Positions 1-64,000 of a stretch of 64,000 nucleotides of DNA are shown piece after piece. The position numbers were made by a program, and so were the translations under genes. The DNA is from Fidelibacterota bacterium. GTDB lineage: Bacteria; Fidelibacterota; UBA8477; JABMPR01. The stretch spans positions 167,553 through 231,552 of the forward strand of contig JAERTG010000023.1 of assembly GCA_016845065.1 (NCBI GenBank), read 5' to 3'. How positions within the stretch are numbered: the first letter of the stretch is position 1; each line of letters begins with the position of its first letter. The notes under the pieces were generated by a model. It was not told the DNA's origin. It did no database searches and was given only the letters and a program-made list of their open reading frames with translations.

Positions 1-396
1 CTGGGCATGATACCCACTCTGGATTGTCATGTATGCCACAAGGCTGATTTCAGCCAGGATCTGCCTGCCCATGCTGACCTATCTCCAGTAACAGATTGCT
101 CAACCTGTCACGCCCCTACCCGGTGGGATCAAATATTAGCTATAAACCATGATGTCTTTTTCCCCATTCATAGTGGACAACATCGTGGCGAATGGAATGC
201 TTGCACCGATTGTCATGAGCAGTCAGGGGATTATCAGGTGTTTACATGTTTTGGATCTGGTTGCCATGATGAGGCTGACATGAACGATGAACATTGTGAG
301 GGCAATGATTGTGAACAACGTAGTGGACTCACTTACCCACGCACTGGAGTAAACTCAAATGACTGTCTTGCCTGTCACCCAAGAGGGAATGAATAA
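1..396 (+). CDS. multihaem c-type cytochrome, C-terminal fragment (5' end outside window)
   Basis: The reading frame is open to the window edge. Four canonical CxxCH haem-binding motifs are visible (CHVCH, CSTCH, CTDCH, CLACH), plus one CX4CH-like site. The fragment is Cys/His rich. Confidence 0.6.
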   Translation: MGMIPTLDCHVCHKADFSQDLPAHADLSPVTDCSTCHAPTRWDQILAINHDVFFPIHSGQHRGEWNACTDCHEQSGDYQVFTCFGSGCHDEADMNDEHCEGNDCEQRSGLTYPRTGVNSNDCLACHPRGNE

Positions 397-2014
397 TATG
401 CGGGGATTGATGAGTTGTCTCTTTATGCAAGGTGTATTGCCTATCATATTCATGACTTTGATTGTGGGCAGTTTATCTGGTCGAGAACTTGTAGAAGGCT
501 CCATTACTTATATCAGCCGCGATCAAGCCTATATTGATCTGGGGAAGAAGTCCGGTGTCCAAATTGGTGATAGTGTTCAAGTCTATCGTGATGATGTTTT
601 GTTGGGGGTTGCTCGCATTTCTCAATCAAGTGGAGCCTCCTCAGCTATGGAGGCACTGGAACCGGCAGATATTCCATGGGATATCGGTGATAATGTTGCA
701 CTCGAGGTCACTTTAGCGCAAATACCTCAAACCCCCACTATTGCTTCTTCTGAAGAAGCGACTAAATCGAAGCCAATGGCTCAGGTATTTCTGGATAGTA
801 GTTCTTATGCTCCTAGGACTCCCAGCAATATGACTCTGGATTCTGATAGATTTTCACCTGCATTTACGGGATACATCTCAACACGCGTCTCTGATAGAGG
901 TGGTGATACCAGCGGAGTACGAGAAACAACTGGCTCCATCTATGGTCAGTTCAAGATTTTGGACCTGGGAATAAGACACCTCGATGTAAGTACGTATGTG
1001 CGCAGCAATCGGTCATTCAGAGATTCCAGTTCCCATACAAGCATATACTCAATAATGATGAGTTATGACGATCCCAGCAGTCGTTTTAGCTATTTAATGG
1101 GACGTATGTACCATCCACAATTCTCTATGCTGGGCACCATAGACGGTCTAGGGATGACTTGGAGATCAAATCGCCGAGTGTTGGCTGTAGCGGCCGGTTT
1201 GATGTCAAATGTGAATGACATACAGGATCAGGTTCAACGTAATAAATTTGGAATCCTTGATGAGGAAAAATTCAAATGGGGTAAGATGCAATTTGGAGTT
1301 ATTGGGGAAACCGAATCTGGGGCATTCTCCAGAAATTATTTGCTACTAGGCTCTACCGCAAAGATTGGTTCAAAGCTACGACTTCGGGGCTATAGCGAAT
1401 TTGATCTCGATTTACAGGATCAATCTCAATTTCAGAGAACCCTGTCCCTCACTCGCTTCCGTGCTTCCGTCAGTTGGCGTCCATGGCGTTCATTCATTAG
1501 CTCCACTCGCTATAGTTACCGAGAAAATGTGGTAGATTTACTTGATACGGCACAAACCGAGTATGAAAAGGCAGCGAGACACACTTTTAATTCCAATCTT
1601 AGTTTCATGTTTGGATCTGGTCTGACTCTCACCGGTCAAGCCAGTTTCCGAGGGGATCACAGGAACCGGCAAATAAAAATCTTTGGCTTATCGATGAATC
1701 ACCGAAAATTTACCACTCAAGCCATTTCCCTGAATGCAGGTGGTATGCTAATGTTATCCTACTTAAGTGAAGGAGGTCGGGTATACGCCTCTCTGGGCAA
1801 GGCCGTACTCCCCTGGCTTGATGTCGATTTATACGATGAGATATTTCTCTACAAAATATTGGGTGAATCAAGTTTTAGAACCCGGCACCTGCCTGAAGTA
1901 TCGTTTTCTGCCAAAGTTCCTGGATTGCAGCGACTCAGAGTGCGTACCCGTTTTGAAATTGAAAAGGGTGAATTGCTTTATCGGATCAGTCTTTCTGCCT
2001 CAAGACAGTTTTGA
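389..2014 (+). CDS. outer-membrane beta-barrel protein (hypothetical), immediately downstream of the multihaem cytochrome
   Basis: The N-terminal signal peptide is MRGLMSCLFMQGVLPIIFMTLIVGSLSG. Amphipathic segments rich in S, R and Y alternate along the protein. It ends in a C-terminal Phe (…SRQF), typical of the OMP beta-signal. The start was chosen at the in-frame ATG just after the upstream stop. Confidence 0.4.
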   Translation: MNNMRGLMSCLFMQGVLPIIFMTLIVGSLSGRELVEGSITYISRDQAYIDLGKKSGVQIGDSVQVYRDDVLLGVARISQSSGASSAMEALEPADIPWDIGDNVALEVTLAQIPQTPTIASSEEATKSKPMAQVFLDSSSYAPRTPSNMTLDSDRFSPAFTGYISTRVSDRGGDTSGVRETTGSIYGQFKILDLGIRHLDVSTYVRSNRSFRDSSSHTSIYSIMMSYDDPSSRFSYLMGRMYHPQFSMLGTIDGLGMTWRSNRRVLAVAAGLMSNVNDIQDQVQRNKFGILDEEKFKWGKMQFGVIGETESGAFSRNYLLLGSTAKIGSKLRLRGYSEFDLDLQDQSQFQRTLSLTRFRASVSWRPWRSFISSTRYSYRENVVDLLDTAQTEYEKAARHTFNSNLSFMFGSGLTLTGQASFRGDHRNRQIKIFGLSMNHRKFTTQAISLNAGGMLMLSYLSEGGRVYASLGKAVLPWLDVDLYDEIFLYKILGESSFRTRHLPEVSFSAKVPGLQRLRVRTRFEIEKGELLYRISLSASRQF

Positions 2015-2015
2015 G

Positions 2016-2045
2016 ACTAATCAATAAACCCTCACCACTGGCGTG
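2016..2045. terminator. hairpin between convergent genes (bidirectional intrinsic terminator candidate)
   Basis: A 9-bp perfect stem aaaccctca/tgagggttt encloses a 12-nt loop. A T-rich run flanks it on the minus-strand side. Confidence 0.45.
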
Positions 2046-2076
2046 ATGAGGGTTTGCATAGGATTCTTCTACTACT

Positions 2077-4506
2077 CTATTCGTAGCGTAAAGATTTCAC
2101 AGGATTGGCTACTGCTGCCTGATACGATTGCCAGGCTACTGTAAAAACTGCGACAACCATTGCAATCAACGAGGCTCCAACGAAAATCAGAATACTCATA
2201 TCAATCCGATAAGCATAATTTTGAAGCCATTCACCCATAGCATAGTAGGCTAGGGGAATCGCCAAAGCTACCGCAATCACCATGAGTTTGAGGGTATCCT
2301 TTGATAGGAGAAGAAGCACATTTGCTACAGAAGCTCCCAAGACTTTTCGGATACCAATCTCTTTGGTGCGCTTTTCAGCATTAAATGAGGCTAGTCCCAG
2401 GAGACCAAGGGTAGCAATAAATATCGCCAGCCCAGCAAACAAGAGGACAATATCAGCTGATTGTCGTTCAGTCCGATACAGTTCAGCATACAATTCATCG
2501 AAGTGAGAATACTCCAGAGCCTGTTCTCCAGCATAATTCTTCCATGTATTTTCTATGTGAGCCAGGATACCTTCCAGACGATTTGGATCATATTTAACAG
2601 TAACGAATTTGCCCCAGTTTGGTCTAAATCGAGCCGTTCCATCACCCATAAGAAACATTGCCATGGGACGAATCTCATTCTGTGGAGATTCGAAATGATA
2701 GTCTTCAACCACACCGATAATTTCAATGGGTACTGGATCCCTGCGGAAAAACGTCAGAAGGTCCTTGCCAACAGGATCCTCAACACCGAACGCCTTAACC
2801 GCAGCTTGATTCAGGATAACCCCATTGGTATCCGATCCTCGCTCTCTTGAGAAAAAGCGACCTTCGGCCATGCTGAGTTCATACACATCAGCATAATCGT
2901 GATCCACTAGGAAGCTGGCTACCAGTCGGGTTTCCTCAACACCGTTCACGACCATGGTAGAGGCATTTCCATTGACACCGTCTTCATTTCCTGGGATAAC
3001 CGTACTGTTACTTACTATAATTGCACCAGGATCATCCCTCAGACTGGCTTTAAAGGCCTGAATTGTACGTCCAATATCATCCGTTTTCTCTACAATCAGT
3101 AGATTATCAGGATTTAGTCCTAAATCCTTTGTCTGGATGAAATTCAGTTGATCTCTAATTATCATTGTCGAAATAAGCAGGGTTACCGATACTGAAAACT
3201 GAAAAATAACCAAACCGTTTCGTAACCAATTTCCACCCTTAGATGTAACTGTATTTCCTTTTAGAACCTTGAGTGGGTTGAAAGAGGACAACAAAAAAGC
3301 AGGGTAGCTTCCGGCAAGTAATCCCACTGGTATAACCCAAAGCAATATGATAGGTAGGTCCGATAAGCTCAATGTCAAAGGGGTATCAATCAATTCTGCA
3401 AACCAGGGTAAAATGGACTGTACCATCACGATCGCGAGTGAAAATGCAATAAAGGTCACAAATATGGATTCAGCAAGAAATTGGATAATTATTTGTCTGC
3501 GAGTCCCACCCAGGGTCTTGCGAATTCCTATTTCACGTGCGCGACTCATTGATCTAGCAGTAGATAAATTCATATAATTAATACAAGCTAGTAGAAGAAT
3601 AAAAATGGCTATATATCCAAATATTTTCACGGTTTGTCCATCACCATTCACCTCAAATTCCCCTAACAACTGTGAGTACAAATGAATGTCAGTTAAGGGT
3701 GTGAGAAAGAATGCGTATGCATCTCCCCTCTCTACTAATTGGTCAAATGATATACCGAGGAATTGCTGGACTTCTGGTCCCACGTACTTTTTGATCAGAT
3801 CAGGGAATTTTGCTTCGAACTCAGCTGCACTGGCACCATCAGCAAGCAGCAAATAGGTCTGAAAATTATTACTTAACCAGTTTGCATTACGATCAGGATT
3901 ATAAGAAACCATCGATCCCAGAAAGTCAAAATGCCAGTGTGAATTATCTGGGAATTCCTGAACCACGCCAGTCACGGTAAAATCGGTTCTATTATCAGAA
4001 TTGAGCACTTTCCCGAGAGGATCGACATCACCAAAGTACTTTTTAGCCATACGTTCAGTAATCACAACGCTAAAGGGTTGTGTCAGGGCCGTTTTAGGGT
4101 CGCCGAGTACCATGGGGATGGTGAATACGTCAAAAACCGTTGAATCTGCCTGGAACCAACGCTCCTCAGAAAAGACCTTATCTTCATAACGCAAGACTGG
4201 GAACCCTGTATTTCGGATGCGTGTATAGTTAACCACTTCAGGATATTCTTCCAGCATGGTAGGTCCAGCAGGAGCAGCCGAATTAGTCATTCTAAACTCA
4301 TTGTCCCCCAGTTTACCTTCAAGATTCAAACGATAAATGTTATCAGCACTGCCATGGAATCTATCAAAGCTTCTTTCATAATCGACAAACATCAGGATCA
4401 GGATACAAGTGGTCACACCGATAGCCAATCCTACTATATTGATAAAGGCATATAATCTTTGCTTAATCAGAGATCTAAACGCCACTTTTATATAACTTAA
4501 CCACAT
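2077..4506 (-). CDS. ABC transporter permease, FtsX/MacB-like (duplicated FtsX type, about 800 aa)
   Basis: The N-terminal TM helix and large periplasmic domains are repeated twice. The FtsX-like C-terminal 4-TM blocks are present. It lies downstream of an ABC ATPase and an HlyD adaptor in one operon. Confidence 0.8.
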   Translation of the reverse strand: MWLSYIKVAFRSLIKQRLYAFINIVGLAIGVTTCILILMFVDYERSFDRFHGSADNIYRLNLEGKLGDNEFRMTNSAAPAGPTMLEEYPEVVNYTRIRNTGFPVLRYEDKVFSEERWFQADSTVFDVFTIPMVLGDPKTALTQPFSVVITERMAKKYFGDVDPLGKVLNSDNRTDFTVTGVVQEFPDNSHWHFDFLGSMVSYNPDRNANWLSNNFQTYLLLADGASAAEFEAKFPDLIKKYVGPEVQQFLGISFDQLVERGDAYAFFLTPLTDIHLYSQLLGEFEVNGDGQTVKIFGYIAIFILLLACINYMNLSTARSMSRAREIGIRKTLGGTRRQIIIQFLAESIFVTFIAFSLAIVMVQSILPWFAELIDTPLTLSLSDLPIILLWVIPVGLLAGSYPAFLLSSFNPLKVLKGNTVTSKGGNWLRNGLVIFQFSVSVTLLISTMIIRDQLNFIQTKDLGLNPDNLLIVEKTDDIGRTIQAFKASLRDDPGAIIVSNSTVIPGNEDGVNGNASTMVVNGVEETRLVASFLVDHDYADVYELSMAEGRFFSRERGSDTNGVILNQAAVKAFGVEDPVGKDLLTFFRRDPVPIEIIGVVEDYHFESPQNEIRPMAMFLMGDGTARFRPNWGKFVTVKYDPNRLEGILAHIENTWKNYAGEQALEYSHFDELYAELYRTERQSADIVLLFAGLAIFIATLGLLGLASFNAEKRTKEIGIRKVLGASVANVLLLLSKDTLKLMVIAVALAIPLAYYAMGEWLQNYAYRIDMSILIFVGASLIAMVVAVFTVAWQSYQAAVANPVKSLRYE

Positions 4507-4539
4507 ATTACCACTCCTATTTGGTGTATAGTAGATCTC

Positions 4540-5229
4540 CTAGACATGAAAATTCCCGTTCAGGGTTTCATCTGCAATCTTACCATCGAATAAATTCACA
4601 GTCCGATTCCCGTACGCAGCATAGGCTGGGGAGTGTGTCACCATGACGATGGTTGTACCCTGCTTATTCAAATCCTTCAGCAAGTTCATCACTTCATCGC
4701 CATGTTGGGAATCAAGATTTCCAGTTGGTTCATCTGCGAGGACAATTTTTGGGTTGGTTATCAGGGCTCTAGATACAGCAACACGCTGCTGCTGTCCTCC
4801 AGAGAGTTGCTGCGGATAATGACTACTTCTATGGCCTACACCCATCTTTTCCAGCATGGTACTGACACGCTCTTTGCGCTCAGCAGTGGGAACGCCAAGA
4901 TAGAGTAAGGGTAGTTCAACATTTTCAAATACACTGAGCTCGTCTATGAGATTAAAGCTTTGGAATACAAAGCCAATATTCTCTTTGCGGAAATCTGCTC
5001 GTTGTGTTTCTGAGTAGTCACTTACTTCTTCTCCCAGAAAATGGAACTTACCTGAACTGGGATTGTCCAGTAAACCAAGGACATTCATCAAGGTGGACTT
5101 ACCACAACCTGAAGGTCCCATAATGGATACAAATTCACCCTCATTTATGTTGAGATCAATTTCGTTCAATGCTGTAGTTTCCACTTCGTCTGAGCGAAAT
5201 ACTTTATTGAGTTTTTCCGTCTTTATCAT
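4540..5229 (-). CDS. ABC transporter ATP-binding protein (MacB/LolD-like)
   Basis: Walker A is GPSGCGKST. The ABC signature is LSGGQQQRV. Walker B is [12 protein letters not shown]. Confidence 0.9.
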
Positions 5230-5252
5230 TGTATTCTCCTAGATTGATTTTT

Positions 5253-6509
5253 TCATGTTTCATTTTTAAAAAATAATTGCTCGTAGTCTCCAAACTGGTG
5301 GTAGCTACTTGTAATGACTTGATCACCAGGCTCGAGGCCTTCAAGAACTTCATAATAATCCTGATTTTGTCTCCCAAGCTTCACTTCACGCTTACTGGCA
5401 CTTTGACCACCTTCATCCAGGACATAGACCCATTGGCCTCCAGTTTCTTGATAAAATCCACCTCGTCTTAAAAGAATAGCTTCCGATGAGTTACCCAGCT
5501 CCAGACGCATGTGGATGGTTTGACCACGTCGAATGTCTTCTGGCTCAATCTCCTCAAAGCCGAGTTCAATGCGAAACTGACCGTTGACCACTTCAGGATA
5601 TATCTTGTTTAGAAGAACGGTGTATTCTTTGGAGCCTATACTAAAATGTGCAGGCTGGTTAAGCTGAACTCGAGTGATGAAGTGTTCATCAACGGGAGCG
5701 CTGACCTTAAATCCATCCAGGATATCTATCTGTCCCAGACGTTCTCCTCGAACCTTCGCTTCACCGATTTCTGCATTTAAAGAGGTTAATTGACCAGATA
5801 CTGGGGCAGTGATTACAAGATTATCCAAGTTTTGTTTCACGATTTCCATATTATCCTGCATGCGCTGCAGACCACTTTCCAACTGTTCCACCTGAACTTC
5901 CCGGTAGATTGAGTCCTGCTCAAATGATTGGAGTGTAAGAACGCGTTTTTTTACCAAAAATTGATAATCGTCCCTGCTGGATTCGTATTCTTCGCTGGAG
6001 ATCATGTCCTTATCAGCAAGTTTATCATTGCGCTCGTAGATACGTTTTGCTTGCAGTATTTGATAATCCAGATCCAATAATTGGGACTGGATGTTCAGGC
6101 GATTTTGCTGCATAGCTAATTTGGTATTACGAAGGTTATTGCTCTGCTGGAATAGCTCTGCTTCCCGATACATGATATCAAGCAATAAATTTGTATTTGC
6201 CAGACTGATTATCTTGTCACCTTTCTGAACATAAGTGCCTGCTTCGATATACCTTGATTCTACCCTACCACCTTCAATTGCATCAAGGAAATAAGTTTTG
6301 ATAGGAACTACGGCTCCGCTGAAAGCAATGAACTCCTGGAATTCTCCATTTTCTACGGTGCTGATGCCTATGCGACGATTGTCAATTTTTAAACTATCAT
6401 TACGCTTAGCACCCACGACAAGTGCTGAAATGATTACAATAGCCGCCCCTGCGATAAGAGTGTAGGGCTTATATTTGCTCCATGCAGATCTTTCAATTAT
6501 TTTATCCAT
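5253..6509 (-). CDS. HlyD-family periplasmic adaptor (membrane fusion protein) of a tripartite ABC efflux system
   Basis: There is a single N-terminal TM helix, long coiled-coil heptads and a C-terminal beta-barrel region. It is the first gene of the operon with the ABC ATPase and permease. Confidence 0.75.
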   Translation of the reverse strand: MDKIIERSAWSKYKPYTLIAGAAIVIISALVVGAKRNDSLKIDNRRIGISTVENGEFQEFIAFSGAVVPIKTYFLDAIEGGRVESRYIEAGTYVQKGDKIISLANTNLLLDIMYREAELFQQSNNLRNTKLAMQQNRLNIQSQLLDLDYQILQAKRIYERNDKLADKDMISSEEYESSRDDYQFLVKKRVLTLQSFEQDSIYREVQVEQLESGLQRMQDNMEIVKQNLDNLVITAPVSGQLTSLNAEIGEAKVRGERLGQIDILDGFKVSAPVDEHFITRVQLNQPAHFSIGSKEYTVLLNKIYPEVVNGQFRIELGFEEIEPEDIRRGQTIHMRLELGNSSEAILLRRGGFYQETGGQWVYVLDEGGQSASKREVKLGRQNQDYYEVLEGLEPGDQVITSSYHQFGDYEQLFFKNET

Positions 6510-7201
6510 TATTTTCCCAAACTAGCTGTTTGCACCCTCACGAATGCTCAATTTGTCTCGAATTTCGTTTCGCTTCGAATGCAGGTTTCGAGTAAGTGTC
6601 ATACCATCCTTTATCACAAGGCCCATGCCAAGGTTGCAGAAGACAACCCTATGTTACTGTTTCATATTTGGTTAGGATATATTCTGACAGCAAAGTCAAA
6701 ATGAATTCGCCAATATTATTACTCATATCGATATAGAATGCATATCAATTATATATGGTTATTCAATATTATTGGATCAATCGTTCTATTCCATGTGAGA
6801 GCTGTTTATAAAAAGAAAATAGTCCCGGAAATATCCGAGACTTGATGTCACCGAGAATGGTATTTCCGGTGAATAATTAATTAATGGATTATTGTAATAA
6901 GCTGATACATGTGAAAAAAGAAAGATGATTCGCCTTTGGATCATGGACTTTCTACGATTGTCAAGGTGGTCAGATTGCGATGGCAGAGATGAAATACTCA
7001 CCAGCAAATAGTAATAGACTACCCCTGACTGGATAGGAGTAAGAAACAAGATTTGAATCTATAGCTGACAGAATTCGAGGATCAAGGGTGAAACCTACAG
7101 AAAGCTCAGAGTCCTCGAATAGTTCAGACTCACTACTCAATTCAGCAAAGGATTCATCATGTCTACATTAGGATCTGAGAGAAATATATTGGGATTGCAC
7201 C

Positions 7202-7885
7202 CTACTTTGAAAGAGATTCATCAGAATATAGATTAATTTTATCCACATCATCCAAACCGGAAAGTTCCTTGACCAGGTCATTACCTTTTGATGAGTTTTT
7301 AAGCGTTACATAATAGGATATTTCGTACTGCTGACTACTTCCCAATGATCTTACGTTGATCATGGTGTGTGATCTGCAGTGTGACTGTATGATGCCTAAA
7401 TAGAGTGGTTCTCCCCCATTATGATCTCCGCTATAAGCAAACTGCAACAAATTTTCATCACTTCTGTGGGAACCATAACCAATTTTACTCATAACAAGAA
7501 GCACTACACTGATGCTTAATGTGCCAATTATTGCTATTTGAGCTAATCCTACGCCAGCAGCCAAACCTATGGTCAAAGAAAAGAATATAAATACGATGTC
7601 CATGGGATCTTTTACTGCAGTCCTAAAGCGGATGATAGACATGGCGCCTACTAACCCGAAAGCCCTAGCAAGATTATTTCCAATAACAATAATGACCACG
7701 GTTGTTATCATAGCCAATACTACAAGGGAATTGGAAATGCTCTTGGAATATGAAGCACCACCAAAAGTCATTTTATATGTCTGTGCGATAACCAAACCGC
7801 ACAAAAATGCTACGAGTAAGTTCAACAACACATCCCCAGTACGGATATTCATGTCCATAAGTGACTGTATATCTAGTAATTGCAT
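7202..7885 (-). CDS. DUF4956-like membrane protein
   Basis: Multiple TM helices are followed by a conserved soluble tail. It is tightly linked (11-nt gap) to a VTC-domain gene, the usual DUF4956 partner. Confidence 0.5.
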   Translation of the reverse strand: MQLLDIQSLMDMNIRTGDVLLNLLVAFLCGLVIAQTYKMTFGGASYSKSISNSLVVLAMITTVVIIVIGNNLARAFGLVGAMSIIRFRTAVKDPMDIVFIFFSLTIGLAAGVGLAQIAIIGTLSISVVLLVMSKIGYGSHRSDENLLQFAYSGDHNGGEPLYLGIIQSHCRSHTMINVRSLGSSQQYEISYYVTLKNSSKGNDLVKELSGLDDVDKINLYSDESLSK

Positions 7886-7896
7886 ACTTTCTCTTT

Positions 7897-8664
7897 CTAG
7901 TAATGACTCATAGAAACAATTTCATGTTTGGTGCAATCTCCAACATGTCGATAATGGGCATCTATTCCCCTTACGTATTTGGAGTAAGCCTGTTTTCTGA
8001 GATTGAACTTACGGATGACGCGTCGGAACCATTCAGGCATAGGGTTCTCAGATTTGTATTCTAAAACGAATTCATTTTCGAGAAAAGTAATCAGTTTTTT
8101 CTCCTCATAGAGATCACCCAGCCCTGGGAACATCAACGATCGAATTTGGCTATCCAGAGTAATACGGTCAGAATGATTAAATTTTCCGATATACGCTTCC
8201 CTCGTGTAGGTCACCAGGTTCACAGGAACACGTGAGCTACGCTTCAAGTAAAAGAGAAATTTACTAGCAGTTTTCTTGGATTTCGGAAAATCCTTGCGAT
8301 AAGGAAGAATGTTGTCCATTTCCTCGCCTGCAAACAGCTTATCCACATCAGCATATCTCAAGGGGGTTCTATCTTTTGAAATAAACGTATTATTCTTCCA
8401 CTTTATTTCCAAGAACACTTCACTATCTGCATTAACCTGGTTGTAGCCTCTCATGCGTAGTTTCTTGCGCATTTGAAGTCCTGCATGTTTCTCGTAATAA
8501 TCCTTCAATTCAAAAGTGTCAAAATAAATAGATCGAATCTCGTAAATATTGGATTTCTGCAGGGCCCGATGATTGTCGGCAATCACATAGGGGGAAATAG
8601 CTTTGCGAATCTCATCCATTGAATACATGGGGATGACATACTTATTTTCCTGACGACCGGGCAT
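7897..8664 (-). CDS. VTC-domain (CYTH-like polyphosphate polymerase domain) protein
   Basis: Motifs such as KYVIPM…, IRSIYFDT… and LEIKW… resemble bacterial VTC-domain proteins. It sits in an operon with the DUF4956 gene. Confidence 0.5.
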   Translation of the reverse strand: MPGRQENKYVIPMYSMDEIRKAISPYVIADNHRALQKSNIYEIRSIYFDTFELKDYYEKHAGLQMRKKLRMRGYNQVNADSEVFLEIKWKNNTFISKDRTPLRYADVDKLFAGEEMDNILPYRKDFPKSKKTASKFLFYLKRSSRVPVNLVTYTREAYIGKFNHSDRITLDSQIRSLMFPGLGDLYEEKKLITFLENEFVLEYKSENPMPEWFRRVIRKFNLRKQAYSKYVRGIDAHYRHVGDCTKHEIVSMSHY

Positions 8665-8673
8665 CGCTACTTC

Positions 8674-9720
8674 CTAGAACAATTCGCTTAGCATTTGATA
8701 TACACTCTTCGAAGCAAAACTCACTGACGCTTCAAGTATTTGACCAGGAACAAGAACACCATCAGAATTGTCAATCCGAATTCGAACCAAAATTAATTGC
8801 TCGCTGCCTACTTTTAGGATTTGATCGTCTACTTGCAATTGCTCTGAGCTAACCGACTGCTGATAATTTGGACCCATCAGGGTTAACTCGGCTGTCCATT
8901 CGACCGTGCTATGGGAGCCGCCCTGAATAGGTAGGACAGCCACGAGAGTATCCACTTTCTCAACACTCATAAGGGTGTCTTCGGAAAGTGGGAATAATAA
9001 TTTTCCAGAAATTGGACTCACAAAAGTCATTTTGGTCAATACATCGCGTGCCAGTTCTAATTTTTTCTCCTCATCAGCTATTTGAGACCGGAAAACATCC
9101 AACTTTCTGGTTTGGGCACCGCTCAATGCTGATCCAAGATCTGCCTCAGCTATTGAAACTCTGATTGCATCAAGTCTTTCCCGACGCAGCTCAATATCAT
9201 ATTCCTGTTGAGGTATAATATTCCCATCAAGCAGGCTTTTGGATCTGTCTAGAATTTTCTGTTGCTCTTCAAGGCGTGCCCTGGTATAAGTCAGCCTGAG
9301 TCTGGCAGCTTCAATCTCAGTTTCCTTGCTACCGGACTGCTCAAATTCGAGTGAGGCTTTCAGAGTACTAATATTTCCTTCGAGGCTCACAATTTTATCT
9401 GCAAGTGTAGAAGAATACAACCAAGCCAGGGTATCCCCCTCTGTCACCATACTCTGAGAAATATTCGAATTGGTACGATAAACAACCAAGCCACCACGAT
9501 CTGGAACTAAACTTGTAGAACTAATAGTACGGTTATTCCATAAATCCTTATGATAAGTGGAGTAGGCACCACTTCCGTTCGTAATAACCTGATATTGACT
9601 CGAAGCAGTGACCACAGCTTTTTGTGACGTTCCCTGTGGAAATGGTACAAACAATAGCACCACAAATAATACTGCTGCAATTACAACATATGGGGTTGTT
9701 CGCTTGTGCTTTACAATCAT
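8674..9720 (-). CDS. HlyD-family secretion/adaptor-like protein
   Basis: There is an N-terminal TM anchor and a long coiled-coil region. A lipoyl/beta-barrel-like C-terminus carries an …SPISGKL… motif. It sits 9 nt upstream of the VTC gene. Confidence 0.5.
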   Translation of the reverse strand: MIVKHKRTTPYVVIAAVLFVVLLFVPFPQGTSQKAVVTASSQYQVITNGSGAYSTYHKDLWNNRTISSTSLVPDRGGLVVYRTNSNISQSMVTEGDTLAWLYSSTLADKIVSLEGNISTLKASLEFEQSGSKETEIEAARLRLTYTRARLEEQQKILDRSKSLLDGNIIPQQEYDIELRRERLDAIRVSIAEADLGSALSGAQTRKLDVFRSQIADEEKKLELARDVLTKMTFVSPISGKLLFPLSEDTLMSVEKVDTLVAVLPIQGGSHSTVEWTAELTLMGPNYQQSVSSEQLQVDDQILKVGSEQLILVRIRIDNSDGVLVPGQILEASVSFASKSVYQMLSELF

Positions 9721-9846
9721 CGCGCTACCATCTTCCTAAATATTGACTCAAATAAGTTCCTAAGGTAGAAGACGCTTTTTAAGGATATCCATCTGCTCAA
9801 AAACTTAAGTCATGAATCCCGAATTTTCAGCTATTCTAATATATTT

Positions 9847-11808
9847 TCATGGAAGGTAAATCATTTTCTTGATTTGAATGTTATCACCTGCAGAAGCGCT
9901 AATGAGATACAATCCTGCAGATGCATACACTCCCTCAGAATCAATTCCGTTCCATGTTATATGCCTTTGACCACTTACTTCATCAATTTTGAATCTACGT
10001 AATATACGACCTCTCACATCAATTATGTCAATTTGAATCAAATTTGCTGATATGTTCGTGATGGGAATCGTAGTATCTCCATTAAACGGGTTGGGAAAGT
10101 TTTGACCCAGACTAAAAACATCAGGTAGTTCTGGTGCTGTCCAGGAAGAGTCCAGGGTAAATTCCATGGACTTCATATTGAATCCGGCTTCATATATTTC
10201 AACAGTTAGCAAATGACTCCCAGCACTCATTGATATATCATCAAGTTGCACAGGTAACCAATTATGCCACCCACCGGTTACTGGAGTCTGTATGGCATCC
10301 TCCATCAACTCACCATCAAGGTAGAGCCGCAAGAGACCTGAGGAGTTTTGACTGGCAACTTCAATATCAAGGCTATAACTACCTCCCTGGTCAACTTCAA
10401 TGGTATATAGAAGCCATTCGCCATCCTCAGTCCATCCAATAATGGGATCACCGTGAGTGTCCATTTCTATATCCACACCATCATTTCTGTACTGATACCC
10501 TGAATTCCACGCAGTATAATCGTTCCAGTGCACGGTTTGGTAAACATGATCATTGTATGAAACACCCTGATGCCCGATATCATAGTCTGCGAATAGGATT
10601 TTTCCGGGAACGAGGAGGTCTTTAAAGGGTTTGTTTTGGTATGCAAATTCGGGATCAAAAAGTGAAGCAACCACACCTGGACGATAAGTGCAATTTTCTG
10701 TTTTGATGTTCTCTGCCAGCTCCATTAGTATAGCCTTGGCAGCTTGGATTGAAGGCTTGTTTTCTCCAGTATCCCAATAATGAATCAACTGACTATAATT
10801 TGTGGGACGGGCAATTGAATACGGGCTTGTTATAGTATCTACTTTTTTGGTTGTCCACCAACACCAGCCCACATTGTTAGCCTCAAATAACTGGACAGCA
10901 TCGTGGAACCATGGATTTGAATTCTCACCAGTTTCACTCATCCATAGCGGAACGTCATAACTGTTGCGCATATCGAGATGATTGTCAATAGAATGAGGTC
11001 CATTTTCGCTCCAATACTTATGGAAACTATATGACATATTATCAACAAAAGGTGGCGTCAACCCGGTAAAGTCTGTTGCATACCAATTACCTTCGATAAA
11101 CAGTATGTGATTGTTATCAACTGCCCGGACTACCTCCGCTATATCTGTATACAGTCTTCGGAATGCCTGGCTGCTCACTCCCTCAGGGAGGACTGGTTCA
11201 TTGAGGAGATCATATCCACCAATCCACGGTTCATCGGCGTATCTGGTTGCAATTGCTTCCCAAATCATCATCGTGTGCGATTTATTGGAGTCTGCCAACC
11301 ACAAACGAGCCGTTCCATCGCTGTCACTAATTGGTCCATGATTCTGCCCGCCAGGGGCACAATGCATATCCAAAACAACATGCATTCCAACATCAGAGCA
11401 CCAGGCAATCAGAGAATCAGTAACTTCATATCCCCATTCATTAGGTACTCCACGTGCCTTGGAAAACATATTATAGTGAAATGGCATCCTAACATGATCA
11501 AAGCCCCATAGGGCTAGTTCTGCAATATCCTCTCGCGTTACATAGTTATCATGATATGCTGCGTAAAACTCATCTGCTCCGGACTCTCCAATCACATCGA
11601 CTATTTGTGCGCGGATACTTGTGGGGGATCCCATTCCAGGAGTGTGTAACATATAGCCTTCTGGAACCAGCCATCCACCAAGACCCATACCTCTCATCAG
11701 AGCCGGATTACCATTTGCATCTACAATGCTCTGGCCTTCAGCATGAACAAATGCCTCCAGAGGGGAAAAAATCACAATCAGGACTAACAATAAGGGCAAG
11801 AGCTTCAA
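9847..11808 (-). CDS. glycoside hydrolase family 5 (Exg-like beta-glucanase motifs) with a C-terminal beta-sandwich module and T9SS C-terminal sorting domain
   Basis: A signal peptide is present. GLGGWLVPEGYM matches yeast GH5 exo-1,3-beta-glucanase. The acid/base motif is DLLNEP and the nucleophile motif is MSETGE. The C-terminus is …FPNPFN… CTD. Confidence 0.8.
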   Translation of the reverse strand: MKLLPLLLVLIVIFSPLEAFVHAEGQSIVDANGNPALMRGMGLGGWLVPEGYMLHTPGMGSPTSIRAQIVDVIGESGADEFYAAYHDNYVTREDIAELALWGFDHVRMPFHYNMFSKARGVPNEWGYEVTDSLIAWCSDVGMHVVLDMHCAPGGQNHGPISDSDGTARLWLADSNKSHTMMIWEAIATRYADEPWIGGYDLLNEPVLPEGVSSQAFRRLYTDIAEVVRAVDNNHILFIEGNWYATDFTGLTPPFVDNMSYSFHKYWSENGPHSIDNHLDMRNSYDVPLWMSETGENSNPWFHDAVQLFEANNVGWCWWTTKKVDTITSPYSIARPTNYSQLIHYWDTGENKPSIQAAKAILMELAENIKTENCTYRPGVVASLFDPEFAYQNKPFKDLLVPGKILFADYDIGHQGVSYNDHVYQTVHWNDYTAWNSGYQYRNDGVDIEMDTHGDPIIGWTEDGEWLLYTIEVDQGGSYSLDIEVASQNSSGLLRLYLDGELMEDAIQTPVTGGWHNWLPVQLDDISMSAGSHLLTVEIYEAGFNMKSMEFTLDSSWTAPELPDVFSLGQNFPNPFNGDTTIPITNISANLIQIDIIDVRGRILRRFKIDEVSGQRHITWNGIDSEGVYASAGLYLISASAGDNIQIKKMIYLP

Positions 11809-11832
11809 CGTATTAATTCCATTTACTGTTAA

Positions 11833-12942
11833 TCATTTTAGCATTAATACCTTTTGAATAATTTGCTGATCCATTGCATTCACCATCACAATGTAGGATC
11901 CGCTGGAAACCGTTTTGCCAGAATCATTTTTACCATCCCAAACCAGCGTTTGTACACCTGTAGGATTTGACGATATGGCTTTTGAGTAGATTTTTTTGCC
12001 AACCGTATCGAAAATCTCAAATGTTGCATTACCCTGGGAAAAATTTTGCAATATCAGATTCGTATTCGCATTAAAAGGATTGGGGTATGCAGGAGAAAGC
12101 TTCATATCCTCGGGAAGGCTTATTAAGCTGTCGTTGAGTGAAAGAGCAGGTCCACTGTACCCTGTATTAGTTGGGGTTGTCATGCACAGAACCATATAAC
12201 CATTGTTAAACACGACATTCTCTGGAATAAAATCACAGTTGTTCCCATTCCAGGTATGAGTTGCTTTCTGCCACCGGTCAGTATCCCAACTATCAAAATC
12301 ATCATGCCAAACAGGTGTAAAACCATTGTTGGTTCCTGTAGTCCCATCTCCAGGTGTATACGCAGCATAGCTTACCCAATCGTAATAGGCATAAATTGGT
12401 AGATTTGTCGGGTTAAAGGGTCCTACCCAGTCAGGGTAGTCAGGTTGCCAGATATTCATCATTAATTTCTGAGATCGATTTAGTTGTTCGATATGCCCAT
12501 ATTGTTGTCGATAGACCTCCACTCCATCAACAAACCAGGCTACATACCATGGCGTCCACTCGAATGCATAATCATGAAACACAACTGCTGGGTTATAACC
12601 GAGAGTAACTGAATGTTCATGGTTGGTTTGCCAATCTGTAATTGTATTGAACTGCACTCGATTGATATAGCGACCAAGAAATTCAATATCAATTTCATTC
12701 CAATCCTGAATCCCGGCACCTCCGAGTTCGTGGTAGGTAAACAAACTTGAAACCGTTCCGGAAAATGGAGCCGATTTTATTCTCGCTTCAAAGCGGCCGT
12801 ACAGGAAGGTTTCAATTGTTCTGTATTCACCACCACGATAGTCCTTAGCCTGAAGGAACAATACTGGGGATAAAATCAAGATCATGGTCGTTGCTCTCAT
12901 CAATTTCACATAATGAGCGATGTTCATATAACCCTTATTCAT
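11833..12942 (-). CDS. GH16 endo-beta-1,3(4)-glucanase with T9SS C-terminal sorting domain
   Basis: The GH16 catalytic motif EIDIEFLG is present. The C-terminus is …YPNPFNANT… CTD. Confidence 0.8.
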   Translation of the reverse strand: MNKGYMNIAHYVKLMRATTMILILSPVLFLQAKDYRGGEYRTIETFLYGRFEARIKSAPFSGTVSSLFTYHELGGAGIQDWNEIDIEFLGRYINRVQFNTITDWQTNHEHSVTLGYNPAVVFHDYAFEWTPWYVAWFVDGVEVYRQQYGHIEQLNRSQKLMMNIWQPDYPDWVGPFNPTNLPIYAYYDWVSYAAYTPGDGTTGTNNGFTPVWHDDFDSWDTDRWQKATHTWNGNNCDFIPENVVFNNGYMVLCMTTPTNTGYSGPALSLNDSLISLPEDMKLSPAYPNPFNANTNLILQNFSQGNATFEIFDTVGKKIYSKAISSNPTGVQTLVWDGKNDSGKTVSSGSYIVMVNAMDQQIIQKVLMLK

Positions 12943-13069
12943 TGTGTAAAATCCTGCAATATTGGGTTGGTTGTTATCGTAGGTAAATTGTTATGATTTA
13001 GTGATTCAGGGTAACACGTTGCTCCAGGAAATACATACCTGTTTGGTTTGATTAATCCCACAACTCCCC

Positions 13070-14077
13070 CTACTGGAATAGCCTTACGTAATCTACTTCC
13101 ATGGTTTGGGGGAAAAGTGTAGACGCGTCAGGGTTACCAGGCCAGTCTCCACCTACAGCTACATTCAATATAAGATGAAATTCCTGATCAAATGGCGCTG
13201 GGTAGTCGCCGCCAACTGTAAACCAACTACTTAGTGTCTGAAACAGAACATCGTCAACATACCACCTCATTTCATCCGCCTCCCATTCAAAGGCAAAGGT
13301 GTGAAAGGAGTCAGAAAAATTTCCAGTCGGCAGTACATATGAGGTCCCCGTGGAGCTTTTGTCAGGGTAATAGTTTCCATAATGAATGGTGCCATATGTG
13401 CGTGTTATATCATGACCCAGGAACTCCATGATATCAATCTCACCACTTACAGGCCATCCTCCGTAGACGGAATAAGTGGGCATCATCCATATAGCAGGCC
13501 AGAGTCCTTGTCCTCGAGGTAGTTTTGCTCGGATTTCAATTCGCCCATACTTCCAGTCAACTTTTTGTGCAGTATTCATCCTTGCTGAATTATAAGCAGG
13601 GGCATTTGGATCAAAGGGATTCTCTTTCCTTGCTGTTAAATAAAGGTAGCCGTTTGTCAAGCCAGAATTACCAGGATCCTGGGTATATGACTGCAACTCA
13701 TTGTTGACATAGCCTGGCCACCACTCTTCATGGTTCCATTTTGTCGTATCAATACTACTACCATTAAATTCATCATTCCAAGTCAAACTCCAACCCACAG
13801 GAATTTCGGATGACTTCAGACAATTTCCGTCATCTACAGTGGCAATTGGATCGAAGTTGGCAGAACTTGAATCCGTACAGCCAAAATATTGACAGCTTCC
13901 ATCATCCTCGGTGGCTGTACTATCAAAATTTATTGAATTGGAATCCATACAACCATAGATCACTTCCACAATTGGGTCTTCAGGAGGTGTTGGAGATTTA
14001 CATGCTACTAACAAACCGATTGAAAGAATTGAAATTATAATCAGTTTTGGACTAATCAGATTCAAGTTTACTCCCAT
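13070..14077 (-). CDS. GH16 laminarinase-type lipoprotein with two short Cys-bracketed N-terminal mini-repeats
   Basis: The GEIDIMEFLG motif carries the Met beta-bulge typical of laminarinases. The lipobox is LLVAC. The start was trimmed to an internal ATG (14077) to remove a 113-nt overlap with the upstream gene. Confidence 0.8.
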   Translation of the reverse strand: MGVNLNLISPKLIIISILSIGLLVACKSPTPPEDPIVEVIYGCMDSNSINFDSTATEDDGSCQYFGCTDSSSANFDPIATVDDGNCLKSSEIPVGWSLTWNDEFNGSSIDTTKWNHEEWWPGYVNNELQSYTQDPGNSGLTNGYLYLTARKENPFDPNAPAYNSARMNTAQKVDWKYGRIEIRAKLPRGQGLWPAIWMMPTYSVYGGWPVSGEIDIMEFLGHDITRTYGTIHYGNYYPDKSSTGTSYVLPTGNFSDSFHTFAFEWEADEMRWYVDDVLFQTLSSWFTVGGDYPAPFDQEFHLILNVAVGGDWPGNPDASTLFPQTMEVDYVRLFQ

Positions 14078-15572
14078 AATCAAAGATATGATCCGTGGTA
14101 ATTTGAGGAAAAGGGGGCACGAGAACAGGATATGGAACATTATCCTGGGCAACAAACATGTCAATATGTGTAATGCTTACCGCTTCATATACATCAAAAT
14201 TGATGTAGATATCACTTGAATATACAGTTTGAAGGCTGTCTATGATGGGATTCATGTATCCTTCAATGAAAGGGATGGAATTTGAAGAACTTATCGTGCT
14301 GTCGTCAATCGAGAACCTGATTACTTCCTTATAAATTCCGGATAGATATTGATCTTGCCACATTTGCTCGTAAGAGATTATTTCCTTACGGGTTGAATAC
14401 CCTTTGGCATATGCTTCTCCAGTTATAATGTGGTCCTTGAGTAAATCTGCTATGGCGAGTTTCACCTGACGGGCAAAATCAGACATTTCAAAGCGTTTTT
14501 CACGAAACACCAAGGGGTGACTGGCCACGAGGATATAAAAATCTTGAACAGTCCAGTCTTTGCCATCAAAAGAGAAGAGTTTTTGATCCAAATGGGATTC
14601 ATTAAGATCAGATTCGTTCAATGCCAGATGCTGCTTTTCAAGGTCCCAAATCGCCTGATTCAGCATGGAGCCTTTATCCGACTCCTTCATCAAGTATTTT
14701 TCAGCCAAATCATCGACCACAACCCGAAAAGTATTTTCTTCAAGAACGAAACTTTTTCCGCGCATAAGTTCAGCAGTATGCTCGTTAAAAATCAGGTTGC
14801 CTTCACGCTCTTTTACCTTCGAGACGACATCCTCCCATAGCGTCCGATTTGCTGATTCGCTCATATTCAGTTTGTCATTCCAACCCATCACCTTGAGAAT
14901 AAGATATTTTCCATCCCTCAGCTCGAGAGGGCCAATTACTGATCCCTTTTCCAGGGGTTGAGAAAATAGTGCTTCCCGAATGATGATTTCTTCATCATCA
15001 AACCAGGTAAGTTTTTTTACTTCCACCACTTTCGTACCAAGAATCCGCTCATAGACGGATTCAAATGATTCTCCATCATCCAGGAAAGTTTTTGTAGCAT
15101 ATGCAAATTGAGAGTCAGGCAGAGTGATGAATCCTAAATCAAACTCACGATGGGCATCCTTAAAGCTCCGATTCAATTGCTCATCAGTTGAATTAACCAG
15201 GTTGATACCATGCTCATATCGATATAGCTGACGCATCGCTTGTTCTCGACGACCCTGAATGTACTTATCAAATTGAATGGGAGATTCAAATTCAGGTTTC
15301 GCTAAGACATCAAGGGCAAGAAGTTTTTCCGCAATCAGTGAATTGAGAATAATTTTTTTGTGGATGCTATTGTCCCCACTACAGTAACTCGGTCGTGGCG
15401 TATATTCAACTCTGCGAATAAATTCTGATTTAGTAATTACCCGATCGCCAACTCGAGCCATTACCTCAGAATTGGGATAGGAGTCGACATCCTTCTTCCC
15501 TCCACATCCACTAAGGAGAAAAAAAGATACGGTCAAGACATAAAAGGATCGGTATATCTTTTGAGCAAGCAT
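14052..15572 (-). CDS. hypothetical lipoprotein (SurA-N-like chaperone region possible)
   Basis: The lipobox is LLSGC. No catalytic motif was recognised. It lies directly downstream of the PorV-like gene. Confidence 0.4.
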   Translation of the reverse strand: MLAQKIYRSFYVLTVSFFLLSGCGGKKDVDSYPNSEVMARVGDRVITKSEFIRRVEYTPRPSYCSGDNSIHKKIILNSLIAEKLLALDVLAKPEFESPIQFDKYIQGRREQAMRQLYRYEHGINLVNSTDEQLNRSFKDAHREFDLGFITLPDSQFAYATKTFLDDGESFESVYERILGTKVVEVKKLTWFDDEEIIIREALFSQPLEKGSVIGPLELRDGKYLILKVMGWNDKLNMSESANRTLWEDVVSKVKEREGNLIFNEHTAELMRGKSFVLEENTFRVVVDDLAEKYLMKESDKGSMLNQAIWDLEKQHLALNESDLNESHLDQKLFSFDGKDWTVQDFYILVASHPLVFREKRFEMSDFARQVKLAIADLLKDHIITGEAYAKGYSTRKEIISYEQMWQDQYLSGIYKEVIRFSIDDSTISSSNSIPFIEGYMNPIIDSLQTVYSSDIYINFDVYEAVSITHIDMFVAQDNVPYPVLVPPFPQITTDHIFDYGSKLESD

Positions 15573-15593
15573 CCCTGCTATATCATTAACTCA

Positions 15594-16691
15594 CTAGAAC
15601 TGATATGTCAATGTAAAAGAGTTGGCATACCCTAGCAGACCCATGGATCTATAGGCATAGTCCAATGCAATTGCCTGACGCCCAAACAGCTTGTACTCGA
15701 TTCCCCCACCCCAAGTGATGGCTGAATATGGTATTTCTGAACCAAATAAATTTAGCTCTTCATCGCCATTAACTAAATACAATCCTCGCATTCCAGTTCT
15801 CAGGAACACATGTGTACCTCGAATAAACGCTAAATCGTACTGGAGTCCCAAATTGACTGATTCACTATTATTGTTTGGGTGCAAAACATCTATGGCAACC
15901 AGCAGATTGTGTTTGTGGGTATACAGCGGATATAAGGATATGCCAGCTCTGAATATTACTGGGAGGTCCCATGAATCGGTTTTGTATTCACCTTGAACCG
16001 TAGAATAATTTCCAGCTTCATCTGGTTCAATATCGATGACATTAAGCATATCAATACCAGAATACGACATTTTTGAACCATAATTGGAAATACTCATACC
16101 AATTCGCATACCCTCTTCCTGTTTACCTGTGGGACTGAAGAAGTCGGTTACGATTGAAACACCCAGATCAAGTGCCAATGCACTTGCCCCACTATGCCAA
16201 ATAGTCGATGAGATGTATTTTGTTGATACGCCAAAAGAGAACCAGTTGACGATAGAACGGGCATAGGTCAGAGACATGGCATATTCTGAGGCCTGATAAA
16301 ACTCACCTGTCCCATCCTGGTACCGTAAATTGGTGACTGGAATACTTCCAAAATCGACGTGATTCATGCTTAAGCCAATGTTACCCACATTTGGAACAGT
16401 AATAGCAACTGCGGCATAACGATTGGCAATGCCAGCAACCCAGGCTTGATCCATGACAATTAACTCGGGCTGTACCTGGAAGGCTAAACCTGCTGGGTTC
16501 CAATAAATTGAGGATATGCTTTTGCCTACGCTCACATAGGCCTCACCCATTGCTACTGCTGGTCCAATACCAATTTCCAGGAAATTGGCAGCTGTGGTTC
16601 CATATCTGTACGGTTTCTGGGCAAATAAGGAGCTAGAGACCAGCAACCCTAAAATCGTAATCTTTAAAAATGATTTCATATATGTTCTCAT
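15594..16691 (-). CDS. porV: PorV/LptO-like T9SS outer-membrane beta-barrel
   Basis: A signal peptide is present. The N-terminal motif FLEIGIGPAVAMGEAYVSV…SIYWNPAGLAF resembles the PorV family. It ends …TYQF. It overlaps the stop of the preceding 1187-aa CTD protein by 4 bp, matching porU-porV gene order. Confidence 0.5.
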   Translation of the reverse strand: MRTYMKSFLKITILGLLVSSSLFAQKPYRYGTTAANFLEIGIGPAVAMGEAYVSVGKSISSIYWNPAGLAFQVQPELIVMDQAWVAGIANRYAAVAITVPNVGNIGLSMNHVDFGSIPVTNLRYQDGTGEFYQASEYAMSLTYARSIVNWFSFGVSTKYISSTIWHSGASALALDLGVSIVTDFFSPTGKQEEGMRIGMSISNYGSKMSYSGIDMLNVIDIEPDEAGNYSTVQGEYKTDSWDLPVIFRAGISLYPLYTHKHNLLVAIDVLHPNNNSESVNLGLQYDLAFIRGTHVFLRTGMRGLYLVNGDEELNLFGSEIPYSAITWGGGIEYKLFGRQAIALDYAYRSMGLLGYANSFTLTYQF

Positions 16692-19600
16692 TTCAACACC
16701 GCAAACTTTCCAATATGTTCTCTTCCAGATTCGTTTGATTCAACGTGGTATATGTACATACCAGCTGCAATCTCCAGATTTTCCTCCGTTAGCAGGTTCC
16801 AATGCATCGATCCATTGGCAGCGGAATTTTCAACTTCGATTGTTTTGATTAAAACTCCAGATGAAGTAAATATCTTGATAACACAAGAGGCTGGGAGATG
16901 CGTAAACATTATCTTACGAGGTTGGTTCAAAAAGCGATTTCTCAACGCAGGTTCCATAGCATTTGTACCCACGTAGGGATTTGGAACCACTTTAATACTA
17001 TCCATGGTTTGAGCTTCCCGGACCATGTCAATCTCATCAATGGTTTTCGTTGTGAAACGGATAGTGTCCGAACCCCAGAATGGTCGCTCAAAACTGAGTT
17101 GGTATCGGTCCCCGACTGAAGGATAGTCGAAATCTCCACCACCAATAAAATCAATTACAAAGGCAGTTCCCAACCACTTGGCAGATGTATCAACACTGCC
17201 CACCAGGATTTTATCTTGAAATTTATTGAACACACCATCGGTTGTCCAACTGGGACCAAAGTGATCTTGAACGACTAAATCCATAATGGGATGATTCCCA
17301 TCATCATCAACTAAACTTGTATTTATGACATAAAAATCAAAGGATTGATCCAAAATGACTTTGGGTGGGAACCACAAACCATTGTCATTTTCATCCCGAA
17401 CATCTGTAGATGATGCTACCTGGCTCGTATATGCTGTTGAATCTCCAGTAAAAACAATCTCATAATCAAATGGGAAGAGATTTGATTCCCGCTTGGTGAG
17501 CGAAACAGTCATATGGTTAATGGGTGAACCGCTAATCCAACCAGTCGCATGTGGACCATCATCAATTTCTGGTTCAGTAACTCTCTGGTCAATCTGCAGT
17601 TGAAGACCATCAAATATATCAGTTTTAATCAGAGTATCTGGATTTAAGGTCCAGGTATTTAAGCCCTCATCCAAAATTAAATTCTCGACGGAGTAATTTG
17701 AATTTCCGCTTGAATCAAAGCGAGATTCGCTATACACTACAATTGGAGACCCGCTTGTAATGTCTGATACTTTATATCCACTTGTAATGTAGTGACTGGG
17801 GTTCGATCTATCATTCACGAGCGTATCAATAAGAAAGGTGACTTCGTAAGTATGTCCATCCTCGATTTGATCACGTGCAAATACAACAGGGGTTACACGC
17901 CCCGTTCCCAGGATGTGATTCTGTAATGAGTCCAACAAAACGACTGGCTCGTTATATCCTGCCGCAGTCGCTCTCGGTGTAACAATCTGGACGTTGGAGC
18001 CAACGCCTGTTACCTCATCATATTCGTTAATGCTAACCACCAGATTATTCTCAGAAGGCGCAATACCGGGAGTACTTGTGCTTATACCGTAGTCGTAGGC
18101 AGTCAACCCATAATAGTATGTTCTACCATTTTGGACATCTTCATCGATATAATAGTGTTTTAATCCTGTCTCTGTTCCGAGGTTGAAAGCAATTCCATTT
18201 ACTAAGCCAAATTCAGCAAAACCAAAGACTGAATCCACTAAATCACATTCGAAAATAGGATCTTTAAAGGTTGGCAGTCCATATCCATCGGTGATTATTT
18301 CGGCATCTTCAAAGAACTTATCTGTTGATTTATAGAGCTTATATCCTTCAAAATCGTTCACATTTCCAATAAATGGATCACGGGTGAGTTTGTCAGAGCG
18401 GTCGTCCCAGGTCAAGATCACTTTCCCATCAGCTACCGTTGCTTCCAGTGTTGGCATCAATGGAGGCTGTGCAAAACGATAGTCTGATTCATAGATCAAC
18501 TGAACCACAGATTTTAATTGGTACAGAGCTGGTGCGACCCAATCTGGAGCCATCATATTTTCATCAGTAGAATGAAGTTCTGCCATGGATATTCGCTCAG
18601 TTCTTCCAGCAAATAGTGGAAAGGGACCTGAAGCGAATAACTCGACTAGGTTGGCGTTCACATCATATAATTTCACCAGTGTATCTGCTGCAACCATATC
18701 CCACATGACATCATCATTATTAAACCATTTGGTACCTGGTGGAGCTGGACCATCAGGAACGGTCACAATTGTAAACAGCTGAAAGGATGTCAATCCAAGC
18801 ATATCAGATTCACTTACATCTGTTTCAGCAAAATTTGGCTCACAGCCAAGGGCTTCGTCATAATCCGGTTTATGATTTCCTTCCGTACCATCTAAATCTG
18901 GACCAGGATAATTCAAATCTAAAGGTCCGAGACCATCTAATCCGACATCATCACCATAGGGTTCAAAAGCCTGGTATATTCCATCTCCATTTAAATCAAC
19001 TCCATCTGTCCAGTCCTGATCCTCATCTCCTGACCAATGTTCTTTCAATTCCGATTCTACAAGTCCGTAGAAATCAAGAAACTTAGCCAGATCTGCAATC
19101 CCATCGGTAGGTCCTATGAGACTTCCTGCCGGATTATCCCTTGCCTCATCTATCAGACCATCATCATCATTGTCTTCCATGTCGTAGGCCAAGCCCGGAC
19201 TCTCCAGGTACGCAAAGCCCATAATTCCCGGAGTACCACCATCAGAAGCCTCTTCATCCTTGTCCCATGAATAGGCCAAATCCAACTCATCATTGTAAAA
19301 ACCAATATCATCGTCCGGACCTTCTCCACCAATGGCATTGTCGACCCAGTATCCGAAGCAAACTTCAGGGAGATCGTAAATTGAATTATTGGTTATGTTG
19401 TATTCCCAGAATAGTGCATCTCGAACCTGTGGATTATTCCACTGAAATCCACGGGTTTCTACACGTAGTCCCAGGCCACCCCAGGGAGCACCATCCTGAA
19501 TGGTAATTGCGTGCCCTTCATCTCCAATAAATCTTCCTGGTTTTGGATAATATTTGACCATGTCATCATCACCCAGATACTCCTGATCCTGGGCATCATT

Positions 19601-20227
19601 TACCACAAAATATGTCTCTAGATCGGCGTATTGAATACCTCGTCCAAATCGGCCATCCCATTCCCCTGGCCACTCTTTTGCATAACCGCCCTTGGGCCAA
19701 CCCTCTAGCGGCCAGGATGCTGTATCATCACTCATAGCAGGATGTTCGCTGGTCTCATTGAAATAACCCCAAACCGGGTAAAAACCCCATTCAACATTAC
19801 TTGTATCGCTCTGATCCATGTGCTCACGATAACTGGTTTGCAAAAAATGAAGAATGTGCAAATTTGGGTTGTTGGCAATTATGTCCGGGTCATCTACGAC
19901 AATAGAGTCCACTGTAGTATCATCCATATCATTCTCAATATAGACACGAGCGCCTACCAGGAGGCCAATACCATCAACCATCTTATACCCAGAATTGTTA
20001 TTGGGCCATTTTGAAGCTGCTTCGTCGGGCCAGTTTGACAATTCAGTATTATTCGTAAACTCGAGATGAATACGGTTGCCATTCATGGTTCCTTCGCGTT
20101 CAGCTTCAAAATCACCTGCGACATCTATCGGACCATTATATGGTCTACCCTGGCTGAACAAAGCAAGTGGCAGTGTGAGGAGTATGATTAATGCTGGCGC
20201 TATGTGGATATGTTTTATTGTTTTCAT
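16688..20227 (-). CDS. large secreted T9SS-CTD protein, candidate PorU-like C-terminal signal peptidase (or Ca-binding adhesin)
   Basis: The protein is about 1180 aa with a signal peptide. The call rests on its size and position immediately upstream of, and overlapping, the PorV-like gene. A C25-type catalytic motif could not be confirmed. Many DxDxDG Ca-binding-like repeats are present. It carries a variant C-terminal CTD. Confidence 0.35.
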   Translation of the reverse strand: MKTIKHIHIAPALIILLTLPLALFSQGRPYNGPIDVAGDFEAEREGTMNGNRIHLEFTNNTELSNWPDEAASKWPNNNSGYKMVDGIGLLVGARVYIENDMDDTTVDSIVVDDPDIIANNPNLHILHFLQTSYREHMDQSDTSNVEWGFYPVWGYFNETSEHPAMSDDTASWPLEGWPKGGYAKEWPGEWDGRFGRGIQYADLETYFVVNDAQDQEYLGDDDMVKYYPKPGRFIGDEGHAITIQDGAPWGGLGLRVETRGFQWNNPQVRDALFWEYNITNNSIYDLPEVCFGYWVDNAIGGEGPDDDIGFYNDELDLAYSWDKDEEASDGGTPGIMGFAYLESPGLAYDMEDNDDDGLIDEARDNPAGSLIGPTDGIADLAKFLDFYGLVESELKEHWSGDEDQDWTDGVDLNGDGIYQAFEPYGDDVGLDGLGPLDLNYPGPDLDGTEGNHKPDYDEALGCEPNFAETDVSESDMLGLTSFQLFTIVTVPDGPAPPGTKWFNNDDVMWDMVAADTLVKLYDVNANLVELFASGPFPLFAGRTERISMAELHSTDENMMAPDWVAPALYQLKSVVQLIYESDYRFAQPPLMPTLEATVADGKVILTWDDRSDKLTRDPFIGNVNDFEGYKLYKSTDKFFEDAEIITDGYGLPTFKDPIFECDLVDSVFGFAEFGLVNGIAFNLGTETGLKHYYIDEDVQNGRTYYYGLTAYDYGISTSTPGIAPSENNLVVSINEYDEVTGVGSNVQIVTPRATAAGYNEPVVLLDSLQNHILGTGRVTPVVFARDQIEDGHTYEVTFLIDTLVNDRSNPSHYITSGYKVSDITSGSPIVVYSESRFDSSGNSNYSVENLILDEGLNTWTLNPDTLIKTDIFDGLQLQIDQRVTEPEIDDGPHATGWISGSPINHMTVSLTKRESNLFPFDYEIVFTGDSTAYTSQVASSTDVRDENDNGLWFPPKVILDQSFDFYVINTSLVDDDGNHPIMDLVVQDHFGPSWTTDGVFNKFQDKILVGSVDTSAKWLGTAFVIDFIGGGDFDYPSVGDRYQLSFERPFWGSDTIRFTTKTIDEIDMVREAQTMDSIKVVPNPYVGTNAMEPALRNRFLNQPRKIMFTHLPASCVIKIFTSSGVLIKTIEVENSAANGSMHWNLLTEENLEIAAGMYIYHVESNESGREHIGKFAVLK

Positions 20228-20228
20228 T

Positions 20229-23096
20229 CTATAACTCAACTTCCAAACCAATTTTTATTTCACGAGGGGTGGTAAACATACCTGGGTTCTTATAACCATC
20301 GTCTATGGTGTTAAAAGAACTTCGAAACCCTTCCCTATCAATGTCTTTTATAATACCTGAATATGCTCTTCCAGTAGCCCCATTGACATAAGCTGCATTA
20401 TATCGATCCAGCAAATTGTAAATGGATAGATTTAATTTCGCATTGATCCCGAACATCACGGGAAGTCTTAAGAATCCTGTAAAATCAACATGAAAACCTA
20501 GCGCTTTGTGACTGTTATTTGCAGGCAGCACAATATTTACAAGGTCACTACCATCAGGTGGTGAATATGTAAAGGTTGTTCCAGAATTAACATAGCCTGT
20601 AAAGAATGTCCCATAATGCCCAGCCGAGTATCCAGCAGATAAATTGAAGGTGTGCCTTTGGTCCCAACTCATGGTGATCATCTTCTTGACTTCATCAATG
20701 GAGCTACCTGCCCGATTAAAAGTCTGTTGGGCATTGTCTGCATTACCTTTTGTGTACTGAAGCGTATAATTTGCATTGGTGCGAAATCCACCCTTATTGA
20801 AGTCAAACTTGACTTCCAACCCGCGCACATTACCATAATCTTTGTTGGTATAAAGACCGTAACTCACCTGGTTATATGTTGTTACAACTGCGGCACTTAA
20901 CAGGTCATAAATATCTCTGTAATATAGATTGACTTCCAACCCCATTCCTTCGGCAAGCTCTTGCCAAAGCCCGATTTCGTAACTGACTGTCCTTTGGGCA
21001 TTCAAACCTAAGTTTTCGCCACCCAGGTTTCCATTCCCCATAGTCGTTCCAAAATCGCTGCCAACAAAAAATCCATCATTCTGGTAAATGTTTGAGTAAG
21101 CCGGCATCTGGAAAAAATGTCCGTAACTAAAGTGTAATACAGCTCTGTTTCCCAGCTGATACGCCAGACCAAAACGGGGACTTATTTGATAAATGGATTC
21201 TGAATCAAGATACTCAGACATCCTAGATTCGTCTAAAACCTTTACGCTGTCCTGGAGATCATCATCCCAAACTAGTTCAGGAACGCCGAGTGAATCAGTG
21301 ATATAATATGTTGAGGAATTGGATGGATTACGTCTCTGGGACGGATAAACCGTGTTGGCATCAAAAAAATCATATCGCAAACCGAGATTGATGACCATTT
21401 CATCAAACTCCATCTTATCCTGTATATAAAAGGATCCATCAATGGGTTGCTTTTGATAACTATCTGCATTCTCTGTATTAGATGCTGCAAATACGGGTTT
21501 GTAATTCCATTCGTTGACAGTACCAGCGTATAAATTTCTAATCAGGTGATAAGAGCTTGTAATATCATGCTCAGATATTTGAAATCCTGTTTTTAAGCTG
21601 TGTGCATTATTGACCTGCCAGGTCAAATCAAATTTAATGTTTCGGGTAATTGTTTCACGCTCTGTGTGGCCTTTATCTTGCCCACCATAGGCAAAACCGG
21701 GTCCATAGGATTGAGCATAAATGTCATGTATATAGTTATAGACCGTGTCGCCTTCGAAATACCAGAGCCCATTGATCTGACTAAATTCTTCTGCAATGGT
21801 ATAGGATTGAGGATCTTTAAAAAGGTAATTACCATAATAATTGGTGGATTGACTCAATTTAAGATCATAAAAAAATGAGTTGCTGAGCATGTGGTTTAGC
21901 TGGAATGCAATAAAATCCGAATTACCATAATTTTTATTTCTGCCATCAGGTTTGTATTTACTTCCGTGGTCATAACCTATCCATTCATCGTCATTTCTGT
22001 TGAACATGAGAGAGGAGCGAAGTTTTGGTGTTGGTCTAAAGGAAATTTTTGCCAGCAGGGATGAATGTTTACTTGAGCTCATTGAAACGAATGCACTGTC
22101 GCCAGAATGGTCATCGATCCACTCCAGAGAATCTGCAGATGAATAGTCACTCAAATCCCAAACGTTAAAACGTCGGATTCCATTTAAATGACCCGCTGTT
22201 GATTGCTCTCGATAATTAATAAAAAATCCAATCCTATCACCGAGGATTGGACCTGTGAGCATAAATTTATTGTCATAATTTGTGTTTAGCTTGTAATGAT
22301 CCTCCTCGTTATCTGTGAGTCCAAATGGCTTCAAACCCAAAAATATATCTTCTTCACCTTCATAGGTATTAGATGTGAAATAGGTGGCAATAGAGGAGGA
22401 TGCTGAGGCGTGAAATTCAGTGGTACCATTCTTGGTCACTGCATTCACAATACCACTCATGGCGTTGCCATATTCTGCATTAAAAGTACCTGTGATAACC
22501 TCTAAATCTTGTACAGCTTCCGTTTCAATGGTCACTGCAGCACTGTTTCCACCAAAGACTTCATCGACCTGTATACCATCAATCAAGTAACTGACTTCTC
22601 CGCTACGCCCCCCTCGAAAGTGTCCAGCAACGACTCCCGCTTGCATATCTACAACTGCACCAACACTTTCCACAGGAAGAACTGCTATATCATCTGCGGA
22701 AATATTCTTTACTGTACTAGTCTGATCACGCTTAGTCGAGATTTTACTGGCTGTAACAAATACAGTTGCACCTTCCAGCATGCTGCTATTGATGTCGGCA
22801 TCCAAATATGTTGTCCTATTTGTAGAAACTCGAACATCTTCAACAACGTAAATTTCATAGCCTATCATAGAGACTTTTACTGTATAGGAACCAGGTGTCA
22901 AATTGATGATATCATAATAACCATCTACGTCGGTAACCGCACCGACACCCGCTTCTTCAATAATTATATTAACTCCAACCATAAATTCTTTGGTTTCGGC
23001 ATCTCTAATTTTTCCAGCAATCTTGCCTGTAGTCTGTGCAAAAAGACTAGAAGCGATAATTGGGATGGCAATCAGGGTAGTAAGTATGTTTTTCAT
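20229..23096 (-). CDS. TonB-dependent receptor with N-terminal carboxypeptidase-regulatory-like domain (no SusD partner)
   Basis: A CarbopepD_reg-like region (TGKIAGKIRDAET…GYYDI…) is followed by a plug-like segment and a long beta-barrel. The start was trimmed to the Met before the signal peptide. Confidence 0.65.
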   Translation of the reverse strand: MKNILTTLIAIPIIASSLFAQTTGKIAGKIRDAETKEFMVGVNIIIEEAGVGAVTDVDGYYDIINLTPGSYTVKVSMIGYEIYVVEDVRVSTNRTTYLDADINSSMLEGATVFVTASKISTKRDQTSTVKNISADDIAVLPVESVGAVVDMQAGVVAGHFRGGRSGEVSYLIDGIQVDEVFGGNSAAVTIETEAVQDLEVITGTFNAEYGNAMSGIVNAVTKNGTTEFHASASSSIATYFTSNTYEGEEDIFLGLKPFGLTDNEEDHYKLNTNYDNKFMLTGPILGDRIGFFINYREQSTAGHLNGIRRFNVWDLSDYSSADSLEWIDDHSGDSAFVSMSSSKHSSLLAKISFRPTPKLRSSLMFNRNDDEWIGYDHGSKYKPDGRNKNYGNSDFIAFQLNHMLSNSFFYDLKLSQSTNYYGNYLFKDPQSYTIAEEFSQINGLWYFEGDTVYNYIHDIYAQSYGPGFAYGGQDKGHTERETITRNIKFDLTWQVNNAHSLKTGFQISEHDITSSYHLIRNLYAGTVNEWNYKPVFAASNTENADSYQKQPIDGSFYIQDKMEFDEMVINLGLRYDFFDANTVYPSQRRNPSNSSTYYITDSLGVPELVWDDDLQDSVKVLDESRMSEYLDSESIYQISPRFGLAYQLGNRAVLHFSYGHFFQMPAYSNIYQNDGFFVGSDFGTTMGNGNLGGENLGLNAQRTVSYEIGLWQELAEGMGLEVNLYYRDIYDLLSAAVVTTYNQVSYGLYTNKDYGNVRGLEVKFDFNKGGFRTNANYTLQYTKGNADNAQQTFNRAGSSIDEVKKMITMSWDQRHTFNLSAGYSAGHYGTFFTGYVNSGTTFTYSPPDGSDLVNIVLPANNSHKALGFHVDFTGFLRLPVMFGINAKLNLSIYNLLDRYNAAYVNGATGRAYSGIIKDIDREGFRSSFNTIDDGYKNPGMFTTPREIKIGLEVEL

Positions 23097-23199
23097 AGGA
23101 AACTTTATTTTTGGTAAATTCACTTTCAGCGAAATCAAAGAAGCAGCTAGCCCCGGCCACACTCACATGTTTCCGGGGCTAAACTGCAGTTATTTCACC

Positions 23200-26100
23200 C
23201 TATTTAAGCAGTGTAACCTTCATCACAGACGTACCAGAAGCACGTGATACTACAACAAAGTAGATACCTGTACCAACAGAATGTCCATATGAGTTTCTTC
23301 CGTGCCATACAACATTGTAATGGCCAGCTGCATGTCTTGAATCCACAAGAGATGTAACTTTCTGACCTAACATATTGAAGATATCAATTTTAACGTCTTC
23401 TACAGCGGGAAGCTGATATTGTATGTTTACATCGGGGTTGAAAGGATTTGGATATGTATGCATCAGGAACTCGGTAGGTAGAAGAAGTTCATCTTCAACT
23501 GCCACAGCATCACATGTTCCAAACACTGCACCATCCGCATCATATTCTGTCTCGTCACCAATGGGAGTGAGAAGTTGGCGTACATCTAAGGAGACACCTT
23601 CATCAAATACCGTACACTCCAGTCCTGTCATATCCTCAAAGGTTCCAGCTCCATAAGCGAACAAGTAGTTCACAGTATCTCGGGTGGTAAGCGTGATGGT
23701 TCCACTCCAGGTACCAGCTACAGAAGTTTCTGTAAATAGAACTGGATTTGAGAAATCCCACTCATTAGCTGAATGGATTACATATGGTGAATCAGAAGCA
23801 GGATTAAATCCTGACACTGCACTCATATCGACGCTGAATGTGACGTCTACATCATGAGCCGGTGCACATGGGAAACAAGAGTTGAAGCAGTAAGCTGGTA
23901 ATACCATGTCTTCTGTTGGTGTGACTTGTCTATCACCACGAGTATAGTCTGTCGTTGGCAGACCACAGCCACCATTTACTAGCTCCTCATTTTCTTCCCA
24001 ATCACCTTCCCATCCATTGATGGCCGGTGAATTTCTGAATTTCCATGTCACTTCCATATCTCTTGGAAGTTCAAGAGTGTATTCATAAATATCGTCACCA
24101 TCTGGGTCTAACAGTTGATACCCAGTCTGATTGTCGCCAGGTAATGTTCCACCTGCGATAAACACACCTTCATCATGGACAACTTCATCCTGCATATCCA
24201 CGCGGAAAGTCACGTTTACAAGATCTACAAAACCACAACTACCATCATCAGTACACTGAGCATAGCAGGTGTTAACAGTGGTATCATTCACACCAACCTG
24301 AATGTATCTGTCATTAAAGTTATCTGGATCAGCGCAATCCTGGCCTGCAATGTTTTCTTTACCTGACCAGTCGCCTGCATCACCATTCGTGAATGTATAA
24401 TGAGTGAATTGATTATTCATCAAGGTGTAAATCAATGTATAAACACCATCATCTGCAGTTACATCGCCATGAGTTCCATCATCGTACATGGGATTATCAC
24501 CAGGCACACCAAAAGTACCGCCACCGGCCAGGAACATCCCTGTCTCGGCAACTTCGATCATTTCAGTATTCACCATAAACGTGACATCGACTACATCCGT
24601 ATCGTAATAACAGCTACCATCATCTACTGTGGCGGTTGGATCGTAGTTAAGAGCTGTTGGATCCATACAACCGAAAACATCATCAGAGTATATGGCTTTC
24701 AGGTTATCAAACCAGACAGCTCCAGTCATAACATCACCGATTTCTGTGTTCCATGGTGGTGAGACCCATTCAAATCCAAACCCGACAATTTTGTCTAGAT
24801 CCAGGAGATCATTTCCTGCAATTCCAGCCCAACCAGTACGGACAAAACCGTTAGTATATTCTTGTCCACCAGCATTGGATTCTGTTTTTACAAGCGGAAT
24901 TCTGATCTCTGACCAACCTGAACCAGCATCATCATCCAGGAAGTAATCATCCTCGATAAAGGCATAGTAGAATTCGCAACTATCTTTACTCCATTTAGTT
25001 GGATCAGGTTGATCACTAGCATCAACCAGGGTAAATCGGAGTGCCATTGAAGAGTCAATGTTGGTTGGGATGTAGTTCTGAATCTGAAAACTGAGATAAT
25101 TATGACTTGAGATATCAAGATAATCATCAGTAATATGATTCACTGAAGAGAAACCACCATATTGATAATAGTGCTCTATTGTGTAATCAAACTGGCCTGC
25201 GCCAACACCATCTTGCGGCAATCCTGCGCTTGACACGAGTGTGGAAGTAATGGAGTTGACAAGTTCGGATTCAACTGGATAGTCAAACTGCCAGAATGCA
25301 TCTGCGCCAATGGCAATATCTTCAGCAGTTTCAAAACCATTTAATACAAGATCATCAGGCATGACCCATGGTTCGCCATGAAAATAGATATTATCTAAAT
25401 AGATATCACCATTACCATCAAATTTCAATTGGTGAATATCGGTTAGAACCATACCCAGATCAGTATAATGATCTAATCTGATATCTACACTCGTCCAACC
25501 AGTTGATCCAACGGGTAAGGCAAAAGCCTGTTCCCCACTTGAGATACTGATTAGAAAAAGATTCAATGCAGTAGAGTTATCTGACCAGAAATCAACATGC
25601 AAATATCCTTTTGCAGAAACATCGTGAGCAACGCCGCCATCAGTGCTACCAATATTAATTCCCTGATAATTGAGACCAGTATAAAGCATGGTGTTGTTAC
25701 CATCAATCTGTACTTCTGATTGTACAGTTGCTTGACCCCAACCAGGATTGAAGTTCGTCCCTGCTATATCAGTGTATGCATCACTGTATATTGAAATAAC
25801 ATCAGCTTCCAATTCAGTGGGTGTGGGTGCAGCAACAGCTGGACCTTCGAGTACTTCGTCACAACCTACACATTCCATCCAACAGATGGTGTCCATCACA
25901 ACATCATTGAACAAGGCAACGACGCCATATGTAACATCACTGGGATTATCGGGATGAGGGAATGCACATGCAGATCCAACAGCTGGTCTTCCTTCAGGAG
26001 ATCCCCAGCCACCACCTAATAAATATAGAAAACGGTGAGTTCCTGCAGCTACACTTGCAGTTGCTGAATAGATGCCATCATCATTATCATCAGTAAGTTC

Positions 26101-26628
26101 CAGATCCCAGCCTGTCCAACCACCGAAATCACCAGTTGCCCAAATATTTGAACCTTCAGGTACTGTTTCTTCATTCATATCTACTATAAATGTAACATCA
26201 TAGGTATCCTGACAAGGATCACAGGAATTCCAACATGTTGTATCAGCAACAACGTCAGCATCAACAACAGTAAAACCAAAAGTGGCATCACCTTCATCGA
26301 GTGCAGAATCGCAAATTGACTGATCAATTGGTCTTCCCTCTGGGCTTCCCCAGCCACCGCCTATTAGGTATAAGTAGCGGTAAGAGCCTGGAGCAACATC
26401 AGCTATCGTTCCGGAAAAGATACCATCAGCATCAGCATCCGTAAGCTCAGTTCCCCAACCACTCCAGCCATCGACTTCACCAGTAATCCAAATACTGGTT
26501 CCTTCGGGTACGCTAGCACGGGCTGCATCAACTGCAATTGTCACATTGTATGTCTGTGCGGTTAGTAACACAGGTAACAACAGTAGCATTGCAATTGCTA
26601 ATTTTGTTAAGTAACGCTTAGGTAGCAT
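23200..26628 (-). CDS. multi-domain secreted glycan-binding protein (starch-binding-like beta-sandwich repeats + shared 150-aa domain) with T9SS CTD
   Basis: An RBS (ggagga) precedes the internal ATG. Five V.VTF.VDM… beta-sandwich repeats resemble the CBM20 fold. The GWGSPEGRP motif occurs twice. A roughly 150-aa domain is homologous to one in ORF 56014..58344. The C-terminus is …YPNPFNP… CTD. Confidence 0.6.
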   Translation of the reverse strand: MLPKRYLTKLAIAMLLLLPVLLTAQTYNVTIAVDAARASVPEGTSIWITGEVDGWSGWGTELTDADADGIFSGTIADVAPGSYRYLYLIGGGWGSPEGRPIDQSICDSALDEGDATFGFTVVDADVVADTTCWNSCDPCQDTYDVTFIVDMNEETVPEGSNIWATGDFGGWTGWDLELTDDNDDGIYSATASVAAGTHRFLYLLGGGWGSPEGRPAVGSACAFPHPDNPSDVTYGVVALFNDVVMDTICWMECVGCDEVLEGPAVAAPTPTELEADVISIYSDAYTDIAGTNFNPGWGQATVQSEVQIDGNNTMLYTGLNYQGINIGSTDGGVAHDVSAKGYLHVDFWSDNSTALNLFLISISSGEQAFALPVGSTGWTSVDIRLDHYTDLGMVLTDIHQLKFDGNGDIYLDNIYFHGEPWVMPDDLVLNGFETAEDIAIGADAFWQFDYPVESELVNSITSTLVSSAGLPQDGVGAGQFDYTIEHYYQYGGFSSVNHITDDYLDISSHNYLSFQIQNYIPTNIDSSMALRFTLVDASDQPDPTKWSKDSCEFYYAFIEDDYFLDDDAGSGWSEIRIPLVKTESNAGGQEYTNGFVRTGWAGIAGNDLLDLDKIVGFGFEWVSPPWNTEIGDVMTGAVWFDNLKAIYSDDVFGCMDPTALNYDPTATVDDGSCYYDTDVVDVTFMVNTEMIEVAETGMFLAGGGTFGVPGDNPMYDDGTHGDVTADDGVYTLIYTLMNNQFTHYTFTNGDAGDWSGKENIAGQDCADPDNFNDRYIQVGVNDTTVNTCYAQCTDDGSCGFVDLVNVTFRVDMQDEVVHDEGVFIAGGTLPGDNQTGYQLLDPDGDDIYEYTLELPRDMEVTWKFRNSPAINGWEGDWEENEELVNGGCGLPTTDYTRGDRQVTPTEDMVLPAYCFNSCFPCAPAHDVDVTFSVDMSAVSGFNPASDSPYVIHSANEWDFSNPVLFTETSVAGTWSGTITLTTRDTVNYLFAYGAGTFEDMTGLECTVFDEGVSLDVRQLLTPIGDETEYDADGAVFGTCDAVAVEDELLLPTEFLMHTYPNPFNPDVNIQYQLPAVEDVKIDIFNMLGQKVTSLVDSRHAAGHYNVVWHGRNSYGHSVGTGIYFVVVSRASGTSVMKVTLLK

Positions 26629-26686
26629 TATGCTTCCTCCTTCTTTGGTTATGTGAATCATTATAATTCCTTCATTCCTAACATAT

Positions 26687-28294
26687 TCATGCAAATATTA
26701 CCCAGAGTACTAGAACAGTTAAAACCAGTACAATGGATGCTATCACATTAATTTTATTCCATCTAGAGTTCTGATTATCCATGCGTCGACTCATATCAGT
26801 CTGCATCTCAGAGGCCGTCGCAAAAGTAAGTCCGGAGATGCGTTGTCGATCTGGTATGGAAGTGAACAAACTAACTATCACCACGACGCCCACAGAAATA
26901 ACAAACAAGAATACAGCAAAATGTAAAAAGTTCATTGTGGCGAACCATTCAACACTCCCCATTGGTCTGCCTGATTTTGCCATTATCTCGAGAATGAATC
27001 GTGAGGCTCCTAAAACAGCGCCAACTCCAAGTGCAGATATCGCTCCCTGAGCATTTGCCCGACTCCAGAAAATACCAAGAATAAATACTGCAGCAATGGG
27101 AGGGCTGATGTAGGCTTGGACACTTTGGAGATAAACGAAGAGCTGGCCACTTAGCATTGTGATGAGTGGAACGGAGAGAACACCTAAAATGACCATCACT
27201 GTTGTTGCTAGGCGACCAACCAGAACCAGTTCAACTTCTGAGGAATTTGGTCTAAAGTTTTTATAAAAATCAATTGTAAATAAGGTTGAGGTACTATTAA
27301 AAACACTGGCTAGAGATGACATCAATGCCGCCAGTAGGCTGGCAATCACAATACCTTTGACTCCCGAGGGTAGCAAATAACTAGTGACCAGTGTCGGATA
27401 GGCTTCATCACCTGTAGTACCAAAAAGAGCGGCTGCAATTAAACCGGGGAGAACCAGTATAAATACCGGTAAAATTTTGAGGAAGCCCGCCAGGATGGCC
27501 CCTGAGCGGGCGTGGTTAATATTCTTTGCGCTCAGAACTCGCTGAACGATAAATTGATCCGTACACCAATACCAGATACCCAATATCGGCGCTCCGAAGA
27601 TGATTCCTGTCCAGGGGAAGTCTGGATGATCAAACGCCTTGAACATTTGGAAGTATTCTGGGGGTAGCTTGGCCTGAAGTCCAGTAAATCCTCCTACCTC
27701 ATTTAAGCCAAGGAGCGTCAAGGCAATTGCACCCCCAATAAGAATGAAAGCCTGGACAAGCTCCGTATAGATCACAGCGCTGAGACCGCCAGCAATGGTA
27801 TAAATCCCTGTGACAATAATAAGCACAATGGCTGAGGTCATCATGTCCCAACCTAGAATCTTATTGAGCAACAATCCGCCTGCAAAAAGAGTGACGGAGA
27901 TTTTTGTAATGACATAAGCAATGATGGATACTGAAGTGAGATACATGCGACTGGCTTTTCCGTATCGTTTTTCTAAGAATTCAGGCATGGTAAAAACACC
28001 TGATTTCAAATAGAACGGGACAAAAATCCATCCCAGGAAAAGCACCATAAAGGCAGCCAGCCATTCAAAATGACCCACAGCCAACCCACTACTTGAACCT
28101 GTTCCAGCTAACCCAATAAAATGTTCGCTTGAGATGTTAGAGGCAAAAAGGGAAGCACCAATCGCAAGCCAGCCAACATTTCGACCTGCCAGGAAATATT
28201 CCGTGCTATCATTGGTCCGACGGGAAAAGTAAATTCCGATTCCCACTACGAGGAGGAAGTACAGAATAATGACAGCGAAATCCAAACCGCTCAT
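26687..28294 (-). CDS. sodium:solute symporter (SSS/SGLT family)
   Basis: Multiple TM helices are present. The N-terminal SSS signature is FLAGRNVGWLAIGASLFASNISSEHFIGLAG. Confidence 0.85.
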   Translation of the reverse strand: MSGLDFAVIILYFLLVVGIGIYFSRRTNDSTEYFLAGRNVGWLAIGASLFASNISSEHFIGLAGTGSSSGLAVGHFEWLAAFMVLFLGWIFVPFYLKSGVFTMPEFLEKRYGKASRMYLTSVSIIAYVITKISVTLFAGGLLLNKILGWDMMTSAIVLIIVTGIYTIAGGLSAVIYTELVQAFILIGGAIALTLLGLNEVGGFTGLQAKLPPEYFQMFKAFDHPDFPWTGIIFGAPILGIWYWCTDQFIVQRVLSAKNINHARSGAILAGFLKILPVFILVLPGLIAAALFGTTGDEAYPTLVTSYLLPSGVKGIVIASLLAALMSSLASVFNSTSTLFTIDFYKNFRPNSSEVELVLVGRLATTVMVILGVLSVPLITMLSGQLFVYLQSVQAYISPPIAAVFILGIFWSRANAQGAISALGVGAVLGASRFILEIMAKSGRPMGSVEWFATMNFLHFAVFLFVISVGVVVIVSLFTSIPDRQRISGLTFATASEMQTDMSRRMDNQNSRWNKINVIASIVLVLTVLVLWVIFA

Positions 28295-28622
28295 TCAGTA
28301 CTCCAGGAAAAATTGATGATTTGTGCAATAAATCTCATTGGTTAATACTATATAAGTCAAATACCAGACCACTTTTAGCCATACCAATACAGAGCGAGAT
28401 AATCAGAAGAGAATATCGATTTTTAAGTCAGTTATTGTAGGATACGGAGGTGTTTGTATAACAAGAGTTTACAAATACAAATTCAGATAATATTCTGTAA
28501 ATTTTTGTCTTAAATTATTTTTTCTTCATGTAGAATTCGAAGGTCTGTAAATCAGGAGAGTCACTTATTATAGGAATAATAATATTATTATTATAATAAG
28601 TGATATATGATAATGATCAGAT

Positions 28623-30068
28623 TTATTTAAGCCCAAGTTCCTTGCACATCCGATGAAAATTTGGTGGTGCGAGTCCCAGTTTTCCAGCAGCCTCTGTGTC
28701 AGTTCGGCTGTGCTGACGGACAAATTCAAAATACTGTCTGCGAAAGTTTTGTTCTACATCTTTTAGCGGTTTTATGCCCTCTGTGGAGAATACTGGATTT
28801 GTGATGCCATTAGTTGAATCTTGTGCTTGCACGTCCATGGCAAGTTCCACAATATCACGTGTTATGGCATCGCTACTCAGTATAACTAGTCTTTGTGTAA
28901 CATTCTTCAGCTGACGCACATTCCCTGGCCAATGGAATTGTTCTAAAAGGGACCAGGCACCATCTGTTATAACAGGTAAAACAATACTCAGATCCCGACA
29001 ATGATGACCAACAAAATAGTCAATTAGAATGCGGATATCTTCTTTGCGTTCCTTTAAGGCCGGTGCCTGGATATTGAGTATATTCAAACGGTAGTAAAGA
29101 TCTTCTCGAAAGAGATTATTCTTCATTCGTTCTTTTAAATTTTTATTTGTGGCAGCTATTACCCTCACATCAACACGATGACTCTTCTTCCGACCAATCT
29201 TATCCATTTCTCCTGTCTCAAGAACTCGCAGCAGTTTGGCCTGTGCTTGATATGGTAGTTCAGATATTTCATCCAGGAAAATGGTTCCATGATTTGCCTG
29301 TTCGAAGAGACCAGCCTTATCTTCTTTCGCTCCGGTGAATGCACCTTTAATAAATCCGAATAGTTCACTCTCGATTAGCTCATCAGGGATGGCGGCACAA
29401 TTAACAGTGACAAAATTTTCATATCGTCGGCTGCTTTGATAGTGGATGTTCCTGGCTATCAACTCCTTCCCTGTTCCAGATTCACCAATGATAAGCACAT
29501 TTGCGTGAGTCGCTGAATATTTGGTAATACGTTCGCGAACCTTCAGAATACTTTCTGAATCACCCAACATAGGTCGTTCCTGAATAATTCGAGCAATTTT
29601 ATTATCCAACCTGCTCTGTGAACGCATGCGCTCTTGCTCCAACTGCTTTTTTTCTGCTGCATTCATAATTGTCAAAATGAAGTCAGTGGGCTGGTAGATA
29701 AACTCCTCAATATCAGAAGGATATTTTGTACCAAACCAATAGGCACCACTCTCAATCAATTGATTGGCAAAATGCAAGTCGGTCTGATTGATTGTCATTT
29801 TTGTGATAACGATGATCTGGATAGTGGGATCAACTTTTTTCAAGCGTTTTATGAGTCGTTCTCCATATAACCCACCTGATATCTGGTAATCCAGAATGGC
29901 TACATCATACGGTCCCTTTTCCTCAAGCGTGTGAAGGGCATCTTCACCTGTGGAAACGATGTCCCGAATACTGATTCTCTCTCGGTAGGGTGCGATGGTA
30001 TTTTTAATGCGGCGAACGTCAAACTCTTCATCTTCAATGAGGAGTACTCTTATTTGATCCTGTTCCAT
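28623..30068 (-). CDS. sigma-54-dependent response regulator (NtrC family: REC + AAA+ + Fis HTH)
   Basis: The receiver domain carries the phospho-acceptor Asp. Walker A is GESGTGKE. The GAFTGA sigma-54 contact motif is present. There is a C-terminal HTH. Confidence 0.85.
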   Translation of the reverse strand: MEQDQIRVLLIEDEEFDVRRIKNTIAPYRERISIRDIVSTGEDALHTLEEKGPYDVAILDYQISGGLYGERLIKRLKKVDPTIQIIVITKMTINQTDLHFANQLIESGAYWFGTKYPSDIEEFIYQPTDFILTIMNAAEKKQLEQERMRSQSRLDNKIARIIQERPMLGDSESILKVRERITKYSATHANVLIIGESGTGKELIARNIHYQSSRRYENFVTVNCAAIPDELIESELFGFIKGAFTGAKEDKAGLFEQANHGTIFLDEISELPYQAQAKLLRVLETGEMDKIGRKKSHRVDVRVIAATNKNLKERMKNNLFREDLYYRLNILNIQAPALKERKEDIRILIDYFVGHHCRDLSIVLPVITDGAWSLLEQFHWPGNVRQLKNVTQRLVILSSDAITRDIVELAMDVQAQDSTNGITNPVFSTEGIKPLKDVEQNFRRQYFEFVRQHSRTDTEAAGKLGLAPPNFHRMCKELGLK

Positions 30069-30071
30069 ATT

Positions 30072-31550
30072 CTATCCTGTTGGAGCCTGCAATGTGAAGC
30101 AGGCACCTCCTTCTGCTTTGTTATGTGCATCCACCACCCAATCGCATCTGCGGCTAATCTCCCATGCCAGGTAGCAACCATAACCAGAGTTCTGACTTCC
30201 ATCTTTGGTACTCACAGATTCTTTAAATATGGCCTTTTGGCCCTGTTCGTCAACTTGTAACAATTCAGATGATAAACCTTTTCCATTATCGCAAATCTCA
30301 ATCATGAGGATTTTTTTAGCTGCATCATGTTTTGTTTTAATCTTAAGAATAAGGTCATGATCAACATTGTGCTCTATAGCGTTTTGAATCAATGGCTCGA
30401 TGATCTCCCACGCCACATATTCATTCACATGCAGGATAGGAATATCCTCTGCAAAATCGAGTTCAACACTGACGGCATTGCTTTCACTCGCCTTATAAAC
30501 TCGTTGAAATATGTTTTCTACAACAAACTGAATAACCTCATTAATATTGGTTTGAAATATGGGGTTACGGATGACATGAAGGGGTGGATCGTAGGTTTTC
30601 ATGTCATAAATCACCCGTGACACAAAATTTGCATATTTTGTGACGCGGTTGCGCGTTTCATCCAGATTTTTATCCCTCAAGCCTCTGAGATCCTCTTTAA
30701 TAAATCCCATGACCTTTTCCGCTTTATGATGGGTGTGATAAATACGTTTTGTAAAGAGGGATTCTTTCTGGTGCTCTACTTGTTCTCGAAGCTGTTTTGA
30801 GCGTTGGTCAAACAATTGATGTTGGACCTCATCCCGTTCTTGAGCGGTGTAGGAGTAAATGAAAAACATTGCTAAAAATCCAAACAGAATGAGACCGGTA
30901 AATAAAATTCCACTTTGACTATATGCAGATTCAATAAGTGCGAGAAATCCTGCAACATCAGGAGTCACCCGCATATAGGCTGCACCTGCAATTTCACCCC
31001 TGTCATAAAAGGGAACCAACACATGGAAGGTGTTGTTGCCTTCAAGTGAGCTGACAATTTGTTCCTCATCCACTAAGACCTGTGAATGTTCATGATAATA
31101 AAGAATAGCATTTGAAGCAGATGGTTGAATGTCAATAACCCGGATTGAATCTGGCTCAAGATAAAGATCATAGATTTCAGCTCCGTCTCTCAGGGCAGTG
31201 ACCCTACTCCCCTGATTGACAAGGAGATAGACTTCATCAATATTCCTTTGGAGCATTTGCTGGCTTAATAATTTATCAAAAGACTCGATGGTCTTAATTC
31301 TGTTCTCACCGTTTATCGGGATATCCTGCCGTCCTTGCTCAATGAGAAGTTCAAGTGCAGTAGTCGTTAAATCAGCAACCCTTTCAGCAGAGTCACGTCG
31401 GTAGTATTCCATAGCCTGTTGAAATATTTGATTGGTTGATTGACTGTTGATAAATGAAAGGGCAGTTTGAAATACCACTACCACAATAAACAACACCAGG
31501 ATGTGTTGAATTTCAAAATGGTAGTTTTCAAATTTTTGAGTCAGTTTCAA
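30072..31550 (-). CDS. sensor histidine kinase with periplasmic domain
   Basis: Two TM helices flank a sensor domain of about 200 aa. The C-terminal HATPase_c has G-boxes (DNGKGL, GYGCYLAW). The gene overlaps the upstream SBP gene by 4 nt and stops 3 nt before the RR gene. Confidence 0.7.
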   Translation of the reverse strand: MKLTQKFENYHFEIQHILVLFIVVVVFQTALSFINSQSTNQIFQQAMEYYRRDSAERVADLTTTALELLIEQGRQDIPINGENRIKTIESFDKLLSQQMLQRNIDEVYLLVNQGSRVTALRDGAEIYDLYLEPDSIRVIDIQPSASNAILYYHEHSQVLVDEEQIVSSLEGNNTFHVLVPFYDRGEIAGAAYMRVTPDVAGFLALIESAYSQSGILFTGLILFGFLAMFFIYSYTAQERDEVQHQLFDQRSKQLREQVEHQKESLFTKRIYHTHHKAEKVMGFIKEDLRGLRDKNLDETRNRVTKYANFVSRVIYDMKTYDPPLHVIRNPIFQTNINEVIQFVVENIFQRVYKASESNAVSVELDFAEDIPILHVNEYVAWEIIEPLIQNAIEHNVDHDLILKIKTKHDAAKKILMIEICDNGKGLSSELLQVDEQGQKAIFKESVSTKDGSQNSGYGCYLAWEISRRCDWVVDAHNKAEGGACFTLQAPTG

Positions 31551-32908
31551 AAAGATTGACCTCTTTTTAGCACATCGTCGATATCATTTTGCGCCTTGGC
31601 AAGCCCTGCTTCAACCTCAATCTCACCAGACATAATCTGGTGTAAGTGCGTTGAAAGAATATCAGATATGAGGGTGTAATGATCCAAGGTCGGTCTATGC
31701 AGCCCCTTCTGCATCATTTTCTGAATCAACCGCAATCTCTCTTGGCGTGGTCCAGATTCAGCCCGACTATAAAATTCTCGTTGAATAGGAAGAAGTCCCT
31801 CACTTTCATAGAATATTCTTTGTCCCTCCATAGAGGCAGCAAACTTCATGAATTCAATGGCTGCATTTTTGACTGGAGAATGTTTGGAAAGCATCATGTT
31901 CCAACCGCCAAATACCGGTGTCGATTCACCTCCCTCAAAGTGAGGCAAGGGAGCTATTTCCAATTTTTCAAACAATTCAGGATCAAATCGCTGATAATTC
32001 TCATTATTCATCGTAGGCCAGCCACGGACAAAGGGTATGTCGTGAGCCAGTGCGAAACGGATACAGTCATCCTCTGTCATACTCAATGCTTCAACAGGTG
32101 CAAAATTTGTGCTGATCATTTCACGCATGAAATGGGTTCGCTCGATGATTAGTGGATGTGTCAGGTCAATCAGCTTTCCAGAAGTTTCATCTTCCAGTGT
32201 TCGCCCGATGATTTCATTGAAATTACAAATCAGTCCTTCATAGGCGACTGCCTGTGGGATGAATATAGGTTTATCTGTGAAATATCTCTCCCTGAGTTCA
32301 AGCAATTCTTCCCAGGATATGGATTGATTTATACGGTCCACAATGGCCTCGCCGTCTTCTAATGCGAGGATCATATCTTTACGATAATAAAGGGCACCAA
32401 TATCTGTATACAACGGAACGGCATATAAGATGTCATTGACATAACAAGTTTGGAGTGGTTGAGGGACTAATTTCTTTAAAAACTGAGGTGCAAAATAAGG
32501 CGTAAGCGGTTCGGCCCATTTAGTAAATCGAGGTACCCATATCAAATCGACGGAAAAAACATCAATTCTACTGCTACGACTTCTTAAGTTTCTGGCTATC
32601 AGCTCCTTACGTTGATTCGTGTTGAATTTAGAAAAGGGTAAATCAATGGCTATTACTTCTATTTCCCCTCTATAAAGCTCATTAAATTGCCTGATTATTT
32701 CAGCATGACCCACCCCAATATTGTCTGCAAAATAAACTCGCTCAATTCCATCCGTGTTTAGCGGATTTGGACCAAGAGGAAATGATGAAATCAAGAATGA
32801 TATGAGGAAGATTAGTGCCCCAATTGAAAACAGAAAGGGTAGACTTGTGGAGAGTGTTTTTAACCGAAGTTTTTTGGGCGGCTCTTTTTGTAAATTCGTA
32901 TCATTCAT
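31547..32908 (-). CDS. membrane-anchored extracellular solute-binding protein (SBP_bac_1-like) co-operonic with HK/RR
   Basis: There is an N-terminal TM anchor. SBP-like blocks (GEIEV…IDVFSVD…W…) are present. No ABC permease is adjacent. Confidence 0.5.
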   Translation of the reverse strand: MNDTNLQKEPPKKLRLKTLSTSLPFLFSIGALIFLISFLISSFPLGPNPLNTDGIERVYFADNIGVGHAEIIRQFNELYRGEIEVIAIDLPFSKFNTNQRKELIARNLRSRSSRIDVFSVDLIWVPRFTKWAEPLTPYFAPQFLKKLVPQPLQTCYVNDILYAVPLYTDIGALYYRKDMILALEDGEAIVDRINQSISWEELLELRERYFTDKPIFIPQAVAYEGLICNFNEIIGRTLEDETSGKLIDLTHPLIIERTHFMREMISTNFAPVEALSMTEDDCIRFALAHDIPFVRGWPTMNNENYQRFDPELFEKLEIAPLPHFEGGESTPVFGGWNMMLSKHSPVKNAAIEFMKFAASMEGQRIFYESEGLLPIQREFYSRAESGPRQERLRLIQKMMQKGLHRPTLDHYTLISDILSTHLHQIMSGEIEVEAGLAKAQNDIDDVLKRGQSF

Positions 32909-33215
32909 ATTATTGAAATGATAATAATTGGCATATCAAAACAATACAAGCTCTAACTATTAAATTGCAGGGAAATCAGTCCACGGCTTTGAATGAGAAA
33001 TTAATTTCACCAAAATAGGATATGAAATCCAATCCAATCTCCGCCTTACGAAATCTAAATTGCCATCAATTCAATGGTGTTATTGACATAAACACAAAGA
33101 GTTACACACATTTTCCTGAGAATAGATTTCCGATTAAATAATTTATCTGGATCTTCATCTGCCAAAGATTTCATTTCGCAGATAGTAGAGGGTATAAAAC
33201 TGATGTAGGAGTGGC

Positions 33216-33233
33216 ACCCAATTTGAATACATA
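33216..33233 (+). promoter_or_regulatory. sigma-54-like -24/-12 element (TGGCAC-N5-TTGAA) upstream of the GH3 gene
   Basis: A TGGCACccaatTTGAA element lies about 50 nt upstream of the GH3 ATG. The -12 element has GA rather than the consensus GC, so the match is weak. Confidence 0.2.
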
Positions 33234-33283
33234 AATACCAGGAAGCAATTCTGTATCTAGATATCAACATATGAGGAGTAAAC

Positions 33284-35131
33284 ATGTTTACGAGATCGAT
33301 ATTTCTGAAAATTTTTGTGCTTGGATTCATGCTTCAACTAGTAGTCACCTGCAATTCCACCGAACCAATTGTCAAACATGTATCCGTGACGGGGAAAAGT
33401 GTAGAGAACATTGTTGAATTGATGACATTGGCAGAAAAAGTTGGACAAATGACTCAGGCTGATAGGCGCTATCTAATTGATGAAGCTGATATTACGGAAT
33501 TGCACTTAGGATCCCTTCTCAGTGGAGGTGGATCAACCCCTGAAATTAATAATCCCACATCCTGGGCTGATATGGTTGATGGTTATCAGGCTCTAGCTGC
33601 CAAATCTCGTTTGGGAATTCCTCTCATGTACGGTATTGATGCAGTCCATGGACACAGCAATGTAGTGGGTGCTACTATCTTTCCACATAATATTGCCCTT
33701 GGAGCCACAGGTAATCCTGAACTGGTAAAGGAAATTGCCCACATCACCGCAAAAGAAGTTCGAGCAACGGGGATTAATTGGACATTTGATCCCTGCGTCG
33801 CTAACTCAAGAGACGAACGTTGGGGACGCGCCTATGAGTCCTATGGAGAGGACCCAGCTCTCCTAGCCGCTCTCGGACAGGCCCAGGTTGAGGGTTATCA
33901 GGGAGCATCACTTAGCGCTCCTGATGCAATTGTGGCATGTACGAAACATTACATTGGAGATGGCGCTCCCACCTGGACAACAGGCAATAATGGTAAAATT
34001 GATCGCGGAGATGCTCAAATTTCCGAAGATGAATTAAGAGCCCTTCATTTACCACCCTACCAGGCTGCTATTCAAGGTGGGACAGCAACCATCATGGCTT
34101 CATATAACAGCTGGAATGGTGAAAAACTTCATGGGCAAAAATATCTCATGACCGATGTACTCAAAGGAGAGCTTGGGTTTCAGGGTTTCATCGTAACAGA
34201 TTGGGCGGGCATTGATGAGCTCCCAGGTGATTATAAGAGTGATATAGTTGAGTCAATCAACGCAGGTGTTGATATGGTTATGGTTCCTGGAGATACGAGC
34301 AAAGATGGGTACACATACAGAGAATTTATCACCAAGTTGACCGAAGCCATCAATGAAGGCTTGATAGAAATGTCTCGCATCAATGATGCTGTAACCAGAA
34401 TCTTGAATGTTAAAAAGAGTATGGGTCTGTTGGATGCGCCCTACAGCAACGATCGCAATCTCATCTCCCACGTAGGTTCACCCGAGCATCGAGAAGTGGC
34501 CCGGCAAGCTGTCCGTGAATCTGTAGTATTGCTAAAGAACAACAGCGTCTTACCATTATCCAAAGAGCTCTCAACACTTGTTGTAGCTGGTCGTGGGGCC
34601 AATGATGTTGGCATGCAATGTGGTGGCTGGACCATTTCCTGGCAGGGTGGTATGGGCGATATCACTCCCGGTACTACCGTCTTGGAAGGCGTTCAAGCAA
34701 GCGTTTCTTCATCAACCCAGGTGATTCACTCGCCTGATGGAACAGCTGCTGCCAGTGCAGATGCTGTAATAGTTGTTGTTGGAGAGACACCCTATGCTGA
34801 AATGCATGGAGATAGGGATAATCTAGTCCTATCAGACGAAGATTTGGCAGTTATTAACACAGTAAAGACCAGTGGAAAACCTATGGTGGTCGTGCTCCTT
34901 TCAGGACGTCCTATAATCGTCACCGATATCATTGAAGAGGTGGATGCTTTGCTAGCTGCATGGCTGCCTGGAACAGAAGGCAATGGAATCTCCGATGTGA
35001 TTTTTGGTGATTATTCACCTACTGGAAAACTCTCAGTGACCTGGCCGAAAGACATGAGTCAAATACCAATTAACCAGGGTGATAATAATTACTCACCTCT
35101 CTTTCCTGTAGGATATGGAATGAGTTATTAG
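33284..35131 (+). CDS. GH3 beta-glucosidase lipoprotein
   Basis: The lipobox is VVTCNS. GH3 N-domain motifs are present (KVGQM, GIDAVHG). The catalytic nucleophile motif is GFIVTDW. A C-terminal alpha/beta sandwich domain follows. Confidence 0.85.
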   Translation: MFTRSIFLKIFVLGFMLQLVVTCNSTEPIVKHVSVTGKSVENIVELMTLAEKVGQMTQADRRYLIDEADITELHLGSLLSGGGSTPEINNPTSWADMVDGYQALAAKSRLGIPLMYGIDAVHGHSNVVGATIFPHNIALGATGNPELVKEIAHITAKEVRATGINWTFDPCVANSRDERWGRAYESYGEDPALLAALGQAQVEGYQGASLSAPDAIVACTKHYIGDGAPTWTTGNNGKIDRGDAQISEDELRALHLPPYQAAIQGGTATIMASYNSWNGEKLHGQKYLMTDVLKGELGFQGFIVTDWAGIDELPGDYKSDIVESINAGVDMVMVPGDTSKDGYTYREFITKLTEAINEGLIEMSRINDAVTRILNVKKSMGLLDAPYSNDRNLISHVGSPEHREVARQAVRESVVLLKNNSVLPLSKELSTLVVAGRGANDVGMQCGGWTISWQGGMGDITPGTTVLEGVQASVSSSTQVIHSPDGTAAASADAVIVVVGETPYAEMHGDRDNLVLSDEDLAVINTVKTSGKPMVVVLLSGRPIIVTDIIEEVDALLAAWLPGTEGNGISDVIFGDYSPTGKLSVTWPKDMSQIPINQGDNNYSPLFPVGYGMSY

Positions 35132-35172
35132 ATGTTGCCTAATAGAAATGAAGGAATTATGCTTAAGTTGAT

Positions 35173-38100
35173 ATGATCCCTCAACCAATGGCATTATTCA
35201 GAGCAGCTGGTTTCCTGGTAGCAATAGTACCCTCTCTTCTCTTGGGTCAATCCTTGATTCTTAATGAAATTGTTGCTTCTAACCGAGCAAGTTTATACGA
35301 TGAGGATGGTGACACACCAGATTGGATTGAAATATACAATACTTCCTCATCTGCAGTCAGCTTACAAGGTTTTGGTCTTTCTGATGATATTAACAATCCA
35401 TATAAATGGATATTTGGAGCTGGTGAAATAGATGGCGATAGTCATGCCATTATTTTTGCATCAGATAAGGACAGGCAAGCCTTAAACCTAAACTGGGACC
35501 TCATATTCGAAGAAGGTTCTCTGTGGCGCTATTTTGTTGGTACTTCAAATCCACCTTCAAATTGGAACTCATTGAATTTTAATGAAAATCAATGGCTAGA
35601 GAGTGTCAGCGGGTTTGGTTACGGGGACAATGATGATAATACGATAATTCCGTCGACCATGTCCGTTTATCTGCGGAACACATTCACTATCTCTGATACC
35701 TCCTCGGTCCCCGGTCTCCTTTTTCACATCGATTATGATGATGGATATGTCGCCTACCTCAATGGTGTTGAATTCTCCAGAGAAAACATGGGTGAGCCAG
35801 GAAGCGAGGTAAATAATAACACACCGGCAACAACCTATACCGAACCATCATTGCCTGACAATGTTGATCTACCCTTTACCCTCATCTCCAGTGATTTAAT
35901 GGTGGAGGGTGACAACGTCATTGCAGTTGAAGTGCATAATCACAGCCTGTCCTCATCTGACATGACTGCAATCCCATTTCTGAGTATAGGCGAACTGGAT
36001 ACACCTGATTCTCCATTACCTTCCTTTTTAGAGTCACCTGCTCAAAGCCAATTTCACACCAATTTTAAAGTTAATAGTGATGGTGAGTTGGTCATGTTAA
36101 CGAGTCCTGATGGTGGGAGTCTAGATTCAATTCGAGTACCTGAGCTGCCCTCAGACATCAGTTGGGGTAGAGAGCCTGATGCCAGTGGAAATATGTTCTA
36201 TTTCAATCCACCAACTCCTGGTGAGACGAATGTGGGAGGATTCACTGTCCCTGCCGAACCACCTGTTCTGTCTCCTGGACCGGGATTTTATAACTTCGGT
36301 ATCTCGCTGAGCATGGGCGCAGTGCCACAAGGGCGGGTTTATAAATATACACTGGATGGAAGCATTCCGAATCTGAGCTCAGCAACCTATACCACACCGT
36401 TATCTATCACTCAAACCACAGTAGTTCGAGTCTTAACATGCGCCCCTGATGGCACGAATCCCACTCTAAATTCATTTAGTTATTTCATTAATGAGGAACC
36501 CGACCTACCTGTCATGTCTCTCATTTTTGAACCGGGTGCATTTTTTGATAATGATACTGGACTGTATGTGATGGGTTCAGATGCATCTCCATCCTTCCCC
36601 CATTTTGGAGCAAATTTCTGGGAAGACTGGGAAAGGCAAGTTCACGTCGAATATTTTGATGGTGGGAATGAGCTCAGCTATGCGGCTTCTGCAGGCGTGA
36701 AAATATTTGGGGGCTGGAGTAGAGGGAATCCACAAAAGTCTCTTTCATTATTTGCCCGTGGACGCTATGGAACCAGCAAATTTGAGTACCCTTTCTTTCC
36801 GGACCTGGGCATCGATAAATTCGAGGCTATTGTGCTCAGAAATTCTGGAAATGATTGGAATATGTCAGGCTATAGAGATGGTTTTATGACAAGCCTTGTC
36901 TCTGAGCGGGATGTTGACAAGCAAGCGTTTCAGCCAGTCGAAGTCTATTTAAATGGTGACTATTGGGGAATTTATAACTTGCGAGAGAAGGTAAACGAGC
37001 ATTTTGTGTCAAGTCATCACGATGTTGATAATGATGATATCGATTTATTGGCCTTGGATGGGAATGAGGTGGTGCATGGTGAAAACAACCATTATGTGGA
37101 CTTAATTGATTACATCAACTCTCACACACTTAACTCTGATCTCGATTTTGAGTACGTTGAAGAACGCGTGGATATTGATAATTTTATTAATTACCAATTG
37201 GCCCAGATCTACTTCGATAACCAGGACTGGCCTGGAAATAATATCAAGTTTTGGCGCTCCAGGCTGCCCGGTGGCAAATGGCGTTGGATATTGTATGATA
37301 CTGATTTTGGTTTTAGCATCTGGAGTAATAATAACTATATAAGAAATACTCTGGAGTTTGCCACAGATCCAAATGGACCAGATTGGCCCAATCCACCATG
37401 GTCTACTCTCCTCCTTCGGAAATTTTTAACGAACCCAGGGTTCGAGCGGAATTTCATCCTCACCGCTTGTGACCTTTTAAATCAGCCATTCATATACGAG
37501 CAGGTTGAGTCAGCACTCAATGAGCATCAACAATGGTTATTACCATCCCTTCCAGACCATATTTCGCGGTGGAATCACATGAGTCTTCCCAACTGGTACA
37601 ACGAAGGGATGATCATGGATAACTTTGCTTTGAATAGACCCTATTATATGCGCAATCACTTTCGAAGTAAATTTAACCTTGGTGCAGACAGTGAACTTCA
37701 GGTCAATGTTGAACCAGCAGGCGCTGGAAAAGTGCGTGTCCATTCCATCGTCCCGGATAACTATCCATGGGTGGGAACTTATTTTTCATCGGTTCCTGTT
37801 GACGTCCGCGCCATTGCCCTTCAGGGATATCAATTTTCACACTGGCAGAATAGGCTGGTAACCGATGTGGATTTGACCATTAGCATGGCATCGGATGTTG
37901 AATTAACGGCTATATTTGTTCCTGTTTCTCCCGATGATGGTGCTCTGGTTATCAACGAAATCAATTATAACTCCCTGAATGATTCTGACACCAAGGATTG
38001 GATCGAATTATTTAATGGCACGCCTGAGGCTGTCGATCTGACAGGATGGGCAGTCAGCGATGACAACGATGATAACTGGTTTGTGTTGTCCGAAATATCA

Positions 38101-38727
38101 CTTGCTCCTGATGCATATTTGATTGTGACTAGCGATAGCCTCGCCTATAGAAGTATTCACGGGAGTGATGCTCGGATTGTTGGTGATCTGGATTTCAATT
38201 TCAGCAATGGAGGAGAATTGATTCGCCTCTTTAACTCAGATCAAATAATTGTGGATAGTGTACGCTATGATGATGAGGATCCATGGCCTACTGAGCCTGA
38301 TGGAGATGGTCCTACATTAGAGTTGACATTCCCTACTCTGGACAATGGTTTGAGTACGAGTTGGGCTGTTTCAGATAACCTGGGGACGCCTGGTGCTCAA
38401 AATGGCAGCTTTGCTGTTCCATCAGCATTCAACAATGACAACGGACCTACGGAATTTCGAATCGGAATGGCCTTCCCAAATCCATTCAATGCAATGATCA
38501 CCATCCCTTACACCGTTGCCGAAATCGGGTTATTTCAGATCGATATATTTGATCTCAGAGGTCGCATGATTCATTCAGAGAGCATCAATTCATCACGAAG
38601 TGGTTCAGGAAATTATCATTGGGATGGAAGGAATGAGCATGGGCTGGCACAAAGTTCTGGAATGTACGTGGTTCGATTAACTCAAAACGAACTTACTGCC
38701 AGTATAAAAATCGCGCTCCTCCGATAG
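35173..38727 (+). CDS. giant CotH-kinase-like protein with two lamin-tail domains and T9SS CTD
   Basis: Two LTD motifs are present (LILNEIVASN…DWIEIYN, LVINEINYNS…DWIELFN). The central region has CotH-like blocks (LRNSGNDWN…VYLNGDYWGIYNL). The C-terminus is …FPNPFNAM… CTD. Confidence 0.55.
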   Translation: MIPQPMALFRAAGFLVAIVPSLLLGQSLILNEIVASNRASLYDEDGDTPDWIEIYNTSSSAVSLQGFGLSDDINNPYKWIFGAGEIDGDSHAIIFASDKDRQALNLNWDLIFEEGSLWRYFVGTSNPPSNWNSLNFNENQWLESVSGFGYGDNDDNTIIPSTMSVYLRNTFTISDTSSVPGLLFHIDYDDGYVAYLNGVEFSRENMGEPGSEVNNNTPATTYTEPSLPDNVDLPFTLISSDLMVEGDNVIAVEVHNHSLSSSDMTAIPFLSIGELDTPDSPLPSFLESPAQSQFHTNFKVNSDGELVMLTSPDGGSLDSIRVPELPSDISWGREPDASGNMFYFNPPTPGETNVGGFTVPAEPPVLSPGPGFYNFGISLSMGAVPQGRVYKYTLDGSIPNLSSATYTTPLSITQTTVVRVLTCAPDGTNPTLNSFSYFINEEPDLPVMSLIFEPGAFFDNDTGLYVMGSDASPSFPHFGANFWEDWERQVHVEYFDGGNELSYAASAGVKIFGGWSRGNPQKSLSLFARGRYGTSKFEYPFFPDLGIDKFEAIVLRNSGNDWNMSGYRDGFMTSLVSERDVDKQAFQPVEVYLNGDYWGIYNLREKVNEHFVSSHHDVDNDDIDLLALDGNEVVHGENNHYVDLIDYINSHTLNSDLDFEYVEERVDIDNFINYQLAQIYFDNQDWPGNNIKFWRSRLPGGKWRWILYDTDFGFSIWSNNNYIRNTLEFATDPNGPDWPNPPWSTLLLRKFLTNPGFERNFILTACDLLNQPFIYEQVESALNEHQQWLLPSLPDHISRWNHMSLPNWYNEGMIMDNFALNRPYYMRNHFRSKFNLGADSELQVNVEPAGAGKVRVHSIVPDNYPWVGTYFSSVPVDVRAIALQGYQFSHWQNRLVTDVDLTISMASDVELTAIFVPVSPDDGALVINEINYNSLNDSDTKDWIELFNGTPEAVDLTGWAVSDDNDDNWFVLSEISLAPDAYLIVTSDSLAYRSIHGSDARIVGDLDFNFSNGGELIRLFNSDQIIVDSVRYDDEDPWPTEPDGDGPTLELTFPTLDNGLSTSWAVSDNLGTPGAQNGSFAVPSAFNNDNGPTEFRIGMAFPNPFNAMITIPYTVAEIGLFQIDIFDLRGRMIHSESINSSRSGSGNYHWDGRNEHGLAQSSGMYVVRLTQNELTASIKIALLR

Positions 38728-38733
38728 GAAAAT

Positions 38734-40824
38734 CTACTCAACTAATCTCACAGTACCGAAATTTGCTGGAGATTGATACGCATTATCGCTGGAAGAAAAC
38801 CAGGATATTTTACCATTTCTGGTGTTGCTGTCATTATCATTGATATGGACATCCAGACCCAATAGTTGATCGACACTGGGCATTCCATTTAAACTTTTCC
38901 AAGGAATGGCAATTTCCAGTGTATATCCCTCAGATTGGGAGCGCTGTTCAATTCGCGCACCTTCAAAATGGGCTCCAATATCAGCATACAAATTGTTACC
39001 ACCTAAAACAAATCTGAGTTGGTACTCGTCGTTTCCGTAGAACTTTGATTTACTGTTATCTGTATCCAGATAAAGCTCGAGTCCATCATTTAAATAGTCT
39101 ACTGATGAATTTACACTAAGACTATCATCCTTAATCTCCATATAAAAATAAAGGTGCTCCCAATCCCATCGCGCGCTGAACCAGGCGCTGAGATCTGCTT
39201 CGTCACGGATAGAGCCAGAAATATTATTATTGAGAGGTAATTGTTCTGTCCTTCCCCATTGCTCATCCCACTCCCCATCAATTTTAGGCGGGGGTGATAC
39301 GTAAAATATTTTGGTCCCCTTAAACTTCTTCCATGAAATTTTATTTGGATGTGTTTGAGTTTTACCCTTATCGTTCCATACTTCAACATGGAAATTTCCG
39401 CTTCTCATTTTCAAGGGTAATTCATGAATAGACAATTCAAAATCTGCGGCTTCAGGGAGCATCTTTCCGTTTCTATACCATTGATAGTTGAGGGGATAGC
39501 CCGAAGTTTCCACACTGATTGTGCCTGCATAACCCTCACTGAAAGTTCTGTCTGAGGAGATTTCGAGAATCATTGGCTCCTTTGACTCCAGTGTACTTGA
39601 ATAAGCTTGTGGATCTAATGGATATAGAGACTGCACCATCGCCGGTAAAAAATCACACATCTTTGAATTTGTCATTTTCGCCTGTTCGAAGAGCCATCTT
39701 TTTGCCAACCGTTTACTAGGTTTAGGACCTTCACCATTCCAGTAGGCCAGGATCTTTTTGAATCCCTCAGTTTTCCTGATACTCCAGGGTTGTCGCTTTA
39801 GCTCAAATTTTTTATGTGTCCACCAGCTCCATCCCACATTTGCCTTCTCTAGAAATTCAGTGGAAGCTCTGTATAACTCCCAGGGAGGATCCTGTTCACC
39901 GGTTTCACCATGCCATAGAGGCATATCATACTTTTTGCGTAGATCATCCCACCGTTGTATACCTCGTGAAGTGTGTGTTGGCGGGTAAGAGTGGAATGCC
40001 ATGACAAGGTGGGGATCCCAATCCATCGGTTCCAGAATAGAAAAATCCTGAGCCCAGTCATCTCCTTCAATAAAAATGATGCCCTCTGTGTCAGTTTTAC
40101 GAATAACCCTGGTGATACGAAGGTATAATTCTCTGAGTAATCCAGGATCAATCCCATCGTATCGAGCCAGTAAGGGTTCATTCAAGAGATCATAACCCAC
40201 AATACAGGATTTCTCAGAATAACGTCTGGTGATTGTATCCCAAAGATCAATGGTCCGAGGCCAATATACGGACTTCTCCGTCCAGAGTCGGGCCTCCCCA
40301 TCACTATCGGATATATTCTCGGCATTTTGGCCACCAGGAGCCCCATGTAGATCCCAGATGATACCCATGCCGCTTTCCTCGCACCAATCCACAAAATTAT
40401 CAAGGAACCGAAAATTATGTTCGTCATAGACAAATGGGGGTTGTTCAGGTTGTTGATCCCGAGGTTGAATCATGGAGGCAAGAAGTGGAACTCTAAGTGT
40501 GTTCACACCAAATGATTTCATATTCTCCACATCTTCTCGGGTTACGAAATTTGAATAATAGCTGTCCCAGAATTTCTGAGCATTTCTGGAACCAATTAAT
40601 GCCTCTATTGCCGTTTCAAAGTGTCTTGGCCTATCAAGCTTTCGGATTCCCCACATATATCCCTCTGGAAGCAACCAGCCCCCTAAACCAATTCCTCTGA
40701 GTTGGATGGTTTCTCCAGTTTTGATGTCTACAATGTTTTGACCATTTGTGGTATAATATGCCTGTGCTTCAAAACCCATTGTGAGTAAAAGAATGAATGC
40801 TAGAGTTTGGATTTTTATCGTCAT
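38734..40824 (-). CDS. GH5 glycoside hydrolase (paralog of 9847..11808) with C-terminal CBM9/DOMON-like module, no CTD
   Basis: A signal peptide is present. Motifs GLGGWLLPEGYM, DLLNEP and HGETGE match GH5. The C-terminal module of about 180 aa is beta-sandwich-like. Confidence 0.8.
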   Translation of the reverse strand: MTIKIQTLAFILLLTMGFEAQAYYTTNGQNIVDIKTGETIQLRGIGLGGWLLPEGYMWGIRKLDRPRHFETAIEALIGSRNAQKFWDSYYSNFVTREDVENMKSFGVNTLRVPLLASMIQPRDQQPEQPPFVYDEHNFRFLDNFVDWCEESGMGIIWDLHGAPGGQNAENISDSDGEARLWTEKSVYWPRTIDLWDTITRRYSEKSCIVGYDLLNEPLLARYDGIDPGLLRELYLRITRVIRKTDTEGIIFIEGDDWAQDFSILEPMDWDPHLVMAFHSYPPTHTSRGIQRWDDLRKKYDMPLWHGETGEQDPPWELYRASTEFLEKANVGWSWWTHKKFELKRQPWSIRKTEGFKKILAYWNGEGPKPSKRLAKRWLFEQAKMTNSKMCDFLPAMVQSLYPLDPQAYSSTLESKEPMILEISSDRTFSEGYAGTISVETSGYPLNYQWYRNGKMLPEAADFELSIHELPLKMRSGNFHVEVWNDKGKTQTHPNKISWKKFKGTKIFYVSPPPKIDGEWDEQWGRTEQLPLNNNISGSIRDEADLSAWFSARWDWEHLYFYMEIKDDSLSVNSSVDYLNDGLELYLDTDNSKSKFYGNDEYQLRFVLGGNNLYADIGAHFEGARIEQRSQSEGYTLEIAIPWKSLNGMPSVDQLLGLDVHINDNDSNTRNGKISWFSSSDNAYQSPANFGTVRLVE

Positions 40825-40885
40825 TTAAGCTTTCGAGGGCTCGTGGAAATGAAATCGGGACTCATTTGTGTGAATTGTTGAGCCA

Positions 40886-43240
40886 TTATATATGAATTGG
40901 CCAGAATAAAGGCAGAATAAATACGGCGATCAATCCGAATAGTATAACCAGGGGCAATCCAACTCTGGTGTAATCAGTAAATCGATATCCACCAATACCC
41001 ATAACCAGCAGATTAACAGGGTGTCCCACGGGACTCAAAAAACTGGCTGAACTTCCCAGTGCTACAACCATGGCCAAGGCGTAGGGTGAAAGTCCCAAAT
41101 TTGTAGCAGTAGCCAATGCCATGGGCGCCATAAGAACAGCCACAGCGGCTGTTGGCATGACTTGAGCAAAAAGGCAGGTAACAATGTATAATCCAGCGAT
41201 GATACCCTGTGGGCCCAGAAAGGCTAGAGAACCCAGAAGACTATCTGCCAAAAGGCTGGTTACCCCGGTTTCTTGCATGGCCACTCCCAGACTCAACATC
41301 CCGGCGATGAGCATGATGGCTCGCCACTCAATAGCTTCATATGCCTCATCCATAGTGATACATTTTGTCAATACCATGAGCACAGCCCCACCTAAAGCAG
41401 CAATGAAAATGGGTAGCCATCCAATGGCTACTGCGACGAGAACACCAATTTCAATGCCGGCAGCTATCATGACTTTGTCTTTTTTGTAAATAGGCTGATC
41501 AAGACCACTTATGATGAGATAGTCATCCTCCTCTTGTAACATGCCCAGATTTTGGCGTAGACCATAAACCATGAGGGCATCGCCCGGCTCCAAAACAAAA
41601 TCACGAAGGTTTGTGCGATAAGCCCTGTCCCTGCGCCAGATTGCCAGCACAGTTAGCCCAAATTTTTCGCGGAAATAGAGCTCACCAATGGTCTTGCCGG
41701 CGGCCGAATTTCTGGGTGACAGGGTAATTTCAGCCACACCAACTTCATCAGATTCCAATCGTTCCAGATCGTTCTTGGATTGTTCCTCCATTTCCAGATT
41801 CTGTAAACTATGTAGAATTTCCAGGATTTCAGGTTCTCCAATAACGATGAGAATATCATTGGCTTCAAGCTCATGAGCCGGGGGTGGCATAAAGATGACC
41901 TCTTCGCCTCTGCGGATTCCCAGGACATTGATTCCCAAAGCGCTTTTCAGGTGGCTTCTGGCGATGCTCCGGGTTGCCAGGGTCGATTCATCAGGAATTT
42001 GTATACCTATTAGATGTCGGTGCAGTTTGTATTTGAGAGCCACCTTGCGGGGTGAGACATAATTGAACTCGCTAGATTGTTTGCTGTCAGCCATGGCATC
42101 CAGTTTATCAGTTTGCCCAATGGCGATGAGTAGATCATCTGGATTGAATCGGTAATTTCTCAAACGAGACACACGTACTTTATTTTTCTGAATCACAGCA
42201 ATGATGTTTATCTCATAGGAATTCCGAGTGCCGGCTTCTTTGAAGGTCTTTCCTATGAGGGAAGAATCTGGAGCAATTTTAAATTCTGCAAATCGAATGG
42301 CTTTTTCTAACTCATGTTCACCAATCAACCAACCATGCTTCAGAGTGAGGGTTTTCCAGTCTCGGAGGGTACCAACTTGATCTCTTCGTCCTCCAACCAG
42401 CAATTTATCCTCAGCACGCAACTGAGTGTCAGGTCCTGGAGCCAACAGGGTTTTCTCTCCCCTCAGTATGGCCAGGACATTGAATCCCAGGGCTGATCCA
42501 AGACGGCTCTCAGCAAGATTCTTATCCTTTAAGGCAGAATCTTCAGGGATGCTCATGGTCAGGAGACGATCATTGAGCTCGTATTGGCCATTGAGGGTAT
42601 CAGCGATTGAAGTTGATCTCCCCAGGTCTCTGTTTGGCAGCATATGCCTCCCAAAGAAAACGAGGTAGGCAATGCCAACAGCCATGGCAATCACACCAAT
42701 TGGAGTAAAATCAAACAAACCAAATGGCTGGAGACCTTCCATTTCAAGCGCATTGCTGATGAGGATGTTGGGAGCGGTAGCAATCAGCGTGGTCAATCCA
42801 CCGAAGAGAGATGCAAAAGCCAGAGGAATCAATAGTTTTGATGGTGAGCGACCGGTTCGATGGGCAATTTCCATGACTACAGGCAACATGAGGGCGGCTA
42901 CACCAATATTGTTCATAACACCTGATAAGGCACCTACTGTTACCATCATTATCACCAACAATTTGATCTCACTATTCCCAGATAGTTTGAGAATCTGACC
43001 ACCCAGGATTTGAGCGACACCCGTTCTTACCAGCCCAGCACTTAAAATCAGTACAGAGGCAATAGTAATGATGGCTGTATTGCTAAACCCGGCGATGGCC
43101 TGATGATGTGTGATGAGACCAAAAATAGATAAAATCAGCAGAACAGATAAGGCTACCAGATCTACTCGAAGCCATTCCGTGACAAATAGGATTACCGCTC
43201 CGGCTAGGACTGCGAGTACAAATATCATGGAAAATGTCAT
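40886..43240 (-). CDS. SLC13/DASS-type permease with four internal TrkA-C (RCK_C) domains
   Basis: Two transporter halves of 5-6 TM helices each flank four repeats of about 70 aa with TrkA-C-like patterns. Confidence 0.65.
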   Translation of the reverse strand: MTFSMIFVLAVLAGAVILFVTEWLRVDLVALSVLLILSIFGLITHHQAIAGFSNTAIITIASVLILSAGLVRTGVAQILGGQILKLSGNSEIKLLVIMMVTVGALSGVMNNIGVAALMLPVVMEIAHRTGRSPSKLLIPLAFASLFGGLTTLIATAPNILISNALEMEGLQPFGLFDFTPIGVIAMAVGIAYLVFFGRHMLPNRDLGRSTSIADTLNGQYELNDRLLTMSIPEDSALKDKNLAESRLGSALGFNVLAILRGEKTLLAPGPDTQLRAEDKLLVGGRRDQVGTLRDWKTLTLKHGWLIGEHELEKAIRFAEFKIAPDSSLIGKTFKEAGTRNSYEINIIAVIQKNKVRVSRLRNYRFNPDDLLIAIGQTDKLDAMADSKQSSEFNYVSPRKVALKYKLHRHLIGIQIPDESTLATRSIARSHLKSALGINVLGIRRGEEVIFMPPPAHELEANDILIVIGEPEILEILHSLQNLEMEEQSKNDLERLESDEVGVAEITLSPRNSAAGKTIGELYFREKFGLTVLAIWRRDRAYRTNLRDFVLEPGDALMVYGLRQNLGMLQEEDDYLIISGLDQPIYKKDKVMIAAGIEIGVLVAVAIGWLPIFIAALGGAVLMVLTKCITMDEAYEAIEWRAIMLIAGMLSLGVAMQETGVTSLLADSLLGSLAFLGPQGIIAGLYIVTCLFAQVMPTAAVAVLMAPMALATATNLGLSPYALAMVVALGSSASFLSPVGHPVNLLVMGIGGYRFTDYTRVGLPLVILFGLIAVFILPLFWPIHI

Positions 43241-43461
43241 CTAATACCTGTCAGTTTGAGCTTCTTTACATCGACCTGAACTTCAGAGGTGAATATTTTA
43301 AAGGTAAAGGGAAAAGGGCTGGGGTGCAAGAAATCACTGAAACTCCTGGTCTCAGCATCCTAGGCAAGAAAGAGCTGAAATTGACATCATTGCATAAACT
43401 ATTTTATGCTACTTCCTCCCCCATGTCTATTACTATGCAGGCTGAACATTTTCATTGAAAG

Positions 43462-44922
43462 ATGATGATACTGGATGAAGTCGGGGTTCTAGAGGAGTGT
43501 GTTGAATTGTTAAGTAAAATAGCTACCAGATGGGGTTCAGAATTTGGATATCGACACATCCTTGTCGTAGCATTCCCACTGATCCTGAGTACTGGTTCCT
43601 GGTCCATACAACAATTTGTTGACCGGATGTTTCTCAGCTGGCATTCTGAAGAAGCACTTGCTGCAGCCATGCCTGCAGGAATCCTCAACTTTGCCTTTAT
43701 CTGCCTCTTTATCGGCACAGTAAGTTATGCCGGAACTTTCGTATCCCAATATGTCGGAGCGCAGGAGGATCACAAAGTAGGTAAGGTTCTATGGCACAGC
43801 TTCTATCTCTCTCTGTTTGGGGCGATAATCTTGTTGCTCGTTGCTCCCTTCTCCAGCGAATTATTCAGCATCGTTGGACATAGCAGTAAACTCCAGATCA
43901 TGGAGAGCACCTATTTCAAAATTCTATGCTTCGGTGGATTGGGACCTATCCTCTCCTCTGCATTTGCTGGATTCTTTACTGGTCAAGGTCGGAATTGGCC
44001 CGTGATGTGGGTAAATTTATTCACAACCACAACGAATCTGATTCTGGACTATCTCTTGATCTTTGGTATAGGCATATTCCCAGAGATGGGTATTGCCGGA
44101 GCTGCTCTTGCTACTATCATCGCTGGTTTTTTATCTATCATCATGTATCTCATTTTGATTTTAAGACCTCACAACGAAACGCGATTCAAGGTTTGGTCAT
44201 CCAGGGCCTGGGACGCTTCTTTCATGAGACGGTTCCTCAAGTACGGTTTACCCAGCGGTGGTCACTTCTTTCTGGAAATCATGGGGTTTACAGCCTTCAT
44301 TCTAATCCTGGGAAGGATTGGTCAGATGGAACTGGCAGCAACAAATATTGCCATAAACATCAATAGTCTGGCCTTTATGCCCATGTTTGGTTTGGGTATC
44401 GCTGTATCAATGATGGTAGGTCAGAACATCGGTGGTGGAAAACCAGAAACTGCTCAATACGCAGCTAATTCGGGAGTTCAGCTTGGAATGGTATATATGA
44501 TCTTCTGTACTTTCCTGTATGTAGGCATTCCACAAGTTTTTGTAGCTCCGTTTGCTGCTTCCACTGAAACATTTGGGATGGCAGTTATTTTATTACGCTT
44601 CGTTGCGGTTTATGCTGTTTTTGACACACTAAGTATTTTGTATTCATCAGCCATTAAGGGTGCAGGAGATACTCATTTTGTCATGCGCATAACAACAGCC
44701 CTTTCCATATTTGTACTAATTATTCCCACTTTTGTCGCTGTGGAGTATTTTGATTCAGGGCTCTATTTGCCGTGGACATTCTGTGCACTATTTATCGTAT
44801 CCATGGGGCTCACTTTTCTTGGTAGATTTTTTGGTGGAAAATGGAAAAATATGAGTGTCATTGAGACACCTGGTTTTCTCCCATCCCAACACCCTGCAAA
44901 TCCAATCTCTCCTGAATTGTAA
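43462..44922 (+). CDS. MATE family efflux transporter
   Basis: There are 12 predicted TM helices with typical MATE length and composition. A candidate -35/-10 promoter (TTGACA…TATTTTAT) lies upstream near 43383. Confidence 0.8.
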   Translation: MMILDEVGVLEECVELLSKIATRWGSEFGYRHILVVAFPLILSTGSWSIQQFVDRMFLSWHSEEALAAAMPAGILNFAFICLFIGTVSYAGTFVSQYVGAQEDHKVGKVLWHSFYLSLFGAIILLLVAPFSSELFSIVGHSSKLQIMESTYFKILCFGGLGPILSSAFAGFFTGQGRNWPVMWVNLFTTTTNLILDYLLIFGIGIFPEMGIAGAALATIIAGFLSIIMYLILILRPHNETRFKVWSSRAWDASFMRRFLKYGLPSGGHFFLEIMGFTAFILILGRIGQMELAATNIAININSLAFMPMFGLGIAVSMMVGQNIGGGKPETAQYAANSGVQLGMVYMIFCTFLYVGIPQVFVAPFAASTETFGMAVILLRFVAVYAVFDTLSILYSSAIKGAGDTHFVMRITTALSIFVLIIPTFVAVEYFDSGLYLPWTFCALFIVSMGLTFLGRFFGGKWKNMSVIETPGFLPSQHPANPISPEL

Positions 44923-44980
44923 TCTTATAATCCGAATGAGATTTATGGATTAAGACAACCTTTTGTCTTGACTTCGCTTA

Positions 44981-45011
44981 CTGTTGATAAATACTTTGTA
45001 CGGTAATCGAA
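44981..45011. promoter_or_regulatory. perfect 10-bp inverted repeat (AATACTTTGT-N11-ACAAAGTATT), candidate ROK-repressor operator
   Basis: A palindrome lies 45 bp upstream of the first gene of the plus-strand glycan operon. That operon encodes a ROK regulator. Confidence 0.3.
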
Positions 45012-45055
45012 CAAAGTATTATCTGTGTAGAATGATGTCCTAATGAGGAGTCCGC

Positions 45056-46390
45056 ATGTATCAGGAGTATCACAAACTGACTCATCCCAAAATAAAGGGA
45101 ATAGGGCTCAGCCTGATTATTTTGCTCGGATTGTCCTTCTCAAATTGTTCAAACAACCAGGTCGCATTTGTTAAAGTGGTCTCTGACAGCACAGGCCATA
45201 AACTCACTGTCAATGATACAGATTACTTTGTGAATGGGATGAATTGGGACTACTACCCCATCGGAACCAATTATAAATATAAGTTTTGGGAACAACCTGA
45301 TGATTTCATTAAGTCTGTCCTTGACGAAGAAATGAAAGCACTGCATGACATGGGGGTAAACACTATCCGTCAATATGTTGGTGTACCACCTCACTGGGTT
45401 GAATACATCTACGATACATATGGTATTTTCACAGTCCTGAACCATAGCTTTGCTCGATACGGGATAGAGGTGAATGGTAGCTGGGTGGCTAATGTGGATT
45501 ATGGAGACCCTGCGACACGGGAGATAATTCTTAACGATGTCATTCTGATGGTTGAACAATTTCGCTATGTCCCTGGAGTATTGATGTGGCTATTGGGGAA
45601 TGAAAATAACTACGGATTGATTTGGGAATCGTCTGAGACTGGAGATATGCCGGAAGCACGGGACAGTCACTTCCAGCAAGCACGCGACTTATACTCACTA
45701 TACAATGAAGCGATCAGGATCATCCATATCAGGGATAATCGAAGGCCCGTGGCCATAGCCAATGGCGATGTTCAATTTATAGATCTCATTGTTGAGGAAA
45801 TTGAAAATCTAGATATTTTTGGAACCAACAGTTATCGCGGAGCCTCATTTGAGGACTTGTTCAAGCTTGTAAATGATAAACTGGATATTCCCTTACTCCT
45901 CACTGAATTTGGTGCAGATGCCTTTCATGCTCAAGAACAAAGGGAAGACCAGAGCTCACAAGCGCTAGTCCTCTTGGAAAATTGGCGCGAGATCTATCTG
46001 CAAGCTGCAGGAAATGGTGATGTTGGTAATACAATCGGTGGTCTTACATTCCAATTTAGCGACGGTTGGTGGAAATCAGGTCCTGACGATAAATTGGATA
46101 TACATGATTCCACAGCCTCGTGGTCAAATGGAGGCTACTCCGACGATTTCACTCCTGGCGTCAATAATATGAACGAAGAATGGTTTGGGATTTGTGGACG
46201 TGAAGCTTCTAAAACGCCAAACAGGGATATTCTACGCCCCCGTTTGGCATATTACCTTCTCATGAAGATTCACGCTCTCGATCCCCTCCTGTCATCTCAG
46301 GGAGCCCCAGAAATTAACAAATTCTTCTCAGAATTAGCTGAGACGAATCTGGACTCTCTCAGCTCAATTTATAAGTTTTACAATAATTGA
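45056..46390 (+). CDS. clan GH-A (beta/alpha)8 glycoside hydrolase lipoprotein, family uncertain (GH2-TIM/GH158/GH35-like)
   Basis: The lipobox is LSFSNC. The acid/base-like motif is LLGNENNYG and the nucleophile-like motif is LLTEFGAD. The protein is only 444 aa and lacks the GH2 N-terminal domains. Confidence 0.45.
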   Translation: MYQEYHKLTHPKIKGIGLSLIILLGLSFSNCSNNQVAFVKVVSDSTGHKLTVNDTDYFVNGMNWDYYPIGTNYKYKFWEQPDDFIKSVLDEEMKALHDMGVNTIRQYVGVPPHWVEYIYDTYGIFTVLNHSFARYGIEVNGSWVANVDYGDPATREIILNDVILMVEQFRYVPGVLMWLLGNENNYGLIWESSETGDMPEARDSHFQQARDLYSLYNEAIRIIHIRDNRRPVAIANGDVQFIDLIVEEIENLDIFGTNSYRGASFEDLFKLVNDKLDIPLLLTEFGADAFHAQEQREDQSSQALVLLENWREIYLQAAGNGDVGNTIGGLTFQFSDGWWKSGPDDKLDIHDSTASWSNGGYSDDFTPGVNNMNEEWFGICGREASKTPNRDILRPRLAYYLLMKIHALDPLLSSQGAPEINKFFSELAETNLDSLSSIYKFYNN

Positions 46391-47685
46391 ACCTCTCAGA
46401 TAAAAAGTTGTCACCTCTTTCTGGTGTTGGGTATCGACAGGTAAATATTTCAGGGTTTCGCAAGGTTGATCGGTGGGAAGCCAGGCCATTGGCGGATTCG
46501 GTCCTCCACCTGATATGGCGAGAAAAGCAAATTTCCAGAGCCGAGATAGCACGCCAAATAGGAATATCCCGCTCAACTGTGACTGAGGTGATACGAGATT
46601 TACTCAATACGGGTTATGTCAAGGAAGTTGGGGCTGGGGTTTCCAGCGGTGGTCGAAAACCCATTGTTCTTGAATTCCAGAATAACCATAAACTGATTCT
46701 TGGTATCGATATCGGTGCTACCCATGTTTCTGTGGCTCTACTCAATCTCGGTGGTGAGTTATTGTCATTCAATCGGCAGAGTCATTCTGTCCGAAATGAT
46801 CCGGAGGGGACGCGTAGTCTGGTCTTCAAGCTTTGCGATGCCTCTCTTAGTCAAGTTAACAACGGTCAGCAACGTCTATTAAGTATTGGTGTAGCCCTCC
46901 CCAGCCCTGTAGATCCAGATCACCCCGAATGGGTGTCAGAAGTAGTAATTCCTGCATGGCGCGGGAGGAATGAATTGGATATACTACATAGCCATTATGG
47001 TGTTCCTGTTTATGTAGACAATGATGCCAATCTTGGTGCCCTGGCCGAGTATCGTTGGGGTGCTGGTCGTGGATGTAAGGACCTGACCTATGTCAAGATT
47101 GGGTATGGACTCGGTGCAGGTTTTGTACTCAACGGTGAAATCTATCGCGGTTCCACAGGAATTGCCGGTGAAATGGGACATATGACTGTAGGAGAAAGCG
47201 ATACCCTATGCGAATGCGGATTGAATGGATGTTTAATCACTCTTGTAGGTGGAAAAGCCATGTCTGCCAGAGCTTCTGAGTTGTCAGATAAGTATCCTGA
47301 GAGTCCGTTGACAAAAGGTGATACTGATCTGGAAGCTATTGAAGCTGCAGCTCATAAACATGATGAATTAGCCCTCCAGCTTTACAAAGAAACAACTGAA
47401 TATTTGAGTCTAGCTATTACAGGTTGGATCAATATGATGAACCCCAGTAGAGTCATTCTTGGGGGATCGATGCAGGAGTTCCAGAATCGTCTATTGGACC
47501 CAGTCCGTGAAAAGATCAAGGCATGTTCCATCGTAGGATCAGTGCCTATCACCGACATACGGGCAGGTGAATTAGCACATCAGGCCGAAAGTATTGGTGC
47601 AGCGACTCTGGCCCTGGAAGGCGTCTTTTCAAATCCAGGTTTTTATCGAAATCAAATTGAACCACTAGAGGCATCGAATGTCTAG
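46387..47685 (+). CDS. ROK-family transcriptional regulator (HTH + sugar-kinase-like domain)
   Basis: The N-terminal HTH is ISRAEIARQIGISRSTVTEVI. The glycine-rich motif is ILGIDIGATH. The Zn motif is CECGLNGC. A TTG start overlaps the upstream stop by 4 nt. Confidence 0.8.
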   Translation: MNLSDKKLSPLSGVGYRQVNISGFRKVDRWEARPLADSVLHLIWREKQISRAEIARQIGISRSTVTEVIRDLLNTGYVKEVGAGVSSGGRKPIVLEFQNNHKLILGIDIGATHVSVALLNLGGELLSFNRQSHSVRNDPEGTRSLVFKLCDASLSQVNNGQQRLLSIGVALPSPVDPDHPEWVSEVVIPAWRGRNELDILHSHYGVPVYVDNDANLGALAEYRWGAGRGCKDLTYVKIGYGLGAGFVLNGEIYRGSTGIAGEMGHMTVGESDTLCECGLNGCLITLVGGKAMSARASELSDKYPESPLTKGDTDLEAIEAAAHKHDELALQLYKETTEYLSLAITGWINMMNPSRVILGGSMQEFQNRLLDPVREKIKACSIVGSVPITDIRAGELAHQAESIGAATLALEGVFSNPGFYRNQIEPLEASNV

Positions 47686-47777
47686 TAGACATACTGTTTG
47701 TACTGTTACTGACTATATATGTACTGAAATATGAATCTCTCTCTCTTTAAGAATTGATCAATGAAGGAGTCTGGCAC

Positions 47778-49727
47778 ATGAGTGCAAAAACACACTACAA
47801 AACTGCACGAGAAGATCGAATTTCGCTGAAACAAAAATCAGCATATGCTGTGGGTATGCTGGTGAACAATCTCCAAGCAGCAGCACTACCCGCCATGGTA
47901 GTTATCCTCAACCTGGGACTCGGAATGGATGTCTTATGGGTGGGTCTCATCGGAGCAATCCCCCGCATATTTGATGCAGTCTCGGATCCGCTGTTGGGAT
48001 ACATTTCTGACAATACCAGGACTCGCTGGGGCAGACGCCGACCTTTTATCTTTGCCGGTGCTATCCTTGCAGGAATTATTTTCGCCCTCATGTGGCAATT
48101 ACCTTCTGGGTACATTGATATTCTTGATAAGACACCCATCAAGCAACACCAGATCATTACTGCAGGTGAGTCGGATGCGGTCTTCAATGATGCAGGTGGT
48201 GTATTTTCGGAATATTCCGAGACTTCCATGCCTGATGCAAAATTCACCTTATATGGTCCAGAGGCACTGGCAATAAATCTGGGTTCATCTCTGGCCACAA
48301 ACCTGGATGGCTTCCCTCAGGTTGAGATAAATGTGGATATTCCGGAGTATGAGTCCTTCGAGGTTGTTTTCAATGAATCTGCTGGTGAGTCCTACTCAAT
48401 CCTCCTAACCGAAAACATGTCCGAGGATGGAAAGGGAAATCTATACAAGTTCAGTCTAGCAGATCTTGCCAAAAGCCCCCTTCCTGGAGATCAAACAGGC
48501 AACGATGTTCTAGACATTCAATCGCTGGGTAATATTTCTATACAGCTTACAGGGTTGGTTGGAACTGGAACGGCTACCATTCATTCTGTCAAGCTGCGAA
48601 AAAGTGAAAAATTCTTTGTCACTTATTTCTGGTATTTCATGGCCATGTCCATCCTCTTCTTTCTGGCATACACAGTATTTGCTACCCCTTTCGTAGCCTT
48701 TGGTTACGAAATGACGCCTGATTATCATGAACGTACTCGCCTGCACGCTTTTGCCAACACGGTGGGTCAGTTGGCCTGGTTGGGTGTTCCCTGGTTTTAC
48801 GCCATCATGTCCAGCACTTTATTCAGGGATACTGTACATGGTGCCCGCACCCTGGCGATCGCCGTGGGTATAATTGTCGCTGTATTCGGAATAATTCCTG
48901 CCATTTTCCTCAAGGAAAGACAAACTCTGGAACCCGTAAAAAATGCCGGTAAGAGTATTGGGCAAAACATGAGCGAGTTTTTCAAGGGAATTGTTACCAC
49001 CTTCAAATGTAGTCCATTTGTGAAATTGTGTGGTGCAACCTTTCTCGTTTTTAATGGGTTTCAACTGGGCATGTCCTTCTCCATATATGTCATGATATAC
49101 TATCTGTTTGGTGGTAATGATGGTGATGCGGGAAAACTCATGGGCTGGTTTGGGATGCTTACTTCCATTGCTACCCTTGGTGTAATTCCATTAACTGGAT
49201 GGATTGCTACCAAGATTGGCAAACGTAAAACATTTCTGCTTACAATTTCAATTTCAATCCTAGGGTATGCGATCAAATGGGTTGGGTATAATCCTGATTA
49301 TCCATACTGGCTCTTATATGCTGCACCTTTTGTTGCTTTTGGTACCGGCTCATTGTTTACCCTCATGGGATCCATGATATCGGATGTGTGTGATTATGAT
49401 GAACTTGAAACACATCAACGTCGCGAAGGTGTTTTTGGAGCTATCTACTGGTGGATGGTTAAAGTCGGGATGGCTCTGGCTGGCCTCCTCACAGGGATTT
49501 TACTCAAGGTCTCCGGATTCGATGTGGCACTGGGAGCAGCCCAATCAGAAAATACTTTATTCCTGATTAGAATCTTTGATGTGGGTATACCCCTCCTCAC
49601 CTCTCTGATAGCCCTATGGATTATTTCCACCTACAAACTCACTGAAGTGAAAGCCTACGATATTAGAACACAGCTCGAGGCCAGACGCGGAAAAGTCGCA
49701 ATGGCAGATGCTTCAGAAAACGATTAA
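47778..49727 (+). CDS. GPH-family (MelB-like) MFS sugar:cation symporter with a soluble insertion of about 180 aa
   Basis: The GPH signature is DAVSDPLLGYISDNTRTRWGRRRPF. TM helices are interrupted by a hydrophilic segment at about residues 115-290. The start was chosen at the ATG preceded by the RBS aaggag. Confidence 0.75.
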   Translation: MSAKTHYKTAREDRISLKQKSAYAVGMLVNNLQAAALPAMVVILNLGLGMDVLWVGLIGAIPRIFDAVSDPLLGYISDNTRTRWGRRRPFIFAGAILAGIIFALMWQLPSGYIDILDKTPIKQHQIITAGESDAVFNDAGGVFSEYSETSMPDAKFTLYGPEALAINLGSSLATNLDGFPQVEINVDIPEYESFEVVFNESAGESYSILLTENMSEDGKGNLYKFSLADLAKSPLPGDQTGNDVLDIQSLGNISIQLTGLVGTGTATIHSVKLRKSEKFFVTYFWYFMAMSILFFLAYTVFATPFVAFGYEMTPDYHERTRLHAFANTVGQLAWLGVPWFYAIMSSTLFRDTVHGARTLAIAVGIIVAVFGIIPAIFLKERQTLEPVKNAGKSIGQNMSEFFKGIVTTFKCSPFVKLCGATFLVFNGFQLGMSFSIYVMIYYLFGGNDGDAGKLMGWFGMLTSIATLGVIPLTGWIATKIGKRKTFLLTISISILGYAIKWVGYNPDYPYWLLYAAPFVAFGTGSLFTLMGSMISDVCDYDELETHQRREGVFGAIYWWMVKVGMALAGLLTGILLKVSGFDVALGAAQSENTLFLIRIFDVGIPLLTSLIALWIISTYKLTEVKAYDIRTQLEARRGKVAMADASEND

Positions 49728-49733
49728 GGGAAA

Positions 49734-51446
49734 TTGACAATTATGATCAACGAAAGAATTAAACCACAAGCTTTTTCAATTTTGAGTCTGGCTATACTGT
49801 TTATGTCTTGCAGTCACTTACCAGAACCTACACCTCAAGAACCTCTTCAAAAGCTCACATCAACTTCTGAAATTCTGCTCACTTCAGCCAGTGGGAGTAA
49901 AATTGCAGCCCAGAAAAATGTCAAATTCAAATCTGGGCAGGCTGAGGGAGTTGTCCTCCGGGTTTTCCCTGATAGCGTTAAACAGACCATTGATGGTATA
50001 GGAACCTCGTTCACCGAGTCTTCAGCCTTCGTCCTGGCACATCTAGAGTCAGAACACCGCCAGGAAGTCATGCAAAAGATTTATGGGACTGATGGTGCCA
50101 ATTTCTCCCTCACCCGCACCCATATTGCCTCCTGTGATTTCTCCGTCGAAGGAAAATATTCCTACGCTGAGCAACCTGGTGATACTGCACTTACTTCGTT
50201 CACCATCGCTGAGGATACAGAGGGATTTCCAGTCAGCAAGTACCCTGGCATCAAGGATGAGAAGTACGACCTCCTCCCCATGATTCAGGAAGCCTTAAAA
50301 ATCAAACAAGACCAGCAAGATTCTGATCTCCGAATAATTGCATCGGCGTGGACTGCCCCACCATGGATGAAAGATATTGAAAAGTACTATCAGCCTATGA
50401 CAGCCGATAATGGCTGGCACGGCACTGGCGGGACCCTGAAACCTGAATATGTCAGCACGTACTCTGATTACATCCTTCGCTACCTCGAGGCTTACAAGGC
50501 AGCCGGTGTGAACATCTGGGGTCTTACTCCCGTAAATGAACCCCATGGTAATAATGGCCAGTGGGAAAGCATGAACTTTAGTCCCGAGACACAGAGCGAG
50601 TTTGTCCAGAAACATCTTGGTCCTGGTTTACGGGCAGGAGGTTTTGGAGATGCTAAACTTCTGATCTTTGATCAGAATCGTGATGGTATTGAAGAATGGA
50701 CAGATGTGCTCTTCCCAGCTGATAACGAGCATAAATACATTTATGGAATTGCAGTTCACTGGTATGAGAGTACATACAAAGTTTATGAGGATATTTTTGA
50801 CCGAGTACATGAAAAGTATCCTGAGTACTCAATCGTTCACACAGAGGGATGTATTGATGATCTTGGGAAACCGGCTCCTGATGATTGTACAGATCCAGTT
50901 GGCAGAACAGAAACAAACTGGTTCGACAATGATGATTTCTGGTGGTCTAAGTCCGCCTCTGATTGGGGATATGCAGTTCCATGGACTCCTGGGAATGGCA
51001 AAGATCATCCCCTTTACGTCCCAGTACATCGATATGCCCGCAATATCATAGTCAGCCTTGATCACTGGATGACCGGTTGGGTTGATTGGAACATCGTGTT
51101 GGACAGTCAGGGTGGTCCGAATCATGTCGGTAATTTTTGTGGTGCCCCAATCATGATAGACACAGCTACCCAGCATGTGTATTACACTCCCATATATTCC
51201 GTTTTAGCTCAGTTTAGCCGGACAATACGACCTGGTGATAAAGCACTCAAAACAGTGGTCAACAAAGCAGGTCTAAATGAGGATGATATACATTTCTGCG
51301 CCACTATTAATGCAAGTGGATTGATGAGTGTGCAGGTTTTGAACACATCTTCTTCTCCAATTCACTACAAGCTGCAAGTGGGAGATGAATTTGCTGATGT
51401 AATCATCCCAGAAAATTCAGTACAGACAGTGAGAGTACAGCTGTAA
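49734..51446 (+). CDS. GH30 glycoside hydrolase lipoprotein (beta-1,6-glucanase/glucosylceramidase fold)
   Basis: The ASCDFS motif matches GBA 'MASCDFS'. The acid/base motif is VNEPHGN. The nucleophile region is HTEGC. The lipobox is LFMSC. Confidence 0.8.
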   Translation: MTIMINERIKPQAFSILSLAILFMSCSHLPEPTPQEPLQKLTSTSEILLTSASGSKIAAQKNVKFKSGQAEGVVLRVFPDSVKQTIDGIGTSFTESSAFVLAHLESEHRQEVMQKIYGTDGANFSLTRTHIASCDFSVEGKYSYAEQPGDTALTSFTIAEDTEGFPVSKYPGIKDEKYDLLPMIQEALKIKQDQQDSDLRIIASAWTAPPWMKDIEKYYQPMTADNGWHGTGGTLKPEYVSTYSDYILRYLEAYKAAGVNIWGLTPVNEPHGNNGQWESMNFSPETQSEFVQKHLGPGLRAGGFGDAKLLIFDQNRDGIEEWTDVLFPADNEHKYIYGIAVHWYESTYKVYEDIFDRVHEKYPEYSIVHTEGCIDDLGKPAPDDCTDPVGRTETNWFDNDDFWWSKSASDWGYAVPWTPGNGKDHPLYVPVHRYARNIIVSLDHWMTGWVDWNIVLDSQGGPNHVGNFCGAPIMIDTATQHVYYTPIYSVLAQFSRTIRPGDKALKTVVNKAGLNEDDIHFCATINASGLMSVQVLNTSSSPIHYKLQVGDEFADVIIPENSVQTVRVQL

Positions 51447-51506
51447 GACCCCGATATCGATTGTGATAAACGGTTAATAAGAATTTTATGATTAGAGGTA
51501 TTTAGA

Positions 51507-54500
51507 GTGAAATCTTCTCGTAAACCCAGCTACCAGTTGAACAAGAATGGTGATTTTCTTATAAGTAACTACAATTCAGCTAAGCCATTCTCAAGCTTTT
51601 TCCCAGGAATCGCAGGAAAAATGGGCATACCCATGTGGGTGTTCTATGTGAATCGCGGTCAGGGGATCTGCAGTATGGGTGTCCAGGACAAGGAGAATCC
51701 TATTATGGAATTTCTTCCTGCGAATTGGGCTTATCAATTGGCACCAACACAGGGGTTTAGAACCTTTTTAAAATTTCCTGAGGGTTCAGGAGTCAACTTT
51801 TATGAACCGTTTCAGGATCACTACCAGGATAAGGAAATTGAGCGTACTCAGACCATGCATATTTCACCCTCCCACCTGGTATTGGTAGAAGAAAACAAGA
51901 CTCTCGGGCTTCGTTTTACCGTTGAGTATCATTCTGTCCCTAATGAAAGTTACGCTGGTCTCATAAGAAATCTGCATATAACAAATTTAAACAACATTGA
52001 TGTATCCTTCGAGGGACTGGATGGTCTCCCACTCATTGTTCCTTTTGGCATTGGCAATTTCGGCTTGAAAAATATCCGCCGTTTGATGGAAGCATTTGTT
52101 GAAGTGAAAAACTATGACGCGAAAGCCCCATTGTTTAAGGCCAAAGTTAAGCCCGCTGATCGGCCCGATGTTGAAATGCTGGAACGCGGTAATTTTTATG
52201 TTGGATTTGAGAACATTCACAAGGGGTTGAAGAAACTAACCCCCATCGTTGATCCAGAGCGAATCTTTGGTACTCACAACGATTATATTTATCCTGATTT
52301 TTTCCTGAATACACCTTTTGATGCCCTTCTGGATCATCAGGCATTTGAGAATCGATATCCCTCAGCAATGAGCAAGTTTTCAACAGAATTAGGCGCCGGT
52401 GAGACATATACGGTGAGCTCTGTAATTGGTCATGCTGAATCTCAGGACGCTTTGAACTCCCAGTTACCAAACATCATGAGAAAAGACTATTTCTCCAAAA
52501 AAGCTCAGGAGAGTATCAACATTATCGATGAGTTGACTCAGAAAAATCTGGTGATAAGCCGTGAGCCTATTTTTGACATGTATGTCAGACAAAATTTTCT
52601 GGATAATGTGCTTCGTGGTGGTTTTCCCTATACTCTGGAAGGAAACCAGGCTAAATCTGTACTCCATCTTTATTCGAGAAAACATGGTGATCTTGAGCGC
52701 GATTATAATGACTATCGTATCACTCCCTCTCACTATTCCCAGGGTAACGGCAATTTTAGGGACATCAATCAAAATCGTCGCTCTGATTTATTGTTTAACC
52801 CTGATGTGGGCTCCGGAAACCTGGAACATTTTGTCAATCTCATTCAACTCGATGGGTTCAACCCCTTGGTACTAAAGGAAGTTAGGTACAGGGTTGAAGA
52901 TTTGAATTCTGCCACCCAAATAGTTAACAGTCATTTTAACTCAGGATTATCGTTTGAACTCCTCACCTTCCTCCAGGAGCCTGTCAGTCCAGGAGAATTG
53001 CTGGATTTTCTAAGGCAAAAAGACGTTGTGTTTGATGACAATGCTGATGTCTTATTGGGTGACCTCCTGGGAAGCTGCAAAAAAATCAATGATACAGATT
53101 TTGCAGAGGGATACTGGTCAGATCATTGGACTTATAACCTAGACCTTCTTGAAAATTATCTGAGCATTTATCCTGAGAGACTGAGACATATTCTATTTGA
53201 TTATCAGGAATTCACATTTCACGATAGTGATCATCGTGTACTTCCTCGTTCTGATAAATATGTAATCTGGGACGGTAAAGCGATGCAGCTAGATGCTGTT
53301 TTTCATGACAAAGAGAAAGCCACTCTCATCGCTTCCAGGAGCAAAGATCAACACCTCATGCGAGATGCTCATGGGCTGGGTCAAGTGGTTCAGACGACAC
53401 TTTTTGTGAAATTACTCAGCATTATCACCAATAAAATCGCTTCTCTGGATCCTTCAGGTATAGGTGTCGAAATGGAGACAGATAAGCCCAATTGGTATGA
53501 CGCATTAAATGGCTTGCCTGGTGTACTTGGTTCAAGTCTCAGTGAAACTATAGAAATCAAGCGTCACGCTGAATTCATTTTATCTGCTATGGATGAAATC
53601 CATCTTGCAGAAGAGATAGCTCTATACATTGAGCTACATGAATTCACCAGTATGGTATTCGCGGCACTCTCGAATGGTGGGAATGATTATACATATTGGG
53701 ATACCGTAAGCTCTGCAAAGGAAGAGTATCGTTCCAAAACCAGGATGGGTATCCATGGATCTGAAATAACTGTAAGTCAGGATTGGATCCAGGAGTTTCT
53801 CCAGGCTGTTGTAGGTAAGGTTGATCAAAGTATTGAGAAAGCGCTCTACTCGGATACGGGTATCCCTGGAACCTATTTTTATCATGAAGTCGCGGATTAT
53901 CAGCTTATCGATCGTATTGATGATCCGGGTACGAAGCATCCGAAACTCAATGGACGAGGCTTCCCTTGTTACCAGGCGAACTCCTTTAAATTAGTACGTC
54001 TACCTCTTTTTCTTGAGGGTCCCGTCCACTATCTCCGCACACTTCCAGAACGAGATATGGCCAAACAGCTGGCTAAAGATATTAAAAATAGTGGTCTTTA
54101 TGACAACGAGCTGGAAATGTATAAGGTTAATGCTGAATTGAGCGACCAACCCATGGAAATTGGTCGTGCAAGGGTGTTCTCGCCGGGATGGTTTGAGAAT
54201 GAATCGATATGGTTGCACATGGAATACAAATATATGCTGGAGCTACTTCGCAATGGTTTGTATGAAATTTTCTTCCAGGATTTCAAAAAAGTGTTCATCC
54301 CCTTTCTTGACCCTGAAGTGTACGGCCGCAGCATTTTGGAAAATTCATCCTTTCTGGTGAGCAGCGCAAATCCAAATCCTGACCTTCATGGTACTGGATT
54401 CGTCGCCCGACTTAGTGGCGCAACAGCTGAATTCATTCATATCCTCATGCAGATGGCCATGGGGCCAAGAGCTTTTTCAATCAATTCTACAGGTGAATTG

Positions 54501-54824
54501 AACTTTGCGCTGAAGCCCATGCTTCCCTCCTGGTTGTTTACGGAAGCAGAGCAAAAAACAACCGTCCTGATGGATGGAGTTCAGACTTCAATCTCAACGC
54601 CAGCCCACAGCTTCACCTTTATGCTGCTTAGTAATATACTGGTGACTTATCACAACCCCAAGCAGAAGGACACTTTTGGTCCCGATGGGGTTACACCTCA
54701 GGAATGGCTTCTTACGGACCCTAAGGGCCAATCTCAGAGCTTTCAGGGCTCCCTTCTGGGAGGGGAGCAAGCGGAGCAAATTAGATCGAAACAGATTAAA
54801 CGTATTGAGATCACACTAGGTTGA
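51507..54824 (+). CDS. large cytoplasmic protein, candidate beta-1,3-glucan/laminaribiose phosphorylase (GH149/GH161/GH94-like)
   Basis: The protein is 1105 aa with no signal peptide. It is flanked by GH30 and GH17 in one operon. Its size and N-terminal beta-sandwich-like start fit family GH149. Catalytic motifs were not confirmed. Confidence 0.35.
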   Translation: MKSSRKPSYQLNKNGDFLISNYNSAKPFSSFFPGIAGKMGIPMWVFYVNRGQGICSMGVQDKENPIMEFLPANWAYQLAPTQGFRTFLKFPEGSGVNFYEPFQDHYQDKEIERTQTMHISPSHLVLVEENKTLGLRFTVEYHSVPNESYAGLIRNLHITNLNNIDVSFEGLDGLPLIVPFGIGNFGLKNIRRLMEAFVEVKNYDAKAPLFKAKVKPADRPDVEMLERGNFYVGFENIHKGLKKLTPIVDPERIFGTHNDYIYPDFFLNTPFDALLDHQAFENRYPSAMSKFSTELGAGETYTVSSVIGHAESQDALNSQLPNIMRKDYFSKKAQESINIIDELTQKNLVISREPIFDMYVRQNFLDNVLRGGFPYTLEGNQAKSVLHLYSRKHGDLERDYNDYRITPSHYSQGNGNFRDINQNRRSDLLFNPDVGSGNLEHFVNLIQLDGFNPLVLKEVRYRVEDLNSATQIVNSHFNSGLSFELLTFLQEPVSPGELLDFLRQKDVVFDDNADVLLGDLLGSCKKINDTDFAEGYWSDHWTYNLDLLENYLSIYPERLRHILFDYQEFTFHDSDHRVLPRSDKYVIWDGKAMQLDAVFHDKEKATLIASRSKDQHLMRDAHGLGQVVQTTLFVKLLSIITNKIASLDPSGIGVEMETDKPNWYDALNGLPGVLGSSLSETIEIKRHAEFILSAMDEIHLAEEIALYIELHEFTSMVFAALSNGGNDYTYWDTVSSAKEEYRSKTRMGIHGSEITVSQDWIQEFLQAVVGKVDQSIEKALYSDTGIPGTYFYHEVADYQLIDRIDDPGTKHPKLNGRGFPCYQANSFKLVRLPLFLEGPVHYLRTLPERDMAKQLAKDIKNSGLYDNELEMYKVNAELSDQPMEIGRARVFSPGWFENESIWLHMEYKYMLELLRNGLYEIFFQDFKKVFIPFLDPEVYGRSILENSSFLVSSANPNPDLHGTGFVARLSGATAEFIHILMQMAMGPRAFSINSTGELNFALKPMLPSWLFTEAEQKTTVLMDGVQTSISTPAHSFTFMLLSNILVTYHNPKQKDTFGPDGVTPQEWLLTDPKGQSQSFQGSLLGGEQAEQIRSKQIKRIEITLG

Positions 54825-54864
54825 ATCAGTAACAACTAGACAATAATTCTTAAACGGGGAAAAA

Positions 54865-55950
54865 ATGAAACATTCACGATATTTAAAAATCTTTACAGTA
54901 GTTTTGACTGGCATGATCATATCATGTCAACCCCAAGTACCTGCAGGACCTGAAATGGATAATATTCCTGTTCCAAATGAGAACGCGGTTAATCAAGAAA
55001 AAACTTTCACTACCAGGCCATTCGTGCCTTTTCTAGATGGTAGATGGATCGGTAATGCTATTTCTTTTGGATGCTATCGTGAAGGTCAAGCTCCCCACGT
55101 GAAGGGACCCTCTGAGGAGGAAATCCTAGAAGATTTGAACATACTTTCAAAACATTGGAATCTTGTAAGAGTTTATGGTTCTGATGACGATAGTGAACGT
55201 GTGTTAAAGGTGATTCATGAGCATCAACTCCCCATGAAGGTGATGTTGGGAATCTGGCTTGAGAATGAGACAAAACGTCCAGAACGAAAACCTCATAATA
55301 TGGAGCAGGTTCGACGCGGTATTGAATTAGCCAATCGATTTCCCAAAGAGGTGATCGCAATTAATGTTGGGAATGAAACTCAAGTTGAATGGTCCTGGCA
55401 TGGAATGGAAATGGAAAATCTGATCAAGTATATCAGGACCGTGAGAGAAAGTGTGCCGCAGCCGGTAACAACAGCTGATGACTATAATTTTTGGAACAAG
55501 GATCACAGCCGGATGGTGGCTAAGGAGATCGATTTTATTGGTCTTCATGCATATCCCCTATGGAATGGAAAAACTCTAGAGAAATCTGTCGCCTGGATAG
55601 ATGCGATTTACAAATCCGCCAAAGCTTTTCACCCAGATCGGGAGATCATACTCAGTGAAACAGGCTGGGCAACAAAACATGACCCATCGAAACAAGGTCC
55701 AGGAGAAGAGGGTGCACTGGTCAAAACGGAGGTCAGTGTAAAGGCTCAGCAATCCTTCCTTGTGGAATTCAATAAATGGGTGGAAGAGCAGCAGGTAACC
55801 GTTTTTCTTTTTGAAGCCTTCGATGAACCATGGAAAGGTGGCGGTCTTGAATCTGGACCAGATGTAATGGAAAAACACTGGGGGGTTTTCAACGAAGATC
55901 GTACCCCTAAAGAATCCTTGAAAGCTTTCCTAAATACTAAGAAACATTAA
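54865..55950 (+). CDS. GH17 endo-beta-1,3-glucanase lipoprotein
   Basis: The GH17 signature is ILSETGWAT (nucleophile). The acid/base motif is INVGNE. The lipobox is IISCQ. Confidence 0.8.
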   Translation: MKHSRYLKIFTVVLTGMIISCQPQVPAGPEMDNIPVPNENAVNQEKTFTTRPFVPFLDGRWIGNAISFGCYREGQAPHVKGPSEEEILEDLNILSKHWNLVRVYGSDDDSERVLKVIHEHQLPMKVMLGIWLENETKRPERKPHNMEQVRRGIELANRFPKEVIAINVGNETQVEWSWHGMEMENLIKYIRTVRESVPQPVTTADDYNFWNKDHSRMVAKEIDFIGLHAYPLWNGKTLEKSVAWIDAIYKSAKAFHPDREIILSETGWATKHDPSKQGPGEEGALVKTEVSVKAQQSFLVEFNKWVEEQQVTVFLFEAFDEPWKGGGLESGPDVMEKHWGVFNEDRTPKESLKAFLNTKKH

Positions 55951-56013
55951 TCTAAACATAGTTTCTACGAAGATTTAACGACTCCCTTCGCCAGGAGCAC
56001 ATCGCATTGAAAG

Positions 56014-58344
56014 GTGTCAAACATGAAAGCAGGATTAGTCTTTAAAATAATACTGGCAACGATCCTAGGGTTGAGTGGATCTCTAGTTGCTCAAGTAGCC
56101 CCCATTAATTTTGAAGCTGAAGGTATTGGAGCAGATTGGACGTGGACATCTTTTGAAAACGACACAAATCCTCCTCTGACCATTGTTTCAAACCCTGGTG
56201 CAGACACTGTGAACGCCTCTGCAATGGTAGCTTCCTACACCACATTAACCACAGGTCAACCCTGGGCTGGTTTTGAATCTCTTCACGGTGCAGATATCGG
56301 ACCCTTCAGTTTTGATGTGACCAATAGTACGATTAAGCTTATGGTATACAAAACCGTTATCAGTGATGTCGGTGTTAAATTCGCCGAAGCCAATGGTGAA
56401 GCACAGCCAGAGGTAAAGGTTGCAAACACCTTGATCAACCAATGGGAAGAGCTGACATTTGACCTTTCTGGCAGCATCGGTGCTGGAATAACTGGCATAG
56501 TTGATCAGATCATTATTTTTCCCGACTTTGACCTGGTTGGAAGAACGACAGACAATACTTGTTACATAGATAATATCACTTTCTCCGGACAGGATCTACC
56601 CCCAGCGCCTGCTGCTCATGCACCATTACCTACAGCTCCTGCAGATGATGTCATTTCAGTATTCAGTGATTCATATACAAATCTTGCCCAAACCAATTTC
56701 AATCCTGGTTGGGGTCAGGAAACGGTAATGTCCGAGGTGATGATAGAGGGTAATAACACACTGCTTTACTCAAGCTTGGACTACCAGGGTATAGAGCTGG
56801 GAAGTGCTCAGGACCTAACTGAAATGGATTCGGTGCATGTGGACTTCTGGAGCGCTAATTCAACCGAATTGCAGATCTTTCTCATCAGTCAGTCCTCAGG
56901 AGAACAGGCCTACTCACTACCATTCGCTACTGAAACCTGGGTAAGTACCTACGTTCCCCTGTCTCATTTCACCGATCTTGGACTCTCAATAAGTGATATT
57001 TTCCAGCTTAAGTTTGTAGGCAATGGCGATGTGTATATTGACAATATTTATTTTGAAGGCGAAGGTGGTGGCCTGGAACCAACCCCCTATTTCCCAATCG
57101 ACTTTGAGATTGATGGTCATGGAGCTGACTGGACCTGGACTACCTTTGAAAATGGTGCCAACGATCCACTTGTTATCGGTACCAATCCAAGCACCACTGG
57201 AGTAAACGCTTCTGCAACCGTGGCATCAATGACAACCATGACTACGGGTGCGGCTTGGGCTGGTGTGGAGTCTCAACATGGTGCAGACATCGGTACTTTT
57301 TCACTTGATGCCAGCAATAGCACAATAAGTATCATGGTGTACAAACCCATTCTTAGTGATGTGGGGATTAAACTGGCAAAGCCTGATGGTTGGTCCATGG
57401 GAGAAATAAAAGTAGCCAATTCTGTTATTAATGAGTGGGAAGAGTTGACCTTCGATTTTTCATCACAGATGCAAGACGGCTATGATCAGATCGTCATTTT
57501 CCCAGACTTTGATCTTGCTGGCAGAACCACTGACAATACGTGTTACTTTGACAACATCACTTTTTCTGGTCAAGTGGTGCCAGCATCTCCTGTGGCTCAC
57601 GCTCCAATCCCTACATTGGCAGCAGAGGATGTTGTTTCGATATTTAGCGATTCCTATCCAAGCACTGCAGGTGTCAATTTGAACCCTGGCTGGGGACAGG
57701 CAACGGTGGTAAGTGAGGTAGAAATTGAACAAAACAATACTTTAGTTTATTCTGATTTGAATTATCAGGGCACAGAATTTCAAGCCATTGATGTAAGTGG
57801 TATGACTCACTTTCACCTGGACTTCTGGACAGGAAACTCAACTGCCCTGAATTTCTTTGTCATCAGTCAGACCCCTACAGTTGATAGTGATTACTTCACT
57901 CTCGCCATCACACCTGAACAGTGGATTAGCTTGGATATCCCCTTGACTGCATACCCAAATGTTGATCTAGCAGATGTGTTTCAGTTCAAGGTCGAAGGAA
58001 ATGGAACGATTTATTGGGACAACTTTTACTTCTATTCAAATACGGTTGCTGTTGATGATGAGAGAAAAGAGGTGATTCCCAGTGAATTTATTCTCGAACA
58101 GAATTTCCCTAATCCTTTCAACCCTGGAACCTCAGTAAACTACAGAATCGCTGAATCCGGGTCTGTAACACTCAAGATTTATAACATTTTGGGGCAAGAG
58201 GTTGTGACCTTGGTTGATGGATTTGCGTCACCTGGCTATTATAGTACTCATTTAGATGCGAACCACCTGGCCGCTGGCACCTACTTCTATGCGCTTACAT
58301 CTGGAAATCAGAGAATTGTTAAAAAGATGGTGTTGATCAAATAG
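56014..58344 (+). CDS. secreted non-catalytic multidomain protein ((A-B)x2 + T9SS CTD), candidate laminarin-binding surface protein
   Basis: A signal peptide is present. Two tandem units of about 340 aa each contain a CBM4/6-like domain (…DNTCY.DNITFSG) plus a 150-aa domain shared with ORF 23200..26628. The C-terminus is …FPNPFNPGT… CTD. Confidence 0.6.
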   Translation: MSNMKAGLVFKIILATILGLSGSLVAQVAPINFEAEGIGADWTWTSFENDTNPPLTIVSNPGADTVNASAMVASYTTLTTGQPWAGFESLHGADIGPFSFDVTNSTIKLMVYKTVISDVGVKFAEANGEAQPEVKVANTLINQWEELTFDLSGSIGAGITGIVDQIIIFPDFDLVGRTTDNTCYIDNITFSGQDLPPAPAAHAPLPTAPADDVISVFSDSYTNLAQTNFNPGWGQETVMSEVMIEGNNTLLYSSLDYQGIELGSAQDLTEMDSVHVDFWSANSTELQIFLISQSSGEQAYSLPFATETWVSTYVPLSHFTDLGLSISDIFQLKFVGNGDVYIDNIYFEGEGGGLEPTPYFPIDFEIDGHGADWTWTTFENGANDPLVIGTNPSTTGVNASATVASMTTMTTGAAWAGVESQHGADIGTFSLDASNSTISIMVYKPILSDVGIKLAKPDGWSMGEIKVANSVINEWEELTFDFSSQMQDGYDQIVIFPDFDLAGRTTDNTCYFDNITFSGQVVPASPVAHAPIPTLAAEDVVSIFSDSYPSTAGVNLNPGWGQATVVSEVEIEQNNTLVYSDLNYQGTEFQAIDVSGMTHFHLDFWTGNSTALNFFVISQTPTVDSDYFTLAITPEQWISLDIPLTAYPNVDLADVFQFKVEGNGTIYWDNFYFYSNTVAVDDERKEVIPSEFILEQNFPNPFNPGTSVNYRIAESGSVTLKIYNILGQEVVTLVDGFASPGYYSTHLDANHLAAGTYFYALTSGNQRIVKKMVLIK

Positions 58345-58483
58345 GTTAATATCCCACTTGATTCGGTGCGGATTTGGTGTTCGCGACGCTCCACCTTCCT
58401 CCGCAAGCTTCCGCTGGAAGCCTTGCTACGGTTGAACCGAATCTTTGCTATGCAAAGAAAGGCGGTTCTGCATCATGCCCCAT

Positions 58484-58523
58484 AAAAAAACAAAATGGCC
58501 CCTCATGGGACCATTTTATTTTC
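58484..58523. terminator. bidirectional intrinsic terminator hairpin
   Basis: An A-tract is followed by an 11-bp stem aaaatggcccc/gggaccatttt with loop tcat, then a T-tract. Confidence 0.55.
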
Positions 58524-58568
58524 GTAGCAGGGGGCGGATTTGAACCGCCGACACCCGGCTTATGAAGT
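58524..58568 (-). other. tRNA-like 3' fragment (T-arm GGCGGTTCAAATCCGCC + acceptor 3' strand); no 5' half found
   Basis: A canonical T-stem/loop and a 7-nt acceptor strand are present. No complementary 5' acceptor, D-arm or anticodon arm occurs within 120 nt. Confidence 0.35.
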
Positions 58569-58628
58569 CTATAAATAGATTCTCTATACCTCTAAATATT
58601 AACTACTTACGACGCTTAGTGGTTGACG

Positions 58629-58650
58629 GGTATACCGAAATAGGTATACC
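58629..58650. repeat. two copies of the palindromic octamer GGTATACC separated by 6 nt, abutting palindrome GGACGTCC
   Basis: Read directly in the sequence. This is a potential protein-binding or recombination site. Confidence 0.5.
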
Positions 58651-58685
58651 GGACGTCCATTTTGGATACAGAGTCCGGTTGAATG

Positions 58686-58745
58686 CACTGCACTCCAAAT
58701 GCAGCGTACCTTCGGGTACCGGGGGTTCGAATCCCTCACTCTCCG
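58686..58745 (+). other. tRNA-like 3' three-quarters (anticodon arm with CUCCAAA loop, hairpin variable arm, T-arm GGGGGTTCGAATCCC, acceptor 3' strand); 5' half not foldable
   Basis: The 5-bp stem ctgca/tgcag has a Trp-like loop. A variable hairpin gtacc-ttcg-ggtac and a T-arm follow. No matching 5' acceptor strand or D-arm occurs upstream, so this is a pseudo-tRNA or fragment. Confidence 0.35.
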
Positions 58746-58915
58746 CTCTTGTTTTACAACAACTTAGGTGCCAGCTACTCAACAATCTCCTAGTGCATAT
58801 TGTGGCACTTTTTGAGACATTTCACGCCACCTCACGCCATATTCTTTGACATTACTTTGACACAGTCGTAGTTGAACGTTTAGATTTTCTAATATTATCA
58901 TCAGTTGTGTAATGT

Positions 58916-59371
58916 TTATGGTATTAGGGCGGTGTTTTGACCGCTACTATTATAAAGGCTTATTGCCCCATCATGAGTTGTAGTATGTGAAAGCGAAATG
59001 GTTTCTTGACCGCTATTATTATAGAGACCTATTGCCCCGCCATGGGCAGTAGTATGTGAAATATTAATGGTGTTTTGACCGCTGCTATTATAGAGGTCTA
59101 TTGCCCCATCATCGGCTATAGTGTGTGAAAGCGAAATGGTTTTTTGACCAGTACTATTCAAGATATCTATTACCCCACTGCCATTTGAGGTGGTTACGGC
59201 CATTATACGATTCCCTTTTTTATCGATAAAATTTATCCAGCCCCTCTTGGGAATATTTATGTCACCCACTGTAATACTATCAAACGTTGTATTTGTTGCC
59301 CCTATTGACATAAATCCAATCACAGCAACTAGAAACCCAATTATTACACTTCTAGGGTCTAACTTTTTCAT
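58916..59371 (-). CDS. small membrane-anchored/secreted protein with about 22-aa tandem repeats (ILNSTGQKTISLSHTxxxDGAIxLYNSSGQ)
   Basis: There is an N-terminal hydrophobic anchor. Four imperfect repeats are encoded by DNA repeats of about 66 bp. Confidence 0.45.
   Translation of the reverse strand: MKKLDPRSVIIGFLVAVIGFMSIGATNTTFDSITVGDINIPKRGWINFIDKKGNRIMAVTTSNGSGVIDILNSTGQKTISLSHTIADDGAIDLYNSSGQNTINISHTTAHGGAIGLYNNSGQETISLSHTTTHDGAISLYNSSGQNTALIP
58928..59190. repeat. about 4 tandem direct repeats of about 66 bp (coding, inside ORF 58916..59371)
   Basis: The gaccgct…attgcccc…gtgtgaaagcgaaatg units recur with roughly 80-85% identity. Confidence 0.65.
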
Positions 59372-59504
59372 GATCCCTCCATTCTCAATTCATGTTTACT
59401 TTTCATTAATCCCAGCGACTAGTTGTCCTAGCGACTAGCCCTCCTAGGACTAAAGCGAAAATAATCATAAATATCCATTCGCCGTAAGCCATCATTAGTA
59501 GAGC

Positions 59505-59867
59505 TGGGGCAGTAATAATGAAGTAGCCATCGTCTTGTTGCGCTTTGTAGCTGTCTACGCCTTGTTTGATACGTTAAGCATACTGTACTCATCTGCGATC
59601 AAAGGAGCTGGTGATACCCACTTTGTCATGCGAGTGACCACAGCACTATCCGTTTTTGTTTTGATTATCCCAACCTACATCGCAGTAGAATATTTTGATG
59701 CCAACCTGTATCTCCCCTGGACCTTCTGTGCCCTATTTATTGGGGGAATGGGTCTTACATTTCTAGGCAGATTTTATGGTGGAAAATGGAAGAAAATGAG
59801 TGTTATTGAGACTCCCGGATTCCTACCATCTCAACATCCTGCTAATCCCATTTCTCCTGAAGTATAG
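59505..59867 (+). pseudogene. truncated 3' fragment of a MATE efflux transporter paralog
   Basis: The encoded 110-120 aa are about 88% identical to the C-terminus of the intact MATE gene at 43462..44922, which is …LLRFVAVYAVFDTLSILYSSAIKGAGDTHF…SQHPANPISPEL. Nucleotide identity is roughly 75-80%. An in-frame stop lies just upstream of the homology start. The agcgactag direct repeats lie 40-70 bp further upstream. Confidence 0.7.
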
Positions 59868-61144
59868 AAACTTAATTTATGACTCACCTGAATCTGTCAT
59901 TGGCGTCAGAGCCCCGAGACGGTCAACGCATTTATCTAAAGCAAGCTATCATTACTTCTAAATTGCGTTCCAATGATACCCCCTGACAAATGGATCCCCA
60001 TCAGCCATAAGAGATAACCAGAAAATTGTTCCTGTAGTGAACCAGTACCACCCTCCCATCGAGCTAATTGATATGTACCATTTTATTTGTTATGGAAGAT
60101 GATTCAGTTTCCAACCTTCAGAATGACACACTTCACTCACAGATTTCCCAATTAAATTCATACGATTCCAGTATATGTTGTATTCACCTGCAAAGGCAGG
60201 ATCTTCCTCCAGGATATCAATCAATGCACCGATGGTATCTTTCATACCCTGGAATACGGAAGAATTTTGCGTGTGAATCCAACATTTACTTCAACGCTTT
60301 GCTAGGATCCCCCAGAGGAATTAATACCCCTCATTACGGTAAGAATCATCAATATTTCAGAGAGGGGCTGAACTGAGTTATAAATTAGACATGTGGTCAG
60401 ACATATAAGTCACAATGAATCCTTGATATCCGGAATATTCAGGAACTATATCAGCAACATATGCTGGTACCAAATATACCTCAGTGCACCAGCTTCTGTC
60501 TCTGTATACCTAAATAAGAAGAAGTGATAGATTGAATCATGGATAGGATTAAATACGCCACTAAAGGCTCTATATGTGTGTGAAAATACCACAATTAACT
60601 CACGAGATCAGGGTAAATTTATAAGTTGAAAACAGAGGGATCCCTTTTACTTTAAAGCAGTATTAGTTGAGATTGCCTTCATGGCATTCAGTTTAAGGAG
60701 TTCAGTTGGAGATTTCAAACTCAGGATATCGACCAAAAGATTTGTTCAATGCGTTTACCAAAAATCGGTCACCCAGAAAACCAATACACAATAATGATTT
60801 AGTTCAAAAAGATCGAATTCGAATACGAGAATTATCAACTCTTATCGAAGATGCTGAATTTTCTGAAATCATTGTACGAGAGCCACTTACTAAAATAGAT
60901 ATTTTCGTATAGTGGGAATTATGATACTCCGAGATTTCGGGGTATCTTTACAATCATGAAGATTTCCCTCCAGATTCCCCTCCATGCACATGTTTAACTT
61001 GGCAATTTCGACTTCACTTATCTCTAATGATCTCACAATCTTAGCCTGGTTGTCATGAGTATGAGAGCACTCGATCTATCTAGTGATCAATATATGAGTG
61101 AATTGGGTACTTCTGAGTTATGATTAAAAATTTAGTCTGTAATT

Positions 61145-63994
61145 TTAGGGTTTATCAATTCGATTAATCCTTTCAATCAAAACCTCTGCTTTCCAAGGTT
61201 TTTGAATGAACTCAGTAATTCCCATATCCTGGTACTCTCGCTTATCCGCAAGTCCTAGGTGACCTGTAGAGAGAATAATTGGAGTCAGAGATCCTGATTC
61301 TCGAATCTCTTGAGACATCTCTAATCCAGACATTTCTGGCATAGTTAAATCGGTAACTATGAGATCGTATTTCTCAGGATTAGCTCTGAACAATTTTAAG
61401 GCTTGCTTCCCATTGGCAGCATTATCGACCTTAAAACCCACGTTTGATAGGATGGTTTGGGTAGTAACACGAATACTATCCTCATCATCGACTAGCAAGA
61501 TAGATTGACTGGAAGTTGCTGGTGGTATAAACTTTTTGCTTGGGATCTTCTCCTGAATAATCTCTGTTACTGGAAAATGAATTGTGAAAATGGTCCCCTC
61601 ACCAAATTTACTCGAAACTTTAATCTCAGCACTCATCATTTCAACAATTCCATGAATTACTGATAGACCTAATCCTGTACCCTGACCAAATTGCTTGGTG
61701 GTAAAGAAAGGATCAAAAATCTTGTCAAGGTCAGCAGGCTCAATCCCGAAACCGGTGTCACTCAATTTGAGTTCGACTACATCAACTTCAGCCTCCCCTT
61801 TTCCCAGTGAAGCTCGGGTTTGCTGCAGGCTTACCTTTAATATTCCACCCTCAACCCCCATGGCATGTTGTGCATTATTGCACAGATTGATCACAATCTG
61901 ATGAATCTGGGTTTTATCGCAAAGTACCAAACCACAATTCAAATCTATGTCTTGCTGTATCTCAATAGTTGAGGGGAAGCTTGCTCTTTCTAATAATAAA
62001 GCCTCAGCCACAAATTCTTGGATATACTGGGGTTTCATTTCAACCGCAGATTTTCTACTGAAGGTCAGGATTTGATTGACAATAGCTTTAGCTCGTTCTC
62101 CCCCTTCCATGAGGTGTTGCATATTGGATTGTACTAATTCATTGTCAGGCAAATCTGCCGCTATCAAACCCCCGTAGAGAAACATACCTTGGAGAATATT
62201 ATTTAACTCGTGAGCTATACCACCAACCATTGTCCCAACTGCTTCCAGCTTGTGTGACTGACGGAGTTGGGCTTCTAATGTGATTCGATCTTGTTCGATA
62301 CTTTTCCGCTCGCTGATATCTCTCGTTATGGAAAGGATGTGAGGGACACCTTCCAAATCAATGACGCTGGCGGACATCAGACCAGTGACGACAGAGCCGT
62401 CTTTCCGCAAGAAATTCGCCTCCAAATTCACATAATGACCCCATCGCTTTATACCGCGAATCAATTCCCACCTATCTTTCAGATTGTGCCACATGTTGAT
62501 TTCGATCGATGTCTTCCCAATTGTTTCTTCCCGGCTATAACCAGTCACCAATGTGAATCCTTCGTTGATGTCAATGTAACAGCCATCGTTCAGTCTGTTA
62601 ATGGCGATTGCGTCTGGACTGGTATAGAAAGTCGTCTTAAAACGCTCTTCACTTTCTCGAAGCGCTTTCTCAGATATTTTTCGATCTTGGATTTCGTGTT
62701 GGAGCGCTTGGTGCAGTTTCGCATTGTTGATCGCTGCACTCACATAGATGCCAATGGTTGTTGCAAACACGAGATCATCTCCTGAAAAAGAGTTAACCGC
62801 ACGAAAAAGATTAAGAGTGCCAATGACATCATTGTTTATGATCAGCGGAACTACGAGAATATTGTCGGTATCTGCCACTGCGGTTCCAGGTACATGGAAA
62901 GCGCCAGTATGTCGTGCAGCATTATTGAATATCTTCCCTTTTTTGGATTTAACAATAGTCCCAGATAGACTGTTCTCAATATCCACACGAGACGCCATAA
63001 TATCTTCATCTTGATTAGGATATTGGGAGGCGGCAGGTCTGAGGAACTGACCTGATTCTTCTAGCAAATATACAGTTACACCTTGGCAATCAAGAAGGCT
63101 TAACGTCTCCCTGCAAACGTTTCCGAGGACAATACTAATATCAAGTGTTGAGCCTAAGCTGTGTACCGTTTCTAACAATTTTTCCTGTCGCTGAAATTGC
63201 TTGTTTAATACCAATTCGGTTAGTTTTCGGTCCGTAACATCATCGATTAATGCCTGGGCACCGATCACCTTGCCAGGGTATTCATAAATTGGACTAATCT
63301 TGTAGTTAAGATAGGCAGTCTTATTCCCCTTTGAAGTATACTCACTCTCATTTTGGATAGACTTCCCACTTTTAATCACATCCTGAAATGCAGCAGACAC
63401 TCCAATCCGATTTAAAGGTTCGAATTGAAATAAGTTGATCTGCATAGTAGCCTCAAGTGAGGGAGATCCAAGAATTTCAAGAATTTTAGGGTTGGCACTA
63501 ATAATATTTCCTTGAGTATCTATAGAGACAATACCAACTGGAGCGGATTCTACTAATGTACGATAACGTTTTTCACTCTCTGCCAACACTTCTTCGGACA
63601 ATTTAAAATCAGTTACATCACGAAAGATATCGTACGATCCACTTATAACCCCTTCTGTTTTTATTGCAATTGAACTAACCTGAACCACTCGAATTTCACC
63701 TGACTTGGTGACAACTCTACCTTCATAGCCCTTATAGAAAGCATCCCTTTGTAGCTTTTCCATATATTGGATAGACTTCTGGACGTCTTCATTGTGAACA
63801 ATATCCTGAACTCTCAGTTTGGCTAATTCCTCGTGTGTGTAGCCTAACATATCTTGAGCAGCTTGATTGGAATCAATAAATCTGCCATCCATATCAAGCA
63901 TACAGATACCATCGAGACTCGTTTCAACAAGCTCCCTATATTTTGATTCACTTGCCCTTTGTGTTGCCGTCCGTTCTATTACTTTTTCTTTCAT
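61145..63994 (-). CDS. hybrid sensor histidine kinase/response regulator with multiple PAS domains and a GAF domain
   Basis: PAS S-box repeats are present. The H-box is GIAHELNNILQ. The HATPase motif is GTGLGLSVIHG. The C-terminal REC is ILLVDDEDSIR…DLIVTDLTMPEMSG. Confidence 0.85.
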   Translation of the reverse strand: MKEKVIERTATQRASESKYRELVETSLDGICMLDMDGRFIDSNQAAQDMLGYTHEELAKLRVQDIVHNEDVQKSIQYMEKLQRDAFYKGYEGRVVTKSGEIRVVQVSSIAIKTEGVISGSYDIFRDVTDFKLSEEVLAESEKRYRTLVESAPVGIVSIDTQGNIISANPKILEILGSPSLEATMQINLFQFEPLNRIGVSAAFQDVIKSGKSIQNESEYTSKGNKTAYLNYKISPIYEYPGKVIGAQALIDDVTDRKLTELVLNKQFQRQEKLLETVHSLGSTLDISIVLGNVCRETLSLLDCQGVTVYLLEESGQFLRPAASQYPNQDEDIMASRVDIENSLSGTIVKSKKGKIFNNAARHTGAFHVPGTAVADTDNILVVPLIINNDVIGTLNLFRAVNSFSGDDLVFATTIGIYVSAAINNAKLHQALQHEIQDRKISEKALRESEERFKTTFYTSPDAIAINRLNDGCYIDINEGFTLVTGYSREETIGKTSIEINMWHNLKDRWELIRGIKRWGHYVNLEANFLRKDGSVVTGLMSASVIDLEGVPHILSITRDISERKSIEQDRITLEAQLRQSHKLEAVGTMVGGIAHELNNILQGMFLYGGLIAADLPDNELVQSNMQHLMEGGERAKAIVNQILTFSRKSAVEMKPQYIQEFVAEALLLERASFPSTIEIQQDIDLNCGLVLCDKTQIHQIVINLCNNAQHAMGVEGGILKVSLQQTRASLGKGEAEVDVVELKLSDTGFGIEPADLDKIFDPFFTTKQFGQGTGLGLSVIHGIVEMMSAEIKVSSKFGEGTIFTIHFPVTEIIQEKIPSKKFIPPATSSQSILLVDDEDSIRVTTQTILSNVGFKVDNAANGKQALKLFRANPEKYDLIVTDLTMPEMSGLEMSQEIRESGSLTPIILSTGHLGLADKREYQDMGITEFIQKPWKAEVLIERINRIDKP

Positions 63995-64000
63995 TATTCT

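Follow-up and report, generated by a model that had tools for sequence, protein, structure and literature searches.

A recurrent module of a periplasmic adaptor, a VTC-type tunnel enzyme and a DUF4956 membrane protein, and its possible role in polyphosphate export

In this work, we address the question of what is accomplished by three tightly packed genes, encoding a HlyD-like protein, a VTC-type enzyme and a DUF4956 membrane protein, which lie within the window, i.e. the whole stretch of 64,000 nucleotides that was analyzed. The three ORFs are co-oriented on the minus strand (ORF1, 9720..8674; ORF2, 8664..7897; ORF3, 7885..7202) and separated by gaps of 9 nt (8665-8673) and 11 nt (7886-7896): the ORF list agrees exactly with the original prediction of a three-gene unit so spaced. 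The trio is a variant of a known, uncharacterized VTC-DUF4956 module, with an added adaptor gene in front.

The host is a marine genome of the Marinimicrobia type. The module is located within a beta-glucan utilization locus, flanked by GH16, GH5 and GH3 genes and with no adjoining pel genes. Scanning of positions 6400-10000 for promoters and terminators gave no signal above shuffled expectation, and the Rfam and tRNA scans of the window were both empty. The 690-nt gap found 3' of ORF3 is weakly conserved, in two loci, and no relatives were found for an 87-aa ORF contained in it.

The proteins encoded by the trio

ORF2 (255 aa; 7897..8664, minus strand) is a stand-alone VTC-type triphosphate-tunnel enzyme. 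It matches Pfam VTC (PF09359) with E 9.3e-38 and 130.5 bits, against a cut-off of 23, over model positions 2-233 of 235, and consists of the VTC domain alone, being soluble and devoid of SPX domain, membrane segment and signal peptide. Searched as a single sequence against PDB, it gave one marginal match, Vtc2; the profile of its family matched the catalytic domain of yeast Vtc4 (3g3q) with E 2.5e-16 and, among solved structures, selected only Vtc4, Vtc2 and Vtc3, with no other TTM class.

The residues lining the tunnel (E6, K8, R70/R72, E86, K88, K97, Y153, R155, R167, E202, K204, S228 and K229) are the same in 87-88 of the 88 homologues. The Vtc4 equivalents K200, R264, R266, K281, K294, Y359, R361, R373, E426, S457 and K458 are all kept, as seen in the alignment to 8i6v_E/3g3q (K200=K8, R264=R70, R266=R72, K281=K88, E426=E202, S457/K458=S228/K229), so that ORF2 shares with the yeast complex both the Pfam family and the full tunnel set of Vtc4. 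The non-catalytic Vtc2 is not known to possess the lysine found at position 200 of Vtc4. The triple mutant R264A/R266A/E426N is the standard catalytically dead form of Vtc4 (PMC9911596). Judging from residue conservation, ORF2 is probably a polyphosphate polymerase and not a hydrolase.

Since TTM enzymes share tunnel residues while displaying diverse activities (PMC9582702), the enzyme might instead act on some other triphosphate, as a tripolyphosphatase, an NTP-dependent transferase or a cyclase, with no phosphate polymerization; adaptor and DUF4956 would then export the product, or signal with it, possibly modifying a glycan or a protein together with CotH. The literature search, which returned no characterized or assayed member among bacterial VTC-domain proteins, leaves room for such an activity. 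The restriction of the profile to Vtc4, Vtc2 and Vtc3, and the invariance of Vtc4-specific residues, the K200 equivalent included, speak against it, and we regard it as rather improbable.

ORF3 (227 aa; 7202..7885, minus strand) belongs to DUF4956 (PF16316; E 3.3e-10, 40.4 bits, above the cut-off of 30.6), as do all 38 aligned relatives; a single search retrieved more than 3,400 relatives of this family. Pfam analysis therefore recovered both VTC and DUF4956 where the original prediction had placed them, and the prediction withstood the search by which it could have fallen. The protein is predicted to contain 4-5 membrane helices (approximately residues 16-135), followed by a C-terminal ACT-like domain (145-221, beta-alpha-beta-beta-alpha-beta). 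An invariant motif, NNLARAFGLVGAMSIIRFRT..KD..DI, covers residues 70-97, and the basic RFRT..K motif, the most conserved stretch of all, lies at a predicted cytoplasmic loop (AF2 model, pLDDT 76.8). Comparison to solved structures gave weak matches of the C-terminal domain to ACT/ferredoxin-like folds and none for the membrane part of the model, and a single-sequence PDB search produced nothing meaningful.

A distant similarity to MgtC/SapB proteins is seen in ORF3 and its aligned relatives. ORF3 matches NCBIfam NF007431 over residues 73-219 (E 4.5e-5, 23.2 bits against a cut-off of 214), 34 of the 38 relatives match the same model (best 2e-11), and all 38 match Pfam MgtC (PF02308) below threshold (14.6 bits against 31.4). 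By profile comparison, DUF4956 is a full-length remote homologue of MgtC/SapB, aligning with MgtC/SapB/YhiD proteins in its membrane domain as well as in the ACT-like domain at the C-terminus. It differs from them in scoring far below the curated thresholds, in having an invariant motif of its own and in its obligate VTC neighbor, whereas MgtC, a regulator of ATP synthase and PhoR, has no known enzyme partner.

ORF1 (348 aa; 8674..9720, minus strand) is not matched by any Pfam model at E<0.01, HlyD models included, nor by any PDB entry in a single-sequence search, and falls below threshold with NCBIfam adaptor models (E 3e-9, 36 bits against a cut-off of 393). As the HlyD models miss it, evidence from fold and family profile was needed. 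In the AF2 model (pLDDT 84.5) the elements of an adaptor follow each other in the expected order: an N-terminal membrane anchor (approximately 8-24), a beta-rich domain, an alpha-hairpin formed by helices 104-165 and 171-230, and a beta-barrel domain (232-338). Foldseek comparison of the model to PDB places MacA first (3fpp, E 1.7e-11), followed by EmrA and AcrA, with a probability of 1.0 for all; matches to MacA, EmrA, AcrA, MexA and ZneB range from E 1.7e-11 to 1e-7 over 315-375 aligned columns. A profile of the diverse family matches adaptor proteins only (ZneB 1.6e-8, MacA 3.9e-8), and 16 of 40 members match Pfam HlyD_3. By predicted fold and profile, ORF1 is a true membrane-fusion/periplasmic adaptor protein; the HlyD-like label first given to it is borne out at this level, but not by the Pfam HlyD models. 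A word-indexed search, yielding 34 proteins, had suggested a tiny, lineage-restricted family, a view overturned by an exhaustive search, which gave 451 clusters at E<=1e-30 (at least 451 at 50% identity).

The tip of the predicted hairpin reads R159-x3-L163-x6-P170. With the family consensus at position 170 being S, this corresponds to the TolC-binding RLS motif, RxxxLxxxxxxS, as defined in PMC3391258, which reports the third position as the most permissive of the three. Within the family, R is found in 68 of 69 sequences, L in 69 of 69, and S or T in 54 of 69; the window protein and its clade carry Pro at the third position. ORF1 has in common with MacA, EmrA, HlyD and AcrA the full-length fold and the long alpha-hairpin, and with the first three the N-terminal membrane anchor; the RLS tip is a feature of its family. 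Known adaptors differ in that they are paired with an ABC, RND, MFS or PET transporter, whereas the co-encoded partner of ORF1 is DUF4956 plus a soluble enzyme; besides the Pro residue, further differences are a sequence similarity below curated thresholds and the lack of a cognate outer-membrane factor gene nearby.

Recurrence of the trio across genomes

Gene neighborhoods were compared in a sample of 88 VTC loci (numbered L0xx). DUF4956 directly follows VTC in 82 of them, so that the pair is as recurrent as had been predicted, and the adaptor gene directly precedes VTC in 70. Such adaptor-VTC loci are found in Marinimicrobia, Ignavibacteria, Bacteroidales, Latescibacterota, KSB1, Calditrichota, Krumholzibacteriota, Rhodothermales and Cyclobacteriaceae; they span the FCB superphylum. 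A VTC-DUF4956 pair is also carried by Bacteroides, around BT3498. The order of the trio is kept down to 25-35% identity of the ORF1 protein, and in most loci 0-12 nt separate the adaptor and VTC genes. Starting from the adaptor instead led to the same picture, VTC following in all 6 family members whose contig continues downstream. The adaptor is absent from all 8 Chloroflexota/Anaerolineae loci having room for it; this contrast between diderms and monoderms is drawn from related genomes, without phylogenetic correction. Its fixation in diderms and absence from Chloroflexota is the pattern expected of a part needed only in the presence of an outer membrane. Far from being an incidental neighbor, the adaptor is a component that defines the diderm version of the module throughout these lineages.

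A MacAB-type ABC exporter, comprising a permease of the MacB type, an ATPase and another adaptor, is encoded 0.7 kb downstream of the trio on the same strand (6509..2077), and MacAB-type genes also lie beside the module in two further loci, L002 and L013. ORF1 could accordingly be read as the adaptor of this exporter, or as a mere neighbor in the glucan locus. The pump, however, already has an adaptor of its own (418 aa, HlyD_3), the 70 loci in which an ORF1 homologue adjoins VTC are nearly all free of MacAB genes, and both the tight spacing and the adaptor-centered sampling tie ORF1 to VTC. An incidental adjacency is very improbable, and the assignment of ORF1 to the downstream MacAB-like pump is effectively refuted by the neighborhood data.

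The literature search found no functional study of a bacterial VTC protein, of DUF4956 or of the adaptor, in line with the uncharacterized status previously attributed to the pair. A related gene set has been described in Gram-positive pel loci, in the order cotH, 'polyphosphate polymerase' (VTC), DUF4956 and, in some cases, DUF4832, as in S. intermedius SIR_1594/1593/1592, where Pel-dependent aggregation is lowered when the homologue of either DUF4956 or cotH is deleted, an extracytoplasmic phenotype (PMC12345266). The window module resembles this set in the succession of VTC and DUF4956 and in the linkage to a secreted CotH. It differs in the extra adaptor gene in front, none being mentioned for the published Gram-positive sets, in its position within a beta-glucan locus, and in the CotH gene, which is distant and encodes a T9SS-secreted protein of 1184 aa. 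The authors of the same mBio study did not find the cotH-VTC-DUF4956 synteny outside pel loci (PMC12345266); the present loci reveal that synteny of VTC-DUF4956 with CotH is widespread outside them.

CotH and GH3 genes around the module

The CotH protein noted in the original prediction is encoded at 35173..38727 on the plus strand, 26.5 kb from the trio and on the opposite strand, so that in the window CotH does not adjoin VTC-DUF4956. It is a secreted giant of 1184 aa (Pfam CotH E 2.8e-46), in which Pfam recognizes a lamin-tail, a CHB_HEX, a CotH and a second lamin-tail domain, followed by a T9SS C-terminal sorting domain; a phmmer search of PDB with its CotH domain found nothing. An HMM of our own drifted at the third iteration into lamin-tail and T9SS-tail domains; the counts derived from it were therefore discarded, and locus annotation combined with Pfam checks was used instead. 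On this basis CotH lies within about 10 kb of the module in at least 25 of the 88 loci, often directly after DUF4956, and the association of VTC/DUF4956 with CotH, put forward in the original prediction, holds in this sample. CotH adjoins VTC-DUF4956 in L003, L020, L022, L025, L028, L032, L034, L062 and others; the CotH proteins so placed are secreted and carry T9SS sorting domains.

Directly ahead of the CotH giant lies a GH3 glycosidase gene (33284..35131, plus strand; Pfam). Such a GH3-CotH pair also stands directly behind the trio in L045, where the order is MFP-like-VTC-DUF4956-GH3-CotH, and in L075; L025 (two genes upstream) and L028 have a GH3 gene in front of the module. The window GH3 is 38% identical to its L045 counterpart, located two genes downstream; the window CotH is 42% identical to that of L045 over 1161 aa, and 39% identical to the L022 protein, encoded directly after DUF4956. 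Pairing of GH3 and CotH behind or near the trio elsewhere suggests an ancestral trio-GH3-CotH cluster, subsequently split in the lineage of the window. The CotH giant is probably a surface component working with the module.

A possible route for polyphosphate across the envelope

From the family and fold assignments, the conservation of catalytic residues, the operon structure, the phyletic pattern and the CotH linkage, we infer, as a tentative reading given somewhat less than even chances, that the trio is a synthase-coupled machine exporting polyphosphate across the envelope and serving surface CotH proteins. ORF2 would act in the cytoplasm as a Vtc4-like tunnel enzyme, polymerizing polyphosphate from ATP. 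ORF3 would be its inner-membrane partner, accepting the chain on the cytoplasmic side as it grows and moving it across the membrane, much as the yeast VTC complex does through its membrane domains. ORF1, anchored in the inner membrane, would join this unit, by means of its hairpin of about 90 Å, to an outer-membrane channel encoded elsewhere, and polyphosphate may reach the cell surface through adaptor and channel. There, the product would be tied to T9SS-secreted CotH proteins, such as the giant at 35173, as phosphoryl donor, as substrate or primer, or as a polyanionic component of surface or matrix. Polyphosphate chemistry at the envelope, already contemplated in the original prediction, is consistent with the Vtc4 catalytic set conserved in ORF2 and with the fold predicted for the adaptor, which would span the envelope.

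Several observations argue for export. The CotH proteins adjoining the module are secreted, and ATP is not normally available outside the cell. The VTC enzyme is nearly always followed by one membrane protein, an arrangement recalling yeast VTC, in which polyphosphate synthesis is coupled to membrane translocation (PMC9911596). The TolC-binding RLS motif is retained by the ORF1 family at the predicted hairpin tip and, in L067, a TolC-family gene lies directly after DUF4956. In both the yeast complex, where Vtc4 is joined by the membrane domains of Vtc1/2/3, and the window module, a cytoplasmic enzyme, a putative polymerase in the latter, is associated with a dedicated membrane protein. The two differ, however, in that the window module lacks SPX and VTC-type membrane domains, its enzyme being separate and soluble, in that an MgtC-like protein carrying an ACT-like domain, unrelated to the yeast subunits, stands in the place of the membrane partner, and in the target, which is the vacuole in yeast and would here be, by way of the adaptor, the periplasm and cell surface.

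Other findings weaken the export reading. DUF4956 is not homologous to the membrane domain of yeast VTC, its membrane part has no match among solved structures, and its MgtC relatives are known as regulators of F-ATPase and PhoR, not as channels. A conserved TolC-like channel gene, searched for in all 88 loci, was found only in L067; the third RLS residue is Pro in the very clade of the window protein; and in two Bacteroidales loci, L054 and L086, CotH-VTC pairs occur with neither DUF4956 nor adaptor.

An alternative is an intracellular module for phosphate or energy homeostasis, devoid of export, in which polyphosphate or triphosphate is synthesized or broken down by VTC within the cytoplasm, DUF4956 serves as an MgtC-like regulator or anchor sensing a metabolite through its ACT-like domain, and the adaptor is a periplasmic scaffold or sensor. 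Full-length homology of DUF4956 to MgtC/SapB, an ACT-like domain suggestive of ligand regulation and the lack of a conserved outer-membrane channel gene all favor it, as does the binding of MgtC to F1Fo ATPase and PhoR, with no transport, in work cited in PMC12345266. Homeostasis leaves unexplained, however, why a full-length adaptor bearing a TolC-docking tip motif is fixed in diderms but missing from Chloroflexota, why genes for secreted CotH proteins so repeatedly adjoin the module, and why the streptococcal homologues have an effect on aggregation outside the cell. We consider it unlikely, if worth keeping in view.

The export reading can be narrowed to a specific, and doubtful, form, in which the VTC polymerase threads polyphosphate through the MgtC-like protein and a MFP-TolC conduit, the energy-rich polymer to be used at the surface as a phosphoryl donor by T9SS-secreted CotH kinases. 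The module would then be the diderm form of a secretion principle not previously recognized in bacteria. Polyphosphate as surface donor would explain how bacterial kinases work outside the cell without ATP and, Marinimicrobia (SAR406) being abundant, the module would also supply the ocean with extracellular polyphosphate of biological origin.

The polyphosphate reviews examined treat VTC-type polymerases as eukaryotic, and PPK1 and PPK2 as the bacterial enzymes. If polyphosphate export is confirmed, the module would represent a third, VTC-type bacterial route to polyphosphate, and no other route would be designed to deliver the polymer beyond the cytoplasm. Two large orphan families, DUF4956 and the adaptors of about 350 aa, would thereby gain a concrete function, and the inner-membrane partners of periplasmic adaptor proteins would be extended by a new kind. 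A testable answer would also be offered to the question of why secreted CotH 'kinases' are found in bacteria that do not sporulate, in cellulosomes and in pel biofilm loci. The fixed place of the module within Marinimicrobia beta-glucan loci hints that, in the dark ocean, phosphate chemistry at the cell surface is connected with foraging for polysaccharides.

The three genes and their protein families

The three genes are co-oriented on the minus strand and separated by spacers of 9 and 11 nt: ORF calling placed ORF1 (348 aa) at 9720..8674, ORF2 (255 aa) at 8664..7897 and ORF3 (227 aa) at 7885..7202, exactly as in the original prediction of a packed HlyD-like, VTC and DUF4956 operon. The Pfam search, named there as the one that might refute it, recovered both domains, VTC in the middle ORF (E 9.3e-38) and DUF4956 in the last one (40.4 bits, cut-off 30.6). 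Near-identical proteins carry Marinimicrobia/FCB-group names, placing the window in those bacteria.

ORF2 is a soluble protein made up of a VTC domain alone. A profile of 16 sequences matches the yeast Vtc4 catalytic domain (3g3q, E 2.5e-16) and, among solved structures, finds Vtc4, Vtc2 and Vtc3 only. By alignment, Vtc4 residues K200, R264, R266, K281, K294, Y359, R361, R373, E426 and S457/K458 correspond to K8, R70, R72, K88, K97, Y153, R155, R167, E202 and S228/K229 of ORF2, and at every mapped tunnel position 87-88 of 88 homologues carry the identical residue. The R264A/R266A/E426N mutant of Vtc4 is inactive (PMC9911596). Judged from the sequence, the conservation points to an active and strongly constrained enzyme; some different TTM chemistry for the tunnel enzyme seems to us quite improbable. 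ORF2 belongs to the VTC family; the lack of an SPX domain and of the VTC membrane domain sets it apart from the eukaryotic VTC complex.

The AlphaFold model of ORF3 predicts 4-5 membrane helices and, after them, a C-terminal domain of beta-alpha-beta-beta-alpha-beta order with a weak likeness to ACT/ferredoxin-like domains. The NCBIfam MgtC/SapB model aligns to residues 73-219 and is matched by 34 of 38 relatives (best 2e-11), and the Pfam MgtC model is matched, below threshold, by all 38: at the level of profiles, ORF3 is remotely homologous to MgtC/SapB over its full length. The hallmark of the family is the invariant stretch NNLARAFGLVGAMSIIRFRT..KD..DI, which the positive-inside rule would put at or near the cytoplasmic face. 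ORF3 is a DUF4956 member, with MgtC as a remote relative only. The main rival to an export function is that the module serves intracellular phosphate homeostasis, DUF4956 being an MgtC-style regulator; we consider this unlikely.

ORF1, predicted to be HlyD-like, has no match in Pfam and only sub-threshold adaptor matches in NCBIfam. Its AlphaFold model (pLDDT 84.5) features an N-terminal anchor helix, beta domains, a helical hairpin of about 60 residues and a beta-barrel, and Foldseek aligns it over its full length to MacA, EmrA, AcrA, MexA and ZneB (E 1.7e-11 downward, probability 1.0). A profile built from a wider range of family members finds adaptor proteins only (1.6e-8 to 1e-5), and Pfam HlyD_3 matches 16 of 40 members; the designation is therefore correct at the superfamily level. 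By fold ORF1 is an adaptor protein, but curated sequence models fail on it and it has no canonical transporter partner. The predicted tip of the hairpin retains, across the family, the positions of the RxxxLxxxxxxS motif (R159 in 68, L163 in 69 and S/T170 in 54 of 69 members), the TolC-binding site of MacA, AcrA and HlyD (PMC3391258). The third position, described as the most permissive (PMC3391258), is a Pro in the clade of the window. The family is not small: an exhaustive search returned 451 cluster representatives at E<=1e-30, rising to 1011 at E<=1e-10, nearly all of about 350 aa and matching end to end. One relative, P0299 (L088:5-1432), has a cytoplasmic FHA domain (phosphothreonine-binding) at its N-terminus, and the next gene is a fragmented VTC; this hints at phospho-dependent control of the module.

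Conservation of the module across loci

We sampled 80 loci around VTC relatives, one genome per species, along with 7 metagenome loci, and scored all their ORFs with purpose-built HMMs. The predicted recurrence of the VTC/DUF4956 pair is borne out, DUF4956 directly following VTC in 82 of 88 loci. Immediately upstream of VTC, and in the same orientation, 70 of 88 have the adaptor gene, usually with a spacing of 0-12 nt or a short overlap; these loci cover Marinimicrobia, Ignavibacteria, Bacteroidales, Lentimicrobiaceae, Cyclobacteriaceae, Rhodothermales, Latescibacterota, KSB1, Calditrichota and Krumholzibacteriota. When sampling started from adaptor relatives, VTC came next in every contig that continued (P0031, P0033, P0034, P0299, P0340, P0311).

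In 5 further loci the upstream sequence is too short to judge, and 13 with room upstream have no adjacent adaptor gene. Eight of the latter are Chloroflexota/Anaerolineae, that is, every locus of that phylum with room; three are Bacteroidetes VTC paralogues also devoid of DUF4956 (L041, L054, L086); one (L017) has its adaptor gene 7 kb away, and in the last (L007) a CotH-VTC-DUF4956 set lies inside a polysaccharide-synthesis cluster. Chloroflexota are generally held, though not without debate, to lack an outer membrane. The adaptor is not listed in published Gram-positive sets (including PMC12345266). In this comparison of related genomes, made without phylogenetic correction, the distribution matches what a part required by diderms alone would show.

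A TolC-family OEP gene (E 2e-33) directly 3' of DUF4956 was found once in 88 loci, in a Cyclobacteriaceae genome (L067:11440-12792). Recurrent downstream neighbours are four-lamin-tail T9SS proteins without CotH and "SdiA-regulated/phytase-like" beta-propellers, which may be phosphatases (examples in L019:11632-13800, L063:7795-10950 and L066:11444-12190). In one lineage a small YbjQ_1 (PF01906) gene lies 3' of DUF4956 (L090:8512-8841, L091:2630-2959), and genes for fucosidase, GH2 and GH141-like proteins surround the trio, another glycan-degradation context.

Linkage to CotH and the surroundings of the trio

The predicted CotH giant is real (35173..38727, plus strand, CotH E 2.8e-46) and features two lamin-tail domains, CHB_HEX and a T9SS sorting domain. 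The association of CotH with the pair also held, in at least 25 of the 88 loci; many of the 88 end early. Giants of the same architecture (1129-1346 aa) lie directly 3' of DUF4956 in L003, L020, L022, L025, L028, L032, L034 and L062; CotH is at most a few genes away in L007, L017, L024, L029, L035, L043, L045, L047, L052, L060, L064, L066, L070, L075 and L078, and upstream of a VTC paralogue in L054 and L086. Compared with the published cotH-VTC-DUF4956 set, CotH is not adjacent in the window, but it is in related loci. In L045, from another Neomarinimicrobiota genome, the order is adaptor-VTC-DUF4956-GH3-CotH; the window CotH is 42% identical to that of L045 over 1161 residues and 39% to the directly adjacent one of L022. 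The GH3-CotH pair is intact in the window (33284..38727), its GH3 being 38% identical to that of L045. The simplest reading is that an ancestral cluster was split in the lineage of the window. No CotH was found within 10 kb in the closest Marinimicrobia loci (L001, L002, L008-L016).

In the Bacteroidales loci L054 (7693-10765) and L086 (7555-10765), a T9SS-tailed CotH directly precedes a VTC paralogue without DUF4956 or adaptor. L054 shares assembly JADHVR01 with L050, which has a complete trio; a single genome can therefore carry two VTC enzymes.

Upstream of the trio, a 126-nt spacer separates it from the gene of a T9SS-tailed GH5-CBM6 protein, the nearest member of a long co-oriented beta-glucan utilisation locus (9847-28294, minus strand). 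The locus also encodes two GH16, two proteins (506 and 1187 aa) without Pfam match, a PorV-like protein, a TonB-dependent receptor, a 1164-aa T9SS protein and an SSF symporter. Its GH16-GH16-GH5 genes always precede the trio in L001, L002 and L008-L016. The 364-aa GH16 ORF (13070-14164), mechanically called from a TTG, overlaps the upstream 506-aa ORF (14052-15572) by 113 nt; translation probably begins further downstream than called. The glucan locus and the GH3-CotH pair are separated by genes (28623-32908, minus strand) for a sigma-54-dependent response regulator, a histidine kinase and a solute-binding protein, which could regulate either.

Downstream, the 690-nt gap (6510-7201) holds no convincing gene: its 87-aa ORF has no relatives, the DNA shows only weak similarity, to stretches of L009 and L013, and a terminator-like hairpin (6842..6821) is not above chance. 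Beyond it, 0.7 kb from DUF4956, sits a MacAB-type exporter (2077-6509, minus strand; 418-aa adaptor with HlyD_3, ABC ATPase, 809-aa MacB-type permease) with no visible TolC gene, an arrangement shared by L002 and L013. Chance adjacency to this pump, as an explanation of the trio, is effectively excluded.

A candidate polyphosphate synthesis and export machine

The best supported model, which we hold only tentatively as a whole, is one of synthesis, export and use by CotH. The cytoplasmic, Vtc4-like ORF2 would polymerise polyphosphate from ATP; DUF4956, as membrane partner, would take the chain across the inner membrane, the parallel with the membrane domains of yeast VTC being one of analogy, not homology; the adaptor would span the periplasm and connect to a TolC-type channel whose gene lies elsewhere; and the product, on reaching the surface, would work with T9SS-exported proteins of the CotH kinase family. 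The data show the protein families, the conserved residues, the operon, its phyletic distribution and its linkage to CotH, and from these the product, transport by DUF4956, docking to TolC and use by CotH are inferred. In S. intermedius, Pel-dependent aggregation drops when the DUF4956 or the cotH homologue is deleted (PMC12345266). This extracellular phenotype lends the model indirect support. A polyanion might plausibly cross-link the cationic Pel polymer.

The authors of that report (mBio 2025) did not find the three-gene synteny outside pel loci (PMC12345266); among the loci collected here, the combination of VTC-DUF4956 and CotH proves widespread in other contexts. In the literature searched, the adaptor is nowhere described as part of a VTC-DUF4956 module, and no functional study of a bacterial VTC-domain protein was found. 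Overall, the original reading is supported. The module is no anomaly in sequence: it is a conserved, uncharacterised system, whose diderm form includes a dedicated periplasmic adaptor, and a well-defined candidate for a bacterial machine of VTC-type polyphosphate synthesis and export, with a possible bearing on secreted CotH kinases and marine phosphorus cycling.

What the first reader, a model, noticed from the sequence alone, without database searches (positions are those of the whole stretch)
9847..58344. Two-part laminarin utilisation system built on T9SS-CTD enzymes and binders instead of SusC/SusD
The enzyme set matches the known marine laminarin degradation toolkit. Seen in the sequence:
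- two GH16 genes, one with the EIDIME motif
- two Exg-like GH5
- GH17, GH30 and GH3
- a candidate GH149-type phosphorylase

It differs from Bacteroidetes PULs in three ways. There is no SusD. A lone TonB-dependent receptor is present. At least five proteins carry the PNPFNP T9SS sorting domain: GH5, GH16 and two multi-CBM binders (the CotH giant is treated separately). Surface attachment through PorU/PorV would replace SusD/SusE-type lipoprotein binders. Such an organisation has not been well described for laminarin use outside Bacteroidetes.
Basis: partly seen in the sequence, partly recalled or inferred. Interest (0 to 1): 0.7.

Follow-up and report, generated by a model that had tools for sequence, protein, structure and literature searches.

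The report
SusD-free beta-glucan (laminarin) locus in Marinimicrobia
An uncultured ocean bacterium (Marinimicrobia/SAR406) carries a large, widely conserved gene cluster for eating the algal sugar laminarin, and it appears to replace the classic SusC/SusD uptake pair with a TonB-dependent receptor joined to secretion-system-anchored surface proteins.

Summary
HMM and PDB searches confirm a GH16_3 laminarinase (EIDIME), a second GH16, two GH5, GH3, GH30, GH17, five T9SS type-A CTD proteins (all PNPFN), one TonB-dependent receptor and no SusD.

Corrections:
- The phosphorylase is GH161, not GH149.
- The CTD-bearing GH16 is lichenase-type (EIDIE).
- Six proteins look like lipoproteins (lipobox read by eye): the laminarinase, GH30, GH17, GH3, a SurA-like protein and an unclassified TIM-barrel protein. 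T9SS therefore adds to lipoprotein anchoring rather than replacing it.

The organism is a Marinimicrobia (Fidelibacterota). In relatives the two parts form one contiguous locus.

The receptor gene is tightly packed with three others: a 1179-aa protein with a variant CTD, a PorV/PorQ-family barrel and a SurA/PPIase-like lipoprotein. This block, preceded by a CTD-bearing binder, is syntenic with GH16/GH5 genes in about 80 species genomes.

Distant paralogues keep the order receptor, big protein, PorV, but sit beside other enzyme sets (GH99, GH125, GH38, GH94). That is how SusC/SusD behaves in PULs.

One binder contains a module that fold-matches a solved laminarin-binding CBM.

All functions are inferred. 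I found no prior description in the searchable literature. I rate it a new variant of a known kind.

The parts
31547..32908 (-). Membrane-anchored SBP_bac_1-like protein, the first gene of the sensor operon. Likely the sugar-sensing partner of the kinase.
   Evidence: Pfam SBP_bac_1 E=1.2e-13. Found together with the HK in relatives.
30072..31550 (-). Histidine kinase
   Evidence: Pfam HATPase_c. The HK-RR-SSF order recurs upstream of the receptor in L055, L060, L069, L071, L074 and L077-L079.
28623..30068 (-). Sigma-54-dependent response regulator
   Evidence: Pfam Sigma54_activat E=7e-70 plus Response_reg.
26687..28294 (-). Sodium:solute symporter (inner-membrane sugar import). First gene of the long minus-strand operon.
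   Evidence: Pfam SSF E=4e-93. TIGR00813 382 bits.
23200..26628 (-). 1142-aa non-catalytic surface binder: CBM48/X25-like repeats, 'module B', choice-of-anchor-X motif and a T9SS type-A CTD.
   Evidence: TIGR04183 33.9 bits. Shares module B with the 776-aa binder at 54% identity. A CTD-bearing ORF ends within 600 nt upstream of the receptor in 45 of 47 testable loci. It contains CBM9 in 4 of 5 sampled distant loci.
20229..23096 (-). TonB-dependent receptor (CarboxypepD_reg + Plug + barrel) with a TonB-box-like GE.VVV motif. Presumed oligosaccharide importer.
   Evidence: Pfam. The SusC model TIGR04056 scores only 35 bits against a cut-off of 368. No close solved SusC. Motif conserved in 64 orthologues.
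16688..20227 (-). 1179-aa conserved protein of unknown fold with a variant T9SS-like C-terminal domain. Candidate surface partner of the receptor.
   Evidence: No Pfam family. Divergent CTD: E=2e-6 against an HMM of the window's own CTDs. 1-nt gap to the receptor gene and 4-nt overlap with the PorV-like gene. Superfamily of 576 clusters at E<=1e-30. The receptor-big-PorV order holds in all 8 distant loci examined (9 triads).
15594..16691 (-). PorV/PorQ-family outer-membrane beta-barrel
   Evidence: NF033709 164.6 bits (cut-off 90). The PorV, PorQ and PorV2 equivalog models all score below cut-off. PDB 6h3i PorV E=1.8e-6. Directly downstream of the big protein in 70 of 71 loci.
14052..15572 (-). 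506-aa lipoprotein, SurA/PpiD-like (chaperone/PPIase-like)
   Evidence: Lipobox LLSGC. Among 15 orthologues, SurA_N_2 hits 8 (best 3e-5) and Rotamase_2 hits 5. Present downstream in 60 of 62 loci. Rotamase proteins of 505-563 aa occur in distant loci L165, L166, L168 and L169.
13070..14077 (-). GH16_3 endo-beta-1,3-glucanase (laminarinase), lipoprotein
   Evidence: EIDIME motif and lipobox LLVAC. PDB laminarinases 4dfs and 3azx, E about 5e-63.
11833..12942 (-). GH16 lichenase-type beta-1,3-1,4-glucanase with a T9SS CTD
   Evidence: EIDIE motif. PDB 1,3-1,4-beta-glucanases 3axd and 1mve, E about 1e-50. TIGR04183 37.4 bits.
9847..11808 (-). GH5 + CBM6 + T9SS CTD
   Evidence: Pfam Cellulase E=4e-27 and CBM_6 E=1e-15. 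TIGR04183 32.9 bits. PDB hits include glucan 1,3-beta-glucosidase 8z2w, and CBM chains from a GH16 endo-1,3-beta-glucanase (5fui) and from protein BH0236 (1w9s).
33284..35131 (+). GH3 beta-glucosidase, lipoprotein. A sigma-54-like -24/-12 element lies 57 nt upstream, at 33212-33227.
   Evidence: Pfam GH3 N and C domains. Best NCBIfam model is exo-beta-1,3/1,6-glucosidase, 361 bits, below the equivalog cut-off. Promoter-like site.
35173..38727 (+). CotH + lamin-tail-domain giant with a T9SS CTD. It travels with the locus; its role is unknown.
   Evidence: Pfam CotH E=3e-46 and LTD. TIGR04183 31.7 bits. Syntenic in L007-L009, L016, L017, L019, L023, L061, L075, L086, L090 and L097.
38734..40824 (-). 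GH5 + CBM9, secreted, no CTD
   Evidence: Pfam. 37% identical to the other GH5. PDB exo-1,3-beta-glucanases (Exg/XOG1) E about 1e-11.
45056..46390 (+). 444-aa unclassified TIM-barrel (clan GH-A-like) lipoprotein, the first gene of part 2
   Evidence: Weak Pfam Glyco_hydro_2_C E=8e-6. No NCBIfam match. Conserved at this position in relatives.
46387..47685 (+). ROK-family regulator with an N-terminal HTH (NagC/Mlc-like)
   Evidence: Pfam ROK E=3e-55 plus HTH. NagC model 197 bits.
47754..49727 (+). GPH-family (MFS_2) glycoside:cation symporter. Presumed oligosaccharide import across the inner membrane.
   Evidence: Pfam MFS_2 E=1e-62. TIGR00792 175 bits.
49734..51446 (+). GH30 (GH30_1/_3-like, beta-1,6-glucan-type rather than xylanase-type), lipoprotein
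   Evidence: Pfam GH30 E=8e-62. PDB glucosylceramidases E about 1e-49 against xylanases at 1e-7. Best NCBIfam model is endo-1,6-beta-glucanase BT3312, 181 bits.
51507..54824 (+). GH161 beta-1,3-glucan phosphorylase, no signal peptide (cytoplasmic)
   Evidence: PDB 9qqk 'GH161 phosphorylase' E=7.6e-216. GH149 model only 119 of 1150 bits.
54865..55950 (+). GH17 beta-1,3-glucanase, lipoprotein
   Evidence: Pfam GH17 35 bits. PDB 6fcg (GH17 family glycoside hydrolase) E=6e-17 and 4wtp E=4e-18.
56014..58344 (+). 776-aa surface binder with architecture (module A - module B) x2 + T9SS CTD
   Evidence: TIGR04183 45 bits. AF2 mean pLDDT 81.5, four beta-sandwich domains plus CTD. Foldseek hit 8qx6 'Novel laminarin-binding CBM X584', TM on the target 0.71, 30% identity, and 7kwb B. 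thetaiotaomicron SGBP-B. Modules A and B are shuffled in many proteins and are fused to a GH16 in P0228.

Best explanation
This is a conserved beta-glucan (laminarin, probably also mixed-linkage glucan) utilisation locus of a Marinimicrobia (Fidelibacterota, SAR406) bacterium. It is organised like a PUL but has a different outer-membrane core.

Proposed pathway (inferred throughout):
1. The type IX secretion system delivers two non-catalytic multi-module binders, a lichenase-type GH16, a GH5-CBM6 and a CotH protein to the cell surface through their type-A CTDs.
2. A lipoprotein GH16_3 laminarinase and these enzymes cut the glucan into oligosaccharides.
3. The oligosaccharides enter through a TonB-dependent receptor. 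I propose that the receptor works in a complex with a 1179-aa protein. That protein would be held at the surface by its variant, probably uncleaved, CTD bound to the PorV/PorQ-family barrel encoded next to it, in the way PorZ binds PorQ and PorU binds PorV. A SurA/PPIase-like lipoprotein would assist assembly. This complex would take the place of SusD.
4. In the periplasm, the lipoproteins GH3, GH30 and GH17 trim side chains and shorten the chains.
5. A GPH-type symporter and a sodium:solute symporter import oligosaccharides and glucose.
6. The cytoplasmic GH161 phosphorylase releases glucose-1-phosphate.
7. An SBP-HK-sigma54 regulator trio and a ROK regulator control expression.

Shown here: family assignments, motifs and conserved synteny. 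Inferred: substrate, protein locations, complex formation and regulation.
For: Enzymes and modules:
- Family assignments come from Pfam, NCBIfam and PDB searches.
- CTDs, catalytic motifs and lipoboxes were read from the sequence.
- One binder has a good AF2 model that matches the solved laminarin-binding CBM 8qx6 and a Bacteroides SGBP-B.
- Both binders share a module. That module is fused to a GH16 in another organism.

Locus conservation:
- Taxon: Marinimicrobia.
- In species-representative genomes of Marinimicrobia, Calditrichota and KSB1, the receptor lies directly upstream of the big protein in 59 of 60 testable loci.
- PorV-like lies directly downstream in 70 of 71.
- The SurA-like gene lies downstream in 60 of 62.
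- A GH16 is nearby in 48 of 55.
- A CTD-bearing protein lies upstream of the receptor in 45 of 47.
- Part 2 is syntenic in relatives and abuts part 1 in several of them.

Core block:
- Gene spacing is tight: a 1-nt gap and a 4-nt overlap.
- The big protein belongs to a large diversified superfamily.
- Its distant members keep the receptor-big-PorV order, usually with a CTD-bearing protein (CBM9 or CBM4_9 in some) in front and often a rotamase-like gene nearby. They sit beside different GH sets (GH125, GH99, GH38/GHL10, GH94). One contig carries two triads in tandem.
- 208 of 210 full-length members keep the same variant C-terminal domain.
- The receptor has a conserved TonB-box-like motif.
Against: - There are no experimental data of any kind.
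- The N-terminal 750 residues of the 1179-aa protein could not be modelled (pLDDT below 50). They have no recognisable family, so a glycan-binding or lid role is conjecture.
- Core T9SS genes (sprA, porK-N, porU) are not in the window, and I could not check the rest of the genome.
- A PorV-like barrel plus a PPIase-like protein is also what accompanies the SprA translocon in Flavobacterium (my recollection of Lauber et al. 2018). These genes could therefore serve secretion rather than uptake.
- The lichenase-type GH16, CBM9 and the two GH5 enzymes of undetermined specificity leave room for substrates other than laminarin.
- Lipoprotein status and surface versus periplasmic location were read by eye from lipoboxes.
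Confidence: 0.62

Rival explanations
1. The 1179-aa protein, the PorV-like barrel and the SurA/PPIase-like lipoprotein are a dedicated T9SS secretion or attachment module for the locus's own CTD cargo. It would be analogous to PorU-PorV, PorZ-PorQ or SprA-PorV-PPI. The TonB-dependent receptor would import oligosaccharides on its own, as in proteobacterial TBDR loci. Nothing would stand in for SusD.
For: - The PorV/PorQ family assignment is solid.
- The weak NCBIfam and Foldseek similarities of the big protein's C-terminus are to PorU and PorZ.
- porU and porV are adjacent in Bacteroidetes, and a PPIase co-purifies with SprA-PorV (both from my own knowledge, not tested here).
- The lipoprotein family hits SurA_N and Rotamase models.
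- Every locus of this type carries CTD cargo.
Against: - The big protein's gene lies next to the receptor's in the target locus (1-nt gap), in 59 of 60 orthologous loci and in all 8 distant loci examined (9 triads).
- The superfamily is large (576 clusters at E<=1e-30), and paralogues occur in tandem, each with its own receptor. That pattern fits a substrate-diversified uptake component, not shared secretion machinery.
- The PorU model matches only about 55 C-terminal residues at 15 bits, against a cut-off of 420.
Confidence: 0.22
2. The locus targets other polysaccharides rather than laminarin: cellulose, xylan, agar or cereal-type mixed-linkage glucan. Earlier SAR406 genome surveys read the same families this way (GH5/CBM6 as cellulose, GH30/CBM9 as xylan, GH16 as agar).
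For: - Thrash et al. made these assignments (bioRxiv 10.1101/095471).
- One GH16 is lichenase-type.
- Pfam labels the GH5 domains 'Cellulase', and the top PDB hit of both is a 'putative beta-xylosidase'.
- CBM9 was first described in xylanases (my own knowledge).
Against: - The other GH16 is a GH16_3 laminarinase with EIDIME.
- GH17 matches the solved GH17 family glycoside hydrolase 6fcg.
- GH30 is far closer to glucosylceramidase and beta-1,6-glucanase types than to xylanases, E 1e-49 against 1e-7.
- The phosphorylase is GH161, a beta-1,3-glucan phosphorylase family (PMC6484121).
- The best GH3 model is exo-beta-1,3/1,6-glucosidase.
- A binder module matches a solved laminarin-binding CBM.
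- Mixed-linkage glucan as an additional substrate is not excluded.
Confidence: 0.1
3. The genes are merely neighbours and do not form a functional unit.
For: In this genome two unrelated transporters (CitMHS, MatE) lie between the parts.
Against: The gene order is conserved across phyla. The two parts share a binder module. In relatives the parts are contiguous, without CitMHS or MatE between them.
Confidence: 0.02

Closest known systems
Laminarin PULs of marine Bacteroidota (e.g. Formosa, Christiangramia forsetii): SusC/SusD with GH16_3, GH17, GH30, GH3 and CBM-repeat SGBPs
   Same: - The catalytic toolkit is the same: GH16_3, GH17, GH30, GH3, and a GH149/GH161-type phosphorylase in some loci.
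- There are non-catalytic multi-CBM surface binders, and one module here fold-matches the Cf-SGBP CBM (8qx6; preprint 10.1101/2023.09.07.556657).
- The logic is the same: a receptor with an N-terminal CarboxypepD_reg domain, inner-membrane symporters and a dedicated regulator.
   Different: - There is no SusD, and the receptor fails the SusC/RagA model (35 bits against 368).
- The binders and two enzymes carry T9SS CTDs instead of lipoprotein anchors.
- The receptor is followed by a 1179-aa protein with a variant CTD, a PorV-family barrel and a SurA-like lipoprotein.
- The host phylum is Marinimicrobia.
T9SS attachment pairs PorU-PorV and PorZ-PorQ (Porphyromonas, Flavobacterium)
   Same: A PorV/PorQ-family barrel is encoded right next to a large protein whose C-terminal domain resembles a T9SS CTD. 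In the known pairs that CTD is retained and binds the barrel (from my own knowledge).
   Different: - There is no sequence similarity to PorU or PorZ outside the CTD, and the PorV and PorQ equivalog models are not met.
- The pair is always fused into an operon with a TonB-dependent receptor and glycoside hydrolases.
- It has many paralogues, unlike the single-copy PorU, PorV, PorZ and PorQ.
TBDR-based, SusD-free carbohydrate utilisation loci of Proteobacteria (CUT loci of Xanthomonas; PUL-like loci of Alteromonas and relatives)
   Same: A TonB-dependent receptor without SusD is clustered with GHs, an inner-membrane transporter and a regulator.
   Different: As far as I know, those loci have no T9SS cargo and no PorV-family or big-protein partner. 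This comes from my own knowledge and was not tested here.
T9SS-secreted glycoside hydrolases of Bacteroidota (Flavobacterium johnsoniae ChiA, Cytophaga hutchinsonii cellulases)
   Same: Glycoside hydrolases with a type-A CTD (TIGR04183) are exported or anchored by T9SS.
   Different: Those enzymes are not embedded in a conserved cassette of receptor, big protein and PorV-family barrel.

Membership tests
Bacteroidota PUL (SusC/SusD type) | An adjacent susC-like and susD-like gene pair | tested here: not met
   No SusD Pfam family was found in the 33 ORFs scanned (all but four short overlapping ORFs of the 37 of at least 150 aa). The gene after the receptor is a 1179-aa protein with no Pfam hit.
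Bacteroidota PUL (SusC/SusD type) | The receptor belongs to the SusC/RagA subfamily (TIGR04056) | tested here: not met
   35.4 bits, N-terminal 130 residues only, against a cut-off of 368. No solved SusC matched at E<=1e-3.
T9SS type-A cargo | A C-terminal TIGR04183 / PF18962 sorting domain above cut-off | tested here: met
   Five proteins score 31.7-45.2 bits against a cut-off of 23. All have PNPFN at the start of the domain. The 1179-aa protein has only a divergent version.
T9SS type-A cargo | A functional T9SS (SprA, PorK-N, PorU/V) in the same genome | not testable with these tools
   None of these genes lies in the 64-kb window, and the rest of the genome could not be scanned.
PorV/PorQ family outer-membrane proteins | Scores above the NF033709 family cut-off | tested here: met
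   164.6 bits against 90. PDB 6h3i PorV E=1.8e-6.
PorV (equivalog) / PorQ (equivalog) | Scores above the NF033710 or NF033711 cut-off | tested here: not met
   68.1 bits against 250, and 67.9 against 220. It is a family member but is neither PorV nor PorQ proper.
PorU sortase | Full-length match to NF033707, including the C25-like peptidase domain | tested here: not met
   Only residues 1122-1173 match, at 15.5 bits against a cut-off of 420.
GH149 beta-1,3-glucan phosphorylase | Matches the GH149 equivalog model | tested here: not met
   119 bits against 1150.
GH161 beta-1,3-glucan phosphorylase | Full-length similarity to characterised or solved GH161 enzymes | tested here: met
   9qqk 'GH161 phosphorylase' E=7.6e-216 over residues 12-1022.
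GH16_3 laminarinase | ExDxxE catalytic motif with the extra residue (EIDIME), and closest relatives are laminarinases | tested here: met
   Motif at residue 242. The top hits are mostly laminarinases and beta-1,3-glucanases, E down to 4e-63.
GH16 lichenase (beta-1,3-1,4-glucanase) type | EIDIE motif, and closest relatives are lichenases | tested here: met
   EIDIE at residue 83. 1,3-1,4-beta-glucanase structures 3axd and 1mve, E about 1e-50. NCBIfam BglS scores 175 bits, below the equivalog cut-off of 300.
Laminarin-binding CBM family founded on Cf-SGBP (PDB 8qx6, 'X584') | Same fold with detectable sequence identity, plus laminarin binding | tested here: inconclusive
   The fold match is TM 0.71 on the target, rmsd 4.3 A, 30% identity over 176 columns. 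Which module matches was not resolved, and binding was not tested.
GH17 / GH30 / GH3 / GH5 | Pfam family above the gathering score | tested here: met
   GH17 35.1 against 28.2; GH30 209.7 against 23; GH3 255.8 against 27; GH5 95.9 and 91.8 against 23.5. CAZy subfamilies were not assigned because dbCAN was not available.

The most novel reading that the evidence does not exclude
The block of CTD-bearing CBM binder, TonB-dependent receptor, roughly 1100-aa protein with a variant CTD, PorV-family barrel and often a SurA/PPIase-like protein is a general, so far unrecognised outer-membrane core of PUL-like loci. It occurs across the FCB phyla that are outside Bacteroidia: Marinimicrobia, Calditrichota, KSB1, Ignavibacteria and Rhodothermales-like lineages. 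It would be a functional counterpart of SusC/SusD in which the receptor's surface partner is delivered and tethered by the type IX secretion system rather than by a lipid anchor. It has diversified by substrate: beta-glucan here, alpha-mannan-type and other GH sets elsewhere.
Probability: 0.45. Interest if true: 0.85.

Novelty: new variant of a known kind. Interest (0 to 1): 0.66.

Why it matters
Laminarin is one of the largest fluxes of organic carbon in the ocean. SAR406/Marinimicrobia is among the most abundant uncultured bacterial groups there, and what it feeds on is poorly known.

Earlier genome surveys read these same gene families as cellulose, xylan and agar genes. A conserved laminarin locus gives a concrete, testable substrate for the group instead.

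More broadly, glycan uptake is understood mechanistically mainly for SusC/SusD in Bacteroidota. Suppose a receptor partnered with T9SS-tethered proteins is the equivalent device in sister phyla. That would reveal a second way to build a selective glycan import machine. It would link secretion to uptake. It would also give a new marker for predicting polysaccharide use in metagenomes where SusD-based PUL prediction finds nothing.

Tried and rejected
- **Structure of the 1179-aa protein.** The AF2 model built from a 16-sequence alignment had mean pLDDT 45, and the N-terminal 750 residues were unmodelled. The Foldseek hits to PorZ and PorU had TM of only about 0.1 and count as a weak hint at most.
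- **GH149.** Rejected in favour of GH161.
- **SusC and PorU.** SusC membership of the receptor and PorU membership of the big protein were both rejected.
- **Sigma-54 promoters.** One good site lies upstream of GH3 (33212-33227). No convincing site lies upstream of the SSF operon or of part 2, so co-regulation by the sigma-54 regulator is not established.
- **Paralogues in held flanks.** A search for paralogous triads in the flanks of the loci I held found none. They were reached only through the representative-library search followed by a second homologue search.
- **RNA genes.** The tRNA and Rfam scans of the window found nothing.
- **Literature.** I searched Marinimicrobia, SAR406 and Marinisomatota with laminarin, GH16, TonB and type IX secretion. 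I also searched PorV with TonB and SusD, and Melioribacter. No description of this locus or cassette turned up. Subscription-only papers are not covered.
- **Fidelibacter multiformis.** The species description mentions no polysaccharide genes.

Full report

On the minus strand, from 32908 down to 9847, the genes run in this order:
- an SBP-like protein, a histidine kinase and a sigma-54 response regulator;
- a sodium:solute symporter;
- a 1142-aa non-catalytic protein with a T9SS CTD;
- a TonB-dependent receptor;
- a 1179-aa protein with no Pfam family;
- a PorV/PorQ-family barrel;
- a 506-aa lipoprotein;
- a GH16;
- a GH16 with a CTD;
- a GH5-CBM6 with a CTD.

GH3 and a CotH-LTD-CTD giant follow on the plus strand, then GH5-CBM9 on the minus strand. 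Two unrelated transporters (CitMHS, MatE) come next.

A plus-strand operon then runs from 45056 to 58344. It holds an unclassified TIM-barrel lipoprotein, a ROK regulator, a GPH-type symporter, GH30, a 1105-aa phosphorylase, GH17 and a 776-aa CTD protein.

Exactly five proteins carry PNPFN and pass TIGR04183. No SusD family hits any of the 33 ORFs scanned, that is all but four short overlapping ORFs of the 37 of at least 150 aa.

**Corrections to the enzyme list.**
- The phosphorylase matches solved GH161 enzymes at E=7.6e-216. It scores 119 bits against a GH149 model whose cut-off is 1150. GH161 is a beta-1,3-glucan phosphorylase family (PMC6484121), so the functional reading survives.
- The GH16 with EIDIME is a GH16_3 laminarinase.
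- The CTD-bearing GH16 has EIDIE. Its closest structures are 1,3-1,4-beta-glucanases, that is lichenases.
- GH30 is much closer to the glucosylceramidase and beta-1,6-glucanase types than to xylanases.
- GH17 matches the solved GH17 family glycoside hydrolase 6fcg, which I recall as the Formosa laminarin-PUL enzyme.
- The best GH3 model is an exo-beta-1,3/1,6-glucosidase.
- The two GH5 are 37% identical to each other. They hit a mixture of beta-1,3-glucosidases, exo-glucanases and endoglucanases. 'Exg-like' is therefore plausible, but their specificity is open.

Lipobox-type signal peptides, read by eye, are present on six proteins: the GH16_3, the 506-aa protein, GH3, the TIM-barrel protein, GH30 and GH17. 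The GH161 has no signal peptide. T9SS anchoring therefore adds to lipoprotein anchoring rather than replacing it.

**Organism and conservation.** The window matches a Logan contig from run SRR13374099. Homologues of the 1179-aa protein are labelled Candidatus Marinimicrobia or Neomarinimicrobiota, and the closest MAG is 90% identical.

I ran tblastn with the window's proteins against 80 species-representative loci from Marinimicrobia, Calditrichota, KSB1 and other groups. Among the loci long enough to test:
- the receptor lies directly upstream of the big protein in 59 of 60;
- the PorV-like gene lies directly downstream in 70 of 71;
- the 506-aa gene lies downstream in 60 of 62;
- a GH16 is nearby in 48 of 55;
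- GH5-CBM6 is nearby in 31 of 42;
- a CTD-bearing ORF ends just upstream of the receptor in 45 of 47.

In four of five distant loci sampled, that upstream protein is a CBM9-containing CTD protein.

Part 2 is syntenic in the closer relatives found through the GH161 gene. In several of them it directly abuts the HK-SBP and GH3 genes of part 1, with no CitMHS or MatE between. The 'two parts' are therefore one locus that is split in this genome.

**The binders.**
- The 776-aa protein gave a good AF2 model (mean pLDDT 81.5): four beta-sandwich domains plus the CTD.
- Foldseek matched the solved 'novel laminarin-binding CBM X584' (8qx6: TM 0.71 on the target, 30% identity). It also matched a Bacteroides thetaiotaomicron SGBP-B. 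Laminarin-binding CBM repeats of this kind are described in the SGBP of the Christiangramia forsetii laminarin PUL (preprint 10.1101/2023.09.07.556657).
- The protein's architecture is (A-B)x2-CTD.
- Module B is also present in the 1142-aa binder of part 1, at 54% identity.
- Modules A and B are shuffled in many architectures, and they are fused to a GH16 in one homologue.

**The missed core.**
- *Gene spacing:* the receptor gene ends 1 nt before the 1179-aa gene, which overlaps the PorV-like gene by 4 nt.
- *Receptor:* it has the CarboxypepD_reg-Plug-barrel layout and a conserved TonB-box-like motif. It fails the SusC model.
- *Big protein:* it has no recognisable family, a very conserved N-terminal 750 residues rich in Asp-Gly motifs, a variable middle and a divergent CTD.
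- *Barrel:* it passes the PorV/PorQ family model but none of the specific PorV, PorQ or PorV2 models.
- *506-aa lipoprotein family:* it repeatedly hits SurA_N and Rotamase models.

**The big protein belongs to a diversified superfamily.** A profile search of 1.84 billion representatives found 576 clusters at E<=1e-30 and 2,643 at E<=1e-10. Through a distant representative I obtained members from KSB1, Ignavibacteria, Rhodothermales-like lineages and Caldithrix abyssi.

In all 8 loci examined (9 triads) the order is receptor, big protein, PorV-family barrel. A CTD-bearing protein, in some loci with CBM9 or CBM4_9, usually precedes it. A rotamase-like protein of 505-563 aa is often nearby.

These loci carry other enzyme sets: GH125, GH99, GH38 with GHL10, GH94 and an MGH1-like enzyme. 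Their regulators are LacI, ROK or GntR. One contig holds two triads in tandem. The variant C-terminal domain is kept in 208 of 210 full-length members.

**Interpretation.** A conserved module that keeps its internal order while travelling with different glycoside hydrolase sets is how SusC/SusD behaves in PULs. I therefore favour the following reading.

The receptor, big protein and PorV-like barrel form the uptake core of a SusD-free PUL-like system. The big protein is held at the surface by its variant CTD bound to the cognate barrel. This would be by analogy with PorZ-PorQ and PorU-PorV, which I recall from the literature and did not test.

T9SS-delivered CBM binders would feed substrate to the receptor. 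The remainder follows the established laminarin route: periplasmic GH3, GH30 and GH17, then symporters, then the cytoplasmic GH161.

The main rival is that the big protein, barrel and PPIase-like protein serve secretion or attachment of the locus's CTD cargo, and the receptor works alone. The constant pairing with a receptor and the many paralogues argue against this but do not exclude it.

A non-laminarin substrate is unlikely given GH16_3, GH17, GH161 and the CBM match. Mixed-linkage glucan may be an additional substrate because of the lichenase-type GH16.

[quoted passage not shown] They assigned these genes to cellulose, agar and xylan.

One Marinimicrobia-like GH16 laminarinase has been characterised, and its authors call it the first characterised enzyme of the phylum (PMC12296878).

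The searchable library yielded no description of the locus architecture or of the cassette of receptor, big protein and PorV-family barrel. Subscription-only literature was not covered.

**Verdict.** The locus is a new variant of a known kind: a PUL-like glycan utilisation locus. Its conserved outer-membrane core may be of wider significance.

**Limits.**
- All functions are inferred from sequence, fold and synteny.
- The fold of the big protein's N-terminal region is unknown.
- The rest of the genome, including the T9SS core genes, was not examined.
- No CAZy subfamily tool was available.

Noticed in passing
window 16688-23096 (-); loci L162-L169: The order receptor, roughly 1100-aa protein, PorV-family barrel recurs in distant phyla beside different GH sets (GH125, GH99, GH38/GHL10, GH94). 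The big protein's superfamily has 576 clusters at E<=1e-30. On L162 two triads lie in tandem.
   Followed up: yes
window 35173-38727 (+): The CotH kinase-like + lamin-tail-domain + T9SS CTD giant travels with the beta-glucan locus in many relatives (for example L007-L009, L016, L017, L019, L023, L086, L090, L097). Its role in glycan use is unexplained.
   Followed up: partly
window 45056-46390 (+): A 444-aa lipoprotein has only a weak GH2-type TIM-barrel match (E=8e-6) and no NCBIfam or close PDB relative. It is conserved as the first gene of part 2 and has up to three tandem paralogues near GH161 in L136. It may be an unclassified clan GH-A glycosidase.
   Followed up: partly
window 13900-14000 (-) and about 24640-24720 (-): A short Cys-containing motif, GC(M/T)D..A.N(Y/F)D..AT(V/E)DDGSC, occurs twice in the N-terminal linker of the GH16_3 and once in the 1142-aa binder. 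NCBIfam calls it 'choice-of-anchor X' (38.7 bits).
   Followed up: no
window 33212-33227 (+): A sigma-54-type -24/-12 element, TGGCACCCAATTTGAA (one mismatch to the consensus), lies 57 nt upstream of GH3, next to the divergent sigma-54 regulator operon. No equally good site was found upstream of the SSF operon or of part 2.
   Followed up: partly
window 40886-44922: A CitMHS/TrkA_C transporter and a MatE efflux gene separate the two parts here. They are absent from that position in several relatives (L086, L087, L090, L097), which suggests an insertion or rearrangement in this lineage.
   Followed up: partly
window 7202-9720 (-): An unknown 348-aa protein, a VTC-domain protein and DUF4956 follow the GH5 gene. 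The 348-aa and VTC genes sit in the same place in L002, L037, L060 and L071. Their link to the locus is unknown.
   Followed up: no
window 58916-59371 (-): A 151-aa ORF with a signal-peptide-like N-terminus and roughly 20-aa tandem repeats (ISLSHT..GAI.LYN.SGQ.T) has no Pfam match. The 58.4-61.1 kb stretch is otherwise poor in long ORFs.
   Followed up: no
window 47754-49727 (+): The GPH-family symporter is unusually long (657 aa). The match to the transporter models is split, with about 170 extra residues between the N-terminal helices and the rest.
   Followed up: no

Follow-up and report, generated by a model that had tools for sequence, protein, structure and literature searches.

How do bacteria of the Marinimicrobia decide when to express their glycan-degrading genes? 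Few carbon fluxes in the ocean are as large as that of laminarin, and Marinimicrobia, though abundant, are essentially uncultured; we know of no answer to this question. A possible one is offered by a 64-kb stretch of DNA from a marine Marinimicrobia bacterium (hereafter the window), in which genes for a solute-binding protein (SBP), a histidine kinase (HK) and a response regulator (RR) lie between operons for sugar uptake and glycoside hydrolases (GH). The original prediction had read this triad as a sensing unit in which an anchored SBP acts as a ligand sensor for the kinase.

The triad and its setting

The genes considered here are arranged as follows.

31547..32908, (-), 453 aa: SBP, membrane-tethered and sugar-binding (SBP_bac_1/8, CUT1-type), proposed ligand sensor (Pfam, AF2, Foldseek, PDB profiles)
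30072..31550, (-), 492 aa: sensor HK (Pfam HATPase_c, conserved boxes, AF2 of the sensor domain)
28623..30068, (-), 481 aa: NtrC-type sigma-54 enhancer-binding RR with REC, AAA+ and a putative C-terminal HTH (Pfam, NCBIfam, orthologue conservation)
26687..28294, (-), 535 aa: SGLT-like Na+/sugar symporter, opening the proposed target operon (Pfam SSF, 4e-93)
9847..26694, (-): probable rest of the target operon (same strand, short gaps/overlaps, Pfam)
33284..35131, (+): GH3 beta-glucosidase-type enzyme, divergent target gene (Pfam)
35173-38727: CotH/LTD T9SS protein, after GH3

The gene order and the tight junctions that had been claimed for the triad were confirmed: the SBP stop and the TTG start of the HK overlap by 4 nt (TTGA), and the HK stop is separated from the RR ATG by 3 nt. 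The symporter ATG lies 328 nt beyond the RR stop, too far for coupling to the triad. Its product matches human SGLT1 (3.7e-132) and Vibrio vSGLT (2.8e-84). Downstream of it are genes for a T9SS-tailed CBM-like protein of 1164 aa, a TonB-dependent receptor, a 1187-aa protein, a PorV-like protein, a 506-aa protein, two GH16 enzymes and a GH5-CBM6 enzyme, which probably belong to the symporter operon; terminator-like matches in this region were at chance level. On the other side, the N-terminus of the GH3 enzyme is a lipoprotein-like export signal (LVVTC). The window as a whole provides the context of a beta-glucan locus, with two GH16, two GH5, GH3, GH30 and GH17 genes, the TonB-dependent receptor, T9SS-tailed proteins and a weak GH149-like match. 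Its only ABC genes are a MacAB/HlyD-type efflux set (2077-6509), and no MalFG-type permease was found in the 64 kb.

The SBP matches SBP_bac_1 in Pfam (1.2e-13, above the gathering score) as well as SBP_bac_8, and has the two-lobed class II fold and sugar pocket of CUT1-type proteins. Its closest solved relatives are the T. litoralis trehalose/maltose-binding protein (9e-68), T. maritima MalE3 and the Thermus alpha-glycoside-binding protein, each with a target-normalised Foldseek TM of ~0.8, and LpqY is also among the matches of Foldseek and of the PDB profile search. Residues R49, D118, W287 and R356 of 6j9w align with R100, D169, W336 and R405 of the SBP, which are invariant across the SBP family; these four residues of 6j9w, a Thermus protein, are the ones mutated by its depositors. 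The solved sugar-binding relatives and the invariant pocket residues indicate that the SBP is of a true sugar-binding type, and not the non-binding look-alike against which the original prediction had cautioned. The predicted anchoring of the protein is likely as well. Its N-terminus has a TM-like hydrophobic segment of 21-23 residues without a lipobox, and the AF2 model (pLDDT 88.9) shows a helix at 23-42, a disordered linker and then the SBP fold. Such a segment is present in 62 of 63 SBP homologues, and a lipobox in one. Signal peptidase I may cleave the segment.

The HK consists, in order, of TM1, a periplasmic PDC/sCache-like domain of ~177 aa (residues 36-212), TM2, a coiled coil, an H-box and HATPase_c (4.4e-9; 37.2 bits against a cut-off of 26.4). 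The AF2 model of the sensor domain (pLDDT 87, pTM 0.84) has as its best folds the WalK extracellular PAS domain, CqsR and Tlp3, all weak matches (TM ~0.5, E ~5e-4). The H-box, IYHTHHKAEKVM, contains histidines H272, H274 and H275, and it is conserved across 72 orthologues together with the N (N390), G1 and G2 boxes. Of the domains expected in the triad, SBP_bac_1/8, HATPase_c and Sigma54_activat were recovered by Pfam, but HisKA had no match in the HK, and the PDB profile search aligned only the ATPase domain. The phospho-acceptor histidine was thus assigned solely by position and conservation. Since the conserved His-rich motif sits 115 residues ahead of the N-box Asn, the HK likely has a divergent DHp.

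The RR matches Sigma54_activat (6.7e-70, 234.6 bits), AAA_lid_14 and Response_reg (39.8 bits, cut-off 30.2) in Pfam, and NorR/NtrC/AtoC-like families in NCBIfam, each below its equivalog cut-off. Receiver residues D60, T89 and K115, read from the sequence, are conserved, and the RR has both GESGTGKE (Walker A) and GAFTGA, neither of which varies among orthologues; the AAA+ domain is therefore intact, as had been supposed. The C-terminus (...KLGLAPPNxHRMCKELGLK) and GAFTGA are near-invariant in 66 orthologues. The last 26 residues, near-invariant as well, look Fis-like by eye, although Pfam gave no HTH family at E <= 0.001. Marinimicrobia MAGs have annotated RpoN proteins with the full set of three Pfam domains, and one triad-bearing contig (L052) also encodes RpoN.

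Conservation of the triad in relatives

We found 497 related loci in species genomes and fetched 80 GTDB loci for comparison, many of which are close relatives and hence not independent. The order SBP-HK-RR on one strand was seen in essentially all of the 80 loci where the contig allows, in Marinimicrobia, Ignavibacteriota, Calditrichota and KSB1, and was the same in independent look-ups. The claim that the SBP lacks a cognate ABC permease nearby extends from the window to these relatives: within 10 kb on either side, an EAA-type permease was found in 0 of 80 loci, with a single ABC ATPase-like ORF, and ABC families were absent from the Pfam families of genes downstream of the RR. What does occur there are SSF symporters, TonB receptors, T9SS/CBM9 proteins, GH3, GH5, GH16 and GH65 enzymes, trehalase and MFS proteins, the SSF gene following the RR directly in 29 of 54 loci. 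The divergent GH3 gene is retained in every orthologous Marinimicrobia locus whose contig extends far enough upstream, and several distant clades have it too.

Candidate promoters and palindromes on both sides

Comparison of the diverged loci revealed conserved promoter and palindrome islands standing in otherwise diverged intergenic DNA.

28585..28599, no strand: palindrome TTATTATAATAATAA (TTATY-N5-RATAA), copy 1 of the proposed RR site (UAS), a conserved island in alignment A2
28565..28579, no strand: palindrome TTATTCCTATAATAA, proposed UAS copy 2, its centre 20 bp from that of copy 1
28453..28475, no strand: clade-specific palindrome TTTGTAAA-N7-TATACAAA, ~95 nt before the symporter promoter
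28356..28371, (-): sigma-54-type promoter TGGTCTGGTATTTGAC (-24 TGG, -12 TTGA), 61 nt before the symporter ATG
32909..32950, (-): near-invariant 42-nt block touching the SBP ATG (alignment A3)
33076..33110, no strand: weakly conserved block (consensus TTAAGT..TGTAAATAT..GATAAC; alignment A3)
33212..33227, (+): sigma-54-type promoter TGGCACCCAATTTGAA, 56 nt before the GH3 ATG

On the symporter side, 12 diverged loci show no variation in the TGG and TTTG columns (A2), and TGG-N8-TTG follows the RR on the coding strand in 41 of 55 loci versus 3 of 55 on the opposite strand. TTG is followed by T in 23 cases, by A in 14, by C in 5 and by G in 3, and one related site is a perfect TGGCACGATCCTTGCA. 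On the GH3 side, all 12 aligned loci share TGGCA and TTG (A3); a site in this direction is present in all 19 loci with a divergent GH3, and takes the canonical form TGGCAY-N5-TTGC in 13 of them. Within the window, a strict sigma-54 scan gave no intergenic site near the triad and the loose TGG-N8-TTG pattern was not enriched in intergenic DNA (6/73 matches), so the promoter call for the window rests on conservation. With TTGA in place of TTGC as the -12 element, the window taken by itself does not pass the GG-N10-GC scan. The window sites would thus be recognisable as sigma-54 promoters only by comparison with relatives, in which the canonical motif stands in the same column. As for the sigma-54 promoters and UAS repeats sought in the flanking DNA, conserved sigma-54-type sites and repeated palindromes occur on both sides, but in the window not in the literal GG-N10-GC form.

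The palindrome TTATY-N5-RATAA, of which the triad locus has three copies, occurs in 43 of 55 intergenic regions downstream of the RR versus 6 of 163 other intergenic regions of the same loci (4.2 versus 0.32 per kb), and is the commonest inverted repeat in distant clades. We infer that it is bound by the RR; an AT-rich palindrome could serve another regulator. Its third copy, TTATCATTTCAATAA (32910-32924), lies in the 42-nt block, and TTATY-N5-RATAA was found beside the SBP start in 18 of 19 loci with a divergent GH3 and in 22 of 47 SBP-upstream regions. With its possible -35/-10 pair (TTGTAT-N17-TATTAT) in addition, the block probably serves as promoter and operator of the triad itself. The block at 33076..33110, ~100-135 nt upstream of the GH3 promoter, is possibly a degenerate RR half-site. 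The TTTGTAAA-N7-TATACAAA palindrome is a conserved island among Marinimicrobia loci in A2, with a single occurrence in the window, and may be a site for a bending protein or a second regulator.

A proposed circuit and its alternatives

Judging from these sequence comparisons, we consider it probable that the triad is a three-component sugar-sensing system controlling both flanking operons; most likely, it switches on the neighbouring genes for beta-glucan (laminarin) uptake and digestion. In the proposed circuit, an uncleaved N-terminal helix would keep the SBP at the periplasmic face of the inner membrane, where it would bind a periplasmic glucoside derived from laminarin fragments that enter via the TonB-dependent receptor. 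The liganded SBP would dock onto the PDC-like periplasmic domain of the HK and alter its activity, leading to autophosphorylation on a histidine of IYHTHHKAEKVM and transfer of the phosphoryl group to D60 of the RR. The phosphorylated RR would bind TTATY-N5-RATAA, at the two tandem copies just past the end of the RR gene and at the copy next to the SBP start, and its GAFTGA AAA+ domain would open the sigma-54 promoters. The promoter at 28371-28356 would serve the genes for the SGLT-like symporter, the surface glycan-binding protein, the TonB receptor and the GH16 and GH5 enzymes, and that at 33212-33227 the genes for GH3 and the CotH/LTD protein; the palindrome over the triad's putative own promoter may allow autoregulation. 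We infer both the ligand and the SBP-HK contact, which may act by activation or by relief of inhibition; the conserved pocket and the strict co-inheritance of SBP and HK lend them indirect support. We give about even credence to laminaribiose or short beta-1,3-gluco-oligosaccharides as the ligand, while glucose and another glucoside are each a distinctly weaker candidate. The closest solved SBPs bind alpha-glucosides and not beta-1,3-glucans, which counts against a laminarin-type ligand.

The role of the SBP could be a different one. The PDC-like domain of the HK may sense the sugar directly, with the SBP serving as an affinity enhancer or, in its apo form, as a lock released by ligand (CBP-ChiS-like). 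Binding of small ligands is common in PDC/Cache domains, the matched folds include ligand-binding chemoreceptor domains, and in the CuaDSR system the two-component part alone perceives cellobiose, CuaD raising its sensitivity (PMC10384115). We nevertheless think this unlikely: the isolated sensor domain in CuaDSR bound no sugar (PMC10384115, PMC5663094), and a dispensable SBP is hard to reconcile with its co-inheritance with the HK in essentially all loci examined and with its invariant pocket. It is very unlikely that the SBP mainly serves an ABC sugar importer whose genes lie elsewhere and signals as a moonlighting function, like GltB-GtrS or ChvE-VirA. The solved proteins nearest to it are, it is true, ABC-transporter receptors without exception. 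Against this reading, the 80 loci, which span several phyla, have no permease in the surrounding 10 kb; SBP and HK genes overlap or abut in every case; the anchor of 62/63 homologues looks like a TM segment and not like a cleavable signal or a lipobox; and the inner-membrane transporter at the locus is a symporter.

The DNA elements, too, can be assigned otherwise. If the RR site were TTTGTAAA-N7-TATACAAA, TTATY-N5-RATAA would belong to a different, more global AT-rich-box regulator. The former lies at a classical enhancer distance from the promoter, and TTATCA..TGATAA is, we presume, similar to the AT-rich boxes of other regulators. This assignment seems rather improbable, given that the TTTGTAAA palindrome is limited to one clade, whereas TTATY-N5-RATAA follows the triad across phyla, a range over which the putative RR HTH is near-invariant, and where the divergent region is short (160-220 bp), no other palindrome stands between the promoter of GH3 and the start of the SBP gene. 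Some NtrC relatives act with the housekeeping sigma factor, and the -12 C is missing in the window and in most symporter-side sites, as would be expected if the TGG...TTG elements were not sigma-54 promoters and the RR worked with that sigma factor. We regard this as scarcely credible in view of the intact and invariant GAFTGA, the fixed spacing and strand of the elements, the canonical motif at the homologous GH3-side position (13/19) and the perfect symporter-side site.

Relation to known systems

As in other three-component systems, the genes for SBP, HK and RR are neighbours and point the same way. The original prediction had taken TorT/TorS and LuxP/LuxQ as models; these analogies are valid, but the triad is closer to CuaDSR, XylFII-LytS-YesN and AioXSR. 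Like the RR of the triad, AioR is a sigma-54 activator. In XylFII-LytS-YesN of Clostridium beijerinckii, a transport-independent SBP and the extracytoplasmic domain of the kinase likewise form a sugar-sensing complex; it differs from the triad in its Peripla_BP SBP, LytS-type kinase, AraC-type regulator, monosaccharide ligand and ABC-transporter target. This system is cited in PMC8050422. CuaD-CuaS-CuaR of Ruminiclostridium cellulolyticum resembles the triad in that a dedicated membrane-tethered SBP is encoded first in an SBP-HK-RR operon directly upstream of the induced operon, a glucan-derived disaccharide is sensed, and the extracytoplasmic domain of the HK, a protein with two TM helices, is unannotated (PMC10384115, PMC5663094). 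However, CuaD is a lipoprotein of a monoderm, whereas the triad SBP is anchored by a TM helix in a diderm host; CuaS has a HAMP domain; CuaR is of the YesN/AraC type and acts at ordinary promoters, in contrast to the sigma-54 AAA+ activator of the triad; and the target is an ABC importer and a phosphorylase rather than a symporter, TonB receptor, T9SS proteins and glycoside hydrolases (PMC10384115, PMC5663094). AioX-AioS-AioR of Agrobacterium tumefaciens shares a signalling-only periplasmic SBP and a kinase with an sCache-like sensor domain, but AioX is a phosphonate-binding-class SBP without sequence relation to that of the triad, the ligand is arsenite and the target arsenite oxidase (PMC8050422). 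In CBP-ChiS (Vibrio) and GltB-GtrS (Pseudomonas aeruginosa), a periplasmic sugar SBP, of the SBP_bac_1 class in the case of GltB, reports a polysaccharide breakdown product or glucose to a kinase; these SBPs, however, also supply ABC transporters with which they are co-encoded, and the kinases and regulators are of other types, without sigma-54 output (PMC8050422). LuxP-LuxQ and TorT-TorS share the principle of an SBP-dependent kinase, but have Peripla_BP SBPs, hybrid kinases, non-sugar ligands and no sigma-54 (PMC8050422).

No principle is overturned here, and every part of the circuit has precedents. Its interest lies in a circuit named part by part (sensor protein, kinase, activator, probable DNA site and two target promoters) and in a so far uncharacterised three-gene unit that stands beside sugar-utilisation genes in species-level genomes of the FCB group, ~500 in all. 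The few SBP-dependent kinases on record would be joined by one with a sigma-54 output on TonB-receptor/T9SS loci and no part for an ABC transporter, and the SBP is a possible biosensor scaffold for laminarin fragments.

The niche of the triad is shared by the hybrid two-component systems and SusR-type PUL regulators of Bacteroides, which link a periplasmic oligosaccharide to a TonB-receptor glycan locus. Those are single fused proteins with AraC output and SusD in the locus, whereas the triad has three separate proteins and sigma-54 output, and none of the scanned window ORFs is SusD-like. A bolder reading, to which we give somewhat less than even odds, is that the triad is the main regulator class of TonB-receptor/T9SS glycan loci throughout the FCB phyla outside Bacteroidia (Marinimicrobia, Ignavibacteriota, Calditrichota, KSB1 and others), replacing the SusR, hybrid two-component and ECF sigma regulators of Bacteroidia, with the SBP pocket retuned between beta-glucan, alpha-glucoside/trehalose and other loci and a relaxed -12 element (TTGT/TTGA) tolerated. 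If true, the triad would be the laminarin-response switch of abundant uncultured ocean bacteria. The scan of window ORFs against Pfam gave no match to the SusD family, and thus no SusC/SusD pair, and the TonB receptor of the locus carries a CarboxypepD_reg domain. Its neighbours are T9SS-tailed CBM-like proteins in place of a SusD-like lipoprotein.

Organization and conservation of the triad

The four genes of the original prediction were all found at the claimed positions on the minus strand, namely the solute-binding protein (SBP), histidine kinase and NtrC-type sigma-54 response regulator that make up the triad, and an SGLT-like Na+/sugar symporter.

Genes of the triad and the adjoining symporter
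32908-31547, minus: SBP, 453 aa; Pfam SBP_bac_1 and SBP_bac_8
31550-30072, minus: histidine kinase, 492 aa, TTG start; Pfam HATPase_c only
30068-28623, minus: response regulator, 481 aa; Pfam Response_reg, Sigma54_activat (6.7e-70) and AAA_lid_14
28294-26687, minus: symporter, 535 aa; Pfam SSF (4e-93)

The close junctions claimed for all of these genes hold within the triad, where the SBP stop and the kinase start overlap by 4 nt (TTGA) and 3 nt separate kinase and regulator; the symporter lies 328 nt from the regulator and is therefore a neighbor that is uncoupled to the triad. Of the domains expected, SBP_bac_1/8, HATPase_c and Sigma54_activat were recovered and HisKA was not detected by Pfam. 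The observation of the triad is confirmed, and its interpretation as a ligand-sensing circuit for laminarin genes is supported as far as sequence analysis reaches. The beta-glucan/laminarin locus in the window holds two GH16, two GH5, GH3, GH30 and GH17 genes together with a TonB-dependent receptor, several T9SS-tailed proteins, an MFS_2 transporter and a ROK regulator. Scans of 8700-28650 for terminators and sigma-70 promoters gave matches at or below chance.

The nearest SBP homologues (86-90% identity) are labelled Marinimicrobia (Neomarinimicrobiota, FCB group). Scanning for SBP relatives with one genome per species, we found 497 loci and fetched 80, drawn from Marinimicrobia, Melioribacteraceae/Ignavibacteriota, Calditrichota, KSB1, Cloacimonadota, Zhuqueibacterota and Bacteroidota-labelled MAGs. 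In essentially every fetched locus with sufficient contig, homologues of the SBP, kinase and regulator are co-directional in that order, most of the junctions being short overlaps or gaps of several nucleotides at most, and this order agrees in independent look-ups. That no ABC permease accompanies the SBP was borne out within ±10 kb, where a regular expression for the EAA loop, which presumably would match E. coli MalF and MalG, had no hit (0/80 loci); just one ABC ATPase-like ORF was seen over the same distance in the 80 loci.

In 29 of 54 loci the regulator gene is followed by one for an SSF symporter, and in the others by one for a TonB receptor, a T9SS/CBM9 protein, GH5, GH3 or GH16; the genes thereafter encode T9SS-tailed proteins (25/56), CBM9 proteins, TonB receptors, MFS transporters, trehalase, GH3 and GH65. 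Loci of the orthologous Marinimicrobia clade (SBP identity 57-90%) always share a core made up of a divergent GH3 gene, the triad and an SGLT-like symporter, with GH16, GH30, GH17 and MFS_2 genes nearby. In another clade the triad occurs with a TonB receptor, MFS and either GH65 or trehalase. From these neighbor genes across clades we infer that the module regulates glucoside and glucan loci in general, and that its specificity probably differs between clades. In two loci from Bacteroidetes-labelled MAGs (L004 and L005), the triad has as its divergent neighbor a further pair that lacks an SBP (dCache_1 histidine kinase and sigma-54 response regulator; 4136-7312 in L004), and two sigma-54 two-component systems may converge there on one sugar locus.

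Predicted sensing and output domains

The best match of the SBP family profile was the trehalose/maltose-binding protein of Thermococcus litoralis (1eu8, 9.2e-68), followed in order by T. maritima MalE3, the Thermus alpha-glycoside-binding protein (6j9w), SmoF and LpqY. The AlphaFold model (pLDDT 88.9) comprises a helix at 23-42, a low-confidence linker and a standard two-lobed SBP, with which Foldseek retrieved the same relatives at a target-normalised TM of ~0.8. Four residues of 6j9w that its depositors mutated (R49, D118, W287 and R356), and that judging solely by the PDB entry titles would contact the sugar, align pairwise with R100, D169, W336 and R405, which are invariant in 63 family members. 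Because of this alignment and invariance, the pocket looks intact and glucoside-directed. The N-terminus carries a 21-23-residue hydrophobic stretch after basic residues, without a lipobox, as in 62 of 63 homologues (a lipobox occurs in 1/63). This segment is likely a membrane anchor; alternatively, it may be cleaved.

In the kinase, two transmembrane segments bracket residues ~36-213. The confident model of the periplasmic domain (pLDDT 87.4, pTM 0.84) opens with a long helix and another helix, after which come two strands, two more helices, three strands and a closing helix; the best structural matches, all of them weak (E ~5e-4, TM ~0.5), were extracellular PAS/PDC domains, namely those of WalK, CqsR and Cache-type chemoreceptors. 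On the cytoplasmic side, the near-invariant motif LFTKRIYHTHHKAEKVMGFIKEDL (H272, H274, H275) stands 115 residues ahead of the N-box Asn (N390), which is followed by G1 (DNGKG) and then G2 (NSGYGCY). The putative phospho-acceptor His is placed by position only, because the domain containing it was recognised neither by Pfam nor by a PDB profile search with the kinase family, which aligned just the ATPase domain.

The regulator has the receiver residues D60, T89 and K115, the Walker A sequence GESGTGKE and an intact GAFTGA; its AAA+ domain, on which the predicted circuit depends, is likewise intact (Sigma54_activat, 6.7e-70). Its C-terminus, ending in KLGLAPPNFHRMCKELGLK, is almost invariant over 66 orthologues. 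NCBIfam places it among relatives of NorR, NtrC and AtoC, each below the equivalog cut-off.

Candidate promoters and regulator sites

Sigma-54 control had been predicted to be recognizable from GG-N10-GC sites in the flanking DNA, and this was not the case: none lies in the regulator-symporter gap, and one weak site in the divergent region (33148) is not considered real. A strict scan of the window (TGGCACG-N4-TTGCW, GG and GC required) gave matches in coding regions only, and none in intergenic DNA near the triad. The loose pattern TGG-N8-TTG was not enriched in the intergenic DNA of the window (6/73 matches), and the window alone therefore cannot support promoters. Comparison among relatives yielded the following elements.

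Candidate cis elements around the triad
28371-28356, minus: predicted symporter promoter (island 3), 61 nt before the symporter ATG
33212-33227, plus: predicted GH3 promoter, TGGCACCCAATTTGAA, 56 nt before the GH3 ATG
28599-28585 and 28579-28565: TTATY-N5-RATAA, copies 1 and 2, 3′ of the regulator stop
32924-32910: TTATY-N5-RATAA, copy 3, TTATCATTTCAATAA, adjoining the SBP ATG
28475-28453: clade-specific palindrome, TTTGTAAA-N7-TATACAAA

When aligned (mean column identity 58%), the regulator-symporter spacers of 12 Marinimicrobia loci showed three conserved islands: TTATYATAATAATAATATTATTATTCCTATAATAAG, immediately 3′ of the regulator stop, TTTGTAAAC-N-GTTATACAAA, and TGGTCTGGTATTTGAC, with invariant TGG and TTTG. 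The third has the sigma-54 geometry TGG-N8-TTG, but with TTGA in place of the consensus TTGC. Taking all clades together, 41 of 55 loci have TGG-N8-TTG on the coding strand no more than 300 nt from the gene that follows the regulator, versus 3 of 55 on the other strand; TTG in symporter-side sites is followed by T in 23 cases, by A in 14, by C in 5 and by G in 3, and further loci carry TGC-type canonical sites, one of them perfect (TGGCACGATCCTTGCA). The SBP-GH3 spacer contains an invariant TGGCA...TTG. A site in the GH3 direction is present in all 19 loci with a divergent GH3 gene, 13 of which have canonical TGGCAY-N5-TTGC, and TTGA at this position is confined, among the 19, to the window and its closest relatives. 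This positional equivalence of the GH3-side sites is the strongest argument that the TGG...TTG elements are sigma-54 promoters, as we propose. Annotations of Marinimicrobia MAGs include RpoN with its full set of three Pfam domains, and its gene is present on one triad-bearing contig (L052). Four intergenic TGGYMY-N5-TTG sites were seen in the window, at 28356-28371 (minus, TTGA), 33212-33227 (plus, TTGA), 6615-6630 (minus, TTGT) and 58758-58773 (minus, TTGT), the base after the -12 TTG being T or A and never C; a departure from the canonical -12 element seems to be tolerated or favored in the triad lineages. An HlyD/ABC/MacB efflux operon lies ~105 nt downstream of the site at 6615-6630.

The search for repeats that could serve as upstream activating sequences was productive: island 1 resolves into two 15-bp TTATY-N5-RATAA palindromes, 20 bp apart from center to center, and a third copy lies at the SBP ATG. 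Their arms covary in relatives (TTATC...GATAA versus TTATT...AATAA), and the same palindrome, often as GTTATCA-N3-TGATAAC, is the commonest inverted repeat in the regulator-downstream spacers of distant clades. It occurs in 43 of 55 such spacers (at least two copies in 22 of these) and in 22 of 47 SBP-upstream regions, versus 6 of 163 intergenic regions elsewhere in these loci, or 4.2 per kb downstream of the regulator versus 0.32; in short divergent spacers it is the sole palindrome between the GH3 promoter and the SBP. Because the regulator with its putative HTH is the only DNA-binding element co-inherited with these loci, we regard the palindrome as its candidate site. A Fur-like or other AT-box regulator was also considered for the palindrome and appears less likely.

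Copy 3 sits in a block of 42 nt before the SBP ATG (32909-32950, minus), almost invariant among loci in which the surrounding DNA has diverged, which also holds a possible promoter, TTGTAT-N17-TATTAT. A Bacteroidetes-type -7 TAnnTTTG promoter was rejected for this block, as the sequence does not fit. The block leaves no space for a normal leader or Shine-Dalgarno sequence, and the triad mRNA may be leaderless or nearly so.

Known systems, proposed physiology and accessory genes

Solute-binding proteins signal through kinases in LuxP/LuxQ, TorT/TorS, HptA/HptS, ChvE/VirA, AioX/AioS, BctC/BctE, CBP/ChiS, GltB/GtrS and XylFII/LytS (PMC8050422). CuaD is a tethered cellobiose-specific SBP that binds the extracytoplasmic domain of the kinase CuaS, and the CuaD-CuaS-CuaR operon lies directly upstream of its target (PMC10384115). 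This system is nearest to the triad in logic and gene order. Unlike it, the triad has a sigma-54 AAA+ activator as its output; its SBP probably has a TM helix and not a lipid as anchor, it resides in a diderm from the FCB group, and its targets would be a symporter, TonB receptor, T9SS proteins and glycoside hydrolases, with no ABC transporter. Among the listed SBP-dependent systems, AioR is to our knowledge the only precedent for a sigma-54 AAA+ output. The literature searched holds no description of the triad or of laminarin regulation in Marinimicrobia, in agreement with the claim that such a circuit is uncharacterised for a laminarin system, and the Caldithrix abyssi genome paper does not mention the triad. 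The triad is widespread and uncharacterised, and explicit, testable candidate cis elements are now given; it is ecologically relevant and well defined, yet mechanistically expected.

Judging from the parts of the locus, T9SS-exported GH16 and GH5 enzymes and CBM-like proteins would act at the cell surface, oligosaccharides would enter through the TonB receptor, GH3, which has a lipoprotein-type signal, would release glucose outside the cytoplasm, and the SGLT-like symporter (3.7e-132 against human SGLT1, 2.8e-84 against vSGLT) would import it. Such an arrangement is consistent with a sensor that detects a laminarin fragment in the periplasm. Two large T9SS-tailed or related proteins on the minus strand, one of 1164 aa with repeated starch-binding-like modules (23200-26694) and one of 1187 aa without a Pfam match (16688-20251), lie on either side of the TonB receptor, in the place that SusD/E/F would take in Bacteroidia, and may be its surface glycan-binding partners; relatives have CBM9-containing proteins at this position.

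A second beta-glucan sub-cluster (45056-55950, plus) encodes a GH2-like TIM barrel, a ROK-family regulator with an HTH, the MFS_2 transporter, GH30, GH17 and a weak match to GH149-like beta-1,3-glucan phosphorylase. Because it has its own ROK regulator and neither TTATY-N5-RATAA nor TGG-N8-TTG was found in it, two separate systems appear to control the beta-glucan locus. VTC-domain and DUF4956 genes, which belong to polyphosphate-related families, come next to the glycoside hydrolases, 3′ of them and in the same orientation (7202-8664, minus), and recur downstream of the triad in two related loci.

The non-coding stretch at 58480-58775, into which the sigma-54-like site at 58773-58758 is directed, contains tRNA-like pieces. 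One (~58663-58745, plus) has the T-arm GGTTCGAATCC, a long variable arm and an unpaired 5′ acceptor strand; in the other (~58560-58520, minus), a strong hairpin and a T-run come after a T-arm/acceptor-like GGCGGTTCAAATCCGCC. No ARAGORN gene and no Rfam match at gathering score were obtained for this stretch, the sole match being tRNA-Sec-like (25 bits), and it could represent tRNA remnants, att-like scars or an unrecognised small RNA.
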